A DNA stretch of 64,000 nucleotides from a virus, in IMG/VR virus record IMGVR_UViG_3300042453_003743, positions 32,001 through 96,000 of that record; one strand, 5' to 3'. The notes beneath the pieces are model-generated. The model had not been told where the DNA came from, did no database searches, and saw nothing but the letters and a program-made list of their open reading frames with translations. Every line of letters begins with the position of its first letter. Position 1 is the first letter of the stretch. The translations under genes were made by a program, and so were the position numbers. Of this stretch, positions 1-64,000 are shown piece after piece.

Positions 1-167
1 AACCATGAACGAATATCTTCATTGTTCATGGTTAAGTCATCTTCATCCATAGTTATTACAAATTTTACATCATTAAGTCCCGAAAGATTATCAATGTAAA
101 GTTGTAAAACTTTTTTAAATTTGTCTGGTCTGTTTCTTGTTGGAAATTTAATTAAAAGTTTTGGCAT
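1..167 (-). CDS. Glycosyltransferase-like protein (GT-A/GT2 type), 5' part; runs off the window edge
   Basis: Manual translation from ATG at 167: MPKLLIKFPTRNRPDKFKKVLQLYIDNLSGLNDVKFVITMDEDD. The PTRxR start and VxxDxDD pattern are typical of phage GT2-like enzymes. A minus-strand TTGACA lies near 208-213. Confidence 0.6.
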   Translation of the reverse strand, partial: MPKLLIKFPTRNRPDKFKKVLQLYIDNLSGLNDVKFVITMDEDDLTMNNEDIRSW

Positions 168-263
168 CTAAAATTCTCACAGTCAATATATATCTATTTT
201 AAATAAATGTCAAATATATTTATTTGACTTTACTCTAGAGTACTTTAATATACATCTTAAAAG

Positions 264-701
264 ATGAATCTAGAGAACCTTAAAGAACTTATTATTAAAG
301 ACTCTCAAATAGACTCTACAGAGTTAGGTATAGAGTCTCTTAAGATACCTCAAATACATTCTAAGTATCTTACAATTTTATCAGATGTCAAATTACTTTT
401 GACAAAGCAACAAAGCGATCTTGCCATATTAAAACTTCGCAAATGGAAAATTTATACAGGAAAAGCCTCACAGGAGGAGCTTGAATCTTGGGGCGAAGAG
501 GCTTGTGACTTTACATTGTTAAAAAGTGATGTTGAACAGTTTGTAGAAGCTGATCCGAAAGTAATAGAACTAAAATCAAAAATTGCTGTCAGCGAAGTTA
601 AACTTCGTATGGTAGAAGAGTTTATAAAATCCGTAAATAACAGAAATTTTATGATAAAATCTGCTATTGAGTGGCAAAAAATGATGAACGGCATAGTATA
701 A
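264..701 (+). CDS. uvsY: Recombination mediator UvsY
   Basis: 145 aa, IPQIHSKYL...YTGKA...NRNFMIKSAIEW; directly upstream of uvsW as in T4-like phages. Confidence 0.9.
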   Translation: MNLENLKELIIKDSQIDSTELGIESLKIPQIHSKYLTILSDVKLLLTKQQSDLAILKLRKWKIYTGKASQEELESWGEEACDFTLLKSDVEQFVEADPKVIELKSKIAVSEVKLRMVEEFIKSVNNRNFMIKSAIEWQKMMNGIV

Positions 702-704
702 ATA
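697..704 (+). promoter_or_regulatory. T4-type late promoter (representative)
   Basis: TATAAATA before uvsW. (A/C)TAAATA also precedes gp3, gp23, gp22, gp18, gp13, gp25, gp48/gp4 and the genes at 30068, 32734, 38585, 40528, 48484/48522 and 63186. Confidence 0.8.
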
Positions 705-708
705 TTGA

Positions 709-2205
709 GTGGATATAGATGTTGAATCTACAGATGAAGTTAGATATTATGTAAAAGCCGAAAAAGGACTAAAACAAGAACTGAGAGATTACTTCTCATT
801 CATGGTCCCCGGAGCCCAATATATGCCTTTATATAAAAAAAGGATTTGGGATGGAAAAATTCGTCTTTATGATATTTTATCGTCTACATTGCCCAGAGGG
901 CTAAAAACATATTTAAATAAATTTTGCCAAGAACGTGGATATAGCTTAAATATAAAGGAGAGCAAAAATCCTTTATGCGTAACAGAGGAGGAACTTCAGG
1001 CTTTCTACGAATCACTGAAAGTTTGCGTCCGCAAACAACCAGTAAAGATGCACACACATCAGGTGCAAGCTATTATGCATGGATTGAACAATCATCGTTC
1101 AGTTCTGATATCTCCGACTGGCTCTGGAAAAAGTCTTATTATATACGTATTGGTTCGATATCTACAAAAGGTATTAAATACCGACCGCAAAATATTGATT
1201 TTAGTTCCAACCGTTGGCCTCGTCAATCAGATGGAGGCCGATTTTTTTGATTACTCAAGTCAAGATAAATCCTGGTCCTGCAAAAAGTATATTCACAAGA
1301 TATCTGCTGGTGCAGACAAAGAAACAAAGAAACAGATAGTAGTCTCGACATGGCAATCAATCTACAAATTGCCTAGAGAATGGTTCGATCAGTTTGATGC
1401 CATATTCTTTGATGAGTGTCATCAAGCAAAAGCAGAATCAATCAATTTCATCGGACAGAAACTGACCAAGGCTTGGTTCCGTTGTGGTACAACAGGAACA
1501 CTACAACAAACACAGGCACACAGATTAAGCATCGAAGGAATTCTTGGTCCAGCTGTTCAGTTCATCCAAACAAAAAACTTAATGAACAAAGGGTTACTTG
1601 CAACACTCGGTATTGATTGTATTCTATTGAAATACACAGACGAAGAAAAACAGCTGTTAAAAAAACAAAAATATGCAGATGAGATAAAATGGATCATAAG
1701 TAATGATAAGAGAAATGAGTTCATCTGGCAACTGGTCTCCAGAACAAAGGGCAATGCGCTTGTACTCTTCAATTATGTTGAAGCGCAAGGCAAGCCTCTC
1801 TACGAACTTTTCAAAGAAAAAGCGGGAACACGCAAGGTCTATTTTATCTCAGGTAAAACAGAAGCAGAGGCGAGAGAGTACATTCGAAGAATTATTGACT
1901 CTGAAAAAGATGCCATTCTGGTGGCGAGTTACGGTACAACTAGTGCTGGCATTAATATCGTTAATCTTGATAATATTGTTTTCGCCTCTCCTACAAAATC
2001 CGTAATTCGTTTACTACAAAGCATTGGTCGTGGATTAAGAGTTTCAGAAAAGAAAAAAACATTGAAGGTGTTTGATATTGTTGATGATCTATCTTGGAAG
2101 TCACACAAGAATCATGTATACAGACACTTTGAAGAGCGTATAAAAATTTACAAAAAAGAAAAATTTGATTACAAAATATATTCGATGCCTTTTACAGAAA
2201 CTTAA
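709..2205 (+). CDS. uvsW: SF2 DNA helicase UvsW
   Basis: WDGKIRLY, Walker A SPTGSGKS, DECH box, QSIGRGLR motif VI; GTG start behind TATAAATA. Confidence 0.95.
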   Translation: MDIDVESTDEVRYYVKAEKGLKQELRDYFSFMVPGAQYMPLYKKRIWDGKIRLYDILSSTLPRGLKTYLNKFCQERGYSLNIKESKNPLCVTEEELQAFYESLKVCVRKQPVKMHTHQVQAIMHGLNNHRSVLISPTGSGKSLIIYVLVRYLQKVLNTDRKILILVPTVGLVNQMEADFFDYSSQDKSWSCKKYIHKISAGADKETKKQIVVSTWQSIYKLPREWFDQFDAIFFDECHQAKAESINFIGQKLTKAWFRCGTTGTLQQTQAHRLSIEGILGPAVQFIQTKNLMNKGLLATLGIDCILLKYTDEEKQLLKKQKYADEIKWIISNDKRNEFIWQLVSRTKGNALVLFNYVEAQGKPLYELFKEKAGTRKVYFISGKTEAEAREYIRRIIDSEKDAILVASYGTTSAGINIVNLDNIVFASPTKSVIRLLQSIGRGLRVSEKKKTLKVFDIVDDLSWKSHKNHVYRHFEERIKIYKKEKFDYKIYSMPFTET

Positions 2206-2232
2206 GAAGATAAATATTATGGAAGGGAGGAC

Positions 2233-2889
2233 ATGCATATGTCCGAATCGCTTCCTGAGAATTCTTTCTCAGGCGTACTAAAAGTTGTTAAACTGCTCAC
2301 CGGAGAAGAAGTGGTTGGTTTGGTGAGTGAACCTACGCCAGATAAAATTTTAATAAAATTGCCAGCAAGGCTGGATAATTATTACACAAAAACTGAAAAA
2401 GAGGGCATTGTTGAATACGTTAAATTAACAAACTATTTTGTAAATTTAAACTCTCAAGAAGCATCTTTTTTCAAGACAGCGGTGGTCTATATCGGAGATC
2501 CATCTCTTGAACTTCAAAAAATGTATGAAGTATATTTTCTGGCAATGCAAACTGATCCAAAATCTTTATTAGAAAATATGCCTGCAAGCGAAAATAATAC
2601 AGACAACGGATTACAGCTTTTAAACGATTTGTTTAATAATGAAGATTTTGTAAATTTTGTAAATGATTTGATTGAAACTTATGAAGATTCAGAATTGTTT
2701 GAAGATGATGGAGAAGAGGAAGTCGTAGAACTGGATATGGAAGAGGCTGAACAAGAACAGCCCAAAGCCCAACCAAAGCCAAAGAAACGCACCAGAGTCA
2801 AACCAGAAACGAATAAGCTACCATACAATCCAGAGCAGCCACCAGAAAACCCCGAAAGCTGGTCAGATAATCCATCTGACTATATTTAA
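2233..2889 (+). CDS. Conserved hypothetical protein (Sm-like N-terminus, acidic C-terminus)
   Basis: VVKLLTGEEVVG start resembles the protein that usually follows uvsW in T4-like phages. Confidence 0.6.
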   Translation: MHMSESLPENSFSGVLKVVKLLTGEEVVGLVSEPTPDKILIKLPARLDNYYTKTEKEGIVEYVKLTNYFVNLNSQEASFFKTAVVYIGDPSLELQKMYEVYFLAMQTDPKSLLENMPASENNTDNGLQLLNDLFNNEDFVNFVNDLIETYEDSELFEDDGEEEVVELDMEEAEQEQPKAQPKPKKRTRVKPETNKLPYNPEQPPENPESWSDNPSDYI

Positions 2890-3413
2890 GCAGTATTTTT
2901 TAGATTTGAAGGTGCGTCTGGGGTAATAATATAATGTGAATATTTAAATCTACAAACGGCCTTTTGTATTATTACGTCTGAGCTATCAGACTGAAAAGAA
3001 AACCCCCCAAGTTCTACTGGAATTATATGATAAAATTTAAATGTTGTGGGTGTTGTTTCATTAAAACCATCATATATCAATAAATTTGCCTGATGATGCC
3101 AATCTTGATACTCAAGATTATGGTCTGTATCTGTATCGATGTTTGTTAAATTTCTTATCCAAGAATACAAATTTTTCCAATTTTGTAAATTTGAATCTAC
3201 AATAAATTCAACAGTCAGTGGAGCAAATTGTATTGCATGGGTTGGGATTGGAATAGTTGTTCCAAGTGTTGTGGGCTGCGGTTGTTCTCCAATTGATATT
3301 CCCGGAACATTTACTTTTTGGCAAAGCAATTCCATTTGTTTCAAACCTCTACCAAAAATTAATCTGAAATAACTGTTATATAATGGGTTTAAGTTTGGAG
3401 AACAAGTTGTCAT
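2886..3413 (-). CDS. gp3: Tail tube terminator / tail completion protein gp3
   Basis: CQKVNVPGISIG...FIVDSNLQNWKNLYSWI; tube-family fold, next to gp23. Confidence 0.8.
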   Translation of the reverse strand: MTTCSPNLNPLYNSYFRLIFGRGLKQMELLCQKVNVPGISIGEQPQPTTLGTTIPIPTHAIQFAPLTVEFIVDSNLQNWKNLYSWIRNLTNIDTDTDHNLEYQDWHHQANLLIYDGFNETTPTTFKFYHIIPVELGGFSFQSDSSDVIIQKAVCRFKYSHYIITPDAPSNLKNTA

Positions 3414-3433
3414 AAAAATATTTATGGTAAAAC

Positions 3434-3462
3434 AAAAACCTCCCGATTACTCGGGAGGTTTT
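3434..3462. terminator. Bidirectional intrinsic terminator after gp23
   Basis: AAAAACCTCCCGA-TTAC-TCGGGAGGTTTT perfect stem with A/T tails. Confidence 0.85.
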
Positions 3463-3484
3463 CGAAAGAGTTAATTTATACTAT

Positions 3485-4888
3485 TCAGATTGTATTACCG
3501 TGGAGGTTTTGAACAGCAGTCAAACGGTAGTATTGGTTCAGTCCAGTGGTGAGGGTTTCACCGTCTGGAATACCCGAGCTATTGAGTACGTAGGGGTTGG
3601 CTACAACACCATAGCGGGTCTTGAATGCAATACGTGGTTGGAAAGTGTTAGGATCGACTGCACGTACCATTTGTAGCGGGACGTATGGGCAGTAGAACAA
3701 TCCAGCATCGTATGGTGATTCACCCTTATAGCCGACGCAGAAGAAGTTATATCCTGCTGGGCTATATGGATCAATGTACACACGAATCTTACCATTGATT
3801 ACACCAGCGAAGGTGCTTTGTGTATCATCAACGTTAAGTTGTGGTGCGATTGCTGGGCTGAGGCTCATGAAACCGGACATTGCAAGAGCAGCAGCAGTGT
3901 CGCTGTCGCAGATGATGAAGTTTCCACGGCCACGGCGTGTTTCCTTAGCAAGGTAGTTGCATTCACGTTCAATTTGGAAGCTGAGGCCACGGAAGCGTTC
4001 AGCAGACCAACGACCGTCCGAGTCAACATCAAGATCGTATGTACCGGGAGCTGTCAAATCTCCTTGTACAGAACCTTGACGAGCAACGTAATAAATGGTC
4101 TTGACGATTTCGCGGTTGATTTCGGCAAGAATTTCGGTGCTGAGAAGGTTAGCAAGTTCAGCTTCAGCGTCGAGACCGTGAACAGCCTTAAGGTCTTGTG
4201 CCAATTCAACTGTGTAGTTGCTGCTTAGAGCGCGAGTCTTGGCCACGACTGAAACGCGGTCGATTGAGAACGCCATTTGGTTCCAGTTGGCAAACGGTGA
4301 GCTCTTACCGATTGCTTCGCCTTGCGAGGTCAAAATACCTCTGAGCAAGTTTAGAGCAGCATCGTTTGCTGGTTTGACTGCAGTTCCGATAGAAGCAGAC
4401 AGACCTTTGGTAGATGCAAATGTTGATCCTAATGTCCAACCTGAACCACCGAATCCAGCTTGTGGTTCTTGGAACATAGCTTCAACATATCCAGCGTTTC
4501 CGTAGGATGAACCAACGGTTCCGCCGTAGGCATAGTTAGCGCGCATTGCAAAGATGAGGCCAGTTGGGGCAGTCATTGGTTGAACGCCGCAAATGTCATA
4601 AGCCATCAAATTTGGCATTGCACGGCGAACTAGGCTGATGAGCACTGGGTCATAACCAGAGACAGCAGCTGTGTTGTAGCCGGTTGAGGTTGCTGGACCA
4701 CCAAGGTTTCCAGAACCCATGTCTTCAACAAGGTGTTGTTGGCGAATGGATTGCTCTTGGTTTTCCAAAAGAACTGCGGTGACTTTCTTACGATAGTCAT
4801 CTTGAATTGAAGGGAGAGCTTCGTGACTGAGCACTGGATCCCACTTCTCTGTTAATACGTCATATGGTGTGTTTTCTGCGAATTGCAT
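3485..4888 (-). CDS. gp23: Major capsid protein gp23
   Basis: VLLENQ, DPVLISLVRRAMPNLMAYDICGVQPM, ELAQDLKAVHGLDAEAELANLLSTEI, FQPRIAFKTRYG. Confidence 0.98.
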   Translation of the reverse strand: MQFAENTPYDVLTEKWDPVLSHEALPSIQDDYRKKVTAVLLENQEQSIRQQHLVEDMGSGNLGGPATSTGYNTAAVSGYDPVLISLVRRAMPNLMAYDICGVQPMTAPTGLIFAMRANYAYGGTVGSSYGNAGYVEAMFQEPQAGFGGSGWTLGSTFASTKGLSASIGTAVKPANDAALNLLRGILTSQGEAIGKSSPFANWNQMAFSIDRVSVVAKTRALSSNYTVELAQDLKAVHGLDAEAELANLLSTEILAEINREIVKTIYYVARQGSVQGDLTAPGTYDLDVDSDGRWSAERFRGLSFQIERECNYLAKETRRGRGNFIICDSDTAAALAMSGFMSLSPAIAPQLNVDDTQSTFAGVINGKIRVYIDPYSPAGYNFFCVGYKGESPYDAGLFYCPYVPLQMVRAVDPNTFQPRIAFKTRYGVVANPYVLNSSGIPDGETLTTGLNQYYRLTAVQNLHGNTI

Positions 4889-4934
4889 TTTTTAGTTATC
4901 TCCTGTGAGTAAAATTATTTAGAAAATTTGTTAT

Positions 4935-5933
4935 TTAGACCTTCTTGTTAAGTCTTCCAATCGCTCCAACATAATTTTCTACTAAAGTTGTTGGAGTTTG
5001 TTTTACGGTAGCAAATGTTTGTTCTGGTTGAACTGTTTTTGCTGGGTTTGATACTTTTCCTGAATTGATATAATTTTCACGAATTGCAACTAATTTTTCT
5101 TTGTATTCTTCTGGGGTTTCGAAAGAAACGCTTTCCATCAAAGATTGTAGTTTTGCAATTTGTGTGTCAGCAAGATCTCTTGTTTCTGCGACAAAAATCC
5201 CAGCACACTCAGTCAACGAAACTTCTTTTTTCAATTCAATGTTGGTATTGACAGCTTCATTCAACTTGTCTTGTAGTTCTCTATTTTGTCCGTAGAGTTC
5301 ATCAAGGACATTATATTTTTCTGCTGGTACATCAATGTAGTGATTTTCAAAAAGATTTTTTAGACCATTAATAAAGTTTTCTGCAATTTGTGTTTTAATG
5401 CCTTGTTCAACGGCAACAACATTGTCTTGCATCCATTCTTCTACAACGTAGTCTAGATAATCGTCAACCTTTTCAACCAAAGCTTCAGTTAGATTATCAA
5501 GATATTCTTTAACATTTTGATCAACGCCTTCAGCAATTACATTCATGTTCTTTTGAACACGATCTGAAACAGCGGCTTCAAAAATTCCTTCAAGCTTGAT
5601 GACAAGCTCTTCGCTTGCATTTTCTTCACCGAGAAGACCTACGAGAGCATCTCTAAATTCTGCGCGAGCTTGCTCTTGCATTTCTTCTTCCCCCTCCTCT
5701 GTTTCTTCTGTTTCTTCTGTTTCTTCTGAGTTTTGTGCAGTTTTTCCTGCAACAGAGTTTGGGACAACAGGTGCGGGGACTGGTGTTGTGGCTGGTGCTG
5801 CAGAAACAACTGGTGTTGCTGTCATAGAACCCTTGCCGGTTGCGTCGAAGTCTGGTTTTCCATCTGAAACAGCTCCCAAGCCCATGGCTTGTGCTACGGC
5901 TTCAGAAATTGTTTTTTTGTTTGTGTTTTTCAT
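4935..5933 (-). CDS. gp22: Prohead core scaffold protein gp22
   Basis: IFEAAV, KVDDYLDYVVEEWM, LKNLFENHYIDVP. Confidence 0.93.
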   Translation of the reverse strand: MKNTNKKTISEAVAQAMGLGAVSDGKPDFDATGKGSMTATPVVSAAPATTPVPAPVVPNSVAGKTAQNSEETEETEETEEGEEEMQEQARAEFRDALVGLLGEENASEELVIKLEGIFEAAVSDRVQKNMNVIAEGVDQNVKEYLDNLTEALVEKVDDYLDYVVEEWMQDNVVAVEQGIKTQIAENFINGLKNLFENHYIDVPAEKYNVLDELYGQNRELQDKLNEAVNTNIELKKEVSLTECAGIFVAETRDLADTQIAKLQSLMESVSFETPEEYKEKLVAIRENYINSGKVSNPAKTVQPEQTFATVKQTPTTLVENYVGAIGRLNKKV

Positions 5934-5978
5934 AAAAAAAGAATCCTTTTAGTGTAAAATATTTATAATAAATTAAAT

Positions 5979-6647
5979 TTATGGTGTTCTGCTTCTAGCC
6001 GACCCAGTTCCAGAAGATGTAGCATCTTCTGGATTCAGTGGCATAATTTTTGGTGATTTGGGAATGGAAAATGATTTTTTTCCTGAACCTTGCATTATAT
6101 CTGAAATATTTCTAGCACCAATTTGACTCAACTCTTGATTTACAAAATCATAACCAGAAATAGTTTTAAGCTGACCCATCAACGTACCCATGAATGCACC
6201 ACCTAAACTTTCACCAAATTTTCCAGCAAGATTTTTTCCAAACTGGCTAACAGCACCACCAAGACCAGGACCAAACATACTCAACAAACCACCTGCAGCA
6301 TACATGCCCAGAGCTTTCTTTAAATCGTCAGCTTCAGTAGCCCCAAACATTATACTTGAATCTTTTTTAGATTTTGAAGGCGCACCCATTCCACCACCAC
6401 CCTTCACACCACCAAAACCAGTTTTTGTCGATTTTGATGGATCTGCTGGTTTTGCCGAACCTGTTGAAGAGGGGGGGGCCGAAGCCGTGGCTCCCGGTGC
6501 AGTAGCTTCACCCAAATAATGATTTTCTGGAAAAAGAATACAATAACGACTCATATTGTTTCTGGGGCCATTATCTTTTTTAATTGCCTCGGAAAGAGTA
6601 TGTTGTAAATATTGTTTTTCTTCGTTTCCTAAAAAATTATTTTTCAT
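5979..6647 (-). CDS. Hypothetical Gly-rich protein inserted between gp21 and gp22
   Basis: 222-aa ORF coupled to gp21 by a 4-nt overlap; Gly-rich amphipathic centre. Confidence 0.65.
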   Translation of the reverse strand: MKNNFLGNEEKQYLQHTLSEAIKKDNGPRNNMSRYCILFPENHYLGEATAPGATASAPPSSTGSAKPADPSKSTKTGFGGVKGGGGMGAPSKSKKDSSIMFGATEADDLKKALGMYAAGGLLSMFGPGLGGAVSQFGKNLAGKFGESLGGAFMGTLMGQLKTISGYDFVNQELSQIGARNISDIMQGSGKKSFSIPKSPKIMPLNPEDATSSGTGSARSRTP

Positions 6648-7288
6648 AGATTTTTAAAATAATTTTCAAATATTTTTGTAATATTTTTGTTTAAATTGCG
6701 AGAAGATGAATTTTTAATTAATTTTTTAGATTCTTCATGCATTCTTTCTGACCAAATTCCATTATTAAAAATCCACTCCCTGCCTTCCATGATTCCATTT
6801 ACAAATGCGTTTGGTGCAGAAGGATCAGCGACAATATCGATTGCTGCCAACATAAAATCTTCTTGTACTTCTTGATAGCCATTTTTTGATTTGAGAGAAC
6901 CCATACCCCGCGTAGAAACTCCAAGTTGAGCGCCCTCATCAATGAGATTTTTTACAATTTTTCCCATTGGTGTATCTAAAACTTTTGCTCTACCGATTAT
7001 GTTATTTCCGTCCTCATGTAATTCTTTTACAATGTGTGAAACTCTATCAAGATTAACTGTTGGACCAGATGGGTGGTTCAACTCTCCCAGTGCACGGCCT
7101 TTGTCTACATACTCCGAAATATATCTTTTACATTCTTTTATTAAAGTATTTTGCGGATAGATGCGACCGTTTCTATTTTTTACACCACTTTGCATAAAAA
7201 TACCGTCGATATAATAATTTTTATCGCCGTTTCCCACATTTTCTTTAATATATTTTACGTCTTCAGTTAGTTCTGTTATCAGTTTCAT
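6644..7288 (-). CDS. gp21: Prohead protease gp21
   Basis: MKLITE, NRNGRIYP, ALGELNHP, GVSTRGMGS, DIVADPSAPNAFV. Confidence 0.96.
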   Translation of the reverse strand: MKLITELTEDVKYIKENVGNGDKNYYIDGIFMQSGVKNRNGRIYPQNTLIKECKRYISEYVDKGRALGELNHPSGPTVNLDRVSHIVKELHEDGNNIIGRAKVLDTPMGKIVKNLIDEGAQLGVSTRGMGSLKSKNGYQEVQEDFMLAAIDIVADPSAPNAFVNGIMEGREWIFNNGIWSERMHEESKKLIKNSSSRNLNKNITKIFENYFKNL

Positions 7289-7445
7289 TTGATTTGCTTT
7301 GGAAAATGGTTTTTGAAATTTCTTTATATTTTGTCTCTAACTTGTGACCAATTTTTTCATATAAAACTTTTGATGTTTTATCTTTGAATTCAATGGCATT
7401 TTCTTCGATTGCTGTTTTTAGCATGTTTCTAATTTCGTTTTTCAT
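7263..7445 (-). CDS. Small prohead core protein (gp67/gp68-like position)
   Basis: 60-aa helical ORF between portal and protease. Confidence 0.55.
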   Translation of the reverse strand: MKNEIRNMLKTAIEENAIEFKDKTSKVLYEKIGHKLETKYKEISKTIFQSKSNETDNRTN

Positions 7446-7855
7446 ATAATTCCTTTTGCTTGTTCAGAAAATTTTAAATGCTCTTTAAAAATTTCTGGAG
7501 TATCAAATATTTTTTCTGCCATTTTTTTTCTGTTTTCTGGATTCAAAGATTCAAACAAGTTAATTAAATTTTTGATATCTTTGTTGCTAATATTTATATT
7601 CATTCCATTTTTAAACGTATATTTTCCATTTTCAAAATTTTTAACAAAATTTACAAACTCTTGAATGTTTGAATTTGTTTCTGTAACTGATTTGGATAGC
7701 AACAATTTTTGTTGAACTTCTTGTTTTGCTTCCTTTAATGATTCATTCAATTTGAATGTGATTGTATCAATCACATTGTGTTTAAAGTATTCTTCATCTT
7801 CATGCAGAAGGCCATTTATGCCTCGCTTTAACAGAACTTGACTTATTTCTTTCAT
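7442..7855 (-). CDS. Prohead core protein (gp67/gp68-like position)
   Basis: 137 aa immediately downstream of portal, overlapping stop/start; LNPENRKKM-type C-terminus. Confidence 0.6.
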   Translation of the reverse strand: MKEISQVLLKRGINGLLHEDEEYFKHNVIDTITFKLNESLKEAKQEVQQKLLLSKSVTETNSNIQEFVNFVKNFENGKYTFKNGMNINISNKDIKNLINLFESLNPENRKKMAEKIFDTPEIFKEHLKFSEQAKGII

Positions 7856-9402
7856 TGTTGTTCCTGTTGTTGGTTTGCCTGCATCATTGCTGCCATTTGT
7901 TCTTGTCGTATTCTTTCTCTGTCAACTTCCATTTCTTTGTCCATTTTTTTCATTTCTTCTTCGCTTTGTCTCAATACATTTTTTCTGATGTATTCAGTTG
8001 AAAAATATTTGCCAATGTAAGGATCAACAAATGAAAGCATCTTCAATCTCTCAGCCAATATTTCAGCTTCTTTTAAATCCCAGAAGTAATTGTCAGTATT
8101 AAAAATTACTATAATTTTTGACTTTAAATCGTGCCAGTCATCATCAGTCATAACTCCCTTCAGGAGCAGCTGAACTCTTAGTGTATCTAAAAATAGCTTT
8201 GTGAATTGGTGACGAAGTCGTTCAATAAATTTATAAAATTTAATTTCTTCTCGACTTATTTCAGTGCTTCTGCCTAAATTAAATCCAGTAGAATCGGAAG
8301 TAAGTCGGCTTATTGGAACGTTGAGAGCGTTTAATAATTTTTTCTTAAAAAATTCTACGTCTTCAATTTGAGACATTGCTTGCCCACCCGGCAAGGTGCT
8401 AATTTCAGTTCCTCTTGAACCCTCTCTGCGCGGCAACCAATAGTCTTCCAAAATTGAAAGATGGTTTCTTTCATCGCGAACTTCTCCAGTTGCTTGATTG
8501 TAAACCAATTTATTGCGGAATCGGCTCATCATATCCCGCATGTATTGTTCGGCTTTTTGTTTGGGTAATTGACCCACGTCAACGTAAAATACTCTTCTTT
8601 CGGGAGCTCTAGCGACCCTATAAACAAGAAGAGCATCTTCCAACTGACGTAACATGTTTAATGGACGAATTGCTTTATGTAAATAACCCAAAACACGTTT
8701 GGTATTCAAATCAAGCAAACCGGAAGGAACATAAACAACGCTATCCAAAGATAACTGCAATCCATTTGGACCAGTCATCATGTAAGTCTCTTTATCTGTA
8801 TTTGTATACTGATAATATTCTTCTATTTCCTTGATAAGAGAAACAGACTGCCCTTCGACTCGTTCCATTTCTTTTTTGATCTTTCTAACTTTTTTAATTT
8901 TTAGAGGATCGATGGGAATTATTTCTTTAATACCGTCTGTTGGAAGATCTTTATCAATTACAATATTATAATAAATTTTTGAATCAATATACCATCTTCT
9001 AAAAATTTCATATGACTTTGAATTAAAATCCATCAAATGTAAAATATTTTCAAATTCTTTGTATATTTTTACTTTTATATTTTCAGATATTGGTAAATTT
9101 GTTAAATCTATTTTAACAGGTTTTCTGTCAATTCCAGAAACAATTGCAGCATTAACTATTTCATCGACAGCATTATCAACTTCTGGATAAACAGACATAT
9201 TTCTATATTGTATTACCGAAGAATTTTCATCTCTTAAATTTGAAGCATAGTCAAGAGCAGTTCCAAAAAACCCTCCAGCTTCTACAGTAACAGTTCCATC
9301 AAATAATTCTGGTGCGGCAAATGCTTGTAATGCTTTTTTTTGTGCATTTTCTTTTTTCTTAGATTCTGCACCAAACTGAAATCCAAAAGCTTCAATTTCC
9401 AT
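7852..9402 (-). CDS. gp20: Portal vertex protein gp20
   Basis: YLHKAIRPLNMLRQLEDALLVYRVARAPERRVFYVDVG, EDYWLPRREGSRGTEISTLPGGQ. Confidence 0.98.
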   Translation of the reverse strand: MEIEAFGFQFGAESKKKENAQKKALQAFAAPELFDGTVTVEAGGFFGTALDYASNLRDENSSVIQYRNMSVYPEVDNAVDEIVNAAIVSGIDRKPVKIDLTNLPISENIKVKIYKEFENILHLMDFNSKSYEIFRRWYIDSKIYYNIVIDKDLPTDGIKEIIPIDPLKIKKVRKIKKEMERVEGQSVSLIKEIEEYYQYTNTDKETYMMTGPNGLQLSLDSVVYVPSGLLDLNTKRVLGYLHKAIRPLNMLRQLEDALLVYRVARAPERRVFYVDVGQLPKQKAEQYMRDMMSRFRNKLVYNQATGEVRDERNHLSILEDYWLPRREGSRGTEISTLPGGQAMSQIEDVEFFKKKLLNALNVPISRLTSDSTGFNLGRSTEISREEIKFYKFIERLRHQFTKLFLDTLRVQLLLKGVMTDDDWHDLKSKIIVIFNTDNYFWDLKEAEILAERLKMLSFVDPYIGKYFSTEYIRKNVLRQSEEEMKKMDKEMEVDRERIRQEQMAAMMQANQQQEQQ

Positions 9403-9416
9403 AATAAAAATATCCT

Positions 9417-9968
9417 TTAAGTTAATGGCGTCAATCGATCATCATCACCACCAGCAAACAATTCAATATAATCATACACAATGATGACGTTAAAAGTATT
9501 TAACAAATTGTTTGAAGACATGTTTAATGCCAAGGGATCAATAGATGTTGGCCAGCAGCCATGCATTCTAAATTGTTTTAGCGGCTCTCCCTGATCATTT
9601 ATGTTGAGGTGTTTTACAGTCCAGTTGTCGGCTTTGTAAGACTGGGTTGTATTTAAAATAGAAGATTTGTTGGTATTGTGTTCGTTGATTATATTTTGCC
9701 ATGTGTGAAACATTGACCACAAATTTTTTCCCTGCCCCGTATCATCCAAAATACTAAATGACCACGTAGAATATTGTTTTTCTCCGGGATAATAATATTT
9801 TCTTCCAAAATGTGAGTATTCAATCGTAGTTGAAGAGAGCTGTGGTATTTGTGTTGATCTTACGTGAAATTTAGTAAAAGCCCCCCCACCGGGTATTGTT
9901 CCTGTGATTTCAAACCTATTGGCCCTTGTTCCACCACTAAAGTTTGTTTTAAATTCATTTAAACTCAT
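9417..9968 (-). CDS. gp19: Tail tube protein gp19 (copy 2)
   Basis: GGTRANRFEI, GRKYYYPGEKQYSTWS, GCWPTSI. Confidence 0.88.
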   Translation of the reverse strand: MSLNEFKTNFSGGTRANRFEITGTIPGGGAFTKFHVRSTQIPQLSSTTIEYSHFGRKYYYPGEKQYSTWSFSILDDTGQGKNLWSMFHTWQNIINEHNTNKSSILNTTQSYKADNWTVKHLNINDQGEPLKQFRMHGCWPTSIDPLALNMSSNNLLNTFNVIIVYDYIELFAGGDDDRLTPLT

Positions 9969-10513
9969 AATGAAGCTCCATTATTGATCCCTGAAGTTAT
10001 TTCCATATGGTCATAAGTCAAAGACACGTTAAAAGCTACAAAATTAGTTTCGCCCATGTTTAAATTTATGTCACCCACAACGTTTGGCCAACATTTAAAC
10101 AAATTAATTTGTCTTATAGGTGTTCCATTCAAATCAAGTTGTTTAATTGTCCAAGTTGTTTGAAGAGACGCATAAGCATAATCGTTGTTTAACACTTTGT
10201 GTGAATAGTGTCCATCCAAAGATTCTTTCCACTTGTTAAAGCACCTCCAAAGACTAGTTGTATCGCCGTCATCATAGACACCAACAATCCATGGTTCGTA
10301 TGTTCTATCTCCAGCATAAGTTATAGTTCTTCCTCTGTAAGGAATTCCTATAGTATTAATTTTTGCTCTTGGCAAAGAAGCGGATACAATTTTAAATTTT
10401 AAATGGTTTGCTGGTGGTGAGATGCCTGTTGGCCAAACAGCTGAAACTTCAAATCTGTTAGGACGACTACCACCATTAAATTGATTTTTAAAATTTACTA
10501 GAGAATTGCTCAT
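9965..10513 (-). CDS. gp19: Tail tube protein gp19 (copy 1)
   Basis: GGSRPNRFEV, YRGRTITYAGDRTYEPW, CWPNVVGDINL. Confidence 0.92.
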   Translation of the reverse strand: MSNSLVNFKNQFNGGSRPNRFEVSAVWPTGISPPANHLKFKIVSASLPRAKINTIGIPYRGRTITYAGDRTYEPWIVGVYDDGDTTSLWRCFNKWKESLDGHYSHKVLNNDYAYASLQTTWTIKQLDLNGTPIRQINLFKCWPNVVGDINLNMGETNFVAFNVSLTYDHMEITSGINNGASL

Positions 10514-11802
10514 TATTGTGTAAGATTAACGTCGATGGTAAAGGATTCTACGCCCAGAATTGGTTTAATGATTACTTTAATGTTTAATGTAGCAGAATAA
10601 TCAGTATTGTTTGAAGAATCGCATATAATTTGCGTAGCATCGGTTTGCAAATACGAATTATATGCTTCAAGAGTGGTTGTTATTTCTGATGTTACTGCTT
10701 GGCGAGTTGTGGCAGTGTTGACATCAAAAGAATACTTCAATCCAATATCAGTTATTTTCTTAGTCAAATCAATTTTCATTTTTGCTGGACCAATTCTATC
10801 TGAAACTGTTACTGTGGTTCCAGAAGTAGCGCCAACAAGGTCTGAACCCAAAAATCTTGGTGTGTGAACAACAAAGAAGTTTACTCTTGCATTTCTTAGA
10901 GTATTTTTAGTGGAGCTAGACCACTCAACAGCCTCATTTATAGTTCCATTGATGGCGATTGCTCTGTCCAAGCCACCAATGGTCAAAAACTGCTCACCAC
11001 GATCTTTAGCTCTTGCACAGAACCCTGCTATATCAGCAGTGGTGTTTATTCTGTATGTAAATGTACCATTTTCGTAAAGAGAACTAATATTGTAGTTTGA
11101 ATCAATTGTTGACTGGGTTTTTGTACCGTATATATTAAATATTCTCTTCCCATAATCACCAGCAAGACTTGCACCCGGAGCCAAACTTCCAAAATTTTGC
11201 ATGGTTTGTGACGCACCTGTTACTCCAGATGTTGCCTGTGTTGGGAAGATTCCTAAAGTATTTGTTTGCGTATCTAGCCATGCAGCCAAAGAAGATTCTG
11301 CATTTTTTGCAATAACAACATCAAGATATTTTCCAGTTTGATTCTGATATTCAGAAAGACCAGCAGTTTCTCCGGCCAAGATCAGCGTACCACCGTAAGC
11401 CAAATAGTTTATGCAGTGAATAAAATCTAAACCAACTACTGTTGCGCTTACTTCACTACCAATATTTGTAAAAATTGCAGAAGTTGCGCCAGTCAAAGAT
11501 GAAATCAAACAATTTGTAATTCCAGAAAGCTTATTAAGATCGTTTACCAACTCACCAGGATTTGTGTAAACAATGTATTTGTCGGTAGTAAAACCCTTTG
11601 CAGGATTAAAAAAGTTAGTATTTCCTCTTGAATAAATGAGCCAACCAAAAAGACCACCGGGATCCAAAATTACTCCACCGGTGCTACTACCAAAAGAAAC
11701 TCCCTTGAACGTGGAGCCAGCTAGAATACCAGCTAAAAACTCTGTTCCAATTGTTTGTTTTGTATAATGACTTGGATTTATAAAGGAACTTAGTGATGCC
11801 AT
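10513..11802 (-). CDS. gp18: Tail sheath protein gp18 (short, divergent)
   Basis: NYLAYGG, ADIAGFCAR, FDVNTATTR, IICDSSNN...IKP sheath C-terminal motifs; lies between gp17 and gp19. Confidence 0.85.
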   Translation of the reverse strand: MASLSSFINPSHYTKQTIGTEFLAGILAGSTFKGVSFGSSTGGVILDPGGLFGWLIYSRGNTNFFNPAKGFTTDKYIVYTNPGELVNDLNKLSGITNCLISSLTGATSAIFTNIGSEVSATVVGLDFIHCINYLAYGGTLILAGETAGLSEYQNQTGKYLDVVIAKNAESSLAAWLDTQTNTLGIFPTQATSGVTGASQTMQNFGSLAPGASLAGDYGKRIFNIYGTKTQSTIDSNYNISSLYENGTFTYRINTTADIAGFCARAKDRGEQFLTIGGLDRAIAINGTINEAVEWSSSTKNTLRNARVNFFVVHTPRFLGSDLVGATSGTTVTVSDRIGPAKMKIDLTKKITDIGLKYSFDVNTATTRQAVTSEITTTLEAYNSYLQTDATQIICDSSNNTDYSATLNIKVIIKPILGVESFTIDVNLTQ

Positions 11803-11835
11803 CGATTATGCCTTTTCTATGTAATATTTAGAAAA

Positions 11836-13491
11836 TTAAGTAGGACGCCACACAACACCATCGCTAACAAAATCTTGATCATCATCAAAATTTTCATTAT
11901 TTAACATAAACAATGTGTTATCATCTTCTGGTTTTTTTGCTTCTTCGTAATTAAATTTAGCATTTTCAATTAAATCTGCATAATACTCTTGCCTGCAGAG
12001 CCAAGCAAAAAAGACAAGAGTCATAACCAAATCATCATTGTGGCCTTCGTCGGCCTTATACGTATTTGATTTTGAAACAAATGTCATCAATTCCTGAATA
12101 ATTCTTTCATCGTTTACTAAAATTTTATCTTCTTCGATGAGTCTTTTTAAAATGGCACATCCCAATTTTTTGGTTTGAGCTGTAGTTCTTATACCCATTT
12201 CACTTTTGCCGCTAGCAAAACCCTGAGATAAAATTTGTCCTTTTCTGCCCATAATTTTTGTCATCAACACGTTTTCATATTCCAAATCATTATAAAGTAT
12301 AGAAGAAACTTGACCGCCTATGTCATTTGTTTCAACCAATATGTAAGCATTATTATATTTTTCTCCAACTTTTTTTAGTACTGTTGGAAAGTTGAATGGA
12401 CTTATAGTATTATTTTTATATGTGCATACTACTTTATATGGAGCAGCAGTCCCATCGATAACAGTGAAGGCAGAATAATCAGACCCCTGACCTCTCGACA
12501 CATCTGCCATTATAAAATAAATTTTATTTTTATCTGGCTGTTCAAAAACTCTTAATCCTTCTTTGTCCTCTTCTAAAAATTCTTCCGATGCAAGAACACT
12601 GAGTTTGCTTGAAGATATTAAAGTATTTGATGATCCCAAAAAATTGCAACCATACTCTTGTTCAAATTGGTCTGGGCTGGTGTTTGCAATCTGTTCTTCT
12701 GCCCAAATGTCATCTCTTAATTTTGGTGCTCCTGGACTTATTGGCGTTTCTCTCCAGCTGACTTCAACTGGTATAAATTTATTTTTTAACTTGTGGCCAT
12801 CCGGTCTTTTTGCATCAACCCAAAGTTTATGAAAATGATTCATACCATTTGGAGTTGATACGATGATCAATTTTGTAGTAGTACCAGCAGATATTGTTGG
12901 ATAGGTTGATGTATAAAATTCTTCGGCCAAGTGGCTTGCCAAGAAGGCATACTCGTCAAGGAGCAGTAAGTTGTAAGAACCTCCACGAATGGCTGTTGAG
13001 GACGTTGCATCACACATGACTCTAGAGCCGTTTTCTAGCTTAAAGCTCGTCTTATTCCATTCTACAACTCCCTGTTGTAAAAAATGGGGTAGGTTCTCAT
13101 ATGCTAATTGTAATTTTGAAAAAAGCTCTTCTTTTGCAGTTTTTAATCTGTTTGCTAAAATTGCAACATTTACACTTTGATTAAATGTTATGTAATGGCA
13201 TATGTAACTGGTTACGCATGTTGATTTTCCACATTGACGTGGCCATTTAGAAATTACAAATCTGTTTTGATCTATTGCGTTTATAAATTTTTTTTGATAT
13301 GGATATAAATCAAACGGAACTATTCCTCGATCCAATGTTTTTACTTTTACATACTTTTCACAAAAATAAACAGGGTCTTTTGCACATTTTATATATTCTT
13401 CTAGTTGCTCTTTTGTATATTGTAATTCGACTCCTGGTAATTTTAAATTTGGGTTATTTCGATAACCCTGTATTTCATTCCCTTTTTTCAT
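11836..13491 (-). CDS. gp17: Terminase large subunit gp17
   Basis: PRQCGKST Walker A, LLLLDEYAF Walker B, IVSTPNG, DVSRG, HNDDLVM nuclease motif. Confidence 0.97.
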   Translation of the reverse strand: MKKGNEIQGYRNNPNLKLPGVELQYTKEQLEEYIKCAKDPVYFCEKYVKVKTLDRGIVPFDLYPYQKKFINAIDQNRFVISKWPRQCGKSTCVTSYICHYITFNQSVNVAILANRLKTAKEELFSKLQLAYENLPHFLQQGVVEWNKTSFKLENGSRVMCDATSSTAIRGGSYNLLLLDEYAFLASHLAEEFYTSTYPTISAGTTTKLIIVSTPNGMNHFHKLWVDAKRPDGHKLKNKFIPVEVSWRETPISPGAPKLRDDIWAEEQIANTSPDQFEQEYGCNFLGSSNTLISSSKLSVLASEEFLEEDKEGLRVFEQPDKNKIYFIMADVSRGQGSDYSAFTVIDGTAAPYKVVCTYKNNTISPFNFPTVLKKVGEKYNNAYILVETNDIGGQVSSILYNDLEYENVLMTKIMGRKGQILSQGFASGKSEMGIRTTAQTKKLGCAILKRLIEEDKILVNDERIIQELMTFVSKSNTYKADEGHNDDLVMTLVFFAWLCRQEYYADLIENAKFNYEEAKKPEDDNTLFMLNNENFDDDQDFVSDGVVWRPT

Positions 13492-13924
13492 CTTGGATCA
13501 CCTCAGCATCAACAACATCTTTATTGGTGCTTCTTTCTTTGTTCAACAAGTTTTGAAGATCTTTTGTCGAACCAACAAAAACTGAATTGTTTGTTTGTTT
13601 TATTTCTACTTTTGAACTAGTAGTATCTTTTGCTTTTTTATGTACATCTAAAACATTATTATTTAAATCTGCCATCGTTTTGAGTAATATGGCAACCACC
13701 TCAAATGCCCTTGGGCTATCGGATTCGGTTGCAACTTTTAGTGCACTTTCAAGAGCAACACTACCCGTTCCAATTAAATTTTTTAAATTTTCTTGAACCA
13801 ATTTATAATCTTTATCAAAATTTCCAGAATCAAATGTGCCACCCTGTATGGGTTTTTCTGAGGCTGGTAGTTTTGTTTCTGGTATAGAAAAAAATTGTGC
13901 TAAATTTTTATTAATATGCATCAC
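13475..13924 (-). CDS. gp16: Terminase small subunit gp16
   Basis: ESDSPRAFEV, NNSVFVGSTKDLQ. Confidence 0.92.
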   Translation of the reverse strand: MMHINKNLAQFFSIPETKLPASEKPIQGGTFDSGNFDKDYKLVQENLKNLIGTGSVALESALKVATESDSPRAFEVVAILLKTMADLNNNVLDVHKKAKDTTSSKVEIKQTNNSVFVGSTKDLQNLLNKERSTNKDVVDAEVIQDEKRE

Positions 13925-14606
13925 TTATTCCAAAAGAATTACCATCTCCGCCAAGCCCTTCTATATTTGCTGCCATGCTTCCCAAAGTTGTTGTCGGAAC
14001 TGTTTTTCCAAAAATATATGCTTTTGCAACAAAACTAAAAGAGGAGATATTTATTCTTCTTGTAGAAAAATCACCATCAAATCTTTCACTTAAATTATTT
14101 GGACCCATGACAATAGGAACAATAACATCTTTATTTACATCGCTATAATCTAGTTTTATAATATGATCAGGTACAAAGTATGGCATTATTTGTTCTACAA
14201 TTTGCATTGTATCGTCAGTGTGCCGAGTATATATGTATAAATTAAAATTTAAGTTTACGGGTATTTCGTTTGCTATTGAATAACCGCTTGGCTGGCAATT
14301 TCCAGCTGGACCTGTAGTTGGACTATACTGCGTAAGTCTTCCTTTTTTTCTTGAGGGGTCTGGAACGATTCCACTCATTATATAACTCATTCTGGGCAGC
14401 TGATTCTCTATTCTTGTTCCTTCGCTTATAGAAGACGGGTTTAAATATCTTTGTATAAATTTTTCTTGAGATGCATAAGCAAGTGGAACCTTTATTTCTT
14501 TAAAAGATCCATCACTTTCTGAGTGTCTTACACTAATATTATTAAATAGAGTTCCAAAAGCAACTACTATTTTTTTTAAATTTTGGTTATATATGTAACT
14601 AAACAT
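13911..14606 (-). CDS. gp15: Tail sheath stabiliser/completion protein gp15
   Basis: VVAFGTLFNNI, KVPLAY, LPRMS, QIVEQIMPYF. Confidence 0.93.
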   Translation of the reverse strand: MFSYIYNQNLKKIVVAFGTLFNNISVRHSESDGSFKEIKVPLAYASQEKFIQRYLNPSSISEGTRIENQLPRMSYIMSGIVPDPSRKKGRLTQYSPTTGPAGNCQPSGYSIANEIPVNLNFNLYIYTRHTDDTMQIVEQIMPYFVPDHIIKLDYSDVNKDVIVPIVMGPNNLSERFDGDFSTRRINISSFSFVAKAYIFGKTVPTTTLGSMAANIEGLGGDGNSFGISDAY

Positions 14607-14618
14607 TTATTTTTCCGT

Positions 14619-17600
14619 TTAATCGAAAGGATTATTGATATCAAAGTTTATTTCTTCTGCTTTTTGATCTAGCACATCATTTATACCAGCAGTAGTTCCT
14701 AAAATATTATTTTTAGGGATAATATAATTTTTAATACCATAATATTGTATATCAGAATCATTTGTGCTGGATATAATATACGCCGAAGCTCCTGTATAAC
14801 TAAAACTTCCAGTTATTCCTGTAATTTTGATAACATTATTGTTTACTTGCTCTATAATACCTTCAGCCAATGTGATTTGATTATCGACTATAAGTGATCT
14901 TTGTGTTATTCCTTGAGCGTAAAAAGGAGTATTATTTGGTAGCTGTGAAGTAATACCTGGGAAAGGATTTAAAGTTACACCATCAAAATAAATTGTTGGT
15001 ATTCTTATTGGTGGTTCGTTCGGTATTTTTTGTGGGGTTAAAGACGGCAGAGCTTCACTTATTGGTGTTGATCTTACATCTATATCAATTTTTACAATAA
15101 GCTCTTCTTTTGGAACACCCTTGGATTCCATAAAATTATTTAAAAATGCCACTGCCTCATCTGGCATTTCTATGAACGAATGATATCCGTTAGAGAATAT
15201 ATGATTGGTGAATGTAGTCCACGGTGGAGCAAGCATAATTGTTGGCTGGTGTGTTACACCAGATATCACATTATAGTAAGCGGTATGCCCCAAACCCTGA
15301 ATAAAAAATGGACTTCCGCTATCTCCGACAAAAGCCTCATATCCGCATTGATGTGGTTCTATGTCGCTTCTTGCTGGCATTACTGTCTCTAACAGGTAGT
15401 ATGTTATTCCAGAAGTAATGCCCGTTATAGGTTCAGCATTACCGGCAAAGAAATATTCATCATTTGTTTCTTTAACTTTTAATGATCTGGTAGATACAAG
15501 CCTTTCCTGTCCGTCTATTCCCCACACTCTTCTTCCTATATGTTTTTGATAATTTACAGTACCATAATTTTCTGAAACTAATGGATAAAAATTTTTGTAA
15601 ACAGCTACGGGAAAATCAATTGTTTTTCTTCCAGTAAAATTTTTAAATTTTGCCCATTTATTATAAATTGCTATTTTTGATAATTCGTCATTTTTTAAGG
15701 GCTGATCTAATTCATATAGGTACAAATCATACGGGTGATAAGGCAAACCAAAAATATCTGGAGGAAGTGGAATCAACCCAGCTTCGCTGTTTACTTGTGT
15801 CAAATCTCTGCTTATAATAGAATTATCATGCAGCATCCATTTTACATTATTAACTTGTAAGTTAGGTCCTGCATAATGAGCACAGGCCAGAGCAAATTTT
15901 CTATTAATTAATATAAAACACCAATACCCAGAGTTGTGTGTATTGACATCTACTCTGTAGGGATCTATTATATTCGCCCCATACGAAAGTGGGAATGCGT
16001 CATAAAAAGGCAAGTAATCCGCACCCAATCGCCGTGGCCGCATAGAACAACCACTAAAATCAATTTTATTATAACTGTCGTGAACTAAAAGATTATTTAG
16101 GGGATCTCTGTATTCTAACCAAGTGGTATCATTTTTTGCAATTGGCCATATTTCTGTATAATATGGCCTGGGTTCTAATGCAGAAGATTTATATTTAAAT
16201 CTATCATGTAGTTTTTCTGTATATCCACTTTCAAAAGTAAGTCTTGCAGGGGAAGGAACTGATTTTGGTTGTGATTCGTATTTATCAAATGTGTTTAAAT
16301 GTTTTTTTGCTATTGCTACCGCTTCCCGGGTTTTGGGGATGCTAAAGCCTGGACCGGCAACATCATCCCATCCAAGATTATTAAAATTGTACAAAGCTAT
16401 TGTAGAATTTTTACCACAAATAATTTTTTTTACATTTTCTCCGTATGTTACTGGATATGCATACCAGTGTGAATGCCAAGTTCCTTGCTCTCTGGTTAAT
16501 GAATACTGATTATCTGAAATAGTTCTCCATAAGGTTCCGCCTTTTTCTGGTGGAGATACAGGAGTATCTAATTGATTATATGTGTTTCCACCCCAACAAA
16601 TTACATTCTTGTTTTTAGTCAACAATACAGTGTGGTCCATACCACCAGATATTTGAAACCCCCCCGTACCAACTGTCTCGGGCACAGTGCACTGACCAGA
16701 TGCAGTCAAGCCCCAGCAGACAACAGTTCCATCCGTTTTTACTGCCATGCTATGGTAATACCCGCTACCTATACTAGCTACACCACTAAGTCCAGCCGGA
16801 ACAGAACATTGTGAATGTGTGTTTCCACCCCAACAAACAACGGTTCCATTTTCCTTGAGAGCAACAGTGTGGTCTAAACCACATGCCAGTTGTATAACTT
16901 TACTTTCCAAAGCCATTCCGTTTTCTTCAGCACTGTCTAAATCCAATCCCGCTGGAATGTTAATTCTTCCATTTGCAGTGGAACCCCACGCAATTATTCT
17001 TCCATTTTCAAATAAGGCGATTGAGTGACTTGCTCCAGCAACAATTTGTTTTAAATTTCCAGTGTAAAGTGCACCAACTGGTACATTGCATTGTCCCGAT
17101 TCATTGGCACCCCAAGCGTACAGTGTATACCCGTAACCCATTAAAAAATGGTTTTTTCCTGCGGCTATTAAATTATATTTTTCTTCGCTTGTTATTAATG
17201 GCAAACCACCAGTTCCGCCACTTGTTTCTAAACATATATTTGGATCCATTGCCCACGTATATTGTCTGAACACACCCTGTGATATTGGTGTATACAATTG
17301 CTCGACTGAAAAACTGGATCCAAAACTATTATAAAGCGTGTAATATTTTGAAACAAATTCGGGGATAGGTGCCCCGCCAGTCATTCCTTCTTTGTTTACA
17401 AATACAATCGCCGCACATCTACCAGTTTTTATACAGGAACTTTGGTTCAATTCAGTAGTACACAATGGTTCGTTATACTGATCGACAAAGCCAGTAACAT
17501 AAGCCCATTCAAAAATTTGAGGCGAACCGCCTCCTCCCGTCGAATCAAAAGAATCTATATTTCTTATACCTATCCCAAAACCACTATTTTCGCCCATTAC

Positions 17601-17849
17601 AAAAGATTTTATGTCAAGTTGTTCATAGCGTGGAAAAATTGCTGGCTCTAAAGAGGTATTTGTAAAATTGACACCCAACACGTTTACAGAACCTTGGGGA
17701 TTATTAATTTCTTCTAGCACATAGTGATTTCCAAAAGAAAAATCTTTTGTTGCATTATTTTTTCCAAAATCACCCCAAGCCATGAATGTTGTAAATTCAT
17801 TACCCGGGTATCCACCAGTTATACCATAATTTCTATAAAATACTGCCAT
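14619..17849 (-). CDS. RCC1-repeat beta-propeller + trypsin-like protease domain + gp14-type C-terminus (probable virion neck-associated protein)
   Basis: Repeats such as IVAGASHSIALFENGRIIAWG and LACGLDHTVALKENGTVVCWGGN; triad-like LACAHY / YDLYLYEL / GDSGSP; ends INFDINNPFD. Confidence 0.75.
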   Translation of the reverse strand: MAVFYRNYGITGGYPGNEFTTFMAWGDFGKNNATKDFSFGNHYVLEEINNPQGSVNVLGVNFTNTSLEPAIFPRYEQLDIKSFVMGENSGFGIGIRNIDSFDSTGGGGSPQIFEWAYVTGFVDQYNEPLCTTELNQSSCIKTGRCAAIVFVNKEGMTGGAPIPEFVSKYYTLYNSFGSSFSVEQLYTPISQGVFRQYTWAMDPNICLETSGGTGGLPLITSEEKYNLIAAGKNHFLMGYGYTLYAWGANESGQCNVPVGALYTGNLKQIVAGASHSIALFENGRIIAWGSTANGRINIPAGLDLDSAEENGMALESKVIQLACGLDHTVALKENGTVVCWGGNTHSQCSVPAGLSGVASIGSGYYHSMAVKTDGTVVCWGLTASGQCTVPETVGTGGFQISGGMDHTVLLTKNKNVICWGGNTYNQLDTPVSPPEKGGTLWRTISDNQYSLTREQGTWHSHWYAYPVTYGENVKKIICGKNSTIALYNFNNLGWDDVAGPGFSIPKTREAVAIAKKHLNTFDKYESQPKSVPSPARLTFESGYTEKLHDRFKYKSSALEPRPYYTEIWPIAKNDTTWLEYRDPLNNLLVHDSYNKIDFSGCSMRPRRLGADYLPFYDAFPLSYGANIIDPYRVDVNTHNSGYWCFILINRKFALACAHYAGPNLQVNNVKWMLHDNSIISRDLTQVNSEAGLIPLPPDIFGLPYHPYDLYLYELDQPLKNDELSKIAIYNKWAKFKNFTGRKTIDFPVAVYKNFYPLVSENYGTVNYQKHIGRRVWGIDGQERLVSTRSLKVKETNDEYFFAGNAEPITGITSGITYYLLETVMPARSDIEPHQCGYEAFVGDSGSPFFIQGLGHTAYYNVISGVTHQPTIMLAPPWTTFTNHIFSNGYHSFIEMPDEAVAFLNNFMESKGVPKEELIVKIDIDVRSTPISEALPSLTPQKIPNEPPIRIPTIYFDGVTLNPFPGITSQLPNNTPFYAQGITQRSLIVDNQITLAEGIIEQVNNNVIKITGITGSFSYTGASAYIISSTNDSDIQYYGIKNYIIPKNNILGTTAGINDVLDQKAEEINFDINNPFD

Positions 17850-17852
17850 TCG

Positions 17853-18500
17853 TTAATCTCCGAAAGTAAAGGTTGAGTAAGGGAATACACCATCAGGGAG
17901 AGTTTGCATGGTTATACTATAACCAACCTCAAATTGACCACTACCATTACTTAGCACAAATTGCGAATCGTCTTGTGACTGCTTATAAACGATATCAATA
18001 TTATTATTTTTAGTATTGATTTTTTCGTAGCTGTATGTAAATAGTTCTGCAGTTATGACGTATGAATACAATTTTCCAAGGGGATATAGTGGATTTTCAT
18101 GTTCGACAAAATTTATTTCAAATAAAGATTTGGAAAGAGGAAAGTATATCAAATCCCCTTCTCTTGGCCTAGTTAATGTAACGTCATAATTTGATATTTG
18201 CTGCTTAAATCTTCGTCGTGCTAAAAGTAAATTTATTTTGTCTTTAATTTCAACACCAAATTGTGTTATTATATCCGTTCCCTCAAAACCTTTATAAGAT
18301 AAAATATACATTTCAACTGTATAAGTTTTTTCAAAAGAAGAAGCGGGATCTTCTCCAAAAATTTTATCAATGTTGAAATATTTTCTAGGAATATAAAGGC
18401 AATCCTGACCAGTTGCTTTTATCAATTCAACAGTGATATCCTCTACCAAATCTTGTTCGGAGTGTCTTTTTGTTAGATTTAGGTATGGATTTGTCGCCAT
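17853..18500 (-). CDS. gp14: Neck protein gp14 (N-terminal core)
   Basis: EQDLVED, YIPRK, RPREGDLIYFPL, LFEINFVEHENP, ELFTYSYE. Confidence 0.92.
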   Translation of the reverse strand: MATNPYLNLTKRHSEQDLVEDITVELIKATGQDCLYIPRKYFNIDKIFGEDPASSFEKTYTVEMYILSYKGFEGTDIITQFGVEIKDKINLLLARRRFKQQISNYDVTLTRPREGDLIYFPLSKSLFEINFVEHENPLYPLGKLYSYVITAELFTYSYEKINTKNNNIDIVYKQSQDDSQFVLSNGSGQFEVGYSITMQTLPDGVFPYSTFTFGD

Positions 18501-18503
18501 TTA

Positions 18504-19331
18504 TTATCCTATTAAGGGATCAACCGGTAGCTCTTGTGTTTTCAAGAGTGTTGCTTCTATTTCAGCAAGTTCTCTTACTGCATCCGACATCATTGCACCG
18601 GCATTTAACTGGGCTCCACCCGGCAAAGGAATTCCAGAAAACTTCATCAAATTTTGAGCCCACTGTTTTTTAAGAATAGCAGAAAAATATAATTTAAAGA
18701 CACGATCATTCCATATGTTTGGGTATTTTTCTGGATCTATTTTAACATATGTTTCTAAAAGAATATATTTTGTGCTAGAAAGTTTTGTATAGTCTGTTTC
18801 TAAGAAAAGCCTATTTGTTGTTTTGGTGTAAGTATAAGACATTGGATAATTAAAAATATTATCAACGTTGTTTATATAAGACATGGCTTCTATGTAAGAA
18901 GCCAGCGGTGCCATTGGATAACCAGTTTGATTAAAGTATATTCCAAAAAAATCAAATAAAGTCATCTGATATCTTAAATCAAACATGTAGTCCCCAATAG
19001 GATGGCTGGGTGCATATACTTTGCTAACAGTTCTTATGTCTTGCGCTCTTGGCCAATAGCCAGTAGATCCGTCTGCAAACGTTCTTAACTGAGCACCAAT
19101 TGCATCACCAAACGTAGAGACATCGAAAAATTTTTGAGCAATTTCTTGATTTGATACTTGGTGTGCAAACAAGGCTCTTTGATTAAAATCAAAATGCCTG
19201 TCGTACATATATTCTAGGGCTTCGTCCAAACGATCTTCAATTTGTTGGCTATCTACGTTTACCTGTATAACGGGATGCCCCAAATGTCTTAAGGTATAGT
19301 CAATAAATTCTTGTCGGTTTGCAATGGCCAT
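18504..19331 (-). CDS. gp13: Neck protein gp13
   Basis: LRHLGHPVIQVNV, KKQWAQNLMKFSGIPLPGG. Confidence 0.94.
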   Translation of the reverse strand: MAIANRQEFIDYTLRHLGHPVIQVNVDSQQIEDRLDEALEYMYDRHFDFNQRALFAHQVSNQEIAQKFFDVSTFGDAIGAQLRTFADGSTGYWPRAQDIRTVSKVYAPSHPIGDYMFDLRYQMTLFDFFGIYFNQTGYPMAPLASYIEAMSYINNVDNIFNYPMSYTYTKTTNRLFLETDYTKLSSTKYILLETYVKIDPEKYPNIWNDRVFKLYFSAILKKQWAQNLMKFSGIPLPGGAQLNAGAMMSDAVRELAEIEATLLKTQELPVDPLIG

Positions 19332-19368
19332 AGAAATATTTATGAAATTTGTATGACCTGTTTACCTA

Positions 19369-19764
19369 TTAAGTTTGGTTAGCTGCACCGTTGATTGTGA
19401 CTTCTACAAAATTTAACTCTTCTTCTGGCATTTTTTCTATCAGCGTTTTTCTTTCAGAAACTACATTTGGATCGTAGTTTGTAAATCCAGGCATTTGAAG
19501 AGGACAATTTAATTTGGGATAATCCAATTTAGAATAATTTTGATTATTTTTTAGTAACCATGTATGAGGGAAATCACCGCACCCACACTTACCACAATAA
19601 TGCATTTCACCATATTGGCTTTTTTTTAAAAATTCACAGGCCGAAATTTCTTTGTGCCCAAAACAAGAAACGGCCCTTAATTTTTTTGTTAATAAATCTG
19701 CTTTTGTATTATTTAATCCCCTAGAAGCTACAGACATAGCCAAAGACACAATTTTATCTAACAT
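19369..19764 (-). CDS. Cys-rich small protein (CxxCGC ... KL ... CP)
   Basis: YCGKCGCG...SKLDYPKLNCP; same pattern as 34033-34731. Confidence 0.65.
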   Translation of the reverse strand: MLDKIVSLAMSVASRGLNNTKADLLTKKLRAVSCFGHKEISACEFLKKSQYGEMHYCGKCGCGDFPHTWLLKNNQNYSKLDYPKLNCPLQMPGFTNYDPNVVSERKTLIEKMPEEELNFVEVTINGAANQT

Positions 19765-19766
19765 TA

Positions 19767-20402
19767 TTATACGCTCCTATAAACTATTACACTTCCTGCT
19801 GAAAATACGTATTCTCTTAAAAATGAATCGAAAGACAATAAATTATAATATTCAGAAGAATCTACTTCTATTGTTATAAATCCAGGAGAACTTGTGTGAA
19901 CAAAGACATCAGTTACCGATATGCCAAGCAACGTTACCAACAAATACTTTATAGAATCTTCTGTTCCTTTTTTGTTTGTAAACTCTTCTTTTGCTTTTAA
20001 AGCAAATTTTCTTATATTTTTACGTATGGATGCTAGAGGCTCTTGTGAAAAATCTGCATTAGGAAAATAATATTCAGCAACAGCCTCTAAAAAAATAGAA
20101 TTACAGTAAATTGGTACTCTTAAGTTTTCCCACTCCAATTGTGCGCCGTATCCTTGATCGATACTTAAAAGCCATCTTAAATAATTTTTTATAATAGGAA
20201 CTACCAAAACGTCACTGGGATTTGTTTCATATTTTTTTATTATCCAATTTGGAAAAAGAGATTCGATTGTAAGATCATCTCCTAAAAATTTAAATCCTTC
20301 CACGTTATAAAATTCCGAAGCATACAAAGTTTTGGCCTTTTCGACCATTTTTTCAATTTTATAACTTTCAGTTACTGGAATGTTATTGAATAATAATATC
20401 AT
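19767..20402 (-). CDS. Baseplate wedge protein (gp7-like)
   Basis: KKGTEDSIKYLLVTLLG motif and position after gp6. Confidence 0.65.
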   Translation of the reverse strand: MILLFNNIPVTESYKIEKMVEKAKTLYASEFYNVEGFKFLGDDLTIESLFPNWIIKKYETNPSDVLVVPIIKNYLRWLLSIDQGYGAQLEWENLRVPIYCNSIFLEAVAEYYFPNADFSQEPLASIRKNIRKFALKAKEEFTNKKGTEDSIKYLLVTLLGISVTDVFVHTSSPGFITIEVDSSEYYNLLSFDSFLREYVFSAGSVIVYRSV

Positions 20403-21469
20403 AAGCTATAAGTTATTTTTATGCCAGCTGGGGCTTTATCAGCTAAATATGCCATAAGGGATGTTTGACCACTGACGCTTAATCCAGTAACATATATCTT
20501 TACTTCTCCGGGCAAACCGCTTGTCACTGTTATTTTTGTAAGGTCATCCGTGCCAGATATATTTGATGCTAAAATTGCATTTTTATAATCATTTATCGTA
20601 ACACATCTTTCATAACCAGTTACTTTAAAATTTAATCTATTTTTTGCTTGTTTGAGGTCTAAAAGATCGTAACCTCCAGCTGGAGAGTCGGTAGTCCCAA
20701 AACTAATGTCTGATCTCGCATTTATAACAGCGCTATTGCCAATACTCCCATTTGACTGTATTCCGGTCACCGTTACTCTATATCTTGTAGTGATGTCCAT
20801 TGCTGTGGGCAAATTGGTTGTAACTACATACCCAAGATTGCTGTTTTTGATTACATAATGTTTATTATTTGTTGTTGTTACTTTTGAAATGTTTGTAACT
20901 TCTGTCCACAATTCAGTTGTATTTGTATACGTATCAGTAACAGTAAAAGTTACTGTTTCTGGATCTATAGTATAAGGTATTTCAATTGATTTGGTGTTAT
21001 AGTCATACTCATTATATGAATACACTAAACCAGAATAAAGGGATTCGGTGACACTCGTATTTGGCAAAATTTTATTTTTATTGAAAAAATAAATTTCAGA
21101 ACCTTTAGTCGTAGTGGCTGTAAAAGTTGAATAAGCTTCTAACGTAATACCACCAGTAGTGATTGTTCTTGTTGTTTTTGCTGTTTTTGTTGGTTCAAGC
21201 AATACCTGAGAATTTGATGCAATACCCAGCAAGCCATTCAAATTTGTGCACGTTGAAGCAAATGTGTTCAGATAGCCATATTGTGCATAAACTCCATTGT
21301 AAGCGGTCGCAGTGGCAAGTATGTTTATCAACATGCTTATAGCACTAGCAGGATTATCATAATCTAGATCAGAAATATCATCTTGTTTTTTAAAAAAAGA
21401 TATTAATGAAGATTTTATATTATTAAAATCAAGAGAAGCTACATTTAATTTTTTAAGATCATAAGCCAT
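20399..21469 (-). CDS. gp6: Baseplate wedge subunit gp6 (short)
   Basis: LDFNNIKSSL, LDYD, RCVTINDY, PGEVKIY; start taken at MAYDLKK (21469). Confidence 0.85.
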   Translation of the reverse strand: MAYDLKKLNVASLDFNNIKSSLISFFKKQDDISDLDYDNPASAISMLINILATATAYNGVYAQYGYLNTFASTCTNLNGLLGIASNSQVLLEPTKTAKTTRTITTGGITLEAYSTFTATTTKGSEIYFFNKNKILPNTSVTESLYSGLVYSYNEYDYNTKSIEIPYTIDPETVTFTVTDTYTNTTELWTEVTNISKVTTTNNKHYVIKNSNLGYVVTTNLPTAMDITTRYRVTVTGIQSNGSIGNSAVINARSDISFGTTDSPAGGYDLLDLKQAKNRLNFKVTGYERCVTINDYKNAILASNISGTDDLTKITVTSGLPGEVKIYVTGLSVSGQTSLMAYLADKAPAGIKITYSL

Positions 21470-21849
21470 TATATTTCTACCTCGACAAAACAAGACGATT
21501 TGTTTTGATTGTGAATTTTAGTCATTGTAGTATAGTCAACTTTAAATTCAATGTTTGAATCAGTAAAAGATAAAATATTTACACTAACATTTGTCAAATA
21601 GTATATTTGTGAATGTATATCTGCAGCCAACTTTATTTGAACAACTCCAGCATCTATTTTACCACCAAATATATAATTAAAATAATCTGATCCTAAATTT
21701 TTATCACCAGGCAATTCTCCTTTTTGAGTCTTTGCAACTTGCTCTACATATTGGCTAATTGCATTAAAACCAGTAACAAACCCCACATCTTTTTTTGATG
21801 ATGGTGTATTCAATTTTTTAAGTGTAATTTCAAAATCTTTAATAGCCAT
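21469..21849 (-). CDS. gp25: Baseplate wedge protein gp25
   Basis: KDF...AISQ...TQKGELP..LGS motif; start MAIKDF behind a late promoter. Confidence 0.75.
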   Translation of the reverse strand: MAIKDFEITLKKLNTPSSKKDVGFVTGFNAISQYVEQVAKTQKGELPGDKNLGSDYFNYIFGGKIDAGVVQIKLAADIHSQIYYLTNVSVNILSFTDSNIEFKVDYTTMTKIHNQNKSSCFVEVEI

Positions 21850-21862
21850 CAAAATATTTATA

Positions 21863-22669
21863 TCAAATATATGTTGCGCCCAAATCACCTATTTGGGATA
21901 GAGAAAGCGAAGCTTCGTGGCTTGTTGGTGTTGCTACGTGTTTTATTCCTACAATATAATAATATCCATTCGTATAAGAATCGGTTTCTGCATAAGGATA
22001 ACCGCTGGCCGCATTTACATTTAAGTAAACAAGTTGTCCCAATTTTAAACTAAAATCACCAGCAACAGTAACATCAATTTTCTTTGCATATTTTAAAGCA
22101 TCTAAAAATTCTGCTCTATCAACTGGAGTTTGCTTTGGTGTGTTCCAAAATGTTGCATTATTGAGTCTTAATTTTGCGTATGCTTCAAACATAGGACGTA
22201 TTTCTGGGCAAGCGCAGCTATAGTCAGCACCGGGGGACCCCCATATACAACCTTGCCAATCGCCTCCGAGTTTATCCGTTATTTGCACACATTCTACGGA
22301 GTTATCATCAAAGTATGAGTCAACTCCATCTTCATAACTTATTAAATCTGGTGTTTCTGGAACAGTGGTTGCCCCTTTCCATAGTGTATAACTTTCTGTT
22401 GTTGCTCCAGTCGGGCCAGCAGAGCCACTCGGTCCACTTGCACCAGTTGGTCCAGTTGTTTTTAAAAAACCCAAATCTTTTGCTATATTTTTTATTGTTG
22501 GAAATTTTTCAAAACATTTATCTAAACTTTCAGGTATAGAAGTTGCACCACGATTTAAAAATGCATTGGCACACTCATAAGTTCCCTTGGAAGTTACTGG
22601 ATAGAAAGCTTCTTGAGAATAATTTGTACCATACGTTTTAATTTGTTTTGGTTCAGCTTTTTTTGCCAT
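21863..22669 (-). CDS. Baseplate hub-related protein (C-terminal gp27-like module)
   Basis: VAGDFSLKLGQLV...NGYYYIVGIKH typical hub C-terminus; G-x-T repeats; start at MAKKAEP because the longer upstream frame overlaps the next gene. Confidence 0.6.
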   Translation of the reverse strand: MAKKAEPKQIKTYGTNYSQEAFYPVTSKGTYECANAFLNRGATSIPESLDKCFEKFPTIKNIAKDLGFLKTTGPTGASGPSGSAGPTGATTESYTLWKGATTVPETPDLISYEDGVDSYFDDNSVECVQITDKLGGDWQGCIWGSPGADYSCACPEIRPMFEAYAKLRLNNATFWNTPKQTPVDRAEFLDALKYAKKIDVTVAGDFSLKLGQLVYLNVNAASGYPYAETDSYTNGYYYIVGIKHVATPTSHEASLSLSQIGDLGATYI

Positions 22670-22680
22670 TTTATTCTCTC

Positions 22681-24696
22681 TTATAATACAGGCCCACCAC
22701 CGCCGGGCTCCTCTCCGCCACCTTCGGGACCAGTGCTTCCAGTCCCCCCAGTCCCCCCAGTACCACCCGTACTTCCTGTTGTTCCAGTCGTTTCGCAGCA
22801 ACCATCTACAACATTTTCGACTGTGAAGTAGTATACATAATTTTCTCCATCAGAGTGTTTACAGAGCCTCACAATGTGAAATATATTTTCTGCTGGGAGC
22901 AGATTTGCAGTTTTTGCTCCCACTGGTCTAAAATAAAAATTATCTGGTAAACAAGAGTCTACCCAACCCGGAGGAAGATAAGTTCCGGTGATCCCACGTT
23001 CATTTAAATTAATTGCCCAACTTTCATCTTGGGTTGCAGATGATTGAAGACCACTATCCAGTGCCCATTTTTCTATTTGATGGTAATAAGTCCCCCCGGT
23101 ACTTCCAGTTGGTCCAGCTGGTGCTCCAACTATAGGAGGACCCTGACCAGTAGATCCTGTGGTGCCCGTTACACCCGGATCATAAACCAATTTTGACCAT
23201 TTATATCTGTATTTTTTTGCGTTAGCCTTTGTTCCGCTTACTGGTGTCACATTATCAATTTCATATCTTTGCAATAGGGCAAAGAAACAATCTTCCCGAT
23301 TTCCCATACAACACAATGAATACATTATAAAATTTTGAAGCTCTATATCTCTAATTTTTTGCAATCTATCTTTTGAACCTTTTATTTTAGATTTAAAAGC
23401 CTCATATCGTATATCCAATACTTTTGATAAGTTTGTTGCTGCTGTGCTGGATGAACCATCTGGATAATTTGGATGGACTTCAGTCATATCAAACATATTT
23501 TTCCACATATCTGCCGTATCCACATAAGGCATTATTCCAGTAAGTCCCATCAAAGGAAGCCCTGCGTAAGGTGCGTCTAGACCGAATTGATTACTTATGT
23601 GATTTAAATAATTTTCAGAGTTTACAGCATCTAAGTCTGTATAAAATCCCCAGTGGGAATCATAAACCAATTGATCTGCTCCAGGTATGCCTTGTGTAGC
23701 TCCACCACTTGCAACCAATTCAATATTATATTTTTCTCCTTCATCTTGGAACTGAAAGGCCAAGGCTTTTATTGCATAAGATTCGTCAGCTCCCGTACCC
23801 GTTGGTTTTAAATCTAAAAACTTAGGAGTTTTTTTGATGTAATAATAATTTTTAGAAATGTATTGAAACCCAGGATTACTTAATACGGCATATGCTTTTC
23901 TATAAAATTTATCATCAGATAAACGACGAACTACATCATCGCCATCATATACGCCTATTCTTCCGTAATTTGAATCAATTGTGGAAAATGAAGGATCGTC
24001 CGCAGGAATTCTGTGAAAATATTTAAAATTAATTTTTGACTGCAAATCGGTCCAAAATAAAAAATTAGGTTTTTTATTTACTAAATCTACAGCATACGTA
24101 GAAAGATAGTTTAAATACTGTATTGGGTTATCTGAAGGAAGGTTTTCTCTAGTCCCAATAGCATTTAAGGGTTTGTATAACACAAAATTTGATGTTTTAT
24201 CTACAGTTCCTAACCCACCAACAGATCCAAAACTTTTTTGACTTATTTCTTCTACAAATTTATCAATAATTTCAATTACAGGTTTTTTATAACCCAAATC
24301 TTCAATTAAAGATGTATTTTGAGCTGTTTTATATATTTCAGTAGAAAAATATATTCCAACAAAATTTTCTTCCGTATCCGATGATGCATTATTCAAATAA
24401 CTGGCTGAAGTTATTACAAACTTATAATCTGGTTGCGGAGTATCAAACAAAGATACAACTATTTTTGTTATTTCAAATTGCAATATTCTACTAAGAATGT
24501 CTTTTCTATCTTGAACAATAAGAACACCATTTGGAAAAACATCATTAATGTTTTCCACCATTTCTATTCTTTCAAATAAACATTCTGTATTGGATTTTGT
24601 TATATCGACAGATTCACTCCCATCATCATTTGTTAAAAATATTCCGCTAATATTGGAATATGCTGGATTAAAATTTGGTCTGGAAGTATTAGGCAT
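22681..24696 (-). CDS. Baseplate hub protein (gp27-like N-terminal part) with G-x-T repeat tail
   Basis: IEMVENINDVFPNGVLIVQD, NFLFW..; follows gp53. Confidence 0.6.
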   Translation of the reverse strand: MPNTSRPNFNPAYSNISGIFLTNDDGSESVDITKSNTECLFERIEMVENINDVFPNGVLIVQDRKDILSRILQFEITKIVVSLFDTPQPDYKFVITSASYLNNASSDTEENFVGIYFSTEIYKTAQNTSLIEDLGYKKPVIEIIDKFVEEISQKSFGSVGGLGTVDKTSNFVLYKPLNAIGTRENLPSDNPIQYLNYLSTYAVDLVNKKPNFLFWTDLQSKINFKYFHRIPADDPSFSTIDSNYGRIGVYDGDDVVRRLSDDKFYRKAYAVLSNPGFQYISKNYYYIKKTPKFLDLKPTGTGADESYAIKALAFQFQDEGEKYNIELVASGGATQGIPGADQLVYDSHWGFYTDLDAVNSENYLNHISNQFGLDAPYAGLPLMGLTGIMPYVDTADMWKNMFDMTEVHPNYPDGSSSTAATNLSKVLDIRYEAFKSKIKGSKDRLQKIRDIELQNFIMYSLCCMGNREDCFFALLQRYEIDNVTPVSGTKANAKKYRYKWSKLVYDPGVTGTTGSTGQGPPIVGAPAGPTGSTGGTYYHQIEKWALDSGLQSSATQDESWAINLNERGITGTYLPPGWVDSCLPDNFYFRPVGAKTANLLPAENIFHIVRLCKHSDGENYVYYFTVENVVDGCCETTGTTGSTGGTGGTGGTGSTGPEGGGEEPGGGGPVL

Positions 24697-24697
24697 A

Positions 24698-25549
24698 TTA
24701 AATATATTTTGCTGTTACAAATAGGCTTTTAATTCTTCCCGTTACTGACTTATCAAATGCTTTTATTTCTTTTGAAGAACTGTTAAGATAATCTTCTAAA
24801 GTTGCAATATCTGATGATGATGTATTGCCAGATCCAATAAGAACTGGTTCTAGGGATGCAGCATCAAATCCTTTTGGTGGTGCATTGCCAGTCAATTTTG
24901 TTTGATTTACATATTTTCCGGTAGTTGAATTAAAAAGAGTTAATGTTCTAGATGTAGACGGTACGATAGAACTTGAATATAGTAATTTTTGAATACCATA
25001 AGATCCCCCATCATTTGGATATATTACCACATAAGAACCGCCCGTGGTCCCTTCTGTTAATATAGTACCATTTTTTTGTTTTTTGGTTATCATGGAGTCG
25101 CTTGAATAAAATTCATCTTCAATTAGTGTAAATGCTCCCTCTATGTTAAAATTTCCAACTGAGGAAAACGATGCTGAATTTCCGCTGTTTGCTGTATACT
25201 GTAAAATTATACTACCTTTGGGAAATACATAACTAGTTGTTCCCGATAAATCACCCGCAAATCCTACACTAAATTTACCAGCTTCATTTTTTTTAAAAAC
25301 CGTTGCATTTGGTGGTGATATTTTAAACGGATTTATTTTATTATTTGCTAAAACAAAAAGCCAAAATGAATCTGGATTATCATATATTCTGTTAGATGCC
25401 TCTACTAAGGTAGTTCTGTCATCCAGTTCCACATTAGTTTTTTCAAAAGTAATATTATACGGATCAATATAAGTAAAAAAATCAGAAATAGAAAATGATC
25501 CTATGGTAGATTCAAAAGAAATTTTTGGTAAATTATCATAGTATTTCAT
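24698..25549 (-). CDS. gp53: Baseplate wedge protein gp53
   Basis: MKYYDNLPKI, IYDNPDSFWLFVLANNKINP (LysM-like gp53 motif). Confidence 0.85.
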   Translation of the reverse strand: MKYYDNLPKISFESTIGSFSISDFFTYIDPYNITFEKTNVELDDRTTLVEASNRIYDNPDSFWLFVLANNKINPFKISPPNATVFKKNEAGKFSVGFAGDLSGTTSYVFPKGSIILQYTANSGNSASFSSVGNFNIEGAFTLIEDEFYSSDSMITKKQKNGTILTEGTTGGSYVVIYPNDGGSYGIQKLLYSSSIVPSTSRTLTLFNSTTGKYVNQTKLTGNAPPKGFDAASLEPVLIGSGNTSSSDIATLEDYLNSSSKEIKAFDKSVTGRIKSLFVTAKYI

Positions 25550-25565
25550 TTTTTACACTCTAAAA

Positions 25566-26384
25566 TTATTGATTCATCGCAGAAATTTCAGACTTAGAAT
25601 ATACGCCACCGGAACCATAACTGTCTGCGCCTCCTGGAACGTAGGTGCCAGTTTCAAATTCGGTAAACTGCAAACCCAGTAACGTCACAGATGACGTGCC
25701 GTTAGGTAAATATCTGACAACCGGATCTGCATTATCATTTCTTTTTACCATGACAGTATTTAGAACACATACTAGGGGTTCACCCAACCAGTCTGCGGTA
25801 AGATCATCTTCATTACCAAATCCAACTGCGCCATTTCCTTTTGTAATTTTTAAAGACCATAAACTTTGTGGATATGATCTTTCTGGTAAATTTGAAGCAA
25901 GAACCGGATATGAAGACTTTCTAAAAGAACCAACAATCTGTTCCACAGCCTCTGCCTCATCAGAGTTTTTTGGAACAAAGATGTATTGGAAAAAATACTG
26001 TTTTCTTGCTTCCGAAATCATAGACATTTCAGCTATATTGCTGAATCTTCTATAGGTTGATGTGGCAAAAACTCTTTCATAGTAAGACATAGCCGGAGCA
26101 GCCATTCTTTCAAGCTGTCTGAGAATACCACCACTCCCAGCATTTGCTATACCAGCCTTTGTTAGGATCGGACCTACGGGGTTGCTGTTGCTTTCGCCAA
26201 ATTCGTGTTGGGCAACATAACCCGGTTCTTTTGCCAACGGCAATTTTATGTGGTTAAATGCTCTAGAAATTATGTTCCAGCGAGTTCTCTGAGTATTAAT
26301 CAATGAATAGTCGGCAGCAAAAAAGTTTAACCACAGTGGTTGTTCTGAAGCATAATTGCCTAAAGGGTATTGAAAGAAAGCCAT
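25566..26384 (-). CDS. gp48: Baseplate tail-tube cap gp48-like
   Basis: FQYP start, RKQYFFQYIFVPKNSDEAEAVEQIV, LQFTEFE. Confidence 0.75.
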   Translation of the reverse strand: MAFFQYPLGNYASEQPLWLNFFAADYSLINTQRTRWNIISRAFNHIKLPLAKEPGYVAQHEFGESNSNPVGPILTKAGIANAGSGGILRQLERMAAPAMSYYERVFATSTYRRFSNIAEMSMISEARKQYFFQYIFVPKNSDEAEAVEQIVGSFRKSSYPVLASNLPERSYPQSLWSLKITKGNGAVGFGNEDDLTADWLGEPLVCVLNTVMVKRNDNADPVVRYLPNGTSSVTLLGLQFTEFETGTYVPGGADSYGSGGVYSKSEISAMNQ

Positions 26385-26415
26385 TTTAAATATTTAGATA
26401 AATAACCTAAATATT

Positions 26416-26838
26416 TTGATGGCATATAAAACAAAATATAAACCCATAAATAGGGAAAAATATGTGGGTGATATAGAAACCATTACATGCCGTTCACTTT
26501 GGGAACGCTCTGTATGCAAGTTTCTGGATGAAAATGAAAACATATTAAAATGGTCTTCTGAAGAATTGGCAATTCCATATGTCAACCCATTTGATAAAAA
26601 AATTCATAACTACTATCCAGATTTTTTAATACAATTCAAAGAAAAAAATAATTTAAAAAATTGGATAGTGGAAATAAAACCCAAAAAACAAACGCTTCTA
26701 AAAGAAAATGCATCTAAAAAAGAAAAAATTACTTGGCTAATAAATCAAGCAAAATGGAAGGCAGCTGAAGCTTATTGTTTGAAACATAATTTTGAATTCA
26801 AACTCCTAACCGAAAAAGAGATATTTTCTAATGGCTAA
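26416..26838 (+). CDS. gp4: Head completion nuclease gp4 (TnsA-like)
   Basis: KYVGD..ITCRSLWER, WSSEELAIPY, YYPDF, EIKP, NQAKWKAA. Confidence 0.92.
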   Translation: MMAYKTKYKPINREKYVGDIETITCRSLWERSVCKFLDENENILKWSSEELAIPYVNPFDKKIHNYYPDFLIQFKEKNNLKNWIVEIKPKKQTLLKENASKKEKITWLINQAKWKAAEAYCLKHNFEFKLLTEKEIFSNG

Positions 26839-27400
26839 TCCACAAAATTCAATATTTGAAATAAAAAACTTTTTTCAACGGCACAGCGGTTTACAGAGAG
26901 ATAATAGGTATACTGTAAGCTTTAGCGGATTGCCAACGGGCGTTCCTGCTTGGGGTGAAGAAGATTTGTATTCAATATCCACTGCTGCAGGTGCAAGAGG
27001 AATTGATGCAATTGCAGACAATCTGGCAGGCTATGGGCCAGGAAGAATTGTGCCGAGATCACAAAAATTTGTTGGTGGTATATTATTGACTTTTCCTGTA
27101 ACAAATGATAATTTTATAACTGATTTTTTTCACATATGGTTTAACAAAATTTATTCTGGTGGCAATACAAATTCTTCCTTCAATGCACCATATGTTGTGC
27201 AATACTATGACGATATAGTAAGAAATGTTAAAATGCGATTAAAAATTTTAAATCCAAATGGGGAAGTAAATAGAATAATAACATTCAATGAAGTTTTTCC
27301 AATAGAATGTATGCCGTTTGAATTTAATATGATGCAAGCAAATGAATATTTAAAATATCAAGTTTTAATGAATTATCGCGATTTTACAGTTGGAAATTAA
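26831..27400 (+). CDS. Tail-tube initiator, gp54/gp19-family
   Basis: GLQRDNRYTV, YYDDIV, FNEVFP tube-family motifs. Confidence 0.7.
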   Translation: MANPQNSIFEIKNFFQRHSGLQRDNRYTVSFSGLPTGVPAWGEEDLYSISTAAGARGIDAIADNLAGYGPGRIVPRSQKFVGGILLTFPVTNDNFITDFFHIWFNKIYSGGNTNSSFNAPYVVQYYDDIVRNVKMRLKILNPNGEVNRIITFNEVFPIECMPFEFNMMQANEYLKYQVLMNYRDFTVGN

Positions 27401-27401
27401 T

Positions 27402-28064
27402 ATGGAAATTTTAAAACAAATAAACTCATTTTTACCAAAATATAAAACTACCTTGCCTTTTTGTAAAAAAGAAGTAATTTTTGTGCCTTTTAGAGTAAAA
27501 GATGCAAAAAATATAGCTACAATTTTACAAGAACAAAACAGACATCTTGCTTTTATAGCAATGATTGATATTGTTAAAAGGAACTGCGAAAATATAAATC
27601 CAAATGATTTGTGTCTAGCGGACGCAGAATATCTTTTTTTACAAATAAGATCAAAGAGTGTTGATGAAACTTTAAATCTTATTTACAATAAAGAAAAAAT
27701 TCAAGTTAACATATCCGAGATAAAACCAATAAATGAAATACAAGAACAACAAATAAACATAGGAAACGACATTTCTATTGTTGTAAAAACACCAACTATA
27801 AAAAATTTGTTAAAATTAAAAAATACAGAAAAAGAAGATTTTATAAAAGCATCAATTAAGAATGTAATATTAAAAAATGAAATATACGATTGTTCAAAGT
27901 TTGTGCCAGAAGAATTAAAAGAAATACTAGCAAATCTCCCCCTATCGATTATAACAAAATTGGATGATTTTTTGAAAAAAGAACCACAGTTAAAATTGGA
28001 AGTTAATACATCGGAGGGAAAAAAGGAGGCATCTGGATTACTAAATTTTTTTACTTATCGGTAA
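27402..28064 (+). CDS. gp26: Baseplate hub assembly protein gp26
   Basis: LPKYKTTLP, PFRVKD, DAEYLFLQIRSKSV, C-terminal GLLNFF. Confidence 0.88.
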   Translation: MEILKQINSFLPKYKTTLPFCKKEVIFVPFRVKDAKNIATILQEQNRHLAFIAMIDIVKRNCENINPNDLCLADAEYLFLQIRSKSVDETLNLIYNKEKIQVNISEIKPINEIQEQQINIGNDISIVVKTPTIKNLLKLKNTEKEDFIKASIKNVILKNEIYDCSKFVPEELKEILANLPLSIITKLDDFLKKEPQLKLEVNTSEGKKEASGLLNFFTYR

Positions 28065-28105
28065 AGTTTTTTGATCTAGCTGATTATTTTTCTACAAACT
28101 TTACC

Positions 28106-28261
28106 ATGATGTACAAATATAATTGGTCGTTGAATGAAATAGAATCTATGTGCCCATGGGAAAGAGAAATTTACTTAAACTTAATAGTAACAAACGAAGA
28201 AAAAAAGAAACAGTATGAAATGGAACAAGCAATGTTAAGAGGAGGTATGCCCAATGGATGA
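28106..28261 (+). CDS. gp51: Baseplate hub assembly catalyst gp51-like (not in ORF track; probably reached by -1 frameshift from gp26)
   Basis: Manual translation MMYKYNWSLNEIESMCPWEREIYLNLI...; the frame is open upstream back to the T7 run at 28046-28052. Confidence 0.8.
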   Translation: MMYKYNWSLNEIESMCPWEREIYLNLIVTNEEKKKQYEMEQAMLRGGMPNG

Positions 28262-28820
28262 AGAAAATATATCAATGGATTTTGAGGCAGAAAAACAACT
28301 GATGTCTCCTATAATCCAATTCAATGAATCCGATGAGGTTGAAGCTCTTCAAAATCCAATGTTTGAAACTCCATTACCAGAACCAATCTTGATAAAAAGT
28401 AATGATATTGAGTTAAATTCAGAGCCTATTATAAATTCTTTTTCAGATCAAAATCAAACAGCACAAAATAGTCTATTACCAGAACCAGAATTTATTGCAG
28501 AAACAATGCAGATACAGCTGCCTGAAGCAGAGTACATAGTTCCAACCAAAACAACAGATTCATTTTCAACGCAACAGGTTCAGTCACAGTTTTCTAAAAC
28601 TATGCAGTCTTCGACAGTAAATAACGATCTGGATATTGTTTACCAAAAAACCAAAACGCTAGAAGCGGAGATAATTGATATCCAAAATGCAAATATCAAA
28701 GATGGTTGGTTGCAAACAAATGAAAAGGATAGGTTCGAAGAAAGGCCAACAGTAGAACCCAATAATCTTGTTTTTGAACAAAGAAAAATGAGGATGTCAA
28801 CTTTGCCCGAATGGGCATAA
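28254..28820 (+). CDS. Hypothetical acidic protein at the tape-measure (gp29) syntenic position
   Basis: 188-aa ORF overlapping the gp51-like stop. Confidence 0.6.
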   Translation: MDEENISMDFEAEKQLMSPIIQFNESDEVEALQNPMFETPLPEPILIKSNDIELNSEPIINSFSDQNQTAQNSLLPEPEFIAETMQIQLPEAEYIVPTKTTDSFSTQQVQSQFSKTMQSSTVNNDLDIVYQKTKTLEAEIIDIQNANIKDGWLQTNEKDRFEERPTVEPNNLVFEQRKMRMSTLPEWA

Positions 28821-28844
28821 AAAAAGCCCCTTTCGGGGCTTTTT
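28819..28844. terminator. Bidirectional terminator between convergent genes
   Basis: AAAAAAAGCCCC-TTTC-GGGGCTTTTT. Confidence 0.9.
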
Positions 28845-29701
28845 CAATCTTTATCCATTTCTGAGAAATACTGCAGTGGATCTTTATCCTCTACATCCTC
28901 AACAACAGAAGTTTCCTCAACATCATCTTCAATGCTCTTGCTTTCGGTAAATTGTGCACGAATGTCGTCCCCAACAGACTTCTTGAAACGAGCATTGAGT
29001 TCGTCAAAACTCTTAAACTGACTCTTATCAACAAAGGGCTTGAGGGGATATTGCTTCTTCCAAATTTCCTCAAGTTTTTTATCATCCCCACCAAATAGAG
29101 GTGCTGGAGAAGAAAATTCGCTGCGGTCGTAATTTACATAACCACCAACATTTCGAATTTTAATTTTAAAATCTGCCCCAGACCAAAAATTAAATGGATC
29201 CACGGCGACTTCGTCCTGAAACTCTGGATGCGCTAGGCTTTGAATTTTTTGAAAGATTTTTGTTCCGTATTGATAAAGAAAAACTTTTCCCTTGTTTTCC
29301 GGATTTGCTGGGTCTTCGATGACCAAGATATTTGAAATATAGGTTAGCTTGCGCTTACGTTGACGTGCAACGTTTTTATCATCTTCAATTCCACTATTCC
29401 AAAGTTCAGTATTTGCCGAACAGACCGGACATTTTTCACCAATAGTGGTAGGACAATTTTCATAAAACCATCCACCCTTACCTTTAAATGTGTGGCTATA
29501 GACGGCGACAAACGGACTATCTTCTCCGGCAATTTCAGGAAGAAAACGGATAACAGCATATCCATTTCCAGCCTTATCAATACCTGGCTTCCACAGCCTC
29601 TCGTCTTTATACCCCTCTTTAGAGGTCATCTTATCAAGACGCTCGGTGAGTGCTGCGACTGAATTCTTACTCTTCTTTTTAAAATCTGAAAAATTTCCCA
29701 T
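28844..29701 (-). CDS. gp32: Single-stranded DNA-binding protein gp32
   Basis: DERLWKP..DKAGNGYAVIRFLP, ENCPTTIGEKCPVC, DPFNFWSGADFKIKIR; start MGNFSDF. Confidence 0.96.
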   Translation of the reverse strand: MGNFSDFKKKSKNSVAALTERLDKMTSKEGYKDERLWKPGIDKAGNGYAVIRFLPEIAGEDSPFVAVYSHTFKGKGGWFYENCPTTIGEKCPVCSANTELWNSGIEDDKNVARQRKRKLTYISNILVIEDPANPENKGKVFLYQYGTKIFQKIQSLAHPEFQDEVAVDPFNFWSGADFKIKIRNVGGYVNYDRSEFSSPAPLFGGDDKKLEEIWKKQYPLKPFVDKSQFKSFDELNARFKKSVGDDIRAQFTESKSIEDDVEETSVVEDVEDKDPLQYFSEMDKD

Positions 29702-29756
29702 GTGTTTCTTTCCCCAAGGAACTACCTTGGCCTTTGTTAAAGTATTATAGTAGCAA

Positions 29757-29990
29757 TCATTCAAAAGGCAAACGTTTTATTTTTCTTTTTTTGATAAAGT
29801 GCAAAGTTATTGCTTCTGCTTCAATTTTTTCTATTAACGGCTTGGTTAGCAATTTTCCAGCAGCATTCGGTTCAATATTCATCTCTTCTGCAAGTTCTAA
29901 AACACAATCCATAAAAGGTAGTTTTGTAGATTTTACTCTCTCTATTACCTTAGTAGAAAATTTTTCTTTTGCAGAATCATCTATGTACAT
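29757..29990 (-). CDS. gp33: Late transcription co-activator gp33
   Basis: FSTKVIERV...MDCVL...KLLTKPLIEKIEAEA...LP; upstream of gp32. TTGCTT-N17-TACAAT lies 5 nt before the ATG at 29990. Confidence 0.82.
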   Translation of the reverse strand: MYIDDSAKEKFSTKVIERVKSTKLPFMDCVLELAEEMNIEPNAAGKLLTKPLIEKIEAEAITLHFIKKRKIKRLPFE

Positions 29991-30067
29991 GCTATATTGT
30001 ATCCCATAATCCCCAAAAAGCAATAATAAAAAGTATCTAAATATTCTAGAACTATTTAGAGGATAAA

Positions 30068-31051
30068 ATGCCATCAGACAATGACCCCAATCTTGTTATA
30101 GAAACATCAGGTTTTACAGCCGCAGTTGCTACAGATTCTGTAATTTTTTCAGGAACTACTGCTCATTTTCAATTAATTAAACTTGCATATGGTGTAACTG
30201 GCTCTGCAACTGTTGTTTCATCCTCCAACCCACTTCCCGTAAGCGTTGCTGCTGGTATGACAGCCACCATATCCGGCTTCACTGGAACGCTGGCTGTAGA
30301 AGGTGTGATCGGTGGTGAACCCCTTCCAGTAACTGGAACTGTAATAGCAACTGGCGTTACAGCTTCTCCACTTTATGTGTCTCATGTCTCTGGTTCTCCA
30401 GTTGAAGTTACTGGTGGCAGACAATTATCAAAAACAACAGACGCTATCTCTGTATTTGGTCCAGCTGGAAACACATGGATTTACACCAATTTGGTAAATT
30501 CATCAGGTACACAACTCGGAAATACAGCAAATCCGTTGATTGTCCAATTGAGTGGCGCAACAATAAGTGCAACTTTAAGCTCTACCGTTGGAGTCACAAA
30601 TGATAGCGCAACCAGCGGCTTAAGAGTTCAAGGTCTTTCGGGTGGAACCTCTTTAGCGGTTACTGTTGGCAACACAGTTGGAATAAATGATACGGCAATT
30701 TTAAGCTCTTTGAGTGGAATTTCTGCACAACTCAATACATTAAATACCAATCTTTCAACTTTGGGAATTTCAGTCCCATCTACATTTAAAACCGGAAGAG
30801 TGAGTGTAACTTCATCTGCTGTTATTCAAATGGATTCTGTAGGATTTACTTGCGAAAATGGGGTAACTGTGAAGTCTATAAATGCAAATACTAATTTAGT
30901 GTATATGGGAAATACATCTGGATTGGTTGGAAGCTCTTTTGGTTACTCTCTATATGAAGGTGATGAAATTTTCTTAAAATTAAATAATACAAATAAAGTT
31001 TATTTAATATCTTCATCCGGAACACAAATTGTAACATACGCAGCATCATAA
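30068..31051 (+). CDS. Putative virion structural protein, Ser/Thr/Gly-rich
   Basis: HFQLIKLAYG..VSSSNPLPV, GVTVKSINANTNLVYMG; late promoter CTAAATA near 30037. Confidence 0.65.
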   Translation: MPSDNDPNLVIETSGFTAAVATDSVIFSGTTAHFQLIKLAYGVTGSATVVSSSNPLPVSVAAGMTATISGFTGTLAVEGVIGGEPLPVTGTVIATGVTASPLYVSHVSGSPVEVTGGRQLSKTTDAISVFGPAGNTWIYTNLVNSSGTQLGNTANPLIVQLSGATISATLSSTVGVTNDSATSGLRVQGLSGGTSLAVTVGNTVGINDTAILSSLSGISAQLNTLNTNLSTLGISVPSTFKTGRVSVTSSAVIQMDSVGFTCENGVTVKSINANTNLVYMGNTSGLVGSSFGYSLYEGDEIFLKLNNTNKVYLISSSGTQIVTYAAS

Positions 31052-31052
31052 A

Positions 31053-32357
31053 ATGGGATCGTCTTCTTTAAATCAAGTAAGAACCTTATCAAATTATGGT
31101 TTTTATGTATCTGGAAATACTGTAGACCCAATTTTTTCTTTAGGAAAAATTGACACTAAACCAAATGTATCTATCCAAGGATCGTGTTTGTATATTGATT
31201 ATACACACACAACAAACATGTCAGATCTTGTTTACCTTGTTAAAACTTTTAAATCATTTACAGCTGGAGTCACATTTTATGTGCCCCCAGTTCAATATTA
31301 TGATGGATATAACAATATTCAAACTACAATTGGTGGTACTGCCTATTTTACAAAACTTATAGGCGGAAATAAAATTATACTTGGAAACATTATTAGTGGA
31401 TTTACTTCACCTACAAATTACACATTTTTTGATAAACAAAATTTTATTAAAAATATAGAATATAATTTTTCATCGACACAATCTTTGACTGGATACTTTT
31501 TAGTAAATTCCATACCGGGAACCAGCTCAACAAAATTTAAAAATTTAGGTATAATAGGTAGCAGATTTGGATTCGAAGAATACTTGTCCTTTGAGAGTGG
31601 TGGTACTGCTGAAAATTTAGAAAGAATACCAATTGATTGTTATGCTGAATTTAAAGATGGAAGAGAGGCAATATATTTTGAAACAGGGGGCACTGCTCAA
31701 AATTTAATTGAAACATTTTCTCAAATTGGGTTATATATTAGAGGGGACCCAGATTTAATTACAGCACCAAAATCTTCCACCATTCCTGTTGTATTAATAG
31801 TAAAAACAACGTCTACTGCTTCTTTAGTTGCCTGCTATGAAAATCAAAATTTAAATCAAGCATTATTAAGAAAAAATTATTTTGATACTTCAAATACAAC
31901 ACCTTTTTATGCAATAATAGACAATTGCAGTACATGTATCGACGCAAATTATTTCGATCCAGCGCAGGGTACAAAAAGTGATATTGGGGAATTTTTTAAT
32001 ACTTTAATTTATATAAAATTAATTAACCCATCTACAGTCTTCTTATCTACATCTTCTGCACTAAATTTATCAACTACAACTGTCACACCAATTACGAATG
32101 TAAATATTACCAGCACACCTAATACAATAACCAAAATAGATACGAGCCACCCATCCTTAATTGGCTACGATTTGTTAATATATTCCGAACCAACTAGAAC
32201 AACACTTTTAAATACAGATCAATTTGAAAAATTTGGAAAATTTGGTTATATAAATTCTTACGCAATGTTACAAAATTATTTGTCAAATACAACATTGTAT
32301 TGCAGTTTACAAAATTCACAAAGTTCTGCATCAATAAAATTTACCATAAAAGTATAA
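31053..32357 (+). CDS. Putative virion structural protein
   Basis: 434-aa Ser/Thr/Asn-rich beta protein co-transcribed with the previous gene. Confidence 0.6.
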   Translation: MGSSSLNQVRTLSNYGFYVSGNTVDPIFSLGKIDTKPNVSIQGSCLYIDYTHTTNMSDLVYLVKTFKSFTAGVTFYVPPVQYYDGYNNIQTTIGGTAYFTKLIGGNKIILGNIISGFTSPTNYTFFDKQNFIKNIEYNFSSTQSLTGYFLVNSIPGTSSTKFKNLGIIGSRFGFEEYLSFESGGTAENLERIPIDCYAEFKDGREAIYFETGGTAQNLIETFSQIGLYIRGDPDLITAPKSSTIPVVLIVKTTSTASLVACYENQNLNQALLRKNYFDTSNTTPFYAIIDNCSTCIDANYFDPAQGTKSDIGEFFNTLIYIKLINPSTVFLSTSSALNLSTTTVTPITNVNITSTPNTITKIDTSHPSLIGYDLLIYSEPTRTTLLNTDQFEKFGKFGYINSYAMLQNYLSNTTLYCSLQNSQSSASIKFTIKV

Positions 32358-32380
32358 ACTCCCCTTGTGGGGGAGTTTAT
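32354..32380. terminator. Terminator hairpin between convergent genes
   Basis: ATAAACTCCCC-TTGTG-GGGGAGTTTAT. Confidence 0.75.
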
Positions 32381-32401
32381 TACCAAAAATTATTTAATTT
32401 T

Positions 32402-32638
32402 TTAACGACTTCGGTTTCGTACCATTCGGTAGTGCGAGCGACCATTTCGTGTTTCGCGAGTAATGGCGTAGTTCATGTCAAACCGATTAAACGCTTCACG
32501 GAGATCGTGCATCGTTGCACGCATATTTCCTACACGGAAACGCTTCCGTGCCTCTCCAGCCGTTAGGGAAGCCCCTGAACGCATGTAATCAAACACTCTC
32601 TGAATCTTGGTAGGACGATCAACAGTAGTAATTTCCAT
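32402..32638 (-). CDS. Small basic winged-HTH-like DNA-binding protein
   Basis: RVFDYMRSGASLTAGEARKRFRVGNMRATMHDLR; own sigma70 promoter (TTGACA-N17-TATATT) near 32668-32696. Confidence 0.65.
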   Translation of the reverse strand: MEITTVDRPTKIQRVFDYMRSGASLTAGEARKRFRVGNMRATMHDLREAFNRFDMNYAITRETRNGRSHYRMVRNRSR

Positions 32639-32733
32639 AATTTTCCTTTCTTATAAGAAGTTGGTCTAATATACCCCCTATTGCTTGACTGTCAAGTATT
32701 ATCCTAAATAATATGGACTGAGGAGACGCCCCC

Positions 32734-33333
32734 ATGAACAAGCGGAATCGTCAGTTTGTCAGATATGTGAAAAATCACCTGGCAGAATACGGTATGAGCC
32801 TTGTAATTGGCCGTGGAAAATTGGTCAATGTGGGTGGGTATCGTTGTGTGGGATATTTTGACGAGGGCAAAAAAGTCATAAAAATTGCCAAAAAATCAAG
32901 TGATTTTATTTCAACTTTGGTGCACGAATATTGCCATTTTCTCCAATGTATCAACAAATCTAAAATTTTTCAAAAATCAGATGCAGCTGGTATAATGATT
33001 GATGAGTGGTTTAATGGCAAAGATTATCCAGAAAAAAAATTAAAAAGAGCATTTTTTCTGGTACGTGCCATGGAAAGAGATTGTGAAAAACGAGCAGTCA
33101 AAATTATTAAAAAATTTAATTTAGAAATTGACAGTAAGATGTATGCAAAAAAAGCCAACTGTTATATCTACAGCCATTTTATGATGGAAAAAACTCGCAA
33201 GTTTCATTCTTACAAGAAAAGTCCATACCACAGCCCAGTTGTTTTAAAAATTATGCCTTCATCTATGGCAGTTCTTAGCCATAAAAGCATACCACCAAAA
33301 ATTTATTCTATGCTTGAATCATTCACCATTTAA
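32734..33333 (+). CDS. Zn-metallopeptidase-like protein (HExxH)
   Basis: TLVHEYCHFLQ with downstream MERDCE; late promoter upstream. Confidence 0.7.
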   Translation: MNKRNRQFVRYVKNHLAEYGMSLVIGRGKLVNVGGYRCVGYFDEGKKVIKIAKKSSDFISTLVHEYCHFLQCINKSKIFQKSDAAGIMIDEWFNGKDYPEKKLKRAFFLVRAMERDCEKRAVKIIKKFNLEIDSKMYAKKANCYIYSHFMMEKTRKFHSYKKSPYHSPVVLKIMPSSMAVLSHKSIPPKIYSMLESFTI

Positions 33334-33666
33334 TGGTGGATGTTCTGTCATAAATTTTTTAAATGGTTGATCTCCATAAGGCCATCTGTCATTTTTATCC
33401 ATAAATTTGTAATAAACTAAAGACTCCAGATGATCTGAAAGCATTTTCAGAGTTGTGTCGTCTATATTCCATTTTACATTGTCCTCTTCGTTTATAGCCG
33501 GGGCGTCTGCAGCATTGTGTTCTGCAACCGCAAGATCAGCAATTTTTGCAAGATTACCAAGAATTTCTAAGGACTTAGCGCACTGAAAAAAAAGATCCTT
33601 GCTAACAGGATCTTCTTCTTTGCGAGCTAAGTTACGAATTTCGTAAACTAACTCTGAAATTTTCAT
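33319..33666 (-). CDS. Hypothetical protein
   Basis: ORF from MKISELV. Confidence 0.6.
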   Translation of the reverse strand: MKISELVYEIRNLARKEEDPVSKDLFFQCAKSLEILGNLAKIADLAVAEHNAADAPAINEEDNVKWNIDDTTLKMLSDHLESLVYYKFMDKNDRWPYGDQPFKKFMTEHPPLNGE

Positions 33667-33676
33667 AAATGTCTCC

Positions 33677-34036
33677 TTACGACAGTGTGAGGAGATACTT
33701 GGTTTGTTGAACGGAAGCAAGCATCTCATCACGTATATTTAACAGAGCTGTTTCTCCCGCAAGTTCATTTTCTACTTCATTTTTTAGATATTCTTCGAAT
33801 GAATTTAATACGTTCATTATGTTTATCTTAGTTGCCCCATTAAAAACAAGATTTTTTATCTCATTTACTTCGCCCCGACCCTTTATTCCAATATAGGTCT
33901 CGGCAAAAGTATCTAAAAGAACATCAAGAGTTTCATATAACTTTCCTAGAGCCATGTGTTGTGCGTATGAAGTTGTACTCCAGTGATGTAATTTTATTTC
34001 AATTTGAAAATTTAATATTTTTTGTATGCAACTCAT
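33677..34036 (-). CDS. Ferritin/Dps-like four-helix protein
   Basis: KLHHWSTTSYAQHMALGKLYE..DTFAETYIG, LLNIRDEML...YLLTL. Confidence 0.8.
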   Translation of the reverse strand: MSCIQKILNFQIEIKLHHWSTTSYAQHMALGKLYETLDVLLDTFAETYIGIKGRGEVNEIKNLVFNGATKINIMNVLNSFEEYLKNEVENELAGETALLNIRDEMLASVQQTKYLLTLS

Positions 34037-34731
34037 GTTATTCCTTTTTGTTCTTCTATAGTATTTACAATTGCTTCGGCAGCACCCTTTATAGAATTCA
34101 AAGCGTCTTTTGCATTAAATCCTGTTCCTGAAGATTTTCCAAATTTTTTAATTGGGCACTCAAAAGAAGGCATCCACAATTTATTTGTAAGTGCAGCTCT
34201 TGGATTTCTAGAACTGCAACCACATTTTGTACACCAACCAAGTTCTTCTTGATTAGGTTTTGGGTTGGTTTTATTTGGGCATTCTTTACATATATTTTTT
34301 CTTTCTTCATATACTTCAAGAGAAACTTTTCCACTAAAAAGCTGAGAGCCTTCAGCCTTTCCATAAGAAACTGCTTTTTGTAAAAACGACTGTTTGTTAT
34401 CTTCGTTGTCTTCAATATTTTGATTATTTAAATTTTTTTCACTTTGGTTAATCAAATTTACTGAAGGGTTGAAAACATTTGTCTGTGGAAATTTTTTTCT
34501 TAAATCTTGTATAGAACTTTGTATAGTTTGCCCTATATTCGATTCACCTATTTCTTCTCTAAGGTTGCATTCACTGCATTTTTTTATATTTGTTTCTTCT
34601 TTTTTTAATAAACAATAATCAGAACAACTTTTATTTAAAGACCAGTGAGCACAATTTATTTTATTTTTAAAAATATTTCTGTTGTATAAACAACGTTCAA
34701 ATTGATTTAAAGATATATTACCCTTTATCAT
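34033..34731 (-). CDS. Cys-rich protein (CxxC, CxxCGC...KL...CP)
   Basis: ICKECP, WCTKCGC, NKLWMPSFECPIKKF; coupled to the 1285-aa gene. Confidence 0.7.
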   Translation of the reverse strand: MIKGNISLNQFERCLYNRNIFKNKINCAHWSLNKSCSDYCLLKKEETNIKKCSECNLREEIGESNIGQTIQSSIQDLRKKFPQTNVFNPSVNLINQSEKNLNNQNIEDNEDNKQSFLQKAVSYGKAEGSQLFSGKVSLEVYEERKNICKECPNKTNPKPNQEELGWCTKCGCSSRNPRAALTNKLWMPSFECPIKKFGKSSGTGFNAKDALNSIKGAAEAIVNTIEEQKGIT

Positions 34732-37700
34732 TTGCTTGGTCCTTTTGCATTTATTATAATATGACTTCTGTTTATTGCAAATGAATTTCTATTGGGATTT
34801 GGCTGGTACGTAGTATCGAAAGGCAAAAATCCTTCTCCAGCCGAACCTTCGTGAACTTGATATTTTGACAATTTTATTGTTAAACTTGGATTAAGAGGAC
34901 TAGACTGACCACATTCGCTTGAACAAACTTGATCAGCCCAATTCAAAATTGGAATATTTGAACCTAACGGATTTTCGCAATTAATTGTTCCTTGTGTCCA
35001 CCATATATGTTTATCCCAATCTTTTAAAGATGTACGATCAGCTTGACCCGATTCGCAATTACTATAATCTGATTCTGTTTTTATTTCTAATGATTCTATA
35101 AAATTTGGTGTTTGCAGTTTATTTTCTAAAGTTCTTTCTTGACATACTTTTTTTCTCCAATTTATAAATGTTGGTTGAAAACCCCAACCATAAGGAGTCC
35201 CATAGGGACCACATATTTTAAAGTTATAATTGTATGAACAATTATCTGGGCAGTCCCCAGTTGGATTTACTCTTTGTAACATACAATCTTTAGCAGGCCC
35301 ACTATATTTTTGACAAGAATTTTGATTGGCTTCTAAGAGTTCTGTTCCAAAACATCCACAAGAATGAAATTCTTGACAGAGTTCGTCCATGCAATCGTAT
35401 GTTGCTGTAGAATTGCTTCCAAGAGAAGCAAGATATATTCTTTCGGTATCCATTCCAAAATATTGTAGTGGAGCTTCGGCACAAGTGTATTCCAAGCAAG
35501 TTGAACCAACTTCACCTCTTGCTATATTGTCTGAATTGCCACAGTCTTCACAAAACTTTGACATGCCTGGTCTGTTATTTTCTCCTATTATATTGTCTCC
35601 ACATGTCCAGAAACCAGTCCAATGTCGCGAACCATCACCACCTGGTTGGTTTTCCATCTGTGGATTTCCTTCACATGTTTGTTCTTCTTTACTTCCTTCA
35701 CAAATTTTATAATTTTCTAATCTGCATTTTGAGCAACGGCAACCTCCCGGACACTCGGGACAGTATGGGACGCAACCCGGTGCGTCTTGGTCAAAACAAC
35801 AAGGATCTGCGCCCCCATAAGTGCCCAAACCGTTTCCTTCTTCATCTACATCTTCTGAATAGCAAGGTCTTGTTCTTGTTACTATACTTCCTGACTGGTC
35901 AACATATGTTGTCCCTTCCAGATCTTTATCAAAACAATCATATGGGCAAGGTATTGAATTACCACATGGTGCTGGTTCATCAATGTCATCACATTCTTGG
36001 TCCTCCTCTCCGCATAAACAAGTGTCGCATAAAGACACACATAAACCTTTTGGCGAACTTCCTGGAAATGGAGATTCATTAAATACAGCATTAACATTTC
36101 TGTCATAAGTGTCTCTTCTATATGATTCGGAATCGTATCTCTGCGCACAAGCACCCGAAATCCACTCGCAAGACATTTCTCCATATAGAGGGTCAAAACA
36201 ATCATGAGGTTCAAACCCTCTTTGTACTCGGTCTCTTGCTTCTCTGGTGTGCAGTTCATCAACCTCTACACCAATGTAAACATTTCTATATCTAGATCCT
36301 CTAGTAAAAACAAGCATGGGAGAACTTCTCATACCAGATGCTACTGGTATATCTCCAGCAGCTCCCAACCATCTTTGACCATGCTCTTTGATTACAGAAA
36401 TTAAATTTCCTGGATTAATAAATCTTTGTTCGTCTTCAAACCATATCGAATAAGGACAGGACCCGGACCCTATGTAGGGTATAATTTTATTTGTAAGACC
36501 ATCAGTACAATCTTCTTCAAAAAACATAGGTTTATTGTAGTCTGTCCTGTTAGCAGCGGCACATTTATTTACTGCATCTGGTATGGGCAAGTTTGCTTGG
36601 TGAACAATTAACTTAGCACCTTTTTGTGATTTTGTTGTTCCTCCAATTTTTTCGGAACAACCCGAACACCTACAAGCTGTAAGCGCTGGGTTACAACCAC
36701 AAATAATGCAATTCATCTCTTCGGTTTTTACTTGTACATCCAAAACAATAGGGCCGCGTTCTGCAAATGAAATTTTTCCTCCATAACCGTTTGTCATGCA
36801 TGGAGCAAAAGGATCCGTTGGATATGGATCAGCACAATATCCTTCTTCAGTTAAAATTTTGCAACCAGTCACACAATCATCGCAAGATGATGGCAATATT
36901 CTTTCATATCTACCAGAAGATCCTGTGCTACCAGTTGAACCTGTGCCACCAGTAGCGCACGGGTAATGGGCTTCTAAACATCCGGTTGAGCCAGTTGGAC
37001 CAGTTGAGCCAGTTGAACCCGTATTACCTGTATTTCCAGTTGTTCCGGTCGTTCGTGTTCTGTAGCCGGATGGACAATCACATCCTAAACTTGCAAAATG
37101 GGTTTCTACTAATTTTTGTTTTAAAGATATTCTAAATTTTTTTTCTTGTGGAGTTCCAGCATTAAATTTTTTTTCTAAATTATTTACCGTTACATCCCAA
37201 TCTCTAAAAACTCTCCAAACTTTTCCCTGATCCAAATCCGAGTGATCCAAAGTAAATAAAACTCGTAAAGCATTTGTTGGAGTTTTGTTTATCCAAACAC
37301 CATCGTCTTGTGGGCCACCTGACCATTCAAATCCAGCAGCTTCAAGTGCTTCAATTTCGCCAGAAACTGCTTCACAATCCATACCAAATGACCATTCACC
37401 AAAACTTCTTCCCTGTTCACTATAAGTTGGTCTACAAAAATCTCCATAAATACCGACACCCTCACCAAAACTATAATCTAAGGGTATGTCACCACTTGCT
37501 CTAAAAAATTTAGTAGGAACGACTACATGGATGCTAAATTTTCTATCTGGAGCCCCTGACCCACTTTGATCTGAAACATCCCACTCAGGTGTCGTGTATC
37601 TGTTTGCTGGATCCCACCAGCAAAAAAACTTTCTTTTAGAATCATCTGTTTCGTAATTTGATAACTTTCCACAAGCTTTCGGTACATCCTCCCAACCATA

Positions 37701-38585
37701 TGGTGTTCCATTTGGATCAAGCTCATAGCAAATTTCATCTCTAGAACAATAGGATCTTAAACATCTATCGGGATTCTTACACGGATAATCTGGATCTTCT
37801 TCTTCTTCTTCGCCACCCCCACCTAAAATAGGTCCCCCACTATCTGGATCACAAGTATCACCGGACAAACTGTTTGGTACGGCATATTTAAATCTATACG
37901 GCCACGGGCCTCTCGGCATTTTTGCAAAACTTTGATTGCATTCACTAAACCCTAATAAATCAACAAACGCATAACATTCTGTCAATTCTTCCCAAGTAAT
38001 TTTTTCATTTCCACCCACGTGGTAAGAACCAACAGCATCTGGATGTGCTCTTAAATTTTTTGTTTTTCCATTTACATCAACATCTATAACTGTTTGATAT
38101 GACGATCCATTAAATTTTTCAATTTTTAAATTAAAAAGTATATCAAAAAACGAATCACTATCGTTTTCGATATTTGTCATATTAATACCATTAAACCAAC
38201 ATGGATAAATTTCTCCATAATAGTCGGCTGTTCCCCAAGCATATCTTTTTTGATTCAACGCTTCAGATGGTGTTCTAAAATTTACATACGTATCTGGATT
38301 TTTTACATTATTGCATGGCCAACAAGAATTTTCATCATAAGTTCCATATCCAATTGCTGTTGCTAATGTTCCGTCTTGAGAACATATAGTGTAAGTCATC
38401 ACGTGACCTACACTCGGTATTTCAGTTGTCAGTGTTCCAATTGGATTCCAATTTGGTTGCGCACACTGTTCTAAATTTCCCTCATTTGCAAAATAATCAT
38501 TTTGGTTGTACCAGTTGTACCCACTAAAATCATGGTCACACCAACCTTCTTTTTCTACATCACAACAACACGCTTTTTTAGGCAT
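34728..38585 (-). CDS. Large Cys-rich protein with CCC N-terminus and G-x-T repeats (putative fibre/adhesin)
   Basis: 1285 aa, MPKKACCC, dense Cys clusters, TGTTGNTGNTGSTGSTGPTGSTG; late promoter TATAAATA near 38604-38611. Confidence 0.7.
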   Translation of the reverse strand: MPKKACCCDVEKEGWCDHDFSGYNWYNQNDYFANEGNLEQCAQPNWNPIGTLTTEIPSVGHVMTYTICSQDGTLATAIGYGTYDENSCWPCNNVKNPDTYVNFRTPSEALNQKRYAWGTADYYGEIYPCWFNGINMTNIENDSDSFFDILFNLKIEKFNGSSYQTVIDVDVNGKTKNLRAHPDAVGSYHVGGNEKITWEELTECYAFVDLLGFSECNQSFAKMPRGPWPYRFKYAVPNSLSGDTCDPDSGGPILGGGGEEEEEDPDYPCKNPDRCLRSYCSRDEICYELDPNGTPYGWEDVPKACGKLSNYETDDSKRKFFCWWDPANRYTTPEWDVSDQSGSGAPDRKFSIHVVVPTKFFRASGDIPLDYSFGEGVGIYGDFCRPTYSEQGRSFGEWSFGMDCEAVSGEIEALEAAGFEWSGGPQDDGVWINKTPTNALRVLFTLDHSDLDQGKVWRVFRDWDVTVNNLEKKFNAGTPQEKKFRISLKQKLVETHFASLGCDCPSGYRTRTTGTTGNTGNTGSTGSTGPTGSTGCLEAHYPCATGGTGSTGSTGSSGRYERILPSSCDDCVTGCKILTEEGYCADPYPTDPFAPCMTNGYGGKISFAERGPIVLDVQVKTEEMNCIICGCNPALTACRCSGCSEKIGGTTKSQKGAKLIVHQANLPIPDAVNKCAAANRTDYNKPMFFEEDCTDGLTNKIIPYIGSGSCPYSIWFEDEQRFINPGNLISVIKEHGQRWLGAAGDIPVASGMRSSPMLVFTRGSRYRNVYIGVEVDELHTREARDRVQRGFEPHDCFDPLYGEMSCEWISGACAQRYDSESYRRDTYDRNVNAVFNESPFPGSSPKGLCVSLCDTCLCGEEDQECDDIDEPAPCGNSIPCPYDCFDKDLEGTTYVDQSGSIVTRTRPCYSEDVDEEGNGLGTYGGADPCCFDQDAPGCVPYCPECPGGCRCSKCRLENYKICEGSKEEQTCEGNPQMENQPGGDGSRHWTGFWTCGDNIIGENNRPGMSKFCEDCGNSDNIARGEVGSTCLEYTCAEAPLQYFGMDTERIYLASLGSNSTATYDCMDELCQEFHSCGCFGTELLEANQNSCQKYSGPAKDCMLQRVNPTGDCPDNCSYNYNFKICGPYGTPYGWGFQPTFINWRKKVCQERTLENKLQTPNFIESLEIKTESDYSNCESGQADRTSLKDWDKHIWWTQGTINCENPLGSNIPILNWADQVCSSECGQSSPLNPSLTIKLSKYQVHEGSAGEGFLPFDTTYQPNPNRNSFAINRSHIIINAKGPSK

Positions 38586-38615
38586 AAGTCACTTTCTCGT
38601 TATATATTTATATTA

Positions 38616-39542
38616 TTATGTCAGGGGAGTCGGATCTAATTTATACGGTCTCGCATCATCTAAACCAAGTAAATTTGTAGTTGATGGGTCTGTTCCTACG
38701 CCACCCTGGGCAAAAGAAAGAGGAGAATTTGCATAATTTATAAAATAATTATCTGCTGTTTTTCCGGGGGGCGTAGGCGTAATTGTTAATCTTCTAGGTA
38801 TTGTATACCACGGTGGATTTGCGTCTAAAGTTATAGTTGTACCAAAACCAATACCATTATTGGGTGTGGCGGGATTTTCAATTACTATATCATTTCCACC
38901 TAAAGTCATTCCTGTCCCGATACCAACCCCTGCCGCTATCTCATATGTAAATCCAATAGCAAAGTGCATTCGCCATACAATTTCTTTTTCATTTCCGGGA
39001 TTGTTGTTTACTATGTAATAGCGATACAATCCATTAAAACTGGTATCTGGGGCAGCATCTCCCATTTTTAACCCCATGCAAAATCCATAATTATTTGGAA
39101 AACCAAATGTACTCCCGGGTCTGGGTGAACTTGAAAGTGTTCCAACAGTCCCACCCTGAGTGAACTTTCCAGCAGTTACAATTTCTTCTCTCGTTGTGCT
39201 GTCGTCCGACGGCGTGCTGGATTGGTCAACCAATTTGTAATATAAAGTTAAACCTGCAGTAGAAAGTTGCGCTACTGTTTTTGGATTTGTTGTTGCTTCT
39301 TCAAGTGTTAGTGTTAATGTAGCAACTTTAGAAGGAAACCCATCTGCCGATGACGGTGGAACTCTTTTGTATGCTGGTGTCCAAGATACCAAATTTGCAG
39401 TACCATTTCCAAATGGTGGTAAGTGCATGTATAGATCATTGACTCTTTGCTGGTAATAAACCGAACTAGTATTATATTCGCCAGCAGTTCCGTTTAATTT
39501 AGTTCCTCTTTGTGAGGGAGTTCCAAAATTTTTATAAGTCAT
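38616..39542 (-). CDS. Putative virion protein
   Basis: 308-aa Thr/Gly/Pro-rich ORF in a late operon. Confidence 0.6.
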   Translation of the reverse strand: MTYKNFGTPSQRGTKLNGTAGEYNTSSVYYQQRVNDLYMHLPPFGNGTANLVSWTPAYKRVPPSSADGFPSKVATLTLTLEEATTNPKTVAQLSTAGLTLYYKLVDQSSTPSDDSTTREEIVTAGKFTQGGTVGTLSSSPRPGSTFGFPNNYGFCMGLKMGDAAPDTSFNGLYRYYIVNNNPGNEKEIVWRMHFAIGFTYEIAAGVGIGTGMTLGGNDIVIENPATPNNGIGFGTTITLDANPPWYTIPRRLTITPTPPGKTADNYFINYANSPLSFAQGGVGTDPSTTNLLGLDDARPYKLDPTPLT

Positions 39543-39865
39543 TGTTCGTTTCCTTCATCATACACGAATGTATATTTTGTGAGCTCCACATTTGATGTTT
39601 TATTCATCAATGTTAATGAAAAATTTTCTTGCAAACCATTAAAAACTACCTGCAAACCAAAATAAATTGGACTGTTTATTTCATAATCCTGATTAAATGA
39701 TAACATTTCATCATTTTTTATCAAAAAAACATCAACACCCAATGCATTTAAATCTTTTTCTATTCCCATTAAAAATGTTTCATTAAGTTCGTTTCCAGTA
39801 AATTTTACTGTAAATAAACTTTGATTAGAACTATTATAATTGTAAGATGTGGGGCAGTATTCCAT
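39539..39865 (-). CDS. Hypothetical protein
   Basis: 108-aa ORF, stop/start overlap. Confidence 0.6.
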   Translation of the reverse strand: MEYCPTSYNYNSSNQSLFTVKFTGNELNETFLMGIEKDLNALGVDVFLIKNDEMLSFNQDYEINSPIYFGLQVVFNGLQENFSLTLMNKTSNVELTKYTFVYDEGNEQ

Positions 39866-39880
39866 TTATTTTATAATTTT

Positions 39881-40528
39881 TTAAACATTAACATCTACTC
39901 TAAATTTAGCAATAACTTCATTATTATTTGACTTATTTACTATATTTATAGTAGGATCGGCGGTGTTTCCCCATGAAGCGTAATCATCTAAAGCTCTAAT
40001 CCTTAAACGAAGTCCGGTGGGACCAATGGTTAAGTTGTCAAATGGTAAATCGGTAGTATCAGTTATAATTGTATATGTGCTATTATTTGTGGTGTAAGCG
40101 AATTCATATTGATTTACACCAGAAAATGATACTCCAGTTAAACCATAAAAAAGGCTAAATCCAATGGATAGCGGGCAGTTATTTCCGCTCAGGGTGGTAT
40201 TTGCATCCGGAAAAGATTCAACATCATTTTCAAGTGGCTCATCAAATGTTAAAATTTCTTCATTTCCAGAATTGTAAATGTCAGTTTGATAAACACAAAC
40301 AATTCTTGAACCATCATCACCGCCAAGAGTTTCATAACCAATCAAAAGCAGATCTTGCATAGAAATATTGGGCAAACGAAAACCATTGTTTACGTTCACC
40401 CAAGATTCCTGAAGATCATCCCATTGGAATGGTCCCATTGCTGTATTAATTATTTTTCCACCAGTTTTTGAAGGTAACCCAGATTGCATTCCTTCAAAAA
40501 ATGTATTCATTGTCTTTTTTACGCCCAT
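39881..40528 (-). CDS. Putative virion protein
   Basis: 215 aa; late promoter ATAAATA near 40542-40548. Confidence 0.6.
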   Translation of the reverse strand: MGVKKTMNTFFEGMQSGLPSKTGGKIINTAMGPFQWDDLQESWVNVNNGFRLPNISMQDLLLIGYETLGGDDGSRIVCVYQTDIYNSGNEEILTFDEPLENDVESFPDANTTLSGNNCPLSIGFSLFYGLTGVSFSGVNQYEFAYTTNNSTYTIITDTTDLPFDNLTIGPTGLRLRIRALDDYASWGNTADPTINIVNKSNNNEVIAKFRVDVNV

Positions 40529-40545
40529 GATTTCCTCGCAAATAT

Positions 40546-40920
40546 TTATAAAATATTCAAACCATCATTTGTGGTATAGTATATTTTATGAAAAATTTGA
40601 GAACACCATTTGCTACAAACAGGGCATGGTTTTGAATTTCTAAGCTCTCCAAATCGATTAAATCTAACATTCAAAAGTATAAGTTTTTTTCCTCTCAAAT
40701 TATAAGGAATTTTTCTAAATGCATCCAATTCGGAGTGCATTTCGCCATACTTATATCCAAGTTCTATTGATTTGGGATGAGTTTTAAAAATATTTTGACC
40801 AATAGATACTATTTTTTTCTTGTAAATTATTATAGAAGTGTGTTTTTTTTGCCTTTGCATGGCCATAGAAAGAGGCTTCGCAATTGGCATATAATTTTCT
40901 ATAATAGTGTCAAAATTCAT
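40546..40920 (-). CDS. Zn-dependent cytidine/dCMP deaminase-fold protein
   Basis: HSELDA and SKPCPVC motifs. Confidence 0.8.
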   Translation of the reverse strand: MNFDTIIENYMPIAKPLSMAMQRQKKHTSIIIYKKKIVSIGQNIFKTHPKSIELGYKYGEMHSELDAFRKIPYNLRGKKLILLNVRFNRFGELRNSKPCPVCSKWCSQIFHKIYYTTNDGLNIL

Positions 40921-40921
40921 T

Positions 40922-41230
40922 TTATGTCGTCAACTTCAATCCTCCTGCTTTATTCAGAGAATTTGTTGGGGTGACGATTCCCTTGTTAAGGCTTGAGTCG
41001 TATTGTTCTTTGAGTTCTTCTAATGGGTCTACAATAAACGGAATAAATGATTTTGGAATGCTTACGCCCTTTGAAGCTTTTGTATAAATTAACCAAGGCA
41101 TCAATCCAATTTGCCCTTGACCAATTGGTACTAAAATTGCTGGGTCTTTTAAAATAAAGCTATCTGCAGTTTCTTCATACCTTGATAAAATTTCTTCGCC
41201 AGAATTTAGTCTAAATACTTTTACGTTCAT
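40922..41230 (-). CDS. Sm-like conserved phage protein
   Basis: VKVFRLNSGEEIL...IGLMPW. Confidence 0.7.
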   Translation of the reverse strand: MNVKVFRLNSGEEILSRYEETADSFILKDPAILVPIGQGQIGLMPWLIYTKASKGVSIPKSFIPFIVDPLEELKEQYDSSLNKGIVTPTNSLNKAGGLKLTT

Positions 41231-41287
41231 ATGAATCCTTTGTGTATTATTATAGCCTGTATAATACTATTAGCAAACAATAACCCA

Positions 41288-42004
41288 ATGAAATCTTTTA
41301 AACAATATTTAACCGAACAACAAGAAAAAATTAAAGTAACAAAACCACAGCCAAATATTGGCTCAGGTCAAGTCAAAGCACAGGTGCGAGAAGAAGAACC
41401 ACCAAAAGAAAAAGAACCCACAAAACCAGCAGAATTAAAAACAACACAAACAGAAGATCCGTTTGGTGGCAACGAAACAGTTAAAAAGCTATATGGGGCA
41501 TTCGCTGCAGCAGAACATCGTGGGGCAAAAGTCGAAAATCCTTTTGAATTTAATGAAAAACTATTCATAAGAACCAGAGGAGATAAATCTTCAAGTGCAT
41601 ATGGTCCAGTACAGATGACGACATCTACTGTTTCTGGATTTTTAAAAAATAATCCAAACGATTTTAAGGGAATAGAGGATTATACACAAAAATTTATTCA
41701 ACAAGGTAAAAAAATGTTGAAAGCAAAAGAAGGTGACCCAAACTATTCTTTAGGTTGTAAAGGAGATTTATGTGATGCAAAATACAATACAGAACACCAA
41801 AGAATGGCTGCAGCTGTAATACGTGGAAAATCCAAAGAAGTAAAAGTAGATTTAAATAAACCCGTTTCAGCAGGGGATTTAGAAAAAATTGTAGATCATT
41901 GGCGATATGGTTCTGGATCTGGCAAATCTACAAAACAATCTGATAAAGCTTATTATGACGCTTTTATGGCTGCGTATAACTCTCAATCCAAAAGCTCAGG
42001 ATAA
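41288..42004 (+). CDS. Lysozyme/lytic-transglycosylase-like protein with capsid-targeting-like N-terminus
   Basis: Start MKSFKQYLTE; AAAEHRG (putative catalytic Glu) and SSAYGPVQMT (SLT-like GxxQ motif). Confidence 0.55.
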   Translation: MKSFKQYLTEQQEKIKVTKPQPNIGSGQVKAQVREEEPPKEKEPTKPAELKTTQTEDPFGGNETVKKLYGAFAAAEHRGAKVENPFEFNEKLFIRTRGDKSSSAYGPVQMTTSTVSGFLKNNPNDFKGIEDYTQKFIQQGKKMLKAKEGDPNYSLGCKGDLCDAKYNTEHQRMAAAVIRGKSKEVKVDLNKPVSAGDLEKIVDHWRYGSGSGKSTKQSDKAYYDAFMAAYNSQSKSSG

Positions 42005-42762
42005 ACAATTATTGGGTTTAATAATTCTTTAATATTTACTGAATTACCATTTTTTTTCCACCACTCCAAAATTAAAGTGTTAGAATTAAAGTGTGCGTCC
42101 TTATCTTCTTGCCCTTTGTCTGGAATAGTAGTTTGAAGATTTACGTTTTCAATTAATATTGGTATATTGTAAGTTTTACCGGGCAAGTATAAAATATTTT
42201 CACAAATTGGCCACGCTTCTTTATTTGGTATTGTAAAATTAAATAAATTTATATCTTTAACATACCAATTTAATAGTTTTTTTGCATAAGATCTTTTTAC
42301 TAAAGAAAATAAACCAAATTCTTGTAAAATTCTTGGATGTAAATGATATGTTAGTCTTTGTGTTCCGTAAGTTATGTTACCGAGATGTATACATTCCCAG
42401 TCTTCTGGTAAATTGCTTTCAAATTCTTTCCAAGTAAAATTCCAATAATTTGCCGTTTCAAATGAAACGTCATCTTCTAAAAATAAAGCACAATCTTCAT
42501 CAGTTGTATCATACCATTCTTTTATTGCTAAAAGATGTGATGCTGTAACATAATGTGCTTTTATTGTATTTAATTCATTGATTCTGTTGCCCGTTATTAC
42601 TTTTTTTGAATCAGATTCTTCAGTAGATATTTTTAAATCATAATTTACAATACCATAATTTTTAAAATGATCTATAATATATTCATGTCTGTTGGTACAG
42701 GTTTCATAAGACATGCAATATATTTTTGGTAAATTTTTTAATTTATCTTCTAAAGATAACAT
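41983..42762 (-). CDS. Glycosyltransferase family 25-like
   Basis: IYCMS, SHLLAIKEWY, LFLEDD, LPEDWECIHLG. Confidence 0.82.
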   Translation of the reverse strand: MLSLEDKLKNLPKIYCMSYETCTNRHEYIIDHFKNYGIVNYDLKISTEESDSKKVITGNRINELNTIKAHYVTASHLLAIKEWYDTTDEDCALFLEDDVSFETANYWNFTWKEFESNLPEDWECIHLGNITYGTQRLTYHLHPRILQEFGLFSLVKRSYAKKLLNWYVKDINLFNFTIPNKEAWPICENILYLPGKTYNIPILIENVNLQTTIPDKGQEDKDAHFNSNTLILEWWKKNGNSVNIKELLNPIIVYPELLD

Positions 42763-42763
42763 A

Positions 42764-43273
42764 TTAAAGTTTTATATCAAAATCTTTTATAAATTCAAAA
42801 GTATCATCTTGCGGTTTCATTCCGCATTTGTGGGCAAACAATAATTTTTTTAATTTAAATTCTATTTCGCCTTTATATGATATAGTTTCTCTCAGTTTTT
42901 CATTTAAATTGCAATATTGTTCGCCTACACAAATCATTGTATAGGCATTGTGATGCATGGAAAGTTTATAAAATACATCAGCCATAAAAAGATATGCTTC
43001 GGGTCTATTCGGAAGAATTGAAATTGCATTTTGAAAAAATGACTTTTCTGTGTATAACCTGCTACCTTGTCTTCTTATAGCCAGACCAGAACGCAGCATA
43101 CATTCGTACTGTAATAGTTTATCATCAGTTCTTTCTGCGCAACGAATATAATGAGAAACTGCAGAAGCAACCTGATTCATAGAATCATATGTTAAAGCTA
43201 TTTTAAAATTTATTTCTGGATCTTCTGTGTTGTGTGTATATTCAACAAGTTGTTTGGATAATTTGTCTATCAT
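42764..43273 (-). CDS. TPR-like protein
   Basis: AVSHYIRCAER, AISILPNRPEAY. Confidence 0.7.
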   Translation of the reverse strand: MIDKLSKQLVEYTHNTEDPEINFKIALTYDSMNQVASAVSHYIRCAERTDDKLLQYECMLRSGLAIRRQGSRLYTEKSFFQNAISILPNRPEAYLFMADVFYKLSMHHNAYTMICVGEQYCNLNEKLRETISYKGEIEFKLKKLLFAHKCGMKPQDDTFEFIKDFDIKL

Positions 43274-44250
43274 AGATTTAACAATCCTTCAATAATATTT
43301 TCTGGCACTTTTAATAAACACGCAGAATTGTCTTGAAATCCAAAAGTTATGTAAAAGTAATTGTCTTTAAATGCCATTCCTGCACAAAATTCAATATCAC
43401 CACCCAAAAAACTAAAATCATCAGACCATGCAATTTTTACAAAATTTTTATCCCATAAAATAATTCTATGTCTGTATATACCATCTTTTCTTCCAATAGA
43501 ATCGTTGAACAAATCTACTTCATGTGTAATTGCAATATAATAATTTTTCCAAGGAATTAACTGCGATCCTCCTCGCAAATCTCTGTGTAAATTAGTATAC
43601 TCTCCAACAAAAATTTGCTCTGAAGATAAATCATTGATATTTGCTTTTACAACTTCTGTTGGATTTGTCCATTTAACATAATGAAATGGTTTATCTAAAA
43701 CCGGCATCCAATTTTTTTCACAATAACTGTTTTTATCGATTGGTGGTTCAATTCTATATCGCTTTACTTCTTTTACAGAATAATTATTAATTGCCAATTC
43801 TGACAATTCTATTCTTCCTTGTCCATTTGTTGTTGTATCTCTTCTAACTCCGGAAAGATAAATTTTATTGTCCCAATTAACAATTCTTGCGTCTTCTAAA
43901 CCAACAAATTCCCAAAGAGGATCTACGTCAAGAGATGACGTATCTACTAAAAGATTTTTTGAAATTAAACCAGAATCGTCTACTTCACAATAGTAGTTTG
44001 TTGTTTTTAATTTTTGATAATGTTCCGGATGTAAATAAACAAGCGGTCCCCACTCATGTAAAAACTTTTTCTTTTCAGAATGATATATTGTGTAATTTAC
44101 ATGACGTAAAATAACAATAGTTTTATCTTCATGAAAAATGATAGACGGATTCATTAAACCCGTCCCGTCTGTGAGTGACGCAGGAATTATTAAAGGAGTG
44201 ATACGACCGCCATGATCAATGGCTAATTTTGCTAAAGGTTGGTTCAACAT
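43270..44250 (-). CDS. Five-bladed beta-propeller glycosidase/glycosyltransferase-like protein (GH130-like)
   Basis: NPSI, GLEDARI, EKNWMP, LRGGSQ, IEFCAG, FGFQDN. Confidence 0.75.
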   Translation of the reverse strand: MLNQPLAKLAIDHGGRITPLIIPASLTDGTGLMNPSIIFHEDKTIVILRHVNYTIYHSEKKKFLHEWGPLVYLHPEHYQKLKTTNYYCEVDDSGLISKNLLVDTSSLDVDPLWEFVGLEDARIVNWDNKIYLSGVRRDTTTNGQGRIELSELAINNYSVKEVKRYRIEPPIDKNSYCEKNWMPVLDKPFHYVKWTNPTEVVKANINDLSSEQIFVGEYTNLHRDLRGGSQLIPWKNYYIAITHEVDLFNDSIGRKDGIYRHRIILWDKNFVKIAWSDDFSFLGGDIEFCAGMAFKDNYFYITFGFQDNSACLLKVPENIIEGLLNL

Positions 44251-44252
44251 AA

Positions 44253-44813
44253 TTAAAAAGGAATTGGCTCTTCAATGTATATAGGAGAGTTATTTGCATA
44301 CCATGCTGGAATTTTTCCAGTCTTCCATTTTGCAAATTTTGCTTTTTCTCCAAGATAATACTGCCTGTATGCGGTTATGGCATTTTCATGCTTGTATTGG
44401 TCGGGCATAGCCTGAACAAAGGGGGTACGCTTACCTTTACAAGCATTTTTTGGTGCAGTATACAAACCACCCATTATCATTTCTTGCATTGAATGCACTT
44501 TTCCATAACGCAATGTATATTCGGCACAAAGCGATCTAGCATGTCTCCAGAGCCACATATAATTTGTTGTAGTTTCTCGCGCCCAAATATTGCATGGGTG
44601 ATTAATCATAGTAGCTTTGCAAATATTTTTAGTAGTACAAATGCTAGTTTTATATTTGCGTGATCCCGTATTAACTATAACAACATCACCATCAAGAACA
44701 TGATGTGCCGTTGACATAAGTTGACAAGACTCAAGAATCATTTTAACAACATGCTTATCGCACATCATTTGGGCTGCGATTTCAGGCTGGTCATCAAGAA
44801 CAAAAATGTTCAT
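44253..44813 (-). CDS. Pyrimidine-dimer DNA glycosylase (DenV-like family)
   Basis: MNIFVLD..DKHVVKMILESCQL, NHPCNIW, EYTLRYGKVH, QAMP, AYRQYY. Confidence 0.8.
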   Translation of the reverse strand: MNIFVLDDQPEIAAQMMCDKHVVKMILESCQLMSTAHHVLDGDVVIVNTGSRKYKTSICTTKNICKATMINHPCNIWARETTTNYMWLWRHARSLCAEYTLRYGKVHSMQEMIMGGLYTAPKNACKGKRTPFVQAMPDQYKHENAITAYRQYYLGEKAKFAKWKTGKIPAWYANNSPIYIEEPIPF

Positions 44814-45844
44814 ATTTCGTGGCTTTCAAAAATATTGTTAATAGTGCGGTTTACTTTTACTAGTTTACCATGCGAATACAGTTCAGGCAAGTTAAAAGCG
44901 CCAACATAAGAGCAAGCCGAGCGCAAACCACCAAAAATTTCCTGAATCGTATTTCGTACAGATCCTCTATACGGTACTTCAACTGTTCTTCCTTCCGATG
45001 CTCTATAATCGGAAAGCCCACCATTGTACTTTTCATTCGCAGTTTTGCTGCTCATGCCGTAGTGCAACATTCGGAGCTCTCCATGCTCACCATGTCTTAT
45101 TTCACCACCACACTCATCGTGACCAGCAAACATTCCTCCAGCCATAACAAAGGCTGCACCAGCCACAAATGATTTTGCAAAATCTCCAGGATAAATTATT
45201 CCGCCATCAGCAACGATCCCAATACCGTATGCTTCGGCTGTTTGTGCACATTCTAATACCGCTGATAGCTGTGGATAGCCCACGCCTGCCACACGCCGGG
45301 TCAGACACATCGATCCCGATCCGATTCCCACTTTTACCAGATCGACTCCAACCTTTGACAATTCCTCGACCCCCTCTGGGGTCACGACATTCCCTGCAAT
45401 CAAAATAGACTTCGGCCATTTTTCTCTAACCTTTCTTGTAAAATTATGAAATTCTGTCATGTAGCCATTTGCCACATCGACACAAACAAACGTTGGATCT
45501 TTGATATCTGCACTGTCAACAAAAAGTTTGCTTTCGTTATCTAATCCAAGTGTAAGAGAAACATACTTTTCTTTATCGGGATGAGAAGAAACAAAACTTG
45601 AATAATAATCCCCACCCTTTCGAAGACAAGTTACAATGTTATACTCGGACAAAACCAAAGCCATTTTGTGAGTCCCGACAGTAGACATGTTTGCTGCCAT
45701 AACGGGCACCCCAGACCATTCAATTCCATTTTTAAATGTTTTTCTAACTTCTAGAGAAACATCTTTGCGAGATTTTACTTCACTTATATTTGGCACAATT
45801 AAAACATCTGAGTAATCAAGTTTTGGTTCGTTGTTGGCAATCAT
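44810..45844 (-). CDS. guaC: GMP reductase
   Basis: LDYSDVLIVP, AANM, DVANGY, KVGIGSGSMCLTR, GYPQLSAV, YRASEG, GGLRSACSYVGA. Confidence 0.93.
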   Translation of the reverse strand: MIANNEPKLDYSDVLIVPNISEVKSRKDVSLEVRKTFKNGIEWSGVPVMAANMSTVGTHKMALVLSEYNIVTCLRKGGDYYSSFVSSHPDKEKYVSLTLGLDNESKLFVDSADIKDPTFVCVDVANGYMTEFHNFTRKVREKWPKSILIAGNVVTPEGVEELSKVGVDLVKVGIGSGSMCLTRRVAGVGYPQLSAVLECAQTAEAYGIGIVADGGIIYPGDFAKSFVAGAAFVMAGGMFAGHDECGGEIRHGEHGELRMLHYGMSSKTANEKYNGGLSDYRASEGRTVEVPYRGSVRNTIQEIFGGLRSACSYVGAFNLPELYSHGKLVKVNRTINNIFESHEI

Positions 45845-45884
45845 GGGGCAAAAATAATATCACAAAAAATGAAGCCGTCAACAA

Positions 45885-46058
45885 TTATTTTGACTCTTCG
45901 ATTCTTTTTATTGCATCCCGCAGACTTAACATTTTTTGTGCAAGTTCTTTTGATGTTATTTTTTGACGAAGATAATCTTCATATTTTGATATGATTATTT
46001 TAGCTTCACGGAACAGAACTGCGTACAGATGAATGTTTTTTTTATCTTCGTGTTCCAT
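45885..46058 (-). CDS. Small hypothetical protein (not in ORF track)
   Basis: Manual translation MEHEDKKNIHLYAVLFREAK...RIEESK, 57 aa, behind ATAAATA. Confidence 0.55.
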   Translation of the reverse strand: MEHEDKKNIHLYAVLFREAKIIISKYEDYLRQKITSKELAQKMLSLRDAIKRIEESK

Positions 46059-46067
46059 TAAGAATAT

Positions 46068-46679
46068 TTATTCTGTACCAACACTCTCATCCCGTATAAA
46101 TTTAAAAACATTTTCAATATAAAATGATTTCCACGATTGAGAATTTATGTCCCAAATTCCAAGTCTCTCTCCACTAAGAGGACTAAAAAAATTTTTTCTA
46201 GATATGTGTTCTTTTGTTGGCATAAATCCAGGCTCAAGAGTTCCTGTAATTCTTCTCGACGCTCCATTGGTTTTTTTAATAAAAAAAACAGTACACACCC
46301 CAGACAGCATTTCTAAAATCATTTCTTGACTAGAAATGTGGTCTGACGTGTACGCCTCTTCTTTATTTACTATTTTTACATCAATTCTATAATCGTTTAT
46401 CGGATCGAAAACTGAACTAGATTGATTTATTCTATTTTGCTGCAAATAATTTTCATATGAGCCATAAGTTTCATTTATAAAATTTTTGTATAATAAATCA
46501 TTTACCTTTAATTTTTCATATGTTAGTAATTGATAAGAAGAACCGCCATATTCGCCTTTGTAAGGCTTTGATTCAAAAGGTAAAAATTCCGATTCTTCAA
46601 ATTGTTTTTTTAAAAGAGATCTTTGCCTGTCAATTCCAGACAATGCATTTCTTATGTTGTTTGGTTCTTGTGCCATCAA
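46068..46679 (-). CDS. Protein with C-terminal WYL-like SH3 domain
   Basis: TVFFIKKTNGASRRITGTL...IWDINSQSWKSF. Confidence 0.7.
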   Translation of the reverse strand: MMAQEPNNIRNALSGIDRQRSLLKKQFEESEFLPFESKPYKGEYGGSSYQLLTYEKLKVNDLLYKNFINETYGSYENYLQQNRINQSSSVFDPINDYRIDVKIVNKEEAYTSDHISSQEMILEMLSGVCTVFFIKKTNGASRRITGTLEPGFMPTKEHISRKNFFSPLSGERLGIWDINSQSWKSFYIENVFKFIRDESVGTE

Positions 46680-46960
46680 AATTCCAAAATTATTTCATTT
46701 TTCTTTTTCATCATGTTTTTTGGTTTTATGTTTAAATTTTCTATAGCAGCAGAAACATGATTTGAAACAAAAATAGGAAACTTAAGATAAATTGAGTTAA
46801 ATGGTTGTTTTTTGTCTTCAATAATTTTTAATAAAACATCTTCCAATTCATTTAAAAAATTTTTATTCATTCCGTCAACCAAATAAACAGTTCCATGAAT
46901 ATTTTGAATTTTATGAATCATTATATTATTTGCTTTACTAAAAATATATAGTACACTCAC
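46676..46960 (-). CDS. Hypothetical protein
   Basis: 94-aa ORF with stop/start overlap. Confidence 0.5.
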   Translation of the reverse strand: MSVLYIFSKANNIMIHKIQNIHGTVYLVDGMNKNFLNELEDVLLKIIEDKKQPFNSIYLKFPIFVSNHVSAAIENLNIKPKNMMKKKNEIILEF

Positions 46961-47035
46961 AAGAACTTTTAAGTTCTCTAGAGTTCTTTATAATAAACTC
47001 TCTAAAGAGTACTTTAGAGTTAATCTAAAGAAACT

Positions 47036-48484
47036 TTAAAGTTTCTTTGATTCATTCAACATCTTTGATATCTTTTGCTTGAGGCTTTCTAAGAAAGTGC
47101 TTCCGCGCATAGAAAGTGGGAGCGGTTTTGCAGACATCCACGTAGTTGGTTTTACTGGCCCGTGAATTTTTTCAAGCCTCTTCAAAAGTTGTTCATGGCT
47201 CATTGTTCCAGCTCTCATGGCTGAATGAACATCTTGAATTTCTTTTTTCTGTGCTGTTCCTACGTTAGCAGAACGTTTTTCATCCCACACTACACTCTGA
47301 ACAGCATTTGGTATCATTCCTCGTTCCTGAGCAACGGCTACAGTAACATCCTTATAAACGGGATATGTACCTTTAAGCCCAGTCTTTTTCGAAGTTGGTG
47401 AACCACCCAACCCACGACCGACAACTGGATGCTTTGCTGCTAGAGTAAAATCAGCATTGGCGACACCGATGTGATGCGTGTCTCCTGTTACATCTGGTCT
47501 GTCTGGGTTATTTGGCTGAACGATATTATTATAAAAACTACGAACTTTGTGGCCAGTCCCCAAAGATTTGGATATGGTTTCCATATCACCGTTTGACCTT
47601 AAAATTTTTACTGCGTTTCCAATTTCTCCAAATGACCCCCAAGCAGCTGTGGCCCGTTTCTTTCCTTGGGTGACAACGTGTTCCCCAAAATTACCTTCTG
47701 GAGTGATTGAGCGATAATGCCTTGGATGGTGTGCTTCATCAAAAGCGCGAATCCACATCGCTGCGTGTGTTGGATCTTCAACTTCCGCCAAAGTTTTTCC
47801 ACGAATTTTTTGCAAACCTTCTTGATGTTCTGGATCTGTCTCCTTGAAGACTTTTTCGGAAATTTTTTCCATTTCCGGGCTCCACGGTGTATTTTGGTGT
47901 TCTTTGTGAATGTGAATTAATCTTTCACCCAGAGAAGCGTTTTGATACCAATCTTTTTGCGGTGAAAGACTGGCCATCACACCGGCGACAATGTGAGTAT
48001 CGTGGCCATACCTTTTGCCAATATGTTCAGAAATTTTATTCGCGCCAACATACCACTGCTGGCTTCTTTGTGCAAGTTCGGGCAAAGATTGAGCCCGATC
48101 CAAACTCCATTCGATATTTCTTTTTGCTCTTTGTCCGAGCAAGTCAACGGCCTCTTCGTCACCAAGATTTTCCGTTGGACCTAGAATGGTATGGTACACC
48201 CCTGCATCACTTGATGATGGTGCAATATTTGACTTGAGCATTTTACCCATTCTAATTTTGTGTTCTGGCTCCATGGCATCCATCCCAACAACAACTCGCT
48301 TAGATCCATAAAGTTTGTGCGGATCTCCAATTGCTGGATCATCTGGAAGTCTTGTAGAAACTAATAGAGGGCTCGCAGCTGGATCATATTGTCTTTTTTC
48401 TTCGTTCAGTTGCGATTCAAGATCTTTGATTTTTTTCGCGAGTTTTTCGCATTTATTTTTATAGTATTCGGTTAAATATGCCAT
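47036..48484 (-). CDS. HhH-glycosylase-like phage protein (DUF7178-type motifs), late-expressed
   Basis: QWY..A, ASLSPQKDWYQN, KVRSFYNNI, VTGDTHH, AVQSVVW; N-terminus YLTEYYKN. Confidence 0.65.
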   Translation of the reverse strand: MAYLTEYYKNKCEKLAKKIKDLESQLNEEKRQYDPAASPLLVSTRLPDDPAIGDPHKLYGSKRVVVGMDAMEPEHKIRMGKMLKSNIAPSSSDAGVYHTILGPTENLGDEEAVDLLGQRAKRNIEWSLDRAQSLPELAQRSQQWYVGANKISEHIGKRYGHDTHIVAGVMASLSPQKDWYQNASLGERLIHIHKEHQNTPWSPEMEKISEKVFKETDPEHQEGLQKIRGKTLAEVEDPTHAAMWIRAFDEAHHPRHYRSITPEGNFGEHVVTQGKKRATAAWGSFGEIGNAVKILRSNGDMETISKSLGTGHKVRSFYNNIVQPNNPDRPDVTGDTHHIGVANADFTLAAKHPVVGRGLGGSPTSKKTGLKGTYPVYKDVTVAVAQERGMIPNAVQSVVWDEKRSANVGTAQKKEIQDVHSAMRAGTMSHEQLLKRLEKIHGPVKPTTWMSAKPLPLSMRGSTFLESLKQKISKMLNESKKL

Positions 48485-48521
48485 AAAATTATTTATAAAA
48501 TTTAAAAGAATAAATAATTTT

Positions 48522-48884
48522 ATGGATTATCTAACAAATTATTACAAAAATTTATCAGAACAGCTTCAGCAAAGAGTGAACATTCTTCAAAAACAATTGG
48601 ATGAAACAAACAATTCACCACAAAATCCCATCACGGATCAAGAAGCCTTTGAAAAAGGAGTGCAGGCTGCACAGAACTCTCTCATTCCAAATTTTCGTGA
48701 AGGAGTACAGGGACACCCAAAATTTCATCACGGATACCAATTAGGAATGCGGCACGGACTTGAAGCACTGAAAATGAAAGACGTAAGTCCGGAGACCTAC
48801 GGAGGATACCCAACACCATCAGAAATGGCACAAAAATTTATGGCAACTGACGGAAGACCTCACGTAGGATCTGCTCAGTACTAA
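48522..48884 (+). CDS. Hypothetical protein sharing its N-terminal leader with 47036-48484
   Basis: MDYLTNYYKNLSEQL...QLDE; late promoter ATAAATA near 48510. Confidence 0.7.
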   Translation: MDYLTNYYKNLSEQLQQRVNILQKQLDETNNSPQNPITDQEAFEKGVQAAQNSLIPNFREGVQGHPKFHHGYQLGMRHGLEALKMKDVSPETYGGYPTPSEMAQKFMATDGRPHVGSAQY

Positions 48885-48908
48885 AATTTTTAAAAAATTA
48901 GTGTAGAG

Positions 48909-48938
48909 AATGGGTTCCCAATAAGGGACCCATTTTTA
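48909..48938. terminator. Terminator hairpin
   Basis: AATGGGTTCCC-AATAA-GGGACCCATTTTT. Confidence 0.6.
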
Positions 48939-48963
48939 TTTGGCTTCTGTTGAGTTTAATTTT

Positions 48964-49086
48964 TCAGATGACCGAACATCCACGGACCATCAAAAAACCC
49001 ACCACGAACGATCCTACAACGATTGCGACCACACACCAGTCGAGAGGGGTGGTTTCTTTCCAGAGGTTTTGAATAAAATTTTTCAT
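48964..49086 (-). CDS. Small single-pass membrane protein (not in ORF track)
   Basis: MKNFIQNLWKETTPLDWCVVAIVVGSFVVGFLMVRGCSVI, 40 aa, behind CTAAATA. Confidence 0.5.
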   Translation of the reverse strand: MKNFIQNLWKETTPLDWCVVAIVVGSFVVGFLMVRGCSVI

Positions 49087-49424
49087 TCAACTTATTTAGC
49101 CGTTTTCCGCCCGGAAAATTTTTAAGCCATCCCATGGTTTTTGAATAGGGGACCCATATTTCTATAAGTGCGGACAGGATACTGGGGGCTCGGAGAATAT
49201 TAGAGAAAATTAAAGAATATTAGAGGGGGGTGGGAGCTAGCCCGCCCAAATATTAATTTTTTTTAGGGGACCCATTTTACTGTTTGGACATGACCACCAA
49301 GTATATTTTACCACACCCCCCTCTGCTTGTCAAGGCCCCCTCCCCCCTTGACACTAGCCATCACCCGTGATACAATCAACTCGGTTGAGTTTCAAAACTC
49401 CATCGAAGTAAAGGGAAAACCCCC

Positions 49425-49763
49425 TTATGGGGTTTCCTTGCCCTCCTTTTCCTTGGCGATTCGCACCAACTGGGCCGCGTACTTCTTCATGATCTTGCGA
49501 GCGAAGATCATCTGCTTGGGGGACAGCGATCCGCGACGGATCACCTGTTCCGCGAGGCTGCTTGCAAAGGTCGCATCGACTCCGGTGAACCCGACGCCGT
49601 TGGTGTGCTTGGTGGCCGCGTCCCGCTGCTCGTCCTCCGTCTGCTTGTGGTAGATGGCGACCAGCCCACGGAGGAGCCAACGGTCGTCCGTGGCGATCTT
49701 CTCGCGCACGAACTCAACGGTGAGGGGGGCGGCAGGGGCGGGGGCGGTGGTGGTGCTGTTCAT
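49425..49763 (-). CDS. Conserved phage hypothetical protein (early, leaderless)
   Basis: IYHKQTEDEQ...NGVGFTGVDA...LSPKQ...KYAAQL; TTGACA-17-TACAAT-6-ATG. Confidence 0.85.
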   Translation of the reverse strand: MNSTTTAPAPAAPLTVEFVREKIATDDRWLLRGLVAIYHKQTEDEQRDAATKHTNGVGFTGVDATFASSLAEQVIRRGSLSPKQMIFARKIMKKYAAQLVRIAKEKEGKETP

Positions 49764-49794
49764 GCGTGTATTGTAGCACTACCCACCTACCATG

Positions 49795-50010
49795 TCAACC
49801 CCAGTCCTTTCTCATGGTGGGGTCGGCATAGGTTTCCTCGTAGCCTGCGGTGTACGCCTCCAGTTCCTCCGGGTCCGTCAGGGTGACTCGCTCTCCCTTG
49901 TAGGTGCCGTTCGGGTACTTGTGAGGGCTAGGCGCTCTCCCGTACCACGCATCGGCACAACCCCGGTCGTAGGGCGATCCGTGCCAGTTGGGGTAGGTCT
50001 TGGGGTTCAC
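49795..50010 (-). CDS. Conserved phage hypothetical protein
   Basis: GTG start; HGSPYDRGCADAWYGR...AYTAGYE. Confidence 0.75.
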   Translation of the reverse strand: MNPKTYPNWHGSPYDRGCADAWYGRAPSPHKYPNGTYKGERVTLTDPEELEAYTAGYEETYADPTMRKDWG

Positions 50011-50345
50011 GCCTGCCCCCTTTCGATGTGGATCACGCAGGAGAGAACATGCTCCCGGTGTTCGTCCCATTCCGGGAGACGCGACTCCCACTCGCTGTAC
50101 GGGGAAATCGCAATGATGTACTCCTCGTAGTAGTCATTGCAGGGCAGCACGGCCTCGGCTGCGGCAGCAGCCTGCTCGGCGGTTTCGGCCCCATGAACGA
50201 AGTAGTCGTGGCCCCCCTTGCACTTCCAGTACTGGGGGCACGCGCCCGTTCCGTCCCACGAATGAGCGCCGTAGTTCTCGCGCATCTGCGTGACAACGAC
50301 AAAGGCCGGGGCGGTGCGGGGAGTGACGTTGGTGGTGGTGTCCAT
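50007..50345 (-). CDS. Conserved T4-like hypothetical protein (early, leaderless)
   Basis: TQMRENYGAHSWDGTGACPQYWKCKGG; TTGACA-17-TATACT-6-ATG. Confidence 0.85.
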   Translation of the reverse strand: MDTTTNVTPRTAPAFVVVTQMRENYGAHSWDGTGACPQYWKCKGGHDYFVHGAETAEQAAAAAEAVLPCNDYYEEYIIAISPYSEWESRLPEWDEHREHVLSCVIHIERGQA

Positions 50346-50525
50346 GCACACAGTATAGCAAAGTGTCTCTGGGATGTCAACCCCCTACATGATAAGTCCG
50401 ATAACGGCCCACTTGACACCGGGGGAACCCATGTGGTACAATCTACTTGGTTGACGTTTCAGGCGCACACAAAATAATAAAAAACCCCCCGGCAACGCAC
50501 CGGGGGGCCAGCCCTCACGCTGTAG

Positions 50526-50774
50526 TTAGTCCCATTTCGATTCCCCCGTCGCTATGATGCGGTCCACCAGTTCGTCGGTGGTCATCTGCCAATCGGCAGC
50601 GAGGTCTTCCTGCTCAATGTAGAACCAGTCTGAGCCTTCCGCCTCTTCGCGGGAATCGTAGTAGTGGGCCATTTCCGTGGCACAGTCCTCGCACACATCA
50701 TCGAACGAATCGAGAATGAGAACGCCGCAGGCGCGGCACTGGGTGGGGTTGTCAGCCGGGGTGGTGTTGCACAT
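50526..50774 (-). CDS. Acidic Zn-ribbon protein (early, leaderless)
   Basis: CRAC...CEDC; TTGACA-17-TATACT-6-ATG; terminator at 50480-50507. Confidence 0.75.
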   Translation of the reverse strand: MCNTTPADNPTQCRACGVLILDSFDDVCEDCATEMAHYYDSREEAEGSDWFYIEQEDLAADWQMTTDELVDRIIATGESKWD

Positions 50775-50928
50775 GACCGTAGTATACACTAGCCCCTCTG
50801 CGGTGTCAAGAGGCTAGGTGAAGTTTTTACACCTACATGCAAAGTCCACCAAGTAGATTCTACCATGGCATGGGCAAAATGTCAACCCCCCACCCCCGGA
50901 GGGGCGAGGGGTTGATGCGGTATGCCGA

Positions 50929-51225
50929 TTACCGCATGGGGTTGACGATGATTCCTTCGACCGCTTCGATGCGCTCCTCCTTGCAGGAGCGCCAGTCCTG
51001 CACATTGAAGTCCCAGTAGCACACCATGTTCGGCGGCATCCTGCGGTTTGCGCCCTTCGCAAGCCGATCAGCGGGGATCAGCGTTTCGTCGGTGGTGCCG
51101 ATTGCGACACGCGGCGTACCATCCAACTTGCGGTAGACGAACCGAACGATGCCGACACGCATGGCCGTGCGGGCGTTGTACGAGGCTTCGGACTTGTGAC
51201 TGACGATGTTGACGAGTGGTGTCAT
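50929..51225 (-). CDS. WYL-like SH3 domain protein (early, leaderless)
   Basis: VRFVYRKLDGTPRVAIGT...YWDFNVQDWRSC; TTGACA-17-TATCAT-6-ATG. Confidence 0.8.
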   Translation of the reverse strand: MTPLVNIVSHKSEASYNARTAMRVGIVRFVYRKLDGTPRVAIGTTDETLIPADRLAKGANRRMPPNMVCYWDFNVQDWRSCKEERIEAVEGIIVNPMR

Positions 51226-51467
51226 GCCTGCATGATAGCACAAGCGTTCTAGCGTGTCAAGTGACTTCTGACTCTTTCTGCGGGGGCTAGACTTGACAAA
51301 GCGAAAGTGTTGTGGTACAATCTACTTGGTTGAATAAAATAAAAACTTGTTGTGAGTCCGATAACCAAGGGTGCGCCCATGCCCTTGACAGCGGTGGAGG
51401 GGTGTGGTAAACTCGGCGCATCGGGCCGTGTGGCCCTACTCACCACCTCTCTCTAGGAGAACGACAG

Positions 51468-51860
51468 ATGACCTGCACCACCCCCTGCCTCCCCGGTTTT
51501 GAGTCCATCCTCGCCGCCTCCCCGGCCCCCGTCAACTCCGCCGCCACGACCCGTCGCCGTGGCCGCTCCGGCCCCCGGGGCGTCCTCTACACCGTCTCCA
51601 CGGAGGAGTCGGCCCTCGGGCCTTGGGTCCACCGTGAGATCAGCGCGCAAGTGTGGCCCAACGGACGGGGCCAGCGTGTTGCCCGCATTCGGATGCAGGC
51701 CAACGCCTCGGACAGGATCGGCTACTCCTTCGGCATGGTCACCGTGACCGACACCAACGGTACGCCCATCTGCATCGGCATGGACAAGGAGCAGATGCGG
51801 TCGGTCGGTGCCGCCCTCCTCGCCGCAGCGAACTCCGCCCGCGCCAAGTGGCGCAAGTGA
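51468..51860 (+). CDS. Hypothetical early protein
   Basis: AGGAGA Shine-Dalgarno; promoter TTGACA(51385)-17-TAAACT. Confidence 0.75.
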   Translation: MTCTTPCLPGFESILAASPAPVNSAATTRRRGRSGPRGVLYTVSTEESALGPWVHREISAQVWPNGRGQRVARIRMQANASDRIGYSFGMVTVTDTNGTPICIGMDKEQMRSVGAALLAAANSARAKWRK

Positions 51861-51935
51861 GGACCGGACAGAGAGGGGAGGGGTCGCATGACCCCTCCCC
51901 TTGACACTCGCACCACCATCGGATACAATACGCCC

Positions 51936-52118
51936 ATGAAGAACAGCACCACCGAACTCCGCTTCCTCTCCGCCATGCTCTGGCTCTCATCCTTCGCGGG
52001 CACCGCGCTCTGCGTGAACTGGGCGATGGATGGGCACTACCTCCTGTCCGCTTTCACAGGTCTACTGGTTCTGGGCTGCGGATGCCTGATCGCCCATGTT
52101 CACTACCTGCGGAAATAA
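51936..52118 (+). CDS. Small two-helix membrane protein (leaderless)
   Basis: Two hydrophobic segments; TTGACA(51901)-17-TACAAT-6-ATG. Confidence 0.75.
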   Translation: MKNSTTELRFLSAMLWLSSFAGTALCVNWAMDGHYLLSAFTGLLVLGCGCLIAHVHYLRK

Positions 52119-52168
52119 ATCTTCCGGCATCACTTGACACTCGCACCACCAACGGATACAATACACCC

Positions 52169-52447
52169 ATGAAGCGCACCACCACCAAAGACCTGATTGA
52201 TTCCATCCGCACCCTCAACCGCGAGTTGGGCTTCCCCGATGATGGAGGCACCGCCCTGGGCCTCGGTTCGATTCCCGGTTCGTTCTGCCTCTCGGGAGCC
52301 TACGGAGGCTGGCAGATTCAGCGATTCGTCGGACAGGGTTTGGAGTCCGTCACCACCGGATACCGCCCAAAGCGGCAAGTCCGGGAACTAGTAGAGGCAA
52401 TGGTGCAGGGTGTGCGCCTGCACCGCGCCTACCAGATGATCGCATAA
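52169..52447 (+). CDS. Hypothetical early protein (leaderless)
   Basis: LSGAYGGWQI motif; TTGACA(52134)-17-TACAAT-6-ATG. Confidence 0.8.
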   Translation: MKRTTTKDLIDSIRTLNRELGFPDDGGTALGLGSIPGSFCLSGAYGGWQIQRFVGQGLESVTTGYRPKRQVRELVEAMVQGVRLHRAYQMIA

Positions 52448-52560
52448 CGAGGTGGTGCTCGTCAACCGAAGAGGCTAACGCCCTGCCCCGGATGTTCCGG
52501 GGCTAGGTTTTTTTATTGGCAGTTGACACCTGCAAACGCCCGTGGTACAATCTACTTGGT
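52445..52560 (+). repeat. Hairpin-terminator-promoter module, copy 1
   Basis: TAACGAGGTGGTGCTCGTCAACCGAA...CCCTGCCCCG..CGGGGCTAGGTTTTTTTATTGGCA.TTGACA...CTACTTGGT; repeated at 53840. Confidence 0.9.
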
Positions 52561-52713
52561 TCACAAATGTATTGTTATTCTCTTTTTCCCACAGCCGACC
52601 AAGTATATTCTACCATGAGGGTATTGCGGTGTCAAGTCGAGTTATCGGTCTGTGTATAACTTTGATTGTTGGGGTCACTTGACACCGTGGCGCGGGTGTG
52701 GTATCATCATTGC

Positions 52714-53277
52714 ATGAGCACCACTCACACCAACCGTTTCGAAACCGTTCGCACCCTTGCCATCGGCAACTTCATCAACCTACTGACCCGCGCCACGGAG
52801 GCCGATCACCAAGCCGCCAGCGCATGGTACAATGACGCGCAGGCGTTCGCTAACTCGCTCCGCCCCATCACCGGATGGAACCTTGAGGTGGCCGCTAGCG
52901 TCGTGTCAGCCTTCTCGCCCCGCGTCACTTGGGGCCACAACAAGGCGAAGGCGCTCCAGTATGCGCAGGGCATCACGCCGAAGGGGCTGGGCTCCCATGT
53001 CGCTGCGGCGGATCGCTGCGTGGCGGACGGGTTCAACGGGCTGCGCGGGCTCAAGACGAACGCATTCGCCCGTGCCATTGCCGGGGACACGCAGGCCGTC
53101 GTGGTGGATGTGTGGATGTGCCGTGCTGCGGGGCTCGGGAAGGACGCTCCGAACAAGACGGAATATCGGGCAATCGCGGACGCGATCCGCACCATCGCAT
53201 CCACGCGGGTCGTGAACATGGAACCCGCCACGCTTCAGGCTCTCCTGTGGATCATCATCCGGGGGAAGGCGGAGTAA
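52714..53277 (+). CDS. HhH-glycosylase-like phage protein (DUF7178-type motifs), early
   Basis: AWYNDA, SAFSPRVTWGHN, KTNAFARAI, VVVDVW, PATLQALLW; leaderless promoter at 52679. Confidence 0.8.
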   Translation: MSTTHTNRFETVRTLAIGNFINLLTRATEADHQAASAWYNDAQAFANSLRPITGWNLEVAASVVSAFSPRVTWGHNKAKALQYAQGITPKGLGSHVAAADRCVADGFNGLRGLKTNAFARAIAGDTQAVVVDVWMCRAAGLGKDAPNKTEYRAIADAIRTIASTRVVNMEPATLQALLWIIIRGKAE

Positions 53278-53324
53278 TCCGCCACCCCCTTGACAGGCCG
53301 CACCCCATAGAGTATACTACACCC

Positions 53325-53570
53325 ATGACCAACACCACCACCGAAACCCCCATCGACTACAGAACCGACCCCCGTTACAAGTACGCCTTCGCATACGGAG
53401 TCCTCTCGCATTGCATGACCGTCGTTGCCGAACTGGTCGAACGGTCCAAGCGTGAGGGGGAGATGATCGACCCCAACAACCCGGACCTGAAGTGGGCCAT
53501 CACCCAGTTCAAGATCGCAGACGACAATCTCCACACAGACTCCCAGCACACAAGGTACAATACGCCATGA
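53325..53570 (+). CDS. Hypothetical early protein (leaderless)
   Basis: MTNTTTETP...YAFAYGVL; TTGACA(53290)-17-TATACT-6-ATG. Confidence 0.75.
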   Translation: MTNTTTETPIDYRTDPRYKYAFAYGVLSHCMTVVAELVERSKREGEMIDPNNPDLKWAITQFKIADDNLHTDSQHTRYNTP

Positions 53571-53842
53571 GCACCACCAACTGGCACAAGCATTTCGGTT
53601 CCGCTATGGACTCGGATCGAACCGTGGAATGCGTTCAATGCGGTTCTTCCATGATCGGAGATGGCCCTGCACAGCCCGTCATCTGCACCGAATGCTACAA
53701 CCACTCGGGCATCATCCTGCGGGATCGGGTGATCTGCATGGAGTGTGCCTCTGAAGTTCTGGAACACGGAACGCTAGTCACCCCCGACACTCACCCCGAT
53801 GGGTTCACTTGCGCGGATTGTGGGGAAACTTCAACGATCTAA
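53567..53842 (+). CDS. Multi-CxxC Zn-finger protein
   Basis: CVQC, CTEC, CMEC, CADC; ATGA overlap with the upstream gene. Confidence 0.75.
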   Translation: MSTTNWHKHFGSAMDSDRTVECVQCGSSMIGDGPAQPVICTECYNHSGIILRDRVICMECASEVLEHGTLVTPDTHPDGFTCADCGETSTI

Positions 53843-53955
53843 CGAGGTGGTGCTCGTCAACCGAAAAGGATTCGTCCCTGCCCCGATTCGTTCGGGGCTA
53901 GGTTTTTTTATTGGCACTTGACATCGGACAGGATGTATGGTAGAATCTACTTGGT
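53840..53955 (+). repeat. Hairpin-terminator-promoter module, copy 2
   Basis: Near-identical to 52445-52560, with changes confined to loops and the promoter spacer. Confidence 0.9.
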
Positions 53956-54028
53956 GAACAAAACAAAAATGATTTCTCTCATCACGCACCCCCTTGACAC
54001 CCGTGGCCGTTCGTGATACAATGGGTCC

Positions 54029-54394
54029 ATGACACCACTCAACCACATCCCCAACCGAACCGATTCCTGCATCATGCTCATCGAGTCCATCCGCATGGCT
54101 CACTCCGACCTCTCATGCACGAAGGCCAACCCGGAAGAAACCAATGCGGCCCTCGCTTTCTGCGAGATCGCCGTCAGCATCCCCCCGTCGTGGTTCACGC
54201 ATGAGGAGCGCATCATGGTCAAGGAAACCATCGACACGCTCTACGGTGACGCTCTGAAGTTCATCATCGACCTCGACGGAGGACACGTTTCCTTCATCAA
54301 CAAGTGCAACAACCTCTGCCACGGGCGTTCGTTGGAGTCGTTCGTGGATGTGATGATGCGGCAGCACATGGCGGAGTTTGGATCGGTAGCCTGA
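54029..54394 (+). CDS. Hypothetical early protein (leaderless)
   Basis: TTGACA(53994)-17-TACAAT-6-ATG; GC hairpin follows at 54402-54433. Confidence 0.8.
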   Translation: MTPLNHIPNRTDSCIMLIESIRMAHSDLSCTKANPEETNAALAFCEIAVSIPPSWFTHEERIMVKETIDTLYGDALKFIIDLDGGHVSFINKCNNLCHGRSLESFVDVMMRQHMAEFGSVA

Positions 54395-54610
54395 AGGTGA
54401 AGTCCACCCCCCGGCCAACGCCGGGGGGTGGACGGATAGTAGTCACTACTGATAGTAGACCCCCGATAATATTTCAATAATATTTGGGACTTGACACGCC
54501 GGGATGGTCATGATACAATCGTCTTGGACGACATTCAAAACAGAGTCCGATAATAAAAAAGATGGACGAGATGGCTTGACACGGACGGGGTGGCATGGTA
54601 GAATGCCAAC

Positions 54611-54841
54611 ATGAACAACCCCAACAACTACAACGACGACGACGCTGAATACTCCGACCTCATGCCCTACGACGATGCGTTCACCGACGAGGACTTCGTT
54701 CAGGAACTCATTGACGAGGGATACAGCGAGGATGAGGCCCGCCGCATGGTTGGCGAGTACGACGCCAACGAATACTACGGCATTGACGAGGACAACGACC
54801 GGGATGTTCCCGACTTCGTTGACGATGGAGACTTCGAATGA
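54611..54841 (+). CDS. Very acidic small protein (leaderless)
   Basis: About 29 Asp/Glu in 76 aa; TTGACA(54576)-17-TAGAAT-6-ATG. Confidence 0.8.
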   Translation: MNNPNNYNDDDAEYSDLMPYDDAFTDEDFVQELIDEGYSEDEARRMVGEYDANEYYGIDEDNDRDVPDFVDDGDFE

Positions 54842-55212
54842 ATGTAAGAATCATTCGGAGCGACAGGCCGACCACCAGCAAAAGGTGGGTCAAAAGACGA
54901 ATCAACGAAACCCTTCGGGGAATCTTCTTTGCATCAGCCGTCATCAGCACGAAGGACTCTGGAAAGAGTTGTAATGGAATGTCAGTAGACATTCACCCTT
55001 TCCCGACCGGAACGATCATTTTCGATGTCCAACTGGGAACGGACTGGACCCGAAAGGGAGTTGAAGCATTCTTGCGCTACATGGAGCAGTCGAACGGTGT
55101 AGTGAGCGTGACCTTGACAACCACAACCGACTCTGATACAATCCACCCATGCGAAAGCCACCCAACCACCGACCCGACCGACCGACCACTTGCGACTTCA
55201 GCGACTTGCTGA
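54838..55212 (+). CDS. Hypothetical protein
   Basis: ATGA overlap with the upstream gene; its 3' end overlaps the next promoter and gene. Confidence 0.5.
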   Translation: MNVRIIRSDRPTTSKRWVKRRINETLRGIFFASAVISTKDSGKSCNGMSVDIHPFPTGTIIFDVQLGTDWTRKGVEAFLRYMEQSNGVVSVTLTTTTDSDTIHPCESHPTTDPTDRPLATSATC

Positions 55213-55391
55213 ACGAGGTCGCCAAGTTCACCGAAACCAACCCCCTGTGGTTTGAGAACCCGGAGGACTTGGCGCGAATGGCAAGAGCCTACGGCATCAT
55301 CACGATGATGAGTGGACCGGATTCATGCACGGAGGATGAGTGCGAATACATCCTCAACCTTCACCGCACCCTTCAGGAGAACCACAAGTGA
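55149..55391 (+). CDS. Hypothetical early protein (leaderless)
   Basis: TTGACA(55114)-17-TACAAT-6-ATG. Confidence 0.75.
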   Translation: MRKPPNHRPDRPTTCDFSDLLNEVAKFTETNPLWFENPEDLARMARAYGIITMMSGPDSCTEDECEYILNLHRTLQENHK

Positions 55392-55756
55392 ACCCCACCA
55401 ACAAGTTTGACGGATTCTTCAGCGGGAACGGAGAAATCCCGCAGAATGTGGAGATGCGACCCCCCACGGTGCCGATGATGGTTCACACCCTCATCGTCCT
55501 GACCGGAACCACGCCGGAGTGGTACAAGAACGAGAAGAACCGCATCATTGCCTGCTCGTTCTTGGAGGCCATTGCCGATGGGGTCAAGGAGTTCAGGGAC
55601 GGGAAGGAGAAGGATTCTCCGATCTCCCTCTCCGAAGCCGCGTTCCTGATGATGACCTCCGAGATTCTGTTCGCCACGCAGCAGTTCGCCTCCGACGAGG
55701 AGCGCGAGCGTTGGCCTGACCGACCGGACACCGTGAGCGACGAGGACGAGGAGTGA
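55388..55756 (+). CDS. Hypothetical protein
   Basis: GTGA overlap start with upstream AGGAG. Confidence 0.7.
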   Translation: MNPTNKFDGFFSGNGEIPQNVEMRPPTVPMMVHTLIVLTGTTPEWYKNEKNRIIACSFLEAIADGVKEFRDGKEKDSPISLSEAAFLMMTSEILFATQQFASDEERERWPDRPDTVSDEDEE

Positions 55757-55794
55757 CTTGACAACCCGCGCCCATCGGGTACAATGGGCATCCC

Positions 55795-55867
55795 GCCTCT
55801 GTAGCGCAGTTGGTAGCGCAGTTGACTTTTAATCAATTGGTCGTGGGTTCGAACCCCACCGGAGGCA
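55795..55867 (+). tRNA. tRNA-Lys(UUU)
   Basis: Acceptor GCCTCTG/CGGAGGC, anticodon loop CTTTTAA, GGTTCGAAC T-arm; own promoter at 55758; CCA not encoded. Confidence 0.95.
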
Positions 55868-55869
55868 TT

Positions 55870-56136
55870 ATGAAAGACAACGAAATCCTAATTCACGCAC
55901 TCACGGAGTCAGACAAACTGCAAATAATTTTTGCAGAACTCATGGAGTTTTGGTTGGAGGGAAAGGAACCTCCCACTTGGTTGGTTGATCAGTACTACGA
56001 CCAACTGGAAGAAGTTCAGGTGGCTTTCAGCGCCGACAAGTTGCATGAGGTCGTGGCGCAGAAGAACCGAGACTTCTACGACGACCTTCAAAATAAACTT
56101 GAAGGCTTGCTTGACAACACCCCGGACTTGTTCTAG
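55870..56136 (+). CDS. Hypothetical acidic protein between tRNAs
   Basis: MKDNEILI...; the tRNA 3' end GGAGG serves as a Shine-Dalgarno. Confidence 0.65.
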   Translation: MKDNEILIHALTESDKLQIIFAELMEFWLEGKEPPTWLVDQYYDQLEEVQVAFSADKLHEVVAQKNRDFYDDLQNKLEGLLDNTPDLF

Positions 56137-56147
56137 AATGGGGTCAC

Positions 56148-56220
56148 GGCACGGTAGACCAACGGCAGAGTCAATTGACTCAAAATCAATAAAGTGTGGG
56201 TTCGAATCCCACCCGTGCTA
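56148..56220 (+). tRNA. tRNA-Leu(CAA), short variable loop
   Basis: Acceptor GGCACGG/CCGTGCT, stem ATTGA/TCAAT, loop CTCAAAA, GGTTCGAATCC, A73; promoter at 56111. Confidence 0.88.
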
Positions 56221-56325
56221 CTAAAATAGAGGCGGATCTTCTTCAAGACCGTCCAAGTTGAGAAGGTGAAAGTCTGACGAGTCCGATTCTTTGTAATCGT
56301 AGTGCAGTAAAGTAGCCTTCGACTT

Positions 56326-56399
56326 GTTCCCGTAGCCCAGTTGGATAGAGCAGCCGCCTTCTAAGCGGCAGGTCGCTGGTTCGAATCCAGCCGGGAACG
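56326..56399 (+). tRNA. tRNA-Arg(UCU)
   Basis: Acceptor GTTCCCG/CGGGAAC, stem GCCGC/GCGGC, loop CTTCTAA, GGTTCGAATCC. Confidence 0.96.
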
Positions 56400-56541
56400 C
56401 TTGACAAGAAAGGAAACGGTGCTACAATGCTGTACATGAACACCCCAAAGAGTATATTATAAGTTTTGGCGGTGGTTCAAACAAACCGCATAGAGGCAAC
56501 CTACGGTTGCACGGTTCGCAGAGCCGTACAACTCTGCATAC

Positions 56542-56617
56542 GGAAGGGTGGCTGAATCGTAGTTAGAGCGCATGCCTTATAAGCGTGAATATGTGGGTGC
56601 AACTCCCGCCCCTTCCA
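56542..56617 (+). tRNA. tRNA-Ile(UAU)
   Basis: Acceptor GGAAGGG/CCCTTCC, stem CATGC/GCGTG, loop CTTATAA, variant T-loop TGCAACT, A73. Confidence 0.85.
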
Positions 56618-56640
56618 CTTCCCCCAACCAAAGGAACGAG

Positions 56641-56847
56641 ATGGATCTCAACAAGATCAGAGAGTGCTTGACAACGTTGGAAGACTTCGCCGCCATTCTT
56701 GATGATGGCATGGCTCCTGTCACGCAGGAGGAGATCGAAATCATGGCAGAGGAACTTCCCAAGATCATCTCCACTCTCAAGAAGGAAACCGATGTCAGCA
56801 CGGGCACCGATATGTACGTCAAGTACAGCGGCTTCTGTGACGGCTAA
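56641..56847 (+). CDS. Hypothetical protein
   Basis: MDLNKIRE..., AAGGAA Shine-Dalgarno. Confidence 0.7.
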   Translation: MDLNKIRECLTTLEDFAAILDDGMAPVTQEEIEIMAEELPKIISTLKKETDVSTGTDMYVKYSGFCDG

Positions 56848-56898
56848 AAGTTTTTGTTTTTTGCTTGACAACCCCCAACCACAAGGTACAATAGACAC

Positions 56899-57180
56899 AT
56901 GAACTTCGACTTCAACAACATCGCCCTGATCGCCCTCTCGCTCTTTGCCGGATACTTCGGCCTCGCCTACATGAAGGCCCGCTTTGAGGACAGGATGCGC
57001 GCCTACACGCAGCGCATGGATGATCTTCAGACTTGGTTCGACCGTGAGAACGAGCGCATCATGGATCGGATTCGGACTCTTGATGTCCGCGTGAATGATC
57101 TCCGTTTCAACTACGAGACTCACGCCGAATGCAAGAGCAAGTACCCGGCGGAGAAGAACTACTACAACACGGAAGTCTAA
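56899..57180 (+). CDS. Membrane-anchored coiled-coil protein (leaderless)
   Basis: N-terminal hydrophobic helix, then heptads; TTGACA(56865)-16-TACAAT-6-ATG. Confidence 0.8.
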   Translation: MNFDFNNIALIALSLFAGYFGLAYMKARFEDRMRAYTQRMDDLQTWFDRENERIMDRIRTLDVRVNDLRFNYETHAECKSKYPAEKNYYNTEV

Positions 57181-57206
57181 ATCCGCTCTAGACTTCCTCT
57201 CATACC

Positions 57207-57237
57207 AGAGAGCCCCGCAATGGGCTCTCTGTTTTTA
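57207..57237 (+). terminator. Intrinsic terminator
   Basis: CAGAGAGCCC-CGCAAT-GGGCTCTCTG-TTTTT. Confidence 0.85.
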
Positions 57238-57423
57238 TTTTGACAGTAATCTACTGATAGTAGTTTTGGATCGGATAGTAGTCCGATAACTAGGCGGCAC
57301 TCGGCTTGACAAGTGGAAGGTGATGTGGTACAATCATATTGGTGGACAATATAAAAATGGATATTTCAAAATATTTGCGATAGGGTACTTGACACCCCAA
57401 AAAGATTGTGGTACAATGTTCGC

Positions 57424-58695
57424 ATGAACAGCAACATCGACCGCCGCAAGCAGAAGTTCCTCAAGGCTCTCACCGACCTGTACGGAGTCCCATCCTCCAT
57501 CGGTGAGGCACGGTACACCCGTGAGCAGTGCATCAACGCCTTCCACAACACTTACAAGGTGTCGCCCAACGACAACTACAGCACCCTCCCGGCTTGGATC
57601 GTGCAAGACAAGTCCCGTCGCCTTGGCCGGGGACTCTACAACATTCCCGAAACGGTTGTCCTGACCGACGCCATCGAACCCGAAAATGTTTACGAAACTT
57701 CAGGACAGGATTTGACACCACAGGAAACTTGTGGTAGAATGGAAACCATGAACAGCAGCAACTACAACCTCGTCATGCCGTCCAACGATGTTTCCCTCGT
57801 CCCCGTCAAGAACGAAACTTTCGTTCCGTGGGGACACTACGAGGACATCAATGCCATCCTCGCCTCCAAGCAGTTCGCTCCGGTCTACATCACGGGTCTG
57901 TCGGGCAACGGCAAGACCACGATGATCGAACAGGTCTGCGCGAACACCGGACGGGAGTGCATCCGTGTCAACATCACCGCCGAAACCGACGAGGATGACC
58001 TGATCGGTGGGTTCCGCCTCATCAACGGCGAAACCAAGTTCGTGTTCGGTGGAGTCGTGCAGGCCATGCAGCGTGGCGCAATCCTCCTGTTGGACGAGAT
58101 CGACTTGGGAACGGAGCGCATGATGTGCCTTCAGCCCGTGCTTGAGGGCAAGGGTGTCTACATCAAGAAGATCGGAATGTTCGTCAAGCCCGCTCCCGGC
58201 TTCAATGTGGTCGCCACCGCCAACACGAAGGGCAAGGGCGAGTCTGATCGGTTCGTCGGCACCCGCTGCATGAACGAGGCGTTCCTTGACCGCTTCTCCT
58301 ACTGGTTTGAGCAGGAGTACGCTGATAGGGTGGTGGAGGCCCGCATCATCATCCGCAAGATGAAGGCGTATGGCAAGGAGGACAAGGACTTCGCGCAGTA
58401 CCTCGTCAAGTGGGCGGAAACGATCCGCTTGGGCTTCAAGGAGGGCGGCTTGGATGACATCATCACGACCCGTCGCTTGGAGGAGGTCTGCAAGGCGTTC
58501 GCCATCTTCAACGACAAGGAGAAGGCGATCAAGTTGACTCTCACCCGGTTCGACCCGGCTACGCAGGAGGCGTTCTACAACCTCTACACCAAGATCGACC
58601 CGACCATCCTTCCGCCTGTGGACGGGATGGACAAGGAGAAGCAGGCCGTTCCCGCTCCCTCCCCGTCTGACACCAACTACGCAATCAACGCCTAA
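57424..58695 (+). CDS. MoxR/CobS-type AAA+ ATPase
   Basis: GLSGNGKT, ETDEDDLIGG, LLLDEID, ATANTKGKG, NEAFLDRF, ITTRRL; matches the 'cobS' family of T4-like phages. Confidence 0.93.
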   Translation: MNSNIDRRKQKFLKALTDLYGVPSSIGEARYTREQCINAFHNTYKVSPNDNYSTLPAWIVQDKSRRLGRGLYNIPETVVLTDAIEPENVYETSGQDLTPQETCGRMETMNSSNYNLVMPSNDVSLVPVKNETFVPWGHYEDINAILASKQFAPVYITGLSGNGKTTMIEQVCANTGRECIRVNITAETDEDDLIGGFRLINGETKFVFGGVVQAMQRGAILLLDEIDLGTERMMCLQPVLEGKGVYIKKIGMFVKPAPGFNVVATANTKGKGESDRFVGTRCMNEAFLDRFSYWFEQEYADRVVEARIIIRKMKAYGKEDKDFAQYLVKWAETIRLGFKEGGLDDIITTRRLEEVCKAFAIFNDKEKAIKLTLTRFDPATQEAFYNLYTKIDPTILPPVDGMDKEKQAVPAPSPSDTNYAINA

Positions 58696-58712
58696 CAAAA
58701 AGGAAAAAGAAA

Positions 58713-58937
58713 ATGCCTTACATGAACAAGCGCAATCGTTTCGTCGCAGCCGCCAAGCAGTACGCGGATGCCAACCTCAACGGCGACTACAGCAACTTCA
58801 AGAAGTCTGACCTCCTCACGGTCGCACAGTCGATCAACATGAAGGGGACTCCGACTTGGGTTGTCAAGGAGTACGCAAGCGCGGTGAGCCGTGGCGTCTA
58901 CGACCTGACGAGCCTGATCGCTCCTGTGACTGTCTGA
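58713..58937 (+). CDS. Small protein resembling the N-terminal domain of the AAA+ ATPase
   Basis: PTWVV.......RGVYDL versus PAWIV.......RGLYNI in the ATPase; AAGGA Shine-Dalgarno. Confidence 0.75.
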   Translation: MPYMNKRNRFVAAAKQYADANLNGDYSNFKKSDLLTVAQSINMKGTPTWVVKEYASAVSRGVYDLTSLIAPVTV

Positions 58938-59011
58938 TGCTGTTCTGATGTGGGGTGGGGCAATCGGCCCCACCCCTTGACAAGACGCACCACCTGTGGT
59001 AGAATACCGAC

Positions 59012-61252
59012 ATGAACACTTCTCTCTCCATCTTCGCCCGCGCTCTCGCAACCGAAAACCTCTCGTTCTCGTTCGATGCCAACGCAGACACCGCATCGTT
59101 CGACACCAAGAGCCGTCACCTCGTCATGCCCGTGTGGGATGTCTCCGACACCCTTCAGACCATGCTTGTCGCCCATGAGATCAGCCACGCCCTGTGGACT
59201 CCCCATGAGCGCAGTCAGGAGTTGCTGACGCAGGCGGAGAAGGACGGCTACTGCATCAAACTCCTCCACCACATTGCGAATGTCATTGAGGATGTCCGCA
59301 TTGAGAAGTTGATGAAGGCCAAGTACCCCGGCACCCGCAGAGACTTCTTCTTGGGCTACAAGGAGATCGTGGATGCCGACCTGTTCAAGTTCAAGTCGAT
59401 GGACTTGAAGAACACCAACATCATCAACCGACTCAACCTCCACTTCAAGTGGGGTGTCCCCGGCTTCCTGCCCATCGACCTCAACGCGGACGAGAACGAG
59501 ATCGCCATGTTGGTCGATGCCGTTCAGACCTTCGATCAGGGGTTTGAGTTGGCAAAGCACCTCTACAAGCATCCTTCCATGAAGGATATGCGCGAGAAGT
59601 ACGAGGCGCAGGCTGAAAAGCAGAAGAAGTCCTCCGGCACGGACGGGGATCAGGATGATGACGGCACGATGTCGCAGACTGATCTTTCGGACAGCAATCT
59701 TGGCATGGTCGATATGCCCTGTGAGTTCGGTCGCAAGAACGGCGAGAAGTTCCACGCCACGACCCTGACCATCAGCCCGGTGGTCAAGATCGAAAACAAC
59801 ATCATCACCACCGACGAGATGCTTGAGTCCTACGAGGACGCGATCATCGGAAACCCGTATGGGAATCCCACGCTTGACTTGACCAACTACCGCTCCTTCG
59901 TCAAGGAGTCCGATGCGTTCGTTCGCCAGTTGGTCGCGCAGTTTGAGCGTCGCAAGGCTGCGGACGAGATTCGCCGTGAGCGGCCCAAGCAGACCGGGAT
60001 GCTGAACCTTGACCGCCTCCACCAGTTCCGCACCCACGATGACATCTTCCTGTCCAAGATCATCAAGCAGGACGGCAAGAATCACGGCATCGTGTTCTTG
60101 ATCGACTTCTCCGGGTCTATGACCACCGTGCTTGACCATTGCATCCTTCAGGTGTTCCAGTTGGTTTGGTTCTGCGAGAAGGCCAAGATTCCGTTTGAGG
60201 TGTTCGGCTTCACCAACATGAACCTGATCGGCAACCGTGGCAAGGAGGAGGATGAGCGGCACCGCAAGTTCTGCCGCCAACACTCCATTGAGGAGCGGTA
60301 TGTTCCGCTGTACCCCACCGAAACGCAGAACCCTCGCCCGGACAGCATTGTGTGCGGCAACACCCGGCTCATTTCGTTGGCTTCGTCGGCTGATTCGCCT
60401 GCCAAGCGTGAGCGTCTGCTTGCCTTTATCTACGAGTCCTCCGTGCAGCGTACTCGCAGTCAGGTGTTCTCGCTTGGTGGTACTCCGACCGTGGAGGCCA
60501 TGATCCTCACCACTCAATACATGAAGAAGTGGGTGCAGGACAACAATGTGCAGATTCCGACCCTGATGCTCGTCACCGATGGACAGCCCAACGGTGTCTC
60601 GTTGGACCCGACCTCGCCCATGTATTCGGATGTGCCGTATCAGATTCGGGAGAATATGTCCCTCATGGTCCGCAACGACATCCTTCAGACCATGACCCGC
60701 ATCGACAACAAGGAACACGACGGCATGGGCTTGGGCAATGTGGTGGTGTCCGTGATGCTTGATGATCTTCGTCAGACGATGAACGCGAGGACTGTCGGTA
60801 TGTATGTGGGTGGTCGCACCTTCAACGATTCGCTCTACCGTGGCTTCTGCCTTCTGCCGCAAGACCATGAGCAGATGGACAGGATCATTGAGCAGGCACG
60901 AAAGAATGGAGATTGGAGAGCGACGATAAGCCTCCGCGAAAGCCCCCGCTACGAGATGGCTCAACAGCAGTACATGAGTGAGGGGTGCATCATCCTCCCC
61001 ACCGTGAGCAACCCCGGCTACGATGCCTTCTTCCTCATCAAGACTCCCAAGATCGTCAAGGACGAGGAGGCGATTGTGGAGAGCGGAACCTTCGTCAAGG
61101 TGAAGAACACCTTCGTCAAGACGATGGGCAAGAGAGCCGGGAGCCGTGTGTTCCTCTCCAAGTATGTTGACATCGTGGCGGGTCAGCCTGTGCCAAAGAA
61201 CGGGGGCAAGTTGTACGACCTCCCCGCCCACAACGGACTTGAAAGAAAGTAA
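59012..61252 (+). CDS. HExxH metallopeptidase-like + VWA domain protein (CobT-like MoxR partner)
   Basis: HEISHALWT, NVIEDVRIEK, MIDAS DFSGSM, GGTP, VTDG; leaderless promoter at 58977. Confidence 0.9.
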   Translation: MNTSLSIFARALATENLSFSFDANADTASFDTKSRHLVMPVWDVSDTLQTMLVAHEISHALWTPHERSQELLTQAEKDGYCIKLLHHIANVIEDVRIEKLMKAKYPGTRRDFFLGYKEIVDADLFKFKSMDLKNTNIINRLNLHFKWGVPGFLPIDLNADENEIAMLVDAVQTFDQGFELAKHLYKHPSMKDMREKYEAQAEKQKKSSGTDGDQDDDGTMSQTDLSDSNLGMVDMPCEFGRKNGEKFHATTLTISPVVKIENNIITTDEMLESYEDAIIGNPYGNPTLDLTNYRSFVKESDAFVRQLVAQFERRKAADEIRRERPKQTGMLNLDRLHQFRTHDDIFLSKIIKQDGKNHGIVFLIDFSGSMTTVLDHCILQVFQLVWFCEKAKIPFEVFGFTNMNLIGNRGKEEDERHRKFCRQHSIEERYVPLYPTETQNPRPDSIVCGNTRLISLASSADSPAKRERLLAFIYESSVQRTRSQVFSLGGTPTVEAMILTTQYMKKWVQDNNVQIPTLMLVTDGQPNGVSLDPTSPMYSDVPYQIRENMSLMVRNDILQTMTRIDNKEHDGMGLGNVVVSVMLDDLRQTMNARTVGMYVGGRTFNDSLYRGFCLLPQDHEQMDRIIEQARKNGDWRATISLRESPRYEMAQQQYMSEGCIILPTVSNPGYDAFFLIKTPKIVKDEEAIVESGTFVKVKNTFVKTMGKRAGSRVFLSKYVDIVAGQPVPKNGGKLYDLPAHNGLERK

Positions 61253-61266
61253 GTAATATTAGGTAC

Positions 61267-61308
61267 GCCCCCACCAGGAAGGAGAGAGCCTGGTGGGGGT
61301 TTTCTTTT
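61267..61308 (+). terminator. Intrinsic terminator after the VWA gene
   Basis: CCCCCACCAGG-loop-CCTGGTGGGGG-TTTTCTTTT. Confidence 0.85.
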
Positions 61309-61309
61309 G

Positions 61310-62206
61310 TCAAGAACAAAAATTATTATTTCCAGAAAATAATAATTTTGATAGTAGTACTGATAGTACTCGGATCGGATAGTAGTTATTTGGACGCACC
61401 AAGTATATTGTACCATGCCGGATTCCCGGTGTCAAGCCCCCCTGTTATCGTCTTATCGGACTCCCCTTGACAAACTTCCGACCCCGTGGTACAATCGTAT
61501 TGGTGGACAAAATAATTGAATAGTTTATCAGACTTAGAACACAGGCCGGTGCTCAGAGGGTTATCGGACTTGTATTCAATTGCTTGACAACCCCTATATC
61601 TGGTGTATAGTTACCAGACTGTTCATGCGACTGATAACCCCCCAGCCCCCTGTGAGTACTGATCGTTATGGGGCGGGGGGTTATCGGGCGTTATTCTACC
61701 TGATTATTACCGGTCTGTCCCTCCTGGTTATATACTGGGCGGTTATCGGACTTGGAAAAATTATTCAGAATAATAACGGACAGGATTCAGAGGGACAGGA
61801 TCCAGGAAAGACGGCTCACTACTATCAGGGCGGGGTCCTCCAGATGCTCAGATACGCCAGGTCCCTCCCCACAGATTAAAAATAATAATTTCCGGACAGG
61901 ATTGAAACGGACATCCAGGAAACACCTGGACAGGATTCAAATTGTCGGACAGGATTGAGAAATTGTTAAAATTTCTCAAAATTTGTCAAATTTCTTTGAA
62001 AATTTGTAATTATTTGCTTGACAGCCTATAATGCCCTATAAGGCGTCGGTTTAAAAGAGGGCTCGGAGGGGTCTTTAAGGACTTGGAGGGGCTTGGAGGG
62101 CATTGTAAGACGATTAAAGGGGTGTTAGAGGGTGGGTCTGTAACTCCAAATTTCTCAAATATTCTTCAATATTCTTTACCCCACTCACTCCCACTCTCCC
62201 CCACCT
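61310..62206. other. Non-coding repeat-rich region, candidate replication origin
   Basis: Five GGACAGGAT repeats, several GTTATCGG boxes, divergent promoters, phased AAATTT tract at about 61960-62010. Confidence 0.5.
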
Positions 62207-62644
62207 TTACCCCTCATTGACAGGCTCAATATTCTCCATATCAGCCTTATCAATAACATAGGCTGGTATGGTTTTCTTTCCTTCTATTGAGTGTGCTTTC
62301 TTTATTCTATTCAACCCGTCTGTAATCGAAATAGTACCGTCTTCCTGCCTTATGCCCAATACGGGTACGCTGGTATCAGCCTTTTCCATTCTTTTCTTGT
62401 GTTGAGGATTATCCATGTCATATTGCTTGTCCCACCATTCCAAAGCGTCTGTTTCTTTGATGGGCAAATCTTTTACGAAAAATTCTTTCTTTGATTTGGC
62501 GAAATCGTAGATGTCCTTGACTCGGTACTTCTTCCCAGTCTCGTCATTGGTGGCGATTTGTTGATCCCAATTTTCTACCTGTCCCTTCTTGGGCGTGTCG
62601 AGGTAGGGGTCATAATTTTCTAAAAATTGTTTGAAATTTTTCAT
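62207..62644 (-). CDS. ParB/sulfiredoxin-like domain protein with capsid-targeting-like N-terminus
   Basis: Start MKNFKQFLE; ADTSVPVL...ITDGLNRIKKA...IPAYVI. Confidence 0.75.
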   Translation of the reverse strand: MKNFKQFLENYDPYLDTPKKGQVENWDQQIATNDETGKKYRVKDIYDFAKSKKEFFVKDLPIKETDALEWWDKQYDMDNPQHKKRMEKADTSVPVLGIRQEDGTISITDGLNRIKKAHSIEGKKTIPAYVIDKADMENIEPVNEG

Positions 62645-63186
62645 TCTTTGGTTCCGTGTATGATTCCATGTTCGATTCTGGCATTTGGGAAAACTTTTCT
62701 GACTTCTGGTAGATGGGCTGCGGTAGTCATGTTGTTCTGCCATGAATCTTTCTTTGTTTGCTTGCCCTGACCTGTTCTATCCCCTTCGTAAATGGAAATA
62801 AAGATTCTTCCACCGGGCTTGAGGGTTGAGTGTGCGGTTTTCAGGGCTTCGTGTCTGTATTCGGGTTCCTTGATGACATTCAGCACATTGAACAGAGATG
62901 CGCTGTCTGCCCCTTCCTTACCCACTTCCTGCATGACCTTCGTATTGTGTTCTTCCGGGCGGTTGAAGGGATCAAAGACATGAGCCTTGACTCCCAATTT
63001 TTCTAAAAATTCCACGGCGTTGTCAAACTTTCCGCCTCCGATGTCAATGTGCGTAGTGTCGGGCTTCCATCCCATTTTTCTGTGTATGGTGGTGTAGGCT
63101 TCGGGGAGTTTGGTCTTGTTGATGCTGGTTGCGGCAGAGGTGAACTCTTGGGCATCCTCAACAAGGAAATTTTTGAAACTTTTCAT
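62641..63186 (-). CDS. Class I SAM-dependent methyltransferase with capsid-targeting-like N-terminus
   Basis: Start MKSFKNFLVE behind late promoter CATAAATA; IDIGGGKF, FDPFNR, NVLNVI, LKPGG. Confidence 0.82.
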   Translation of the reverse strand: MKSFKNFLVEDAQEFTSAATSINKTKLPEAYTTIHRKMGWKPDTTHIDIGGGKFDNAVEFLEKLGVKAHVFDPFNRPEEHNTKVMQEVGKEGADSASLFNVLNVIKEPEYRHEALKTAHSTLKPGGRIFISIYEGDRTGQGKQTKKDSWQNNMTTAAHLPEVRKVFPNARIEHGIIHGTKE

Positions 63187-63243
63187 CAATCTATTTATGA
63201 GTCGAATGCTTGACACTCTTGGGTAATGGGGTATAGTTAACCC

Positions 63244-63516
63244 ATGCGAAACGAAAAGACTACCGCTGGGAACAAGGCCGCACAGGAGTTTCTGAAGGAT
63301 CAGAGCATCGCTGACCTCAAGGCCGAGATCATTCGTCTGAATGACAAGATTCATGCCATGCGCTCCGTTTTGTGGGAGTGGAATGTCTCGTCCGGGCCTG
63401 TGTGGGAATATTGGAAGTTGGCAAAGGTTGGAGAAACCGCCGAGGACTATTCCCATTGGACCGAGGACTATTTTGATTCTGACGACGACATCCCCCTTCC
63501 CCCCGAACAGGAGTAA
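63244..63516 (+). CDS. Hypothetical early protein (leaderless)
   Basis: TTGACA(63210)-16-TATAGT-6-ATG. Confidence 0.7.
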   Translation: MRNEKTTAGNKAAQEFLKDQSIADLKAEIIRLNDKIHAMRSVLWEWNVSSGPVWEYWKLAKVGETAEDYSHWTEDYFDSDDDIPLPPEQE

Positions 63517-63518
63517 AC

Positions 63519-63704
63519 ATGACTACCAAAATGAAAAAGAAAAAGACTACACCCGTAAAGACTCTTAAACTTTTCCCCGAGGCTGGTGTGTTGGGTCTGC
63601 TGACCGACGTTGCCATCACCTCCATGATGCTTGGCGTTGCGTTCATGATGCTTCTGCTTTGCTTGCAGATGGCCGAGAAAGTAACCATCACCTTTGGAAA
63701 GTAA
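63519..63704 (+). CDS. Small membrane protein
   Basis: Basic N-terminus plus hydrophobic helix; AGGAG Shine-Dalgarno. Confidence 0.6.
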   Translation: MTTKMKKKKTTPVKTLKLFPEAGVLGLLTDVAITSMMLGVAFMMLLLCLQMAEKVTITFGK

Positions 63705-63709
63705 ATCAC

Positions 63710-64000
63710 ATGAACAAGACAATCGCTACCAAATGGGTCAAGGCTCTTCGTTCAGGAAAGTATAAACAAGGTGACAATTATCTTTGTCAGATCAGCAGCA
63801 AGGGCATAAAGCACTGCTGCTTGGGTGTGCTGACGGAGATTTATCAGACCGAGCAGATAGCAAAGAAGAAAAAGACTCTTCCGGCAAAAATTGTCAAGAT
63901 GTATAAGAATGCCCCATTCGATGTCGTAAAGTATGGCAATGGCAAGAGTTCTGCCGAGGAACTTCCCCTCGCTGTTCAGCGTTGGGCTGACATGGATGGC
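63710..64000 (+). CDS. Conserved phage hypothetical protein (partial)
   Basis: Manual translation MNKTIATKWVKALRSGKYKQG...HCCLGVL; open to the window end. Confidence 0.75.
   Translation, partial: MNKTIATKWVKALRSGKYKQGDNYLCQISSKGIKHCCLGVLTEIYQTEQIAKKKKTLPAKIVKMYKNAPFDVVKYGNGKSSAEELPLAVQRWADMDG

Follow-up and report, generated by a model that had tools for sequence, protein, structure and literature searches.

How can one phage genome hold two sharply bordered base compositions, and what maintains them? We examined this question in a window of 64,000 nt (the whole stretch of DNA that was analysed), part of a 137-kb contig (76% complete by CheckV) from an uncultured freshwater (lake) T4-like myovirus whose closest cultured relatives are cyanomyoviruses and pelagimyoviruses, at ~50-54% amino-acid identity. 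A first-pass annotation had noticed an abrupt switch from AT-rich to GC-rich genes near 49,300, partly reverting after 61,250, and had proposed that phage tRNAs made early act as a codon-coded switch for late genes. Five of its six observations hold, and the sixth (a cytidine-type deaminase) stands at motif level only.

Compositional compartments of the window

The features of the window are listed in Table 1. GC change points were computed at 49,313 and 61,229, which confirms both the switch and the partial reversion: the GC content is 35.1% in 1-49,299, 56.5% in 49,300-61,252 and 45.4% in 61,253-64,000. GC3 is 0.59-0.89 in the block genes (0.74-0.89 in 14 of 17), and non-genic DNA has a GC fraction of 0.51 inside the block vs 0.33 elsewhere. 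The AT-rich compartment carries chiefly T4-type virion genes, together with UvsY, UvsW and auxiliary genes (Pfam matches to gp23, portal gp20, large terminase, scaffold, UvsW and UvsY). GC3 is graded, at 0.33-0.47 in replication genes and 0.15-0.30 in virion genes. The intermediate zone extends past the window to a genome position of ~98 kb, and relatives show the same zone of intermediate GC3.

Table 1. Features of the 64,000-nt window, with the evidence for each.
Feature	Position	Strand	Evidence and composition
AT-rich compartment	1..49312	.	35.1% GC; gene GC3 mostly 0.15-0.35
gp23 major capsid gene	3485..4888	-	PF07068, E=3.7e-134; GC 0.49, GC3 0.43
124-aa ORF with HSE...PCPVC motif	40546..40920	-	motif scan; sole deaminase candidate
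GMP-reductase-type gene, 344 aa	44810..45844	-	PF00478 IMPDH/GMP-reductase domain, E=2.3e-68; GC3 0.33
482-aa DUF7178 protein	47036..48484	-	GC3 0.33; last AT-rich gene before the junction
GC-rich block	49313..61229	.	~12 kb, 56.5% GC; at least 17 mostly small genes
Four small leftward genes	49425-49763, 50007-50351, 50526-50789, 50929-51243	-	GC3 0.74-0.85
Divergent promoter region between leftward and rightward putative early genes	51232..51321	.	promoter scan
Small rightward putative early genes	51468..55756	+	at least 9 ORFs called, GC3 0.59-0.89
203-aa DUF7178 protein	52666-53277	+	PF23802, E=9.8e-29
tRNA cluster Lys-UUU, Leu-CAA, Arg-UCU, Ile-UAU	55795..56618	+	ARAGORN; Rfam RF00005
CobS-like MoxR/AAA_5 ATPase	57406..58695	+	PF07728, E=1.5e-18, and CbbQ_C; GC3 0.81
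746-aa 'peptidase'/CobT-like partner of CobS	59012..61252	+	phrog_459, E=1.2e-117; GC3 0.80
Intermediate zone	61253..64000	.	45.4% GC, gene GC3 0.46-0.56; fewer sigma70-type sites

The gp23 gene, whose product is the most abundant late protein in T4, is indeed more GC-rich than its neighbours (GC3 of 0.20-0.25). Its preferred codons are C-ending NNY, CGT/CGC, GAA, CAA and CCA, and it shuns AGA, ATA, AAA and TTA: AAA accounts for 3 of 13 Lys codons, AGA for 5% of Arg and AUA for 0% of Ile. A GMP reductase had also been read in the AT-rich part, and both the Pfam domain and the ORF length, which matches GuaC, agree with it. This gene has an orthologue in the relative L001 at 85% identity, and its best phage homologues are found in Xanthomonas, Stenotrophomonas and Caulobacter phages. 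The cytidine-type deaminase was not confirmed: PF00383 was not found anywhere in the contig, and the candidate ORF had no Pfam match at E<=0.1 and no PHROG match. The suggested shift of nucleotide pools is plausible for guaC and fails for the deaminase that had been claimed; ThyX and a dUTPase/dCTP-deaminase-like protein are encoded outside the window.

Promoters, tRNAs and genes of the GC-rich block

Scanning for sigma70-like sites gave 51 in the block vs 9.7+-3.1 in shuffles. In an AT-rich control stretch there was no excess (71 sites vs 62.8+-8.2). Thirty-two block sites match 11 of 12 consensus positions, and 32 of the 48 strict sigma70-type sites of the contig fall in the block, which makes up 10% of its length. 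Terminator-like sites were not enriched in a simple scan (16 vs 15.4+-4.4). Among genes outside the block, those preceded by a sigma70-like site have a GC3 of 0.36 vs 0.27 for the others (p=0.0025). The site counts support the block as the promoter-dense region, with promoters of the host-polymerase type.

The four tRNAs were placed by the first-pass annotation in the GC-rich part under sigma70 promoters, and ARAGORN, Rfam and the site scan bear this out. The promoters lie at 55758-55785, 56111-56139 and 56401-56428; near-consensus TTGACA-N16/17-TAnAAT sites end 9-10 nt 5' of tRNA-Lys and tRNA-Leu, and the third site is between tRNA-Arg and tRNA-Ile. The same four tRNAs occur in the same order in all 13 relatives that reach the region, with Leu-UAA in L095. 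The whole contig encodes ten tRNAs and a permuted tmRNA, of which the window shows part only: four of the tRNAs are in the block and six elsewhere, and seven of the ten have a U34 anticodon.

Each of the four leftward genes has its own promoter-like site; the gene at 49425-49763 is phrog_21015 and that at 50929-51243 encodes a WYL_2 protein (E=3e-17). The divergent region has sites on the minus strand at 51260-51232 and on the plus strand at 51293-51321, and the small rightward genes have translated matches in relatives. The CobS-like gene contains a promoter-like site at 57712-57740; its protein is 44-55% identical to pelagiphage/cyanophage cobS products and 71-83% to those of relatives. The 746-aa protein, from the final gene of the block, is 27-31% identical to the cobS-adjacent 'peptidase' of cyanophages and HTVC008M. 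In other phages cobS and its partner sit in the AT-rich replication module; in HTVC008M and S-CAM4 they lie between gp46 and gp45 with a GC3 like that of their neighbours. Here the gp46-gp45 slot is empty and the pair sits in the block, where, unlike in those two phages, its GC3 is raised. The R/(K+R) ratio of the pair is 0.46-0.48 vs 0.24 in HTVC008M, and 0.17-0.35 in this phage's AT-compartment orthologues. DUF7178 and WYL_2 paralogues occur both in the block and beyond the junction, and each has the GC3 of the compartment in which it lies: the DUF7178 gene at 47036..48484, which has a TATAAATA motif 6 nt upstream, shares a paralogous domain with the block protein at 52,666-53,277. We concluded from the cobS/'peptidase' placement and from these paralogues that location rules composition.

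Codon usage

The heavy use of AAA, ATA, AGA and TTA reported for the AT-rich genes was evident in the counts per 1000 codons: 58.5 in these genes vs 2.1 in the block for AAA, 25.8 vs 1.4 for ATA, 19.3 vs 2.8 for AGA and 24.3 vs 0 for TTA. Together, AAA, AGA and ATA account for 0.6% of the codons in the block vs 10.4% outside it. The predicted enrichment of tRNA-cognate codons outside the block thus holds for AAA, AGA and AUA, and is only weak for UUG, the Leu-CAA codon (16.4 vs 11.4). Summed over the codons of the four tRNAs, the excess comes to 102 per 1000 codons (p=0.006 vs random four-codon sets). Fourteen sense codons end in A, and the seven of them that have a phage tRNA differ between the compartments only marginally more than the rest (one-sided p=0.049). 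Where a single tRNA reads both the C-ending and the T-ending codon, the block favours C, and its dominant codons are GGC, GCC and CGC vs GGT, GCT and CGT in gp23. On the coding strand of block genes, the C3/G3 fractions are 0.47/0.32 for plus-strand genes and 0.48/0.32 for minus-strand genes.

Inheritance of the split

The same split, sought in related genomes, was present in all 16 related IMG/VR contigs, defined as those found with the 746-aa protein, and was weak in L095. In these relatives, block orthologues have a GC3 of 0.7-0.93 and flank orthologues one of 0.2-0.45, and amino-acid identity to them is similar in both compartments. Near-identical DNA was detected in 16 non-source runs from 11-12 studies. 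Sharp edges could speak for an assembly chimera or for a block acquired recently from a GC-rich phage or host. Such an origin is scarcely credible and is contradicted by the relatives: all 16 keep the split and the gene order, with the 746-aa protein at 51-61% identity, none is uniformly GC-rich, and cobS and the 'peptidase' are native to the phage group. Independent contigs of other studies bridge both junctions, which excludes the chimerism that the first-pass annotation had asked to have checked.

Discussion

The reading we favour, for which we see about an even chance, is a host-polymerase-driven early module held in host-like composition, with the ten phage tRNAs serving the AT-rich rest of the genome. 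The module would comprise at least 17 genes, cobS/'peptidase' and four tRNAs behind ~30 near-consensus sigma70 promoters. Directly after injection, unmodified host machinery would have to transcribe and translate its genes; because of this reliance, they would be kept at host-like composition, nearly without the A-ending AAA, AGA, AUA and UUA. Once made, the phage tRNAs may supply extra decoding capacity to the replication and virion genes, which are AT-rich. A GC-rich block held host-like implies that the host is presumably GC-rich. Against this reading, gp23 shuns AAA, AGA and ATA despite phage tRNAs for them, UUG is hardly enriched, and A-ending codons with a phage tRNA are only marginally more differential than those lacking one. 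The GC enrichment of non-coding DNA, the choice of C over T and the shift in amino acids suggest a pressure on nucleotides, and codon matching alone cannot explain the block.

The stronger proposal, a temporal switch in which early-made tRNAs gate late-gene translation, keeps two of its supports: the near-absence of AAA, AGA and AUA from the block vs their use elsewhere, and tRNA genes behind early-type promoters. The gate itself is very unlikely, since the codon choice of gp23 means that these tRNAs do not simply gate late translation. Host cells can ordinarily read AAA, AGA and AUA, albeit slowly, and the phage encodes gp55, gp45 and gp44/62 of the T4-type late-transcription apparatus, of which gp55 and gp45 would suffice for timing. 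Selection may instead act on the DNA or RNA itself, with codons as a by-product. Silencers of AT-rich DNA occur in several phyla (PMC9410896; PMC8476142). A GC-rich early block might evade H-NS-, MvaT-, Lsr2- or MucR-type proteins, and a GC-rich background might let true promoters stand out for the host polymerase: chance promoter-like matches are ~6.5x rarer in block-like composition (9.7 vs 62.8 per 15.6 kb). The block edges coincide with its first and last strong promoters, and the non-genic GC, the C-over-T choice and the shift to Arg and GARP residues fit as well. We nevertheless regard it as unlikely, because the same cell also receives the AT-rich 90% of the genome, a GC3 of 0.8 far exceeds the non-genic GC, as where codon-level forces also act, phage Cr30 does without such a block, and we identified no silencer, anti-silencer or host.

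A neutral regional bias without benefit, by GC-biased gene conversion or local repair bias in an early region that recombines unusually often between repeated promoter-terminator cassettes, appears quite unlikely. To our knowledge, the PeSL regions of T4-type phages that bear them have not been reported as GC-rich. Whichever way a gene points, C3 is higher than G3 on its coding strand, which ties the bias to expression rather than to the duplex. Within the block, codon families differ in their use of A, T and G endings (CGT>=CGG, GGA>GGG), and the sharp edges fall at module boundaries. All site classes are nonetheless GC-enriched, near-identical promoter repeats are numerous, block gene content is patchy among relatives, and T4-type phages are documented to recombine between PeSL cassettes (PMC2839356). 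The reading of the block as a long direct terminal repeat or as a T5-like first-injected segment, collapsed in the assemblies, is extremely unlikely given a large terminase of the T4 headful type, although the gene content resembles a host-takeover module.

Caulobacter DNA is ~67% GC, and the T4-like Caulobacter phage Cr30 (37.8% GC) has a GMP-reductase homologue at 41.7% identity and tRNAs Arg-UCU, Asn-GUU, Gly-UCC and Pro-UGG. GC along the Cr30 genome stays level at 33-44% except for two 2-kb spikes, with TTGACA-type sites at control level (4) and no GC-rich early block; a mismatch in GC is therefore not enough by itself to impose such a solution. Of the 14 phages in one study, 7 show statistical differences in codon usage between early and late genes (Mioduser, Goz and Tuller, 2017; PMC5683454). 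As in those phages, synonymous choice here differs by temporal gene class, the classes in our case being read from promoters; unlike what that paper describes, the contrast (GC3 ~0.8 vs ~0.22) forms a contiguous sharp block and extends to non-coding DNA and amino-acid content. The block shares many small genes of unknown function, strong sigma70-like promoters and patchy gene content with the hyperplastic PeSL early regions of T4-type phages (Arbiol et al., 2010; PMC2839356). Those regions have hairpin terminators, whereas terminator-like sites are not enriched here, and the account given of them describes no compositional difference.

A literature search found no published description of such a GC-rich early block in an AT-rich phage. 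Cyanopodoviruses are described as matching host GC, whereas cyanomyoviruses stay low in GC and carry tRNAs (Limor-Waisberg et al., 2011; PMC3152331). Like the latter, the present phage has an AT-rich T4-like genome with mostly U34 tRNAs for A-ending codons, and Arg-UCU and Asn-GUU are common to it and the Syn9 set of that paper. Unlike them, with uniformly low-GC genomes in that account, it holds both regimes in separate blocks. The two cyanophage strategies, host-GC matching and tRNA carriage, would thus be combined in this one genome, which offers a rare example in nature of a single phage with two codon dialects.

A T4-like phage with a sharply bounded GC-rich block

The source record in IMG/VR, a linear sequence of 137,341 bp (hereafter the contig), is 76% complete by CheckV; the window covers its bases 32,001-96,000. 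Pfam searches of the window identified T4-type gp23 (PF07068, E=3.7e-134), portal protein gp20 (PF07230, E=1.2e-169), scaffold, large terminase gp17 (Terminase_6N/6C), UvsW and UvsY. In tblastn searches with proteins of pelagiphage HTVC008M, gp55, gp45, gp44/62, RegA, gp46/47, gp43, gp41 and UvsX were found elsewhere in the contig (35-55% identity, E 1e-28 to 1e-174); gp43, UvsX, gp41 and gp46 were also matched by Pfam profiles. The closest cultured phages are cyanomyoviruses (capsid protein 54%, terminase 50% identity), and by its gene set the phage is a T4-like myovirus related to the cyano- and pelagimyoviruses. A megablast search with the window found no DNA-level match in the phage collection except 51 nt of tRNA-Lys, and no psbA was found in the 76% complete contig. 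Near-identical DNA is present in 16 non-source runs from 11-12 studies, labelled lake, freshwater or aquatic metagenome.

The GC content is ∼35% up to 49 kb, 51-62% at 49-61 kb and 44-48% thereafter. The first-pass annotation had described an abrupt switch near 49,300 and a partial reversion after 61,250, and a change-point scan reproduced both, dividing the sequence into segments of 35.1, 56.5 and 45.4% GC (see the table for the edges of this block). The shift is strongest at third codon positions: the 17 block ORFs, which were picked by GC3 periodicity because the automatic caller assigned wrong strands there, have a GC3 of 0.59-0.89 (0.74-0.89 in 14 of them), as against 0.15-0.35 in most contig genes outside the block. 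For 14 of the 17 genes, one or more relatives gave a translated match. The gp23 gene, earlier noted as GC-richer than its neighbours, indeed has a GC3 of 0.43 vs 0.20-0.25 in the adjoining genes. What can be stated securely is that an AT-rich T4-like genome carries a conserved GC-rich module with sharp edges and densely spaced promoters.

Two other departures in composition were seen in the contig. Ten minus-strand genes that run into the start of the window form a third composition. A 2467-aa ORF for a Gly-rich repeat protein combines high GC1 with low GC3, so the 51% GC bump at contig 12-15 kb stems from amino-acid content, not codon choice.

Positions of the features discussed (window coordinates unless marked contig)
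Feature	Position	Strand	Basis or remark
GC-rich block	49,313-61,229		change-point scan
Third-composition stretch, ten genes	contig 24,356-32,167 (into window 1-167)	minus	23-31% GC; GC3 0.12-0.24
2467-aa ORF	contig 7,856-15,259 (outside window)		GC1 0.65; GC3 0.23
124-aa ORF	40,546-40,920	minus	HSE...PCPVC
IMPDH/GMP-reductase-domain protein, 344 aa	44,810-45,844		PF00478, E=2.3e-68
Other-study contigs over left junction	X5 48,717-50,030; X3 48,533-49,404
Other-study contigs over right junction	X2 60,409-61,631; X5 59,997-61,415
Promoter pair at divergence point	51.23-51.32 kb		four genes leftward, others rightward
Tandem strong promoters	51,293-51,413; 53,918-54,022; 54,491-54,604; 57,306-57,417		∼80 nt apart, before block genes
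Promoter-like site within cobS-like gene	57,712-57,740		TTGACA-17-TAGAAT with TG
Strong hairpins (examples)	50483-50509; 52485-52503; 53880-53898; 57206-57231
tRNA cluster Lys-UUU, Leu-CAA, Arg-UCU, Ile-UAU	55,795-56,618		ARAGORN and Rfam; three near-consensus promoters adjoining
tRNA group Pro-UGG, Glu-UUC, Gln-UUG	contig 97,208-99,219 (just past window)		5-8 kb right of block
Permuted two-piece tmRNA	contig 101,244-101,643 (L097:5335-5613; outside window)	minus	Rfam RF04321, 81.8 bits; next to tRNA-Tyr
X18 contigs in block	50755-50991; 52928-53078; 53575-53843; 54112-54262; 54287-54458; 57959-58109; 58185-58335		RNA library
X18 contig beyond block	63546-63705		RNA library

The split is shared by relatives

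The last block gene encodes a 746-aa 'peptidase', the CobT-like partner of CobS, and a search with this protein retrieved 16 IMG/VR contigs at 51-61% identity. The same split, which the earlier annotation had proposed to look for in related genomes, is present in all 16: the GC-rich stretch ends just past the 746-aa gene in each, with an adjoining flank of 34-45% GC. Block GC is 55-64% in 15 of them and weaker (42-54%) in locus L095; block orthologues have a GC3 of 0.7-0.93 (0.50-0.67 in L095), which falls to ∼0.4-0.6 in the few kb after the block and to 0.2-0.45 further out. The four block tRNAs are kept in identical order in all 13 loci that reach upstream, the remaining three loci being too short. 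In L095, Leu-UAA replaces Leu-CAA, and block strength may possibly go with the tRNA set or the host.

An assembly chimera, which had been raised for the left junction, is ruled out by the split in 16 of 16 relatives and by independent contigs from other studies that cross both junctions (X5 and X3 at 49.3 kb, X2 and X5 on the right). A recent import of the block is contradicted by a split kept at 51-61% identity. Amino-acid identity between relatives is alike in the block and the AT compartment; for most pairs, four-fold-site identity lies at 0.52-0.65 within the block vs 0.41-0.55 in the flank, ranges whose chance levels differ, and some pairs have mosaic histories. Synonymous sites are near saturation at these divergences, and the two compositions are thus maintained states rather than an unameliorated transfer.

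A second search was made with the 482-aa DUF7178 protein, the product of the last AT-rich gene before the left junction. It showed that the split is not general among phages with DUF7178 proteins: of the 69 loci of 8 kb or more that were retrieved, not one passed a split criterion. The close relative L001 stops at the junction. The homologue-bearing contigs L001-L080 are mostly GC-rich overall (means 0.40-0.69, most at least 0.50).

A promoter-dense module resembling PeSL regions

A consensus scan of 48.4-64 kb detected 51 sigma70-like sites vs 9.7±3.1 in shuffled sequence, and 32 of the sites have a perfect TTGACA and 11/12 matches overall. Of the 48 contig-wide matches to the strict pattern TTGACA-N16-18-TAnnnT, 32 lie within the 14 kb containing the block. 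An AT-rich control stretch of equal length had no excess (71 sites vs 62.8±8.2 shuffled), and only one of its sites was an 11-of-12 site. The block genes are mostly small and without family match; the exceptions are a WYL_2 protein, a DUF7178 protein, a CobS-like AAA_5 ATPase and the 746-aa phrog_459 'peptidase'. Several block genes are preceded by tandem strong promoters, and a full promoter-like site lies within the cobS-like gene.

The hyperplastic early regions of T4-type phages built from promoter-stem-loop (PeSL) cassettes (PMC2839356) resemble the block, which shares their dense strong sigma70-like promoters and variable gene presence among relatives (only cobS, a 74-aa gene and the 746-aa gene are near-universal). 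Several strong hairpins lie in the block, and the terminator-like hairpin count (16 vs 15.4±4.4) does not exceed that of shuffled sequence. The promoter type suggests that the block is a module read by host polymerase, probably early. Outside the block, genes preceded by a sigma70-like site have a mean GC3 of 0.36 vs 0.27 for the others (p=0.0025). Of 21 late-type motifs (TATAAATA), 12 precede a gene on their own strand by no more than 120 nt, which is suggestive only.

Contigs from RNA library X18 fall within and beyond the block, and their depth over 45,000-49,437 is almost nil, with a little in two bins; these data are no expression evidence because a library of this kind may contain DNA and contigs cannot rank expression. 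Contig k-mer depth over 45,000-64,000, taken from single contigs in three independent DNA runs, was 2-4 times higher over the block than over the flanking DNA. The flank/block/flank depths were 13.4, 29-44 and 8.5-9.8 in X2, 21-27, 33-47 and 19.8 in X3, and 5.6, 8-12 and 16.6 in X5. The excess may reflect GC bias, a block shared by co-occurring strains or a repeat, and contig depth gives neither the copy number nor the molecule ends by which a T5-like long terminal repeat or first-step-transfer region would be recognised.

Composition follows location

In HTVC008M and cyanophage S-CAM4, the 'peptidase' and cobS genes lie between gp46 and gp45 with neighbour-like GC3 (0.19-0.22 and 0.32-0.37). 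By contrast, gp46 and gp45 of our contig are adjacent save two tiny ORFs, and cobS and 'peptidase' are found in the block, 60 kb from that slot, with a GC3 of 0.80-0.81. Judged from gene position, the pair has evidently moved between compartments. R/(K+R) is 0.46-0.48 for CobS and 'peptidase', 0.24 in HTVC008M and 0.17-0.35 for this phage's AT-compartment orthologues. Copies of the DUF7178 and WYL_2 domains are found to either side of the left junction, each with the GC3 of its own compartment (0.33 and 0.22 in the AT-rich part vs 0.80 and 0.78 within the block). Replication genes are intermediate between block and virion genes (DNA polymerase 0.47, class II RNR 0.45, gp46 0.45). The T4-like Caulobacter phage Cr30 (37.8% GC) differs in having a flat GC profile without such a block.

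Non-genic GC is 0.51 in the block vs 0.33 elsewhere. The block favours GGC, GCC and CGC, gp23 favours GGT, GCT and CGT, although each pair is read by one tRNA. Like the raised R/(K+R) of CobS and 'peptidase', these values indicate that the GC pressure is not purely tRNA matching. This evidence of nucleotide-level pressure keeps two further explanations alive, namely that selection on the DNA itself shapes the block, or that biased gene conversion does. C3 exceeds G3 on the coding strand for either gene orientation, which ties the bias to expression, not replication.

tRNAs and codon usage

The four tRNAs reading AAA, UUG, AGA and AUA were confirmed together with the adjacent promoters. The contig encodes 10 tRNAs, the other six being Pro-UGG, Glu-UUC, Gln-UUG, Tyr-GUA, Gly-UCC and Asn-GUU. 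The Pro-UGG, Glu-UUC and Gln-UUG group is kept in most relatives (L081-L096). Near tRNA-Tyr, the permuted tmRNA carries the ARAGORN-predicted tag ANIKAAPMRMAA; the tag in relative L087 is ANELAMAA.

Per 1000 codons, block vs rest, the counts are 2.1/58.5 for AAA, 1.4/25.8 for ATA, 2.8/19.3 for AGA, 0/24.3 for TTA, 3.9/31.5 for CAA and 11.4/16.4 for TTG. The enrichment of cognate codons outside the block claimed by the first-pass annotation thus holds for AAA, AGA and AUA (10.4% of codons vs 0.6% in the block) and is weak for UUG. The contrast is extreme, between early and late classes assigned from promoter type and gene function only. The summed excess of the four tRNA codons outside the block is larger than for random four-codon sets (p=0.006), and mostly reflects a preference for A-ending codons in general: within the 14 sense codons that end in A, those seven for which the phage has a tRNA show only a marginally larger difference than the rest (p=0.049). 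As a stand-in for a comparison of phage and host, the AT compartment was set against the block, and the codons read by the seven U34 tRNAs proved 1.9-28 times more common in the former.

The strong form of a codon-gated temporal switch, as originally proposed, is not supported, since gp23 makes little use of the codons read by three of these block tRNAs (AAA in 3 of 13 Lys, AGA in 5% of Arg, ATA in 0% of Ile). It favours GAA (90%), CAA (100%) and CCA (74%), whose cognate tRNAs are exactly those of the Pro-UGG, Glu-UUC and Gln-UUG group outside the block. The GC pressure beyond tRNA matching and the block-free genome of Cr30 also complicate the idea of a codon gate. Quadruplet decoding of CGG was also considered and rejected: CGG stands in frame 47 times in genes beyond the block, including five times in that for DNA polymerase, and the long ORFs are uninterrupted.

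Nucleotide-metabolism genes and host search

A GMP reductase gene had been reported in the AT-rich part, and the 344-aa protein encoded there, with its IMPDH/GMPR barrel, its length of ∼345 aa and no CBS insert, is probably GuaC. It shows 45-51% identity to bacterial homologues and 40-43% to annotated phage GMP reductases, and the gene is 85% identical in relative L001. The best phage homologues come from phages of Xanthomonas, Stenotrophomonas and Caulobacter, which are GC-rich hosts. The cytidine-type deaminase reported alongside could not be confirmed: the PF00383 cytidine/dCMP deaminase profile had no match in the contig, and the sole ORF resembling the zinc motif H[AC]E...PCxxC (124 aa), a motif that alone is weak evidence, matched neither a Pfam family at E≤0.1 nor a PHROG. 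Outside the window, the contig encodes ThyX and has a dUTPase/dCTP-deaminase-like gene; searches of this 76% complete contig for PurA/PurZ and ThyA homologues were negative. The nucleotide genes have a plausible, putative role in converting G and C nucleotides to A and T.

The GMP-reductase protein did not pinpoint the host: its best matches in genome contigs, at up to 51%, are spread across Gamma-, Beta- and Deltaproteobacteria and Bacteroidota. The phage tmRNA DNA gave only matches of 22-47 nt in 401 Burkholderiales and 401 Alphaproteobacteria genomes (58 and 229 genomes, respectively), nearly all to the tRNA-like arm and not discriminating. The block DUF7178 protein fell only in viral clusters of the ESM Atlas.

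Interpretation and significance

Most likely, genes relying on unmodified host machinery would be kept in host-like composition, and the phage tRNAs may support translation of the other, AT-rich genes. PMC3152331 attributes "specialisation" to cyanopodoviruses and "adaptation" to cyanomyoviruses; the two would be joined here in one genome. It is also conceivable, if rather unlikely, that the temporal programme includes base composition as one of its layers. Of the incoming genome, the GC-rich block alone would be clearly seen by host polymerase and spared by the host's AT-binding silencers, and the AT-rich 90% would be poorly transcribed and translated until the phage's late sigma factor, clamp and tRNAs arrive. 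If true, the phage would turn the way its host handles AT-rich foreign DNA into a switch from early to late expression. Full-text searches of the literature turned up no account of such a discrete block of early genes; GC profiles could still sit in supplements.

The case also cautions against reading every sharp GC break in a viral contig as a chimera or a recent transfer. The reason for tRNA genes in phages, and the extent to which selection rather than mutation shapes codon usage, are old questions usually studied across genomes. This phage offers one replicon with two opposite regimes over the long term, with mutation supply and population common to both. The paralogues in both compartments and the relocated cobS/'peptidase' pair make a natural experiment, in which variation within the phage population, sampled in many lake metagenomes, could tell selection from gene conversion and from mutation bias.

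Follow-up and report, generated by a model that had tools for sequence, protein, structure and literature searches.

The early gene island of an uncultured freshwater (lake) T4-like phage (whole genome 137,341 bp) contains, besides the promoters of leaderless genes, a second class of promoters that are mostly gene-less and carry a conserved tail directly after the -10 box. These class-2 promoters sit at the boundaries between one-gene leaderless cassettes, and therefore they probably control their neighbours. The window, i.e. the whole 64,000-nucleotide stretch analyzed here, has 25 perfect matches to TTGACA-N16-18-TANAAT against 0.36 expected, a number reached in none of 100 shuffles. All 25 fall inside the GC-rich island (12 kb, 56% G+C), and the entire genome has 29. 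The promoters noticed in the first-pass annotation of this DNA are thus confirmed. In 12/12 class-2 promoters, a consensus -35 box is combined with TGn (an extended -10) and a near-consensus -10 box, and we regard them as genuine sigma-70/sigma-A-type early promoters that are predicted to fire.

The eleven tail-bearing elements of the first-pass annotation are all present at their sites and have the tails listed there; solely the minus-strand positions need a correction, as the TTGACA boxes of the same elements start at 49333, 50885, 52635 and 61435 and not at 49328, 50880, 52630 and 61430. Five tails read CTACTTGGT and three ATACTTGGT, while CGTCTTGGA, CATATTGGT and CGTATTGGT occur at one promoter each. 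The pattern TANAATNNNNTTGG is found 12 times, with 1.51 matches expected and 0/100 shuffles reaching 12; eleven matches are these elements, and the one at 17320(-) is unrelated. A twelfth class member, 49348(+), has the tail CAACTCGGT, which fits the wider rule NNN-C/A-T-Y-G-G. All five copies of the 9-mer CTACTTGGT in the genome belong to class-2 promoters. As had been noticed before, no element has an ATG 5-8 nt past its -10 box, and the downstream tract is indeed AT-rich: over the 25 nt that follow the tail, G+C is 34% and A 39% on average, compared to the 56% G+C of the island. The pseudo-palindrome GTAGAATCTAC that had been described for -10 box and tail exists where TAGAAT is combined with CTAC, but it is absent from the other copies and is thus not a class feature. 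As the same -10 box plus tail is also found in Clostridia, at genes with ordinary leadered promoters, the tail may perhaps be just a good start region.

At the left edge of the island, two class-2 promoters stand back-to-back at 15 bp. One of them, 49333(-) (49296-49333; TTGACA-17-TAAAAT, tail ATACTTGGT), would fire outward past this edge, and about 50 nt downstream of it are retained at its orthologue in the relative G001; the other, 49348(+) (49348-49385; TACAAT), is directed at the terminator and 3' end of the gene 49425-49763(-). The promoter 50413(+) (50413-50451; 18-bp spacer, CTACTTGGT) is back-to-back with the leaderless promoter 50380(-) at 33 bp and aims at the terminator 50483-50509 of the gene 50526-50774(-). 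50885(-) (50848-50885; CTACTTGGT) has the leaderless promoter 50809(-) 76 bp downstream, and the segment 50755-50991, which includes 50885(-), is covered by one contig from the four lake RNA libraries, which are assembled contigs whose starts and strand are not readable and which may include DNA. 51293(+) (51293-51330; CTACTTGGT) is back-to-back with 51260(-) at 33 bp, with a weaker promoter, 51385, 92 bp downstream. The earlier statement that these promoters have no adjacent gene is not strictly true at this position: 140 nt past the start of 51293(+) comes the gene 51468-51860, equipped with a Shine-Dalgarno (SD) sequence, which this promoter may simply serve.

Further to the right, 52523(+) (52523-52560; CTACTTGGT) lies 8 nt past the T-run of the terminator 52485-52503 and 156 bp upstream of the promoter 52679(+), and it forms a convergent pair with 52635(-) (52598-52635; ATACTTGGT), which is back-to-back with 52679(+) at 44 bp and directed at the end of the gene 52169-52447. 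53918(+) (53918-53955; CTACTTGGT) is located immediately 3' of the terminator 53880-53898 and is followed by the leaderless promoter 53994 (53994-54031, plus strand; TTGACA-17-TACAAT-N6-ATG), an example of the partner class. Both 52523(+) and 53918(+) belong to plus-strand composite modules (52445-52567 and 53840-53962) that consist of a stop codon, a conserved 3' element, a terminator, a T-run and the class-2 promoter; the two modules are identical at 97/123 positions without gaps, and the second is 88% identical to modules in the relatives G001 and G002. 54491(+) (54491-54528), whose tail CGTCTTGGA is deviant, is preceded by a hairpin and GATAGTAG boxes and has the leaderless promoter 54576 downstream, and 57306(+) (57306-57343; CATATTGGT) is preceded by the terminator 57206-57231 and GATAGTAG boxes, with the promoter 57389 downstream. 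At the right edge, 61435(-) (61398-61435; ATACTTGGT) points at the 3' end of the VWA (von Willebrand A domain) gene 59012-61252 with its terminator, and it diverges from 61467(+) (61467-61504; CGTATTGGT), which has the promoter 61584 117 bp downstream and, like 49333(-), points outward from the island. The distances reported earlier for the five tandem arrangements (76, 92, 76, 85 and 83 bp) and for the convergent (112 bp) and divergent (32 bp) pairs are all correct.

That selection acts on the discriminator and initial transcribed region had been proposed from the window, and the comparison with G001, which is about 70% identical, argues for it. In 7 orthologous pairs, the tail is 95% identical and the spacers 49% (Fisher p = 1e-10), while TGn plus -10 box reach 95%, and downstream of the tail the identity is only 57% at +10..+30 and 46% at +31..+60. 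This pattern indicates purifying selection on the tail. The CTACTTGGT tail is common to the window, G001 and G002, whereas the more distant G003 has nine such promoters with TGYCTCGGTGGAATAAT and the tail TGYCTCGGT, and G004 has two class-2 promoters with YTTGG tails. Class-2 promoters are also found in G003 at the place orthologous to 57306(+), and in both G003 and G004 after the VWA gene, at the place of 61467(+). The two-class tandem layout, which had been considered unfamiliar, is thus retained in G003 despite the changed tail. With respect to the earlier idea that absence of the tail at orthologous positions would speak against a function, the outcome is divided: it is present in four related records, but a search of nine other relatives' records found no class-2 promoters at all. 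On the VWA tree, the distribution of the class among 17 rows requires three gains or losses, and in L001, another relative, the conserved 3' element and hairpin of the modules lead into a CTACTATC-hairpin-GATAGTAG boundary in place of a class-2 promoter.

The placement follows rules as well. In five records, whose counts are not independent because G001 and G002 are near-copies, 24/40 class-2 promoters are followed within 250 bp by a promoter of the same orientation, in 13 of these 24 cases at 73-79 bp; the rest stand back-to-back with another promoter (at 14-16, 20, 30-37 or 44 bp) or converge with one (at 112 bp). By reading, 9/12 members in the window have a gene-end hairpin within about 110 bp, which five follow and four face. 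In so promoter-dense a region, any promoter must aim at something, and the positional argument is therefore weak if taken alone.

We tentatively favour the view that class-2 promoters are non-coding, G-starting early promoters in PeSL-like terminator-promoter modules, and that they possibly act in cis, through interference with neighbouring transcription or through insulation. The tail would then be a class-specific core-promoter element, comprising discriminator and start sequence (C-T-Y | G-G-T), with a predicted transcription start at the G about 7 nt past the -10 box, whereas the gene promoters would start at the A of the ATG. The predicted RNA begins with GGU and continues into an A/U-rich stretch without conserved ORF or fold: a shared ORF was not found by inspection, no common fold was detected (z-scores -2.0 to +2.45), and an Rfam search gave four tRNAs as sole matches and no family at class-2 RNAs, which, together with the low conservation 3' of the tail, is evidence against a specific small RNA. 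The relevant product would thus be the act of transcription. From a class-2 promoter 73-79 bp upstream, about one polymerase footprint, polymerases would cross the leaderless promoter, and since the ATG of the leaderless genes lies 6-7 nt past their own -10 box without an SD sequence, the upstream-started message would carry an internal, SD-less AUG and would be untranslatable. Where a class-2 promoter faces a gene 3' end, antisense transcription would result. In either constellation, the neighbouring cassette may be damped, timed or insulated, with boundary modules of the PeSL kind separating the leaderless one-gene cassettes, and the tail would determine where transcription starts and how fast initiation and escape proceed. 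It has been reported that the initial transcribed sequence can alter promoter output by orders of magnitude and that, in assays with E. coli, slow escape is marked by TG motifs and by a T at +3 (PMC5961368), and the consensus of T4 early promoters extends past -35, TGn and -10 (PMC2988021). Nevertheless, interference as such leaves the need for so specific a start sequence unaccounted for.

What alternatives exist? The tail could be an operator or an open-complex recognition element by which a phage or host factor switches the class as a block, for example in early shut-off. We consider this somewhat unlikely as the main explanation, yet it is compatible with the interference reading, in which a lineage-specific factor may likewise read the tail, and both can be combined. 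Tails that are uniform within a genome and differ between lineages are the pattern expected from co-evolution with a reader, and this lineage specificity suggests a trans-acting one; the tail also overlaps the start site, a usual location of repressors, and the promoter clusters hold further motifs (AGTCCGATAA with 7/7 copies, GATAGTAG with 7/11 copies in the island or at its right edge). On the other hand, the tail never occurs away from a promoter and has no dyad symmetry, and gene conversion among repeated modules could equally produce the uniformity within genomes. The readers suggested in the first-pass annotation do not fit, as the winged helix-turn-helix protein 32402-32638 has counterparts of 78-92% identity in the four relatives without the class whose records were obtained in full, and WYL_2 proteins also occur in such relatives. 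A presence/absence comparison across the relatives gave no protein confined to class-bearing records and no clear reader candidate. Class-2 promoters might also be second promoters, so that a gene is made both as leaderless mRNA and as mRNA with an A/U-rich 5' UTR for translation under different conditions. A/U-rich leaders can aid SD-independent initiation, 7/12 members in the window are followed by a promoter and gene of the same orientation, and the gene downstream of 51293(+) has a clear SD sequence, but the leaderless genes have no SD before their ATG, ordinary SD sequences are used elsewhere in the genome (e.g. at 58713 and 63519), and four members are aimed against the neighbouring gene, which makes this unlikely.

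Quite improbable in our view is a role as traps or decoys, i.e. promoters of maximal affinity and slow escape that hold host RNA polymerase or speed sigma cycling for host takeover. T5-type initial transcribed regions are well-escaping, and the A-rich region of class-2 promoters looks closer to these; moreover, with twelve sites per genome, few polymerases could be held, and the strict placement at cassette boundaries would not be accounted for. A search for an AsiA homologue had no match, but its control was equally silent, so that this result carries no weight. What speaks for decoys is the combination of recognition elements in every member, the T at +3 with G at +4, which resembles slow-escaping E. 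coli start sequences (PMC5961368), and the precedent of T4, for which efficient firing of early promoters has been proposed to release sigma for AsiA (PMC2988021). A role at the DNA level, as homology patches by which mobile PeSL-type promoter-terminator cassettes recombine and shuffle early genes with transcripts as a by-product, appears equally doubtful. It would agree with the module duplication, the patchy distribution on the VWA tree, PeSL crossovers mapped between -10 box and start codon (PMC2839356), and the better inverted than direct alignment of the segment between the convergent pair in window and G001 (score 45 vs 36). However, the invariant patch has merely about 18 bp, recombination has no need of tight spacing to partner promoters, and at orthologous sites it is precisely the -35, -10 and start-site positions that purifying selection preserves, which points to promoter function. 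Highly improbable are replication origins, with an R-loop from the promoter priming DNA synthesis at an AT-rich unwinding element. This arrangement is known from T4 oriF/oriG and the T7 primary origin, and class-2 elements share with them a gene-less promoter followed by a tract of 34% G+C, in a T4-like phage. Yet they are numerous, clustered as twelve copies on both strands within 12 kb and paired with gene promoters, which is unexpected for origins; the non-coding DNA of the island is AT-rich throughout, so that the tract may be neutral, and conservation downstream of the tail is poor.

Interference between promoters is known from pR-pL of phage 186, but we know of no described family of dedicated, sequence-marked interfering promoters. 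The E. coli tandem promoters (PMC8830795) and the roadblock and occlusion systems (PMC6593788) resemble class-2 promoters in that a neighbouring promoter at short range is crossed or opposed by a strong one, with the difference that for class-2 promoters the interference is deduced from their arrangement. The first-pass annotation aptly named PeSLs (promoter-early stem-loop cassettes) as the closest analogue. These cassettes have been described for the T4-type phages RB49/phi1, T4/PST and KVP40/nt-1 (PMC2839356; PMC4122927), and common features are the T4-like phage, early sigma-70 promoters that are nearly perfect, like those of RB49/phi1, a terminator hairpin just upstream, the location between small variable early genes, and composite modules that are repeated and patchy among relatives. 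As described there, a PeSL runs into the SD sequence and start codon of the gene that follows it, whereas a class-2 element closes with a start sequence that is conserved and non-coding. Mostly, class-2 elements are followed by another promoter, which bears a gene, or they are aimed against a gene; recombination at them is a conjecture. The “uber” early promoters of T4 are likewise very strong and host-type, with several recognition elements and extra conserved positions that are presented as being of unknown role (PMC2988021). Class-2 promoters differ from them by lacking UP elements (AT-rich upstream promoter elements), by the leaderless nature of the other class, and by extra conservation at the discriminator and start site that defines one of two classes. 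With T5 N25 and its variants (PMC12464699) and the E. coli start-sequence libraries (PMC5961368), they share consensus-like promoters at which the first transcribed bases would decide escape and output, but while those, as reported, are laboratory analyses of single promoters, class-2 promoters are a natural family that keeps one start sequence over evolution.

Twelve promoters in the window form a class of their own, here called class 2: TTGACA and TAnAAT are 16-18 bp apart and a TG lies one base upstream of the -10 box (TGn) in 12/12, the pattern of sigma-70/sigma-A promoters, and the -10 box is in no case followed by a Shine-Dalgarno sequence (SD) or an ATG, but by a conserved tail instead. 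The eleven tailed elements of the first-pass annotation indeed carry (C/A)TACTTGGT or a close variant directly after the -10 box and have no ATG, and the distances and pairings it gave are correct; the rule NNN-(C/A)-T-Y-G-G adds 49348(+), with the tail CAACTCGGT, as the twelfth member. CTACTTGGT is found only in class-2 promoters and nowhere else in the genome. By our own count on the promoter alignment, the TGn motif that is invariant in class 2 occurs in 10/14 leaderless-gene promoters, in which an ATG follows shortly after the -10 box. The 25 nt past the tail have on average 34% G+C and 39% A. Judging from the ATG position in the leaderless class, class-2 transcription would start about 7 nt downstream of the -10 box.

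The whole virus record comprises 137,341 bp with 38.5% G+C, with the window at its bases 32001-96000. As its major capsid protein is 52-54% identical to T4-like cyanophage counterparts, as portal, terminase and helicase fall into the PHROG families expected for them, and as its von Willebrand A domain protein (VWA, gene 59012-61252) resembles a 'peptidase' of T4-like cyanophages and of pelagiphage HTVC008M, the source is an uncultured T4-like myovirus. Fourteen DNA runs with the label lake, freshwater or aquatic metagenome contain 62-94% of the stretch's sampled words. The early island at 49.2-61.5 kb, which has 51-62% G+C in 1-kb bins whereas the genome is otherwise AT-rich, is made up of small genes of unknown function and contains 25 of the 29 perfect TTGACA-N16-18-TANAAT sites of the genome; for the window, these 25 sites compare with 0.36 expected. 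Most island promoters belong to leaderless one-gene cassettes with an ATG 6-7 nt past the -10 box and an open frame (14 by the rule used for the promoter alignment), and two further island promoters drive tRNAs.

The tail is conserved in relatives, which were found via the VWA protein and via the promoter motif itself. G001 and G002 (loci L023 and L022) are fragments with about 68-76% identity to the island's left half, and their class-2 promoters occupy matching positions. When seven orthologous window/G001 pairs are aligned at the -10 box, identity reaches 95% for the tail (60/63 cells), and likewise for TGn and the -10 box, as compared with 49% for the spacer, 57% for +10 to +30 and 46% for +31 to +60 (tail versus spacer, p = 1e-10). 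The tail is therefore constrained as strongly as the -10 box, which supports the selection that had been inferred for it from the window alone, and the orthologous conserved tails rule out that a recent duplication is all that lies behind the similarity. G003 (L008/L270), about 75-82% identical to the window in conserved genes, has nine class-2 promoters with the tail TG(C/T)CTCGGTGGAATAATTTATTTA; two of them are orthologous in place to 57306 and 61467, and 7/9 are followed 73-82 bp downstream by a gene promoter in the same orientation, in six cases at 73-76 bp. Two class-2 promoters with YTTGG tails are present in G004. The lineages have C-T-Y-G-G-T in common, which occupies positions 4-9 counted from the -10 box and would span -3 to +3 with a transcription start at position 7, the start expected from the leaderless class. 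Class-2 promoters were not found in nine other relatives' records of 36-126 kb, and a VWA protein tree of 17 rows requires three gains or losses for the three labelled genomes. The distribution is thus patchy, which comes from either loss or exchange of island segments. Among the matches listed for viral contigs (general pattern) and for metagenome contigs (-10 box plus tail), no further record has several class-2 promoters.

Within 250 bp downstream of 24 of the 40 class-2 promoters in five records, there is a co-oriented promoter, in 13 of these 24 cases at 73-79 bp, and others are arranged back-to-back at 14-16, 20, 30-37 or 44 bp, or convergent at 112 bp; since G001 nearly duplicates G002, the five records do not give independent counts. 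One open complex covers roughly -55 to +20, which is about the 73-79 bp spacing. In the window, a hairpin or terminator belonging to the preceding gene lies upstream of five class-2 promoters, four others point towards a gene's terminator and 3' end, and three belong to divergent pairs at the centre or the edges of the island. Terminators are located directly upstream of 52523 (52485-52503), 53918 (53880-53898) and 57306 (57206-57231), and hairpins precede 50885(-) and 54491. The unit of terminator and class-2 promoter is present twice, with 97/123 positions identical and no gap, and it opens with a conserved 3' element that is also present in the relative L001. In L001, a CTACTATC-hairpin-GATAGTAG boundary comes after this element and a class-2 promoter is absent; in the window's lineage, the class-2 promoter takes the place of the box-hairpin-box boundary at the duplicated-module site.

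The 3' element, TAACGAGGTGGTGCTCGT..CCGAA.AGG (window 52445-52475 and 53840-53870; L001 2815-2850), starts at the stop codon of two genes, ahead of their terminators, and GGTGGTGC within it has a complement, GCACCACC, close to the 5' end of these two leaderless genes (52169, 53567), which could reflect 5'-3' pairing or chance. The GATAGTAG 8-mer flanks hairpins in relatives, and in the window it occurs in groups of two beside the class-2 promoters 54491, 57306 and 61435 (54434-54458, 57254-57281 and 61350-61385); the three co-oriented class-2 promoters, 54491, 57306 and 61467, have deviant tails. Another motif, AGTCCGATAA, has all 7/7 genome copies inside island promoter clusters (50395, 51355, 54544, 57280, 61462(-), 61570(-) and 61752(-)), some in the ~32-bp gap between back-to-back promoters and others past class-2 start sites, and looks like a putative factor-binding site. 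Between the convergent class-2 promoters, the reverse complement of window 52552-52606 aligns better than the direct strand (score 45 versus 36) to the 42000 region of G001 (L023 9104-9158), and this segment may have been inverted between the inverted tails.

What could be the product of such promoters? A specific small RNA or peptide is unlikely, as the twelve predicted 70-nt class-2 transcripts have no common fold (z-scores -2.0 to +2.45), as only the four tRNAs passed in Rfam and nothing matched at class-2 promoters, as inspection revealed no shared ORF in the transcripts, and as the downstream sequence is poorly conserved (46-57%) except at 49333(-), which keeps about 50 nt. A small regulatory RNA gene is recognized by a conserved transcript sequence or structure and a defined 3' end; no such shared sequence or structure was found in class 2. 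A leaderless mini-ORF has a start codon at the 5' end in all copies, whereas positions 8-10 are GTG in 6/12 window copies and GTT, GTC or GAC in the others. A leaderless GUG mini-ORF was rejected, as the fourth base varies, and pairing of GGUGG, as a 5' seed, with the CCACC-rich beginnings of leaderless mRNAs was dropped, as the invariant part is limited to GGU. Genes downstream of the partner promoters lack an SD, and a transcript started upstream should be poorly translated because the SD-less AUG would then be internal; the exception is 51293(+), whose downstream gene 51468 has an SD. Four lake metatranscriptomes were compared with 49000-62200, each containing 7-9% of the sampled words; they are assembled contigs without starts, ends or strand and possibly include DNA, and the parts that they leave uncovered are uninformative. 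The pieces among the matches listed are mostly in coding parts, and one contig, X18 (50755-50991), spans the class-2 promoter 50885(-) together with the gene promoter 50809(-).

The closest known family is the promoter-early stem-loop (PeSL) cassette of T4-type phages, as the first-pass annotation had suggested. According to PMC2839356 and PMC4122927, these cassettes likewise occupy intergenic spaces of the variable early-gene region of T4-type phages and combine a stem-loop with a sigma-70-like early promoter, as is the case in part of the 12 copies. Their 3' end, however, contains the SD and start codon of the next gene, which none of the 12 class-2 promoters does. Recombination between copies, also described there for PeSL, may have a counterpart here in the duplicated module, the patchy distribution and the possible inversion. 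Class 2 thus resembles the PeSL regulatory cassettes and yet differs by the absence of SD and start codon, and by this analogy is best regarded as a non-coding promoter class that is paired with gene promoters, a distinct PeSL-type variant. Two other systems were compared: antiterminator loading at lambda PR'-qut involves a -10-like pause element in the first transcribed bases and a Q-type protein, and A/T-rich -10-like hexamers follow the tail in some copies only; the T4 origins oriF and oriG combine a promoter with an unwinding element that forms a persistent R-loop, of which the AT-rich tract alone is visible here. Neither the promoter class nor the two-class arrangement was found described in the literature searched; PMC9004378, in the sections searched, lists only predicted early promoters of a marine T4-like phage.

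In our model, class 2 would be a separate class of real early promoters, built into PeSL-like terminator-promoter modules, and the tail would be a core-promoter element that sets a G start as well as initiation and escape kinetics. Neighbours would be affected by transcription across or against them, i.e. by occlusion, collision or antisense, or the cassettes would be insulated. That class 2 acts on its neighbours by interference, or as boundary or insulation, is our preferred but tentative reading, which we regard as possible but somewhat doubtful. PMC2988021 mentions an extra consensus of unknown role in T4 early promoters, and according to PMC5961368, the first transcribed bases can have a large effect on output, and slow escape in E. 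coli assays is associated with T at +3 and with TG motifs. The lineage-specific differences of the tail would also agree with an operator, or with another element recognized by a factor that co-evolves with it, but the presence/absence comparison of genes gave no convincing candidate factor. The AT-rich tract after the tail might serve the downstream promoter as an UP element, but at about -50 to -75 of this promoter, it is mostly farther upstream than UP elements usually are. A more elaborate version, which we consider rather improbable, is a switch in which the GTP-starting non-coding promoter, one polymerase footprint upstream of the ATP-starting leaderless one, gates early output by promoter competition and occlusion instead of a classical repressor, with the lineage-specific discriminator being read by a phage or host factor or tuned to the nucleotide or stringent state of the host.

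If class 2 acts on its neighbours as proposed, this would be a natural promoter family whose product is transcription itself, marked by its own start sequence, and it would control the leaderless gene battery in an abundant lake-phage group. It would take the PeSL idea beyond gene shuffling to regulation, and it would provide a compact system in which the effects of discriminator and start sequences on promoter behaviour, the interaction of footprint-spaced tandem promoters and the insulation of leaderless genes from read-through could be studied with the ordinary RNA polymerase. Should the switch be true, a virus would have a dedicated family of 'regulatory promoters'. Even with a modest function, the lineage-specific tail provides a clean evolutionary handle on a usually ignored part of promoters.

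In the search for a reader protein, the 702 ORFs of the genome were compared by tblastn with eight relatives' records, which are 13-70% complete, so that absence from them is weak evidence. Only gene 50007-50345(-) and the WYL_2 gene 50929-51225(-) were common to the window, G001 and G003 and missed in G005-G008, and a profile search revealed WYL_2 proteins above the cut-off in G005 and G007. The candidates originally named, the wHTH protein 32402-32638 and the WYL_2 proteins, occur also in relatives without the class, and no convincing co-varying reader was found in this presence/absence comparison. A 1285-aa protein (34728-38585, minus strand) is confined to class-2 genomes, being full-length in G001 and G002, represented by a 50-aa match near one end of a G003 contig, and absent from G005-G008. 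It has no Pfam or PHROG family match and could be a host-range protein, in which case the promoter class would be tied to a host. A search for AsiA gave no match, and the control genomes were silent too. In genome contigs, TTGACA-N16-18-TAnAAT-(A/C)TACTTGGT has 37 single matches (L304-L340), mostly at ordinary leadered promoters of Clostridia MAGs, and L305 and L331, from other phyla, have no protein in common with the phage; the matches therefore give no host clue. The -10 box and tail at Clostridia promoters mean that this sequence can also serve a plain promoter, and the start motif may be generally favourable. Several of the Clostridia match groups are orthologous, e.g. ahead of an MFETIKKVIAD... 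gene.

Some further observations concern the island and its edges. Four tRNAs at 55795-56618 (Lys-UUU, Leu-CAA, Arg-UCU and Ile-UAU) read AT-rich codons and are located in the GC-rich island, with consensus promoters directly ahead of two of them. After promoter 56401, upstream of tRNA-Ile(UAU), a stretch with ...ATTATATTATAAGTTTTGGCGGT... (56401-56541) is found again after the corresponding promoter in 10 loci of relatives; neither Rfam nor ARAGORN assigns it, and it could represent a tRNA leader or some unknown RNA. The island's right edge has a non-coding region of 800 bp (61260-62050) with five GGACAGGAT copies (61778-61947), TTATCGGACT repeats and further promoter-like sites, which might be an iteron-like origin or serve as a regulatory hub. 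Immediately to the left of the island and downstream of 49333(-), there are three copies of ATGGGTCCC(C/T)TA on the minus strand (48925-49270), and the first copy is conserved in G001.
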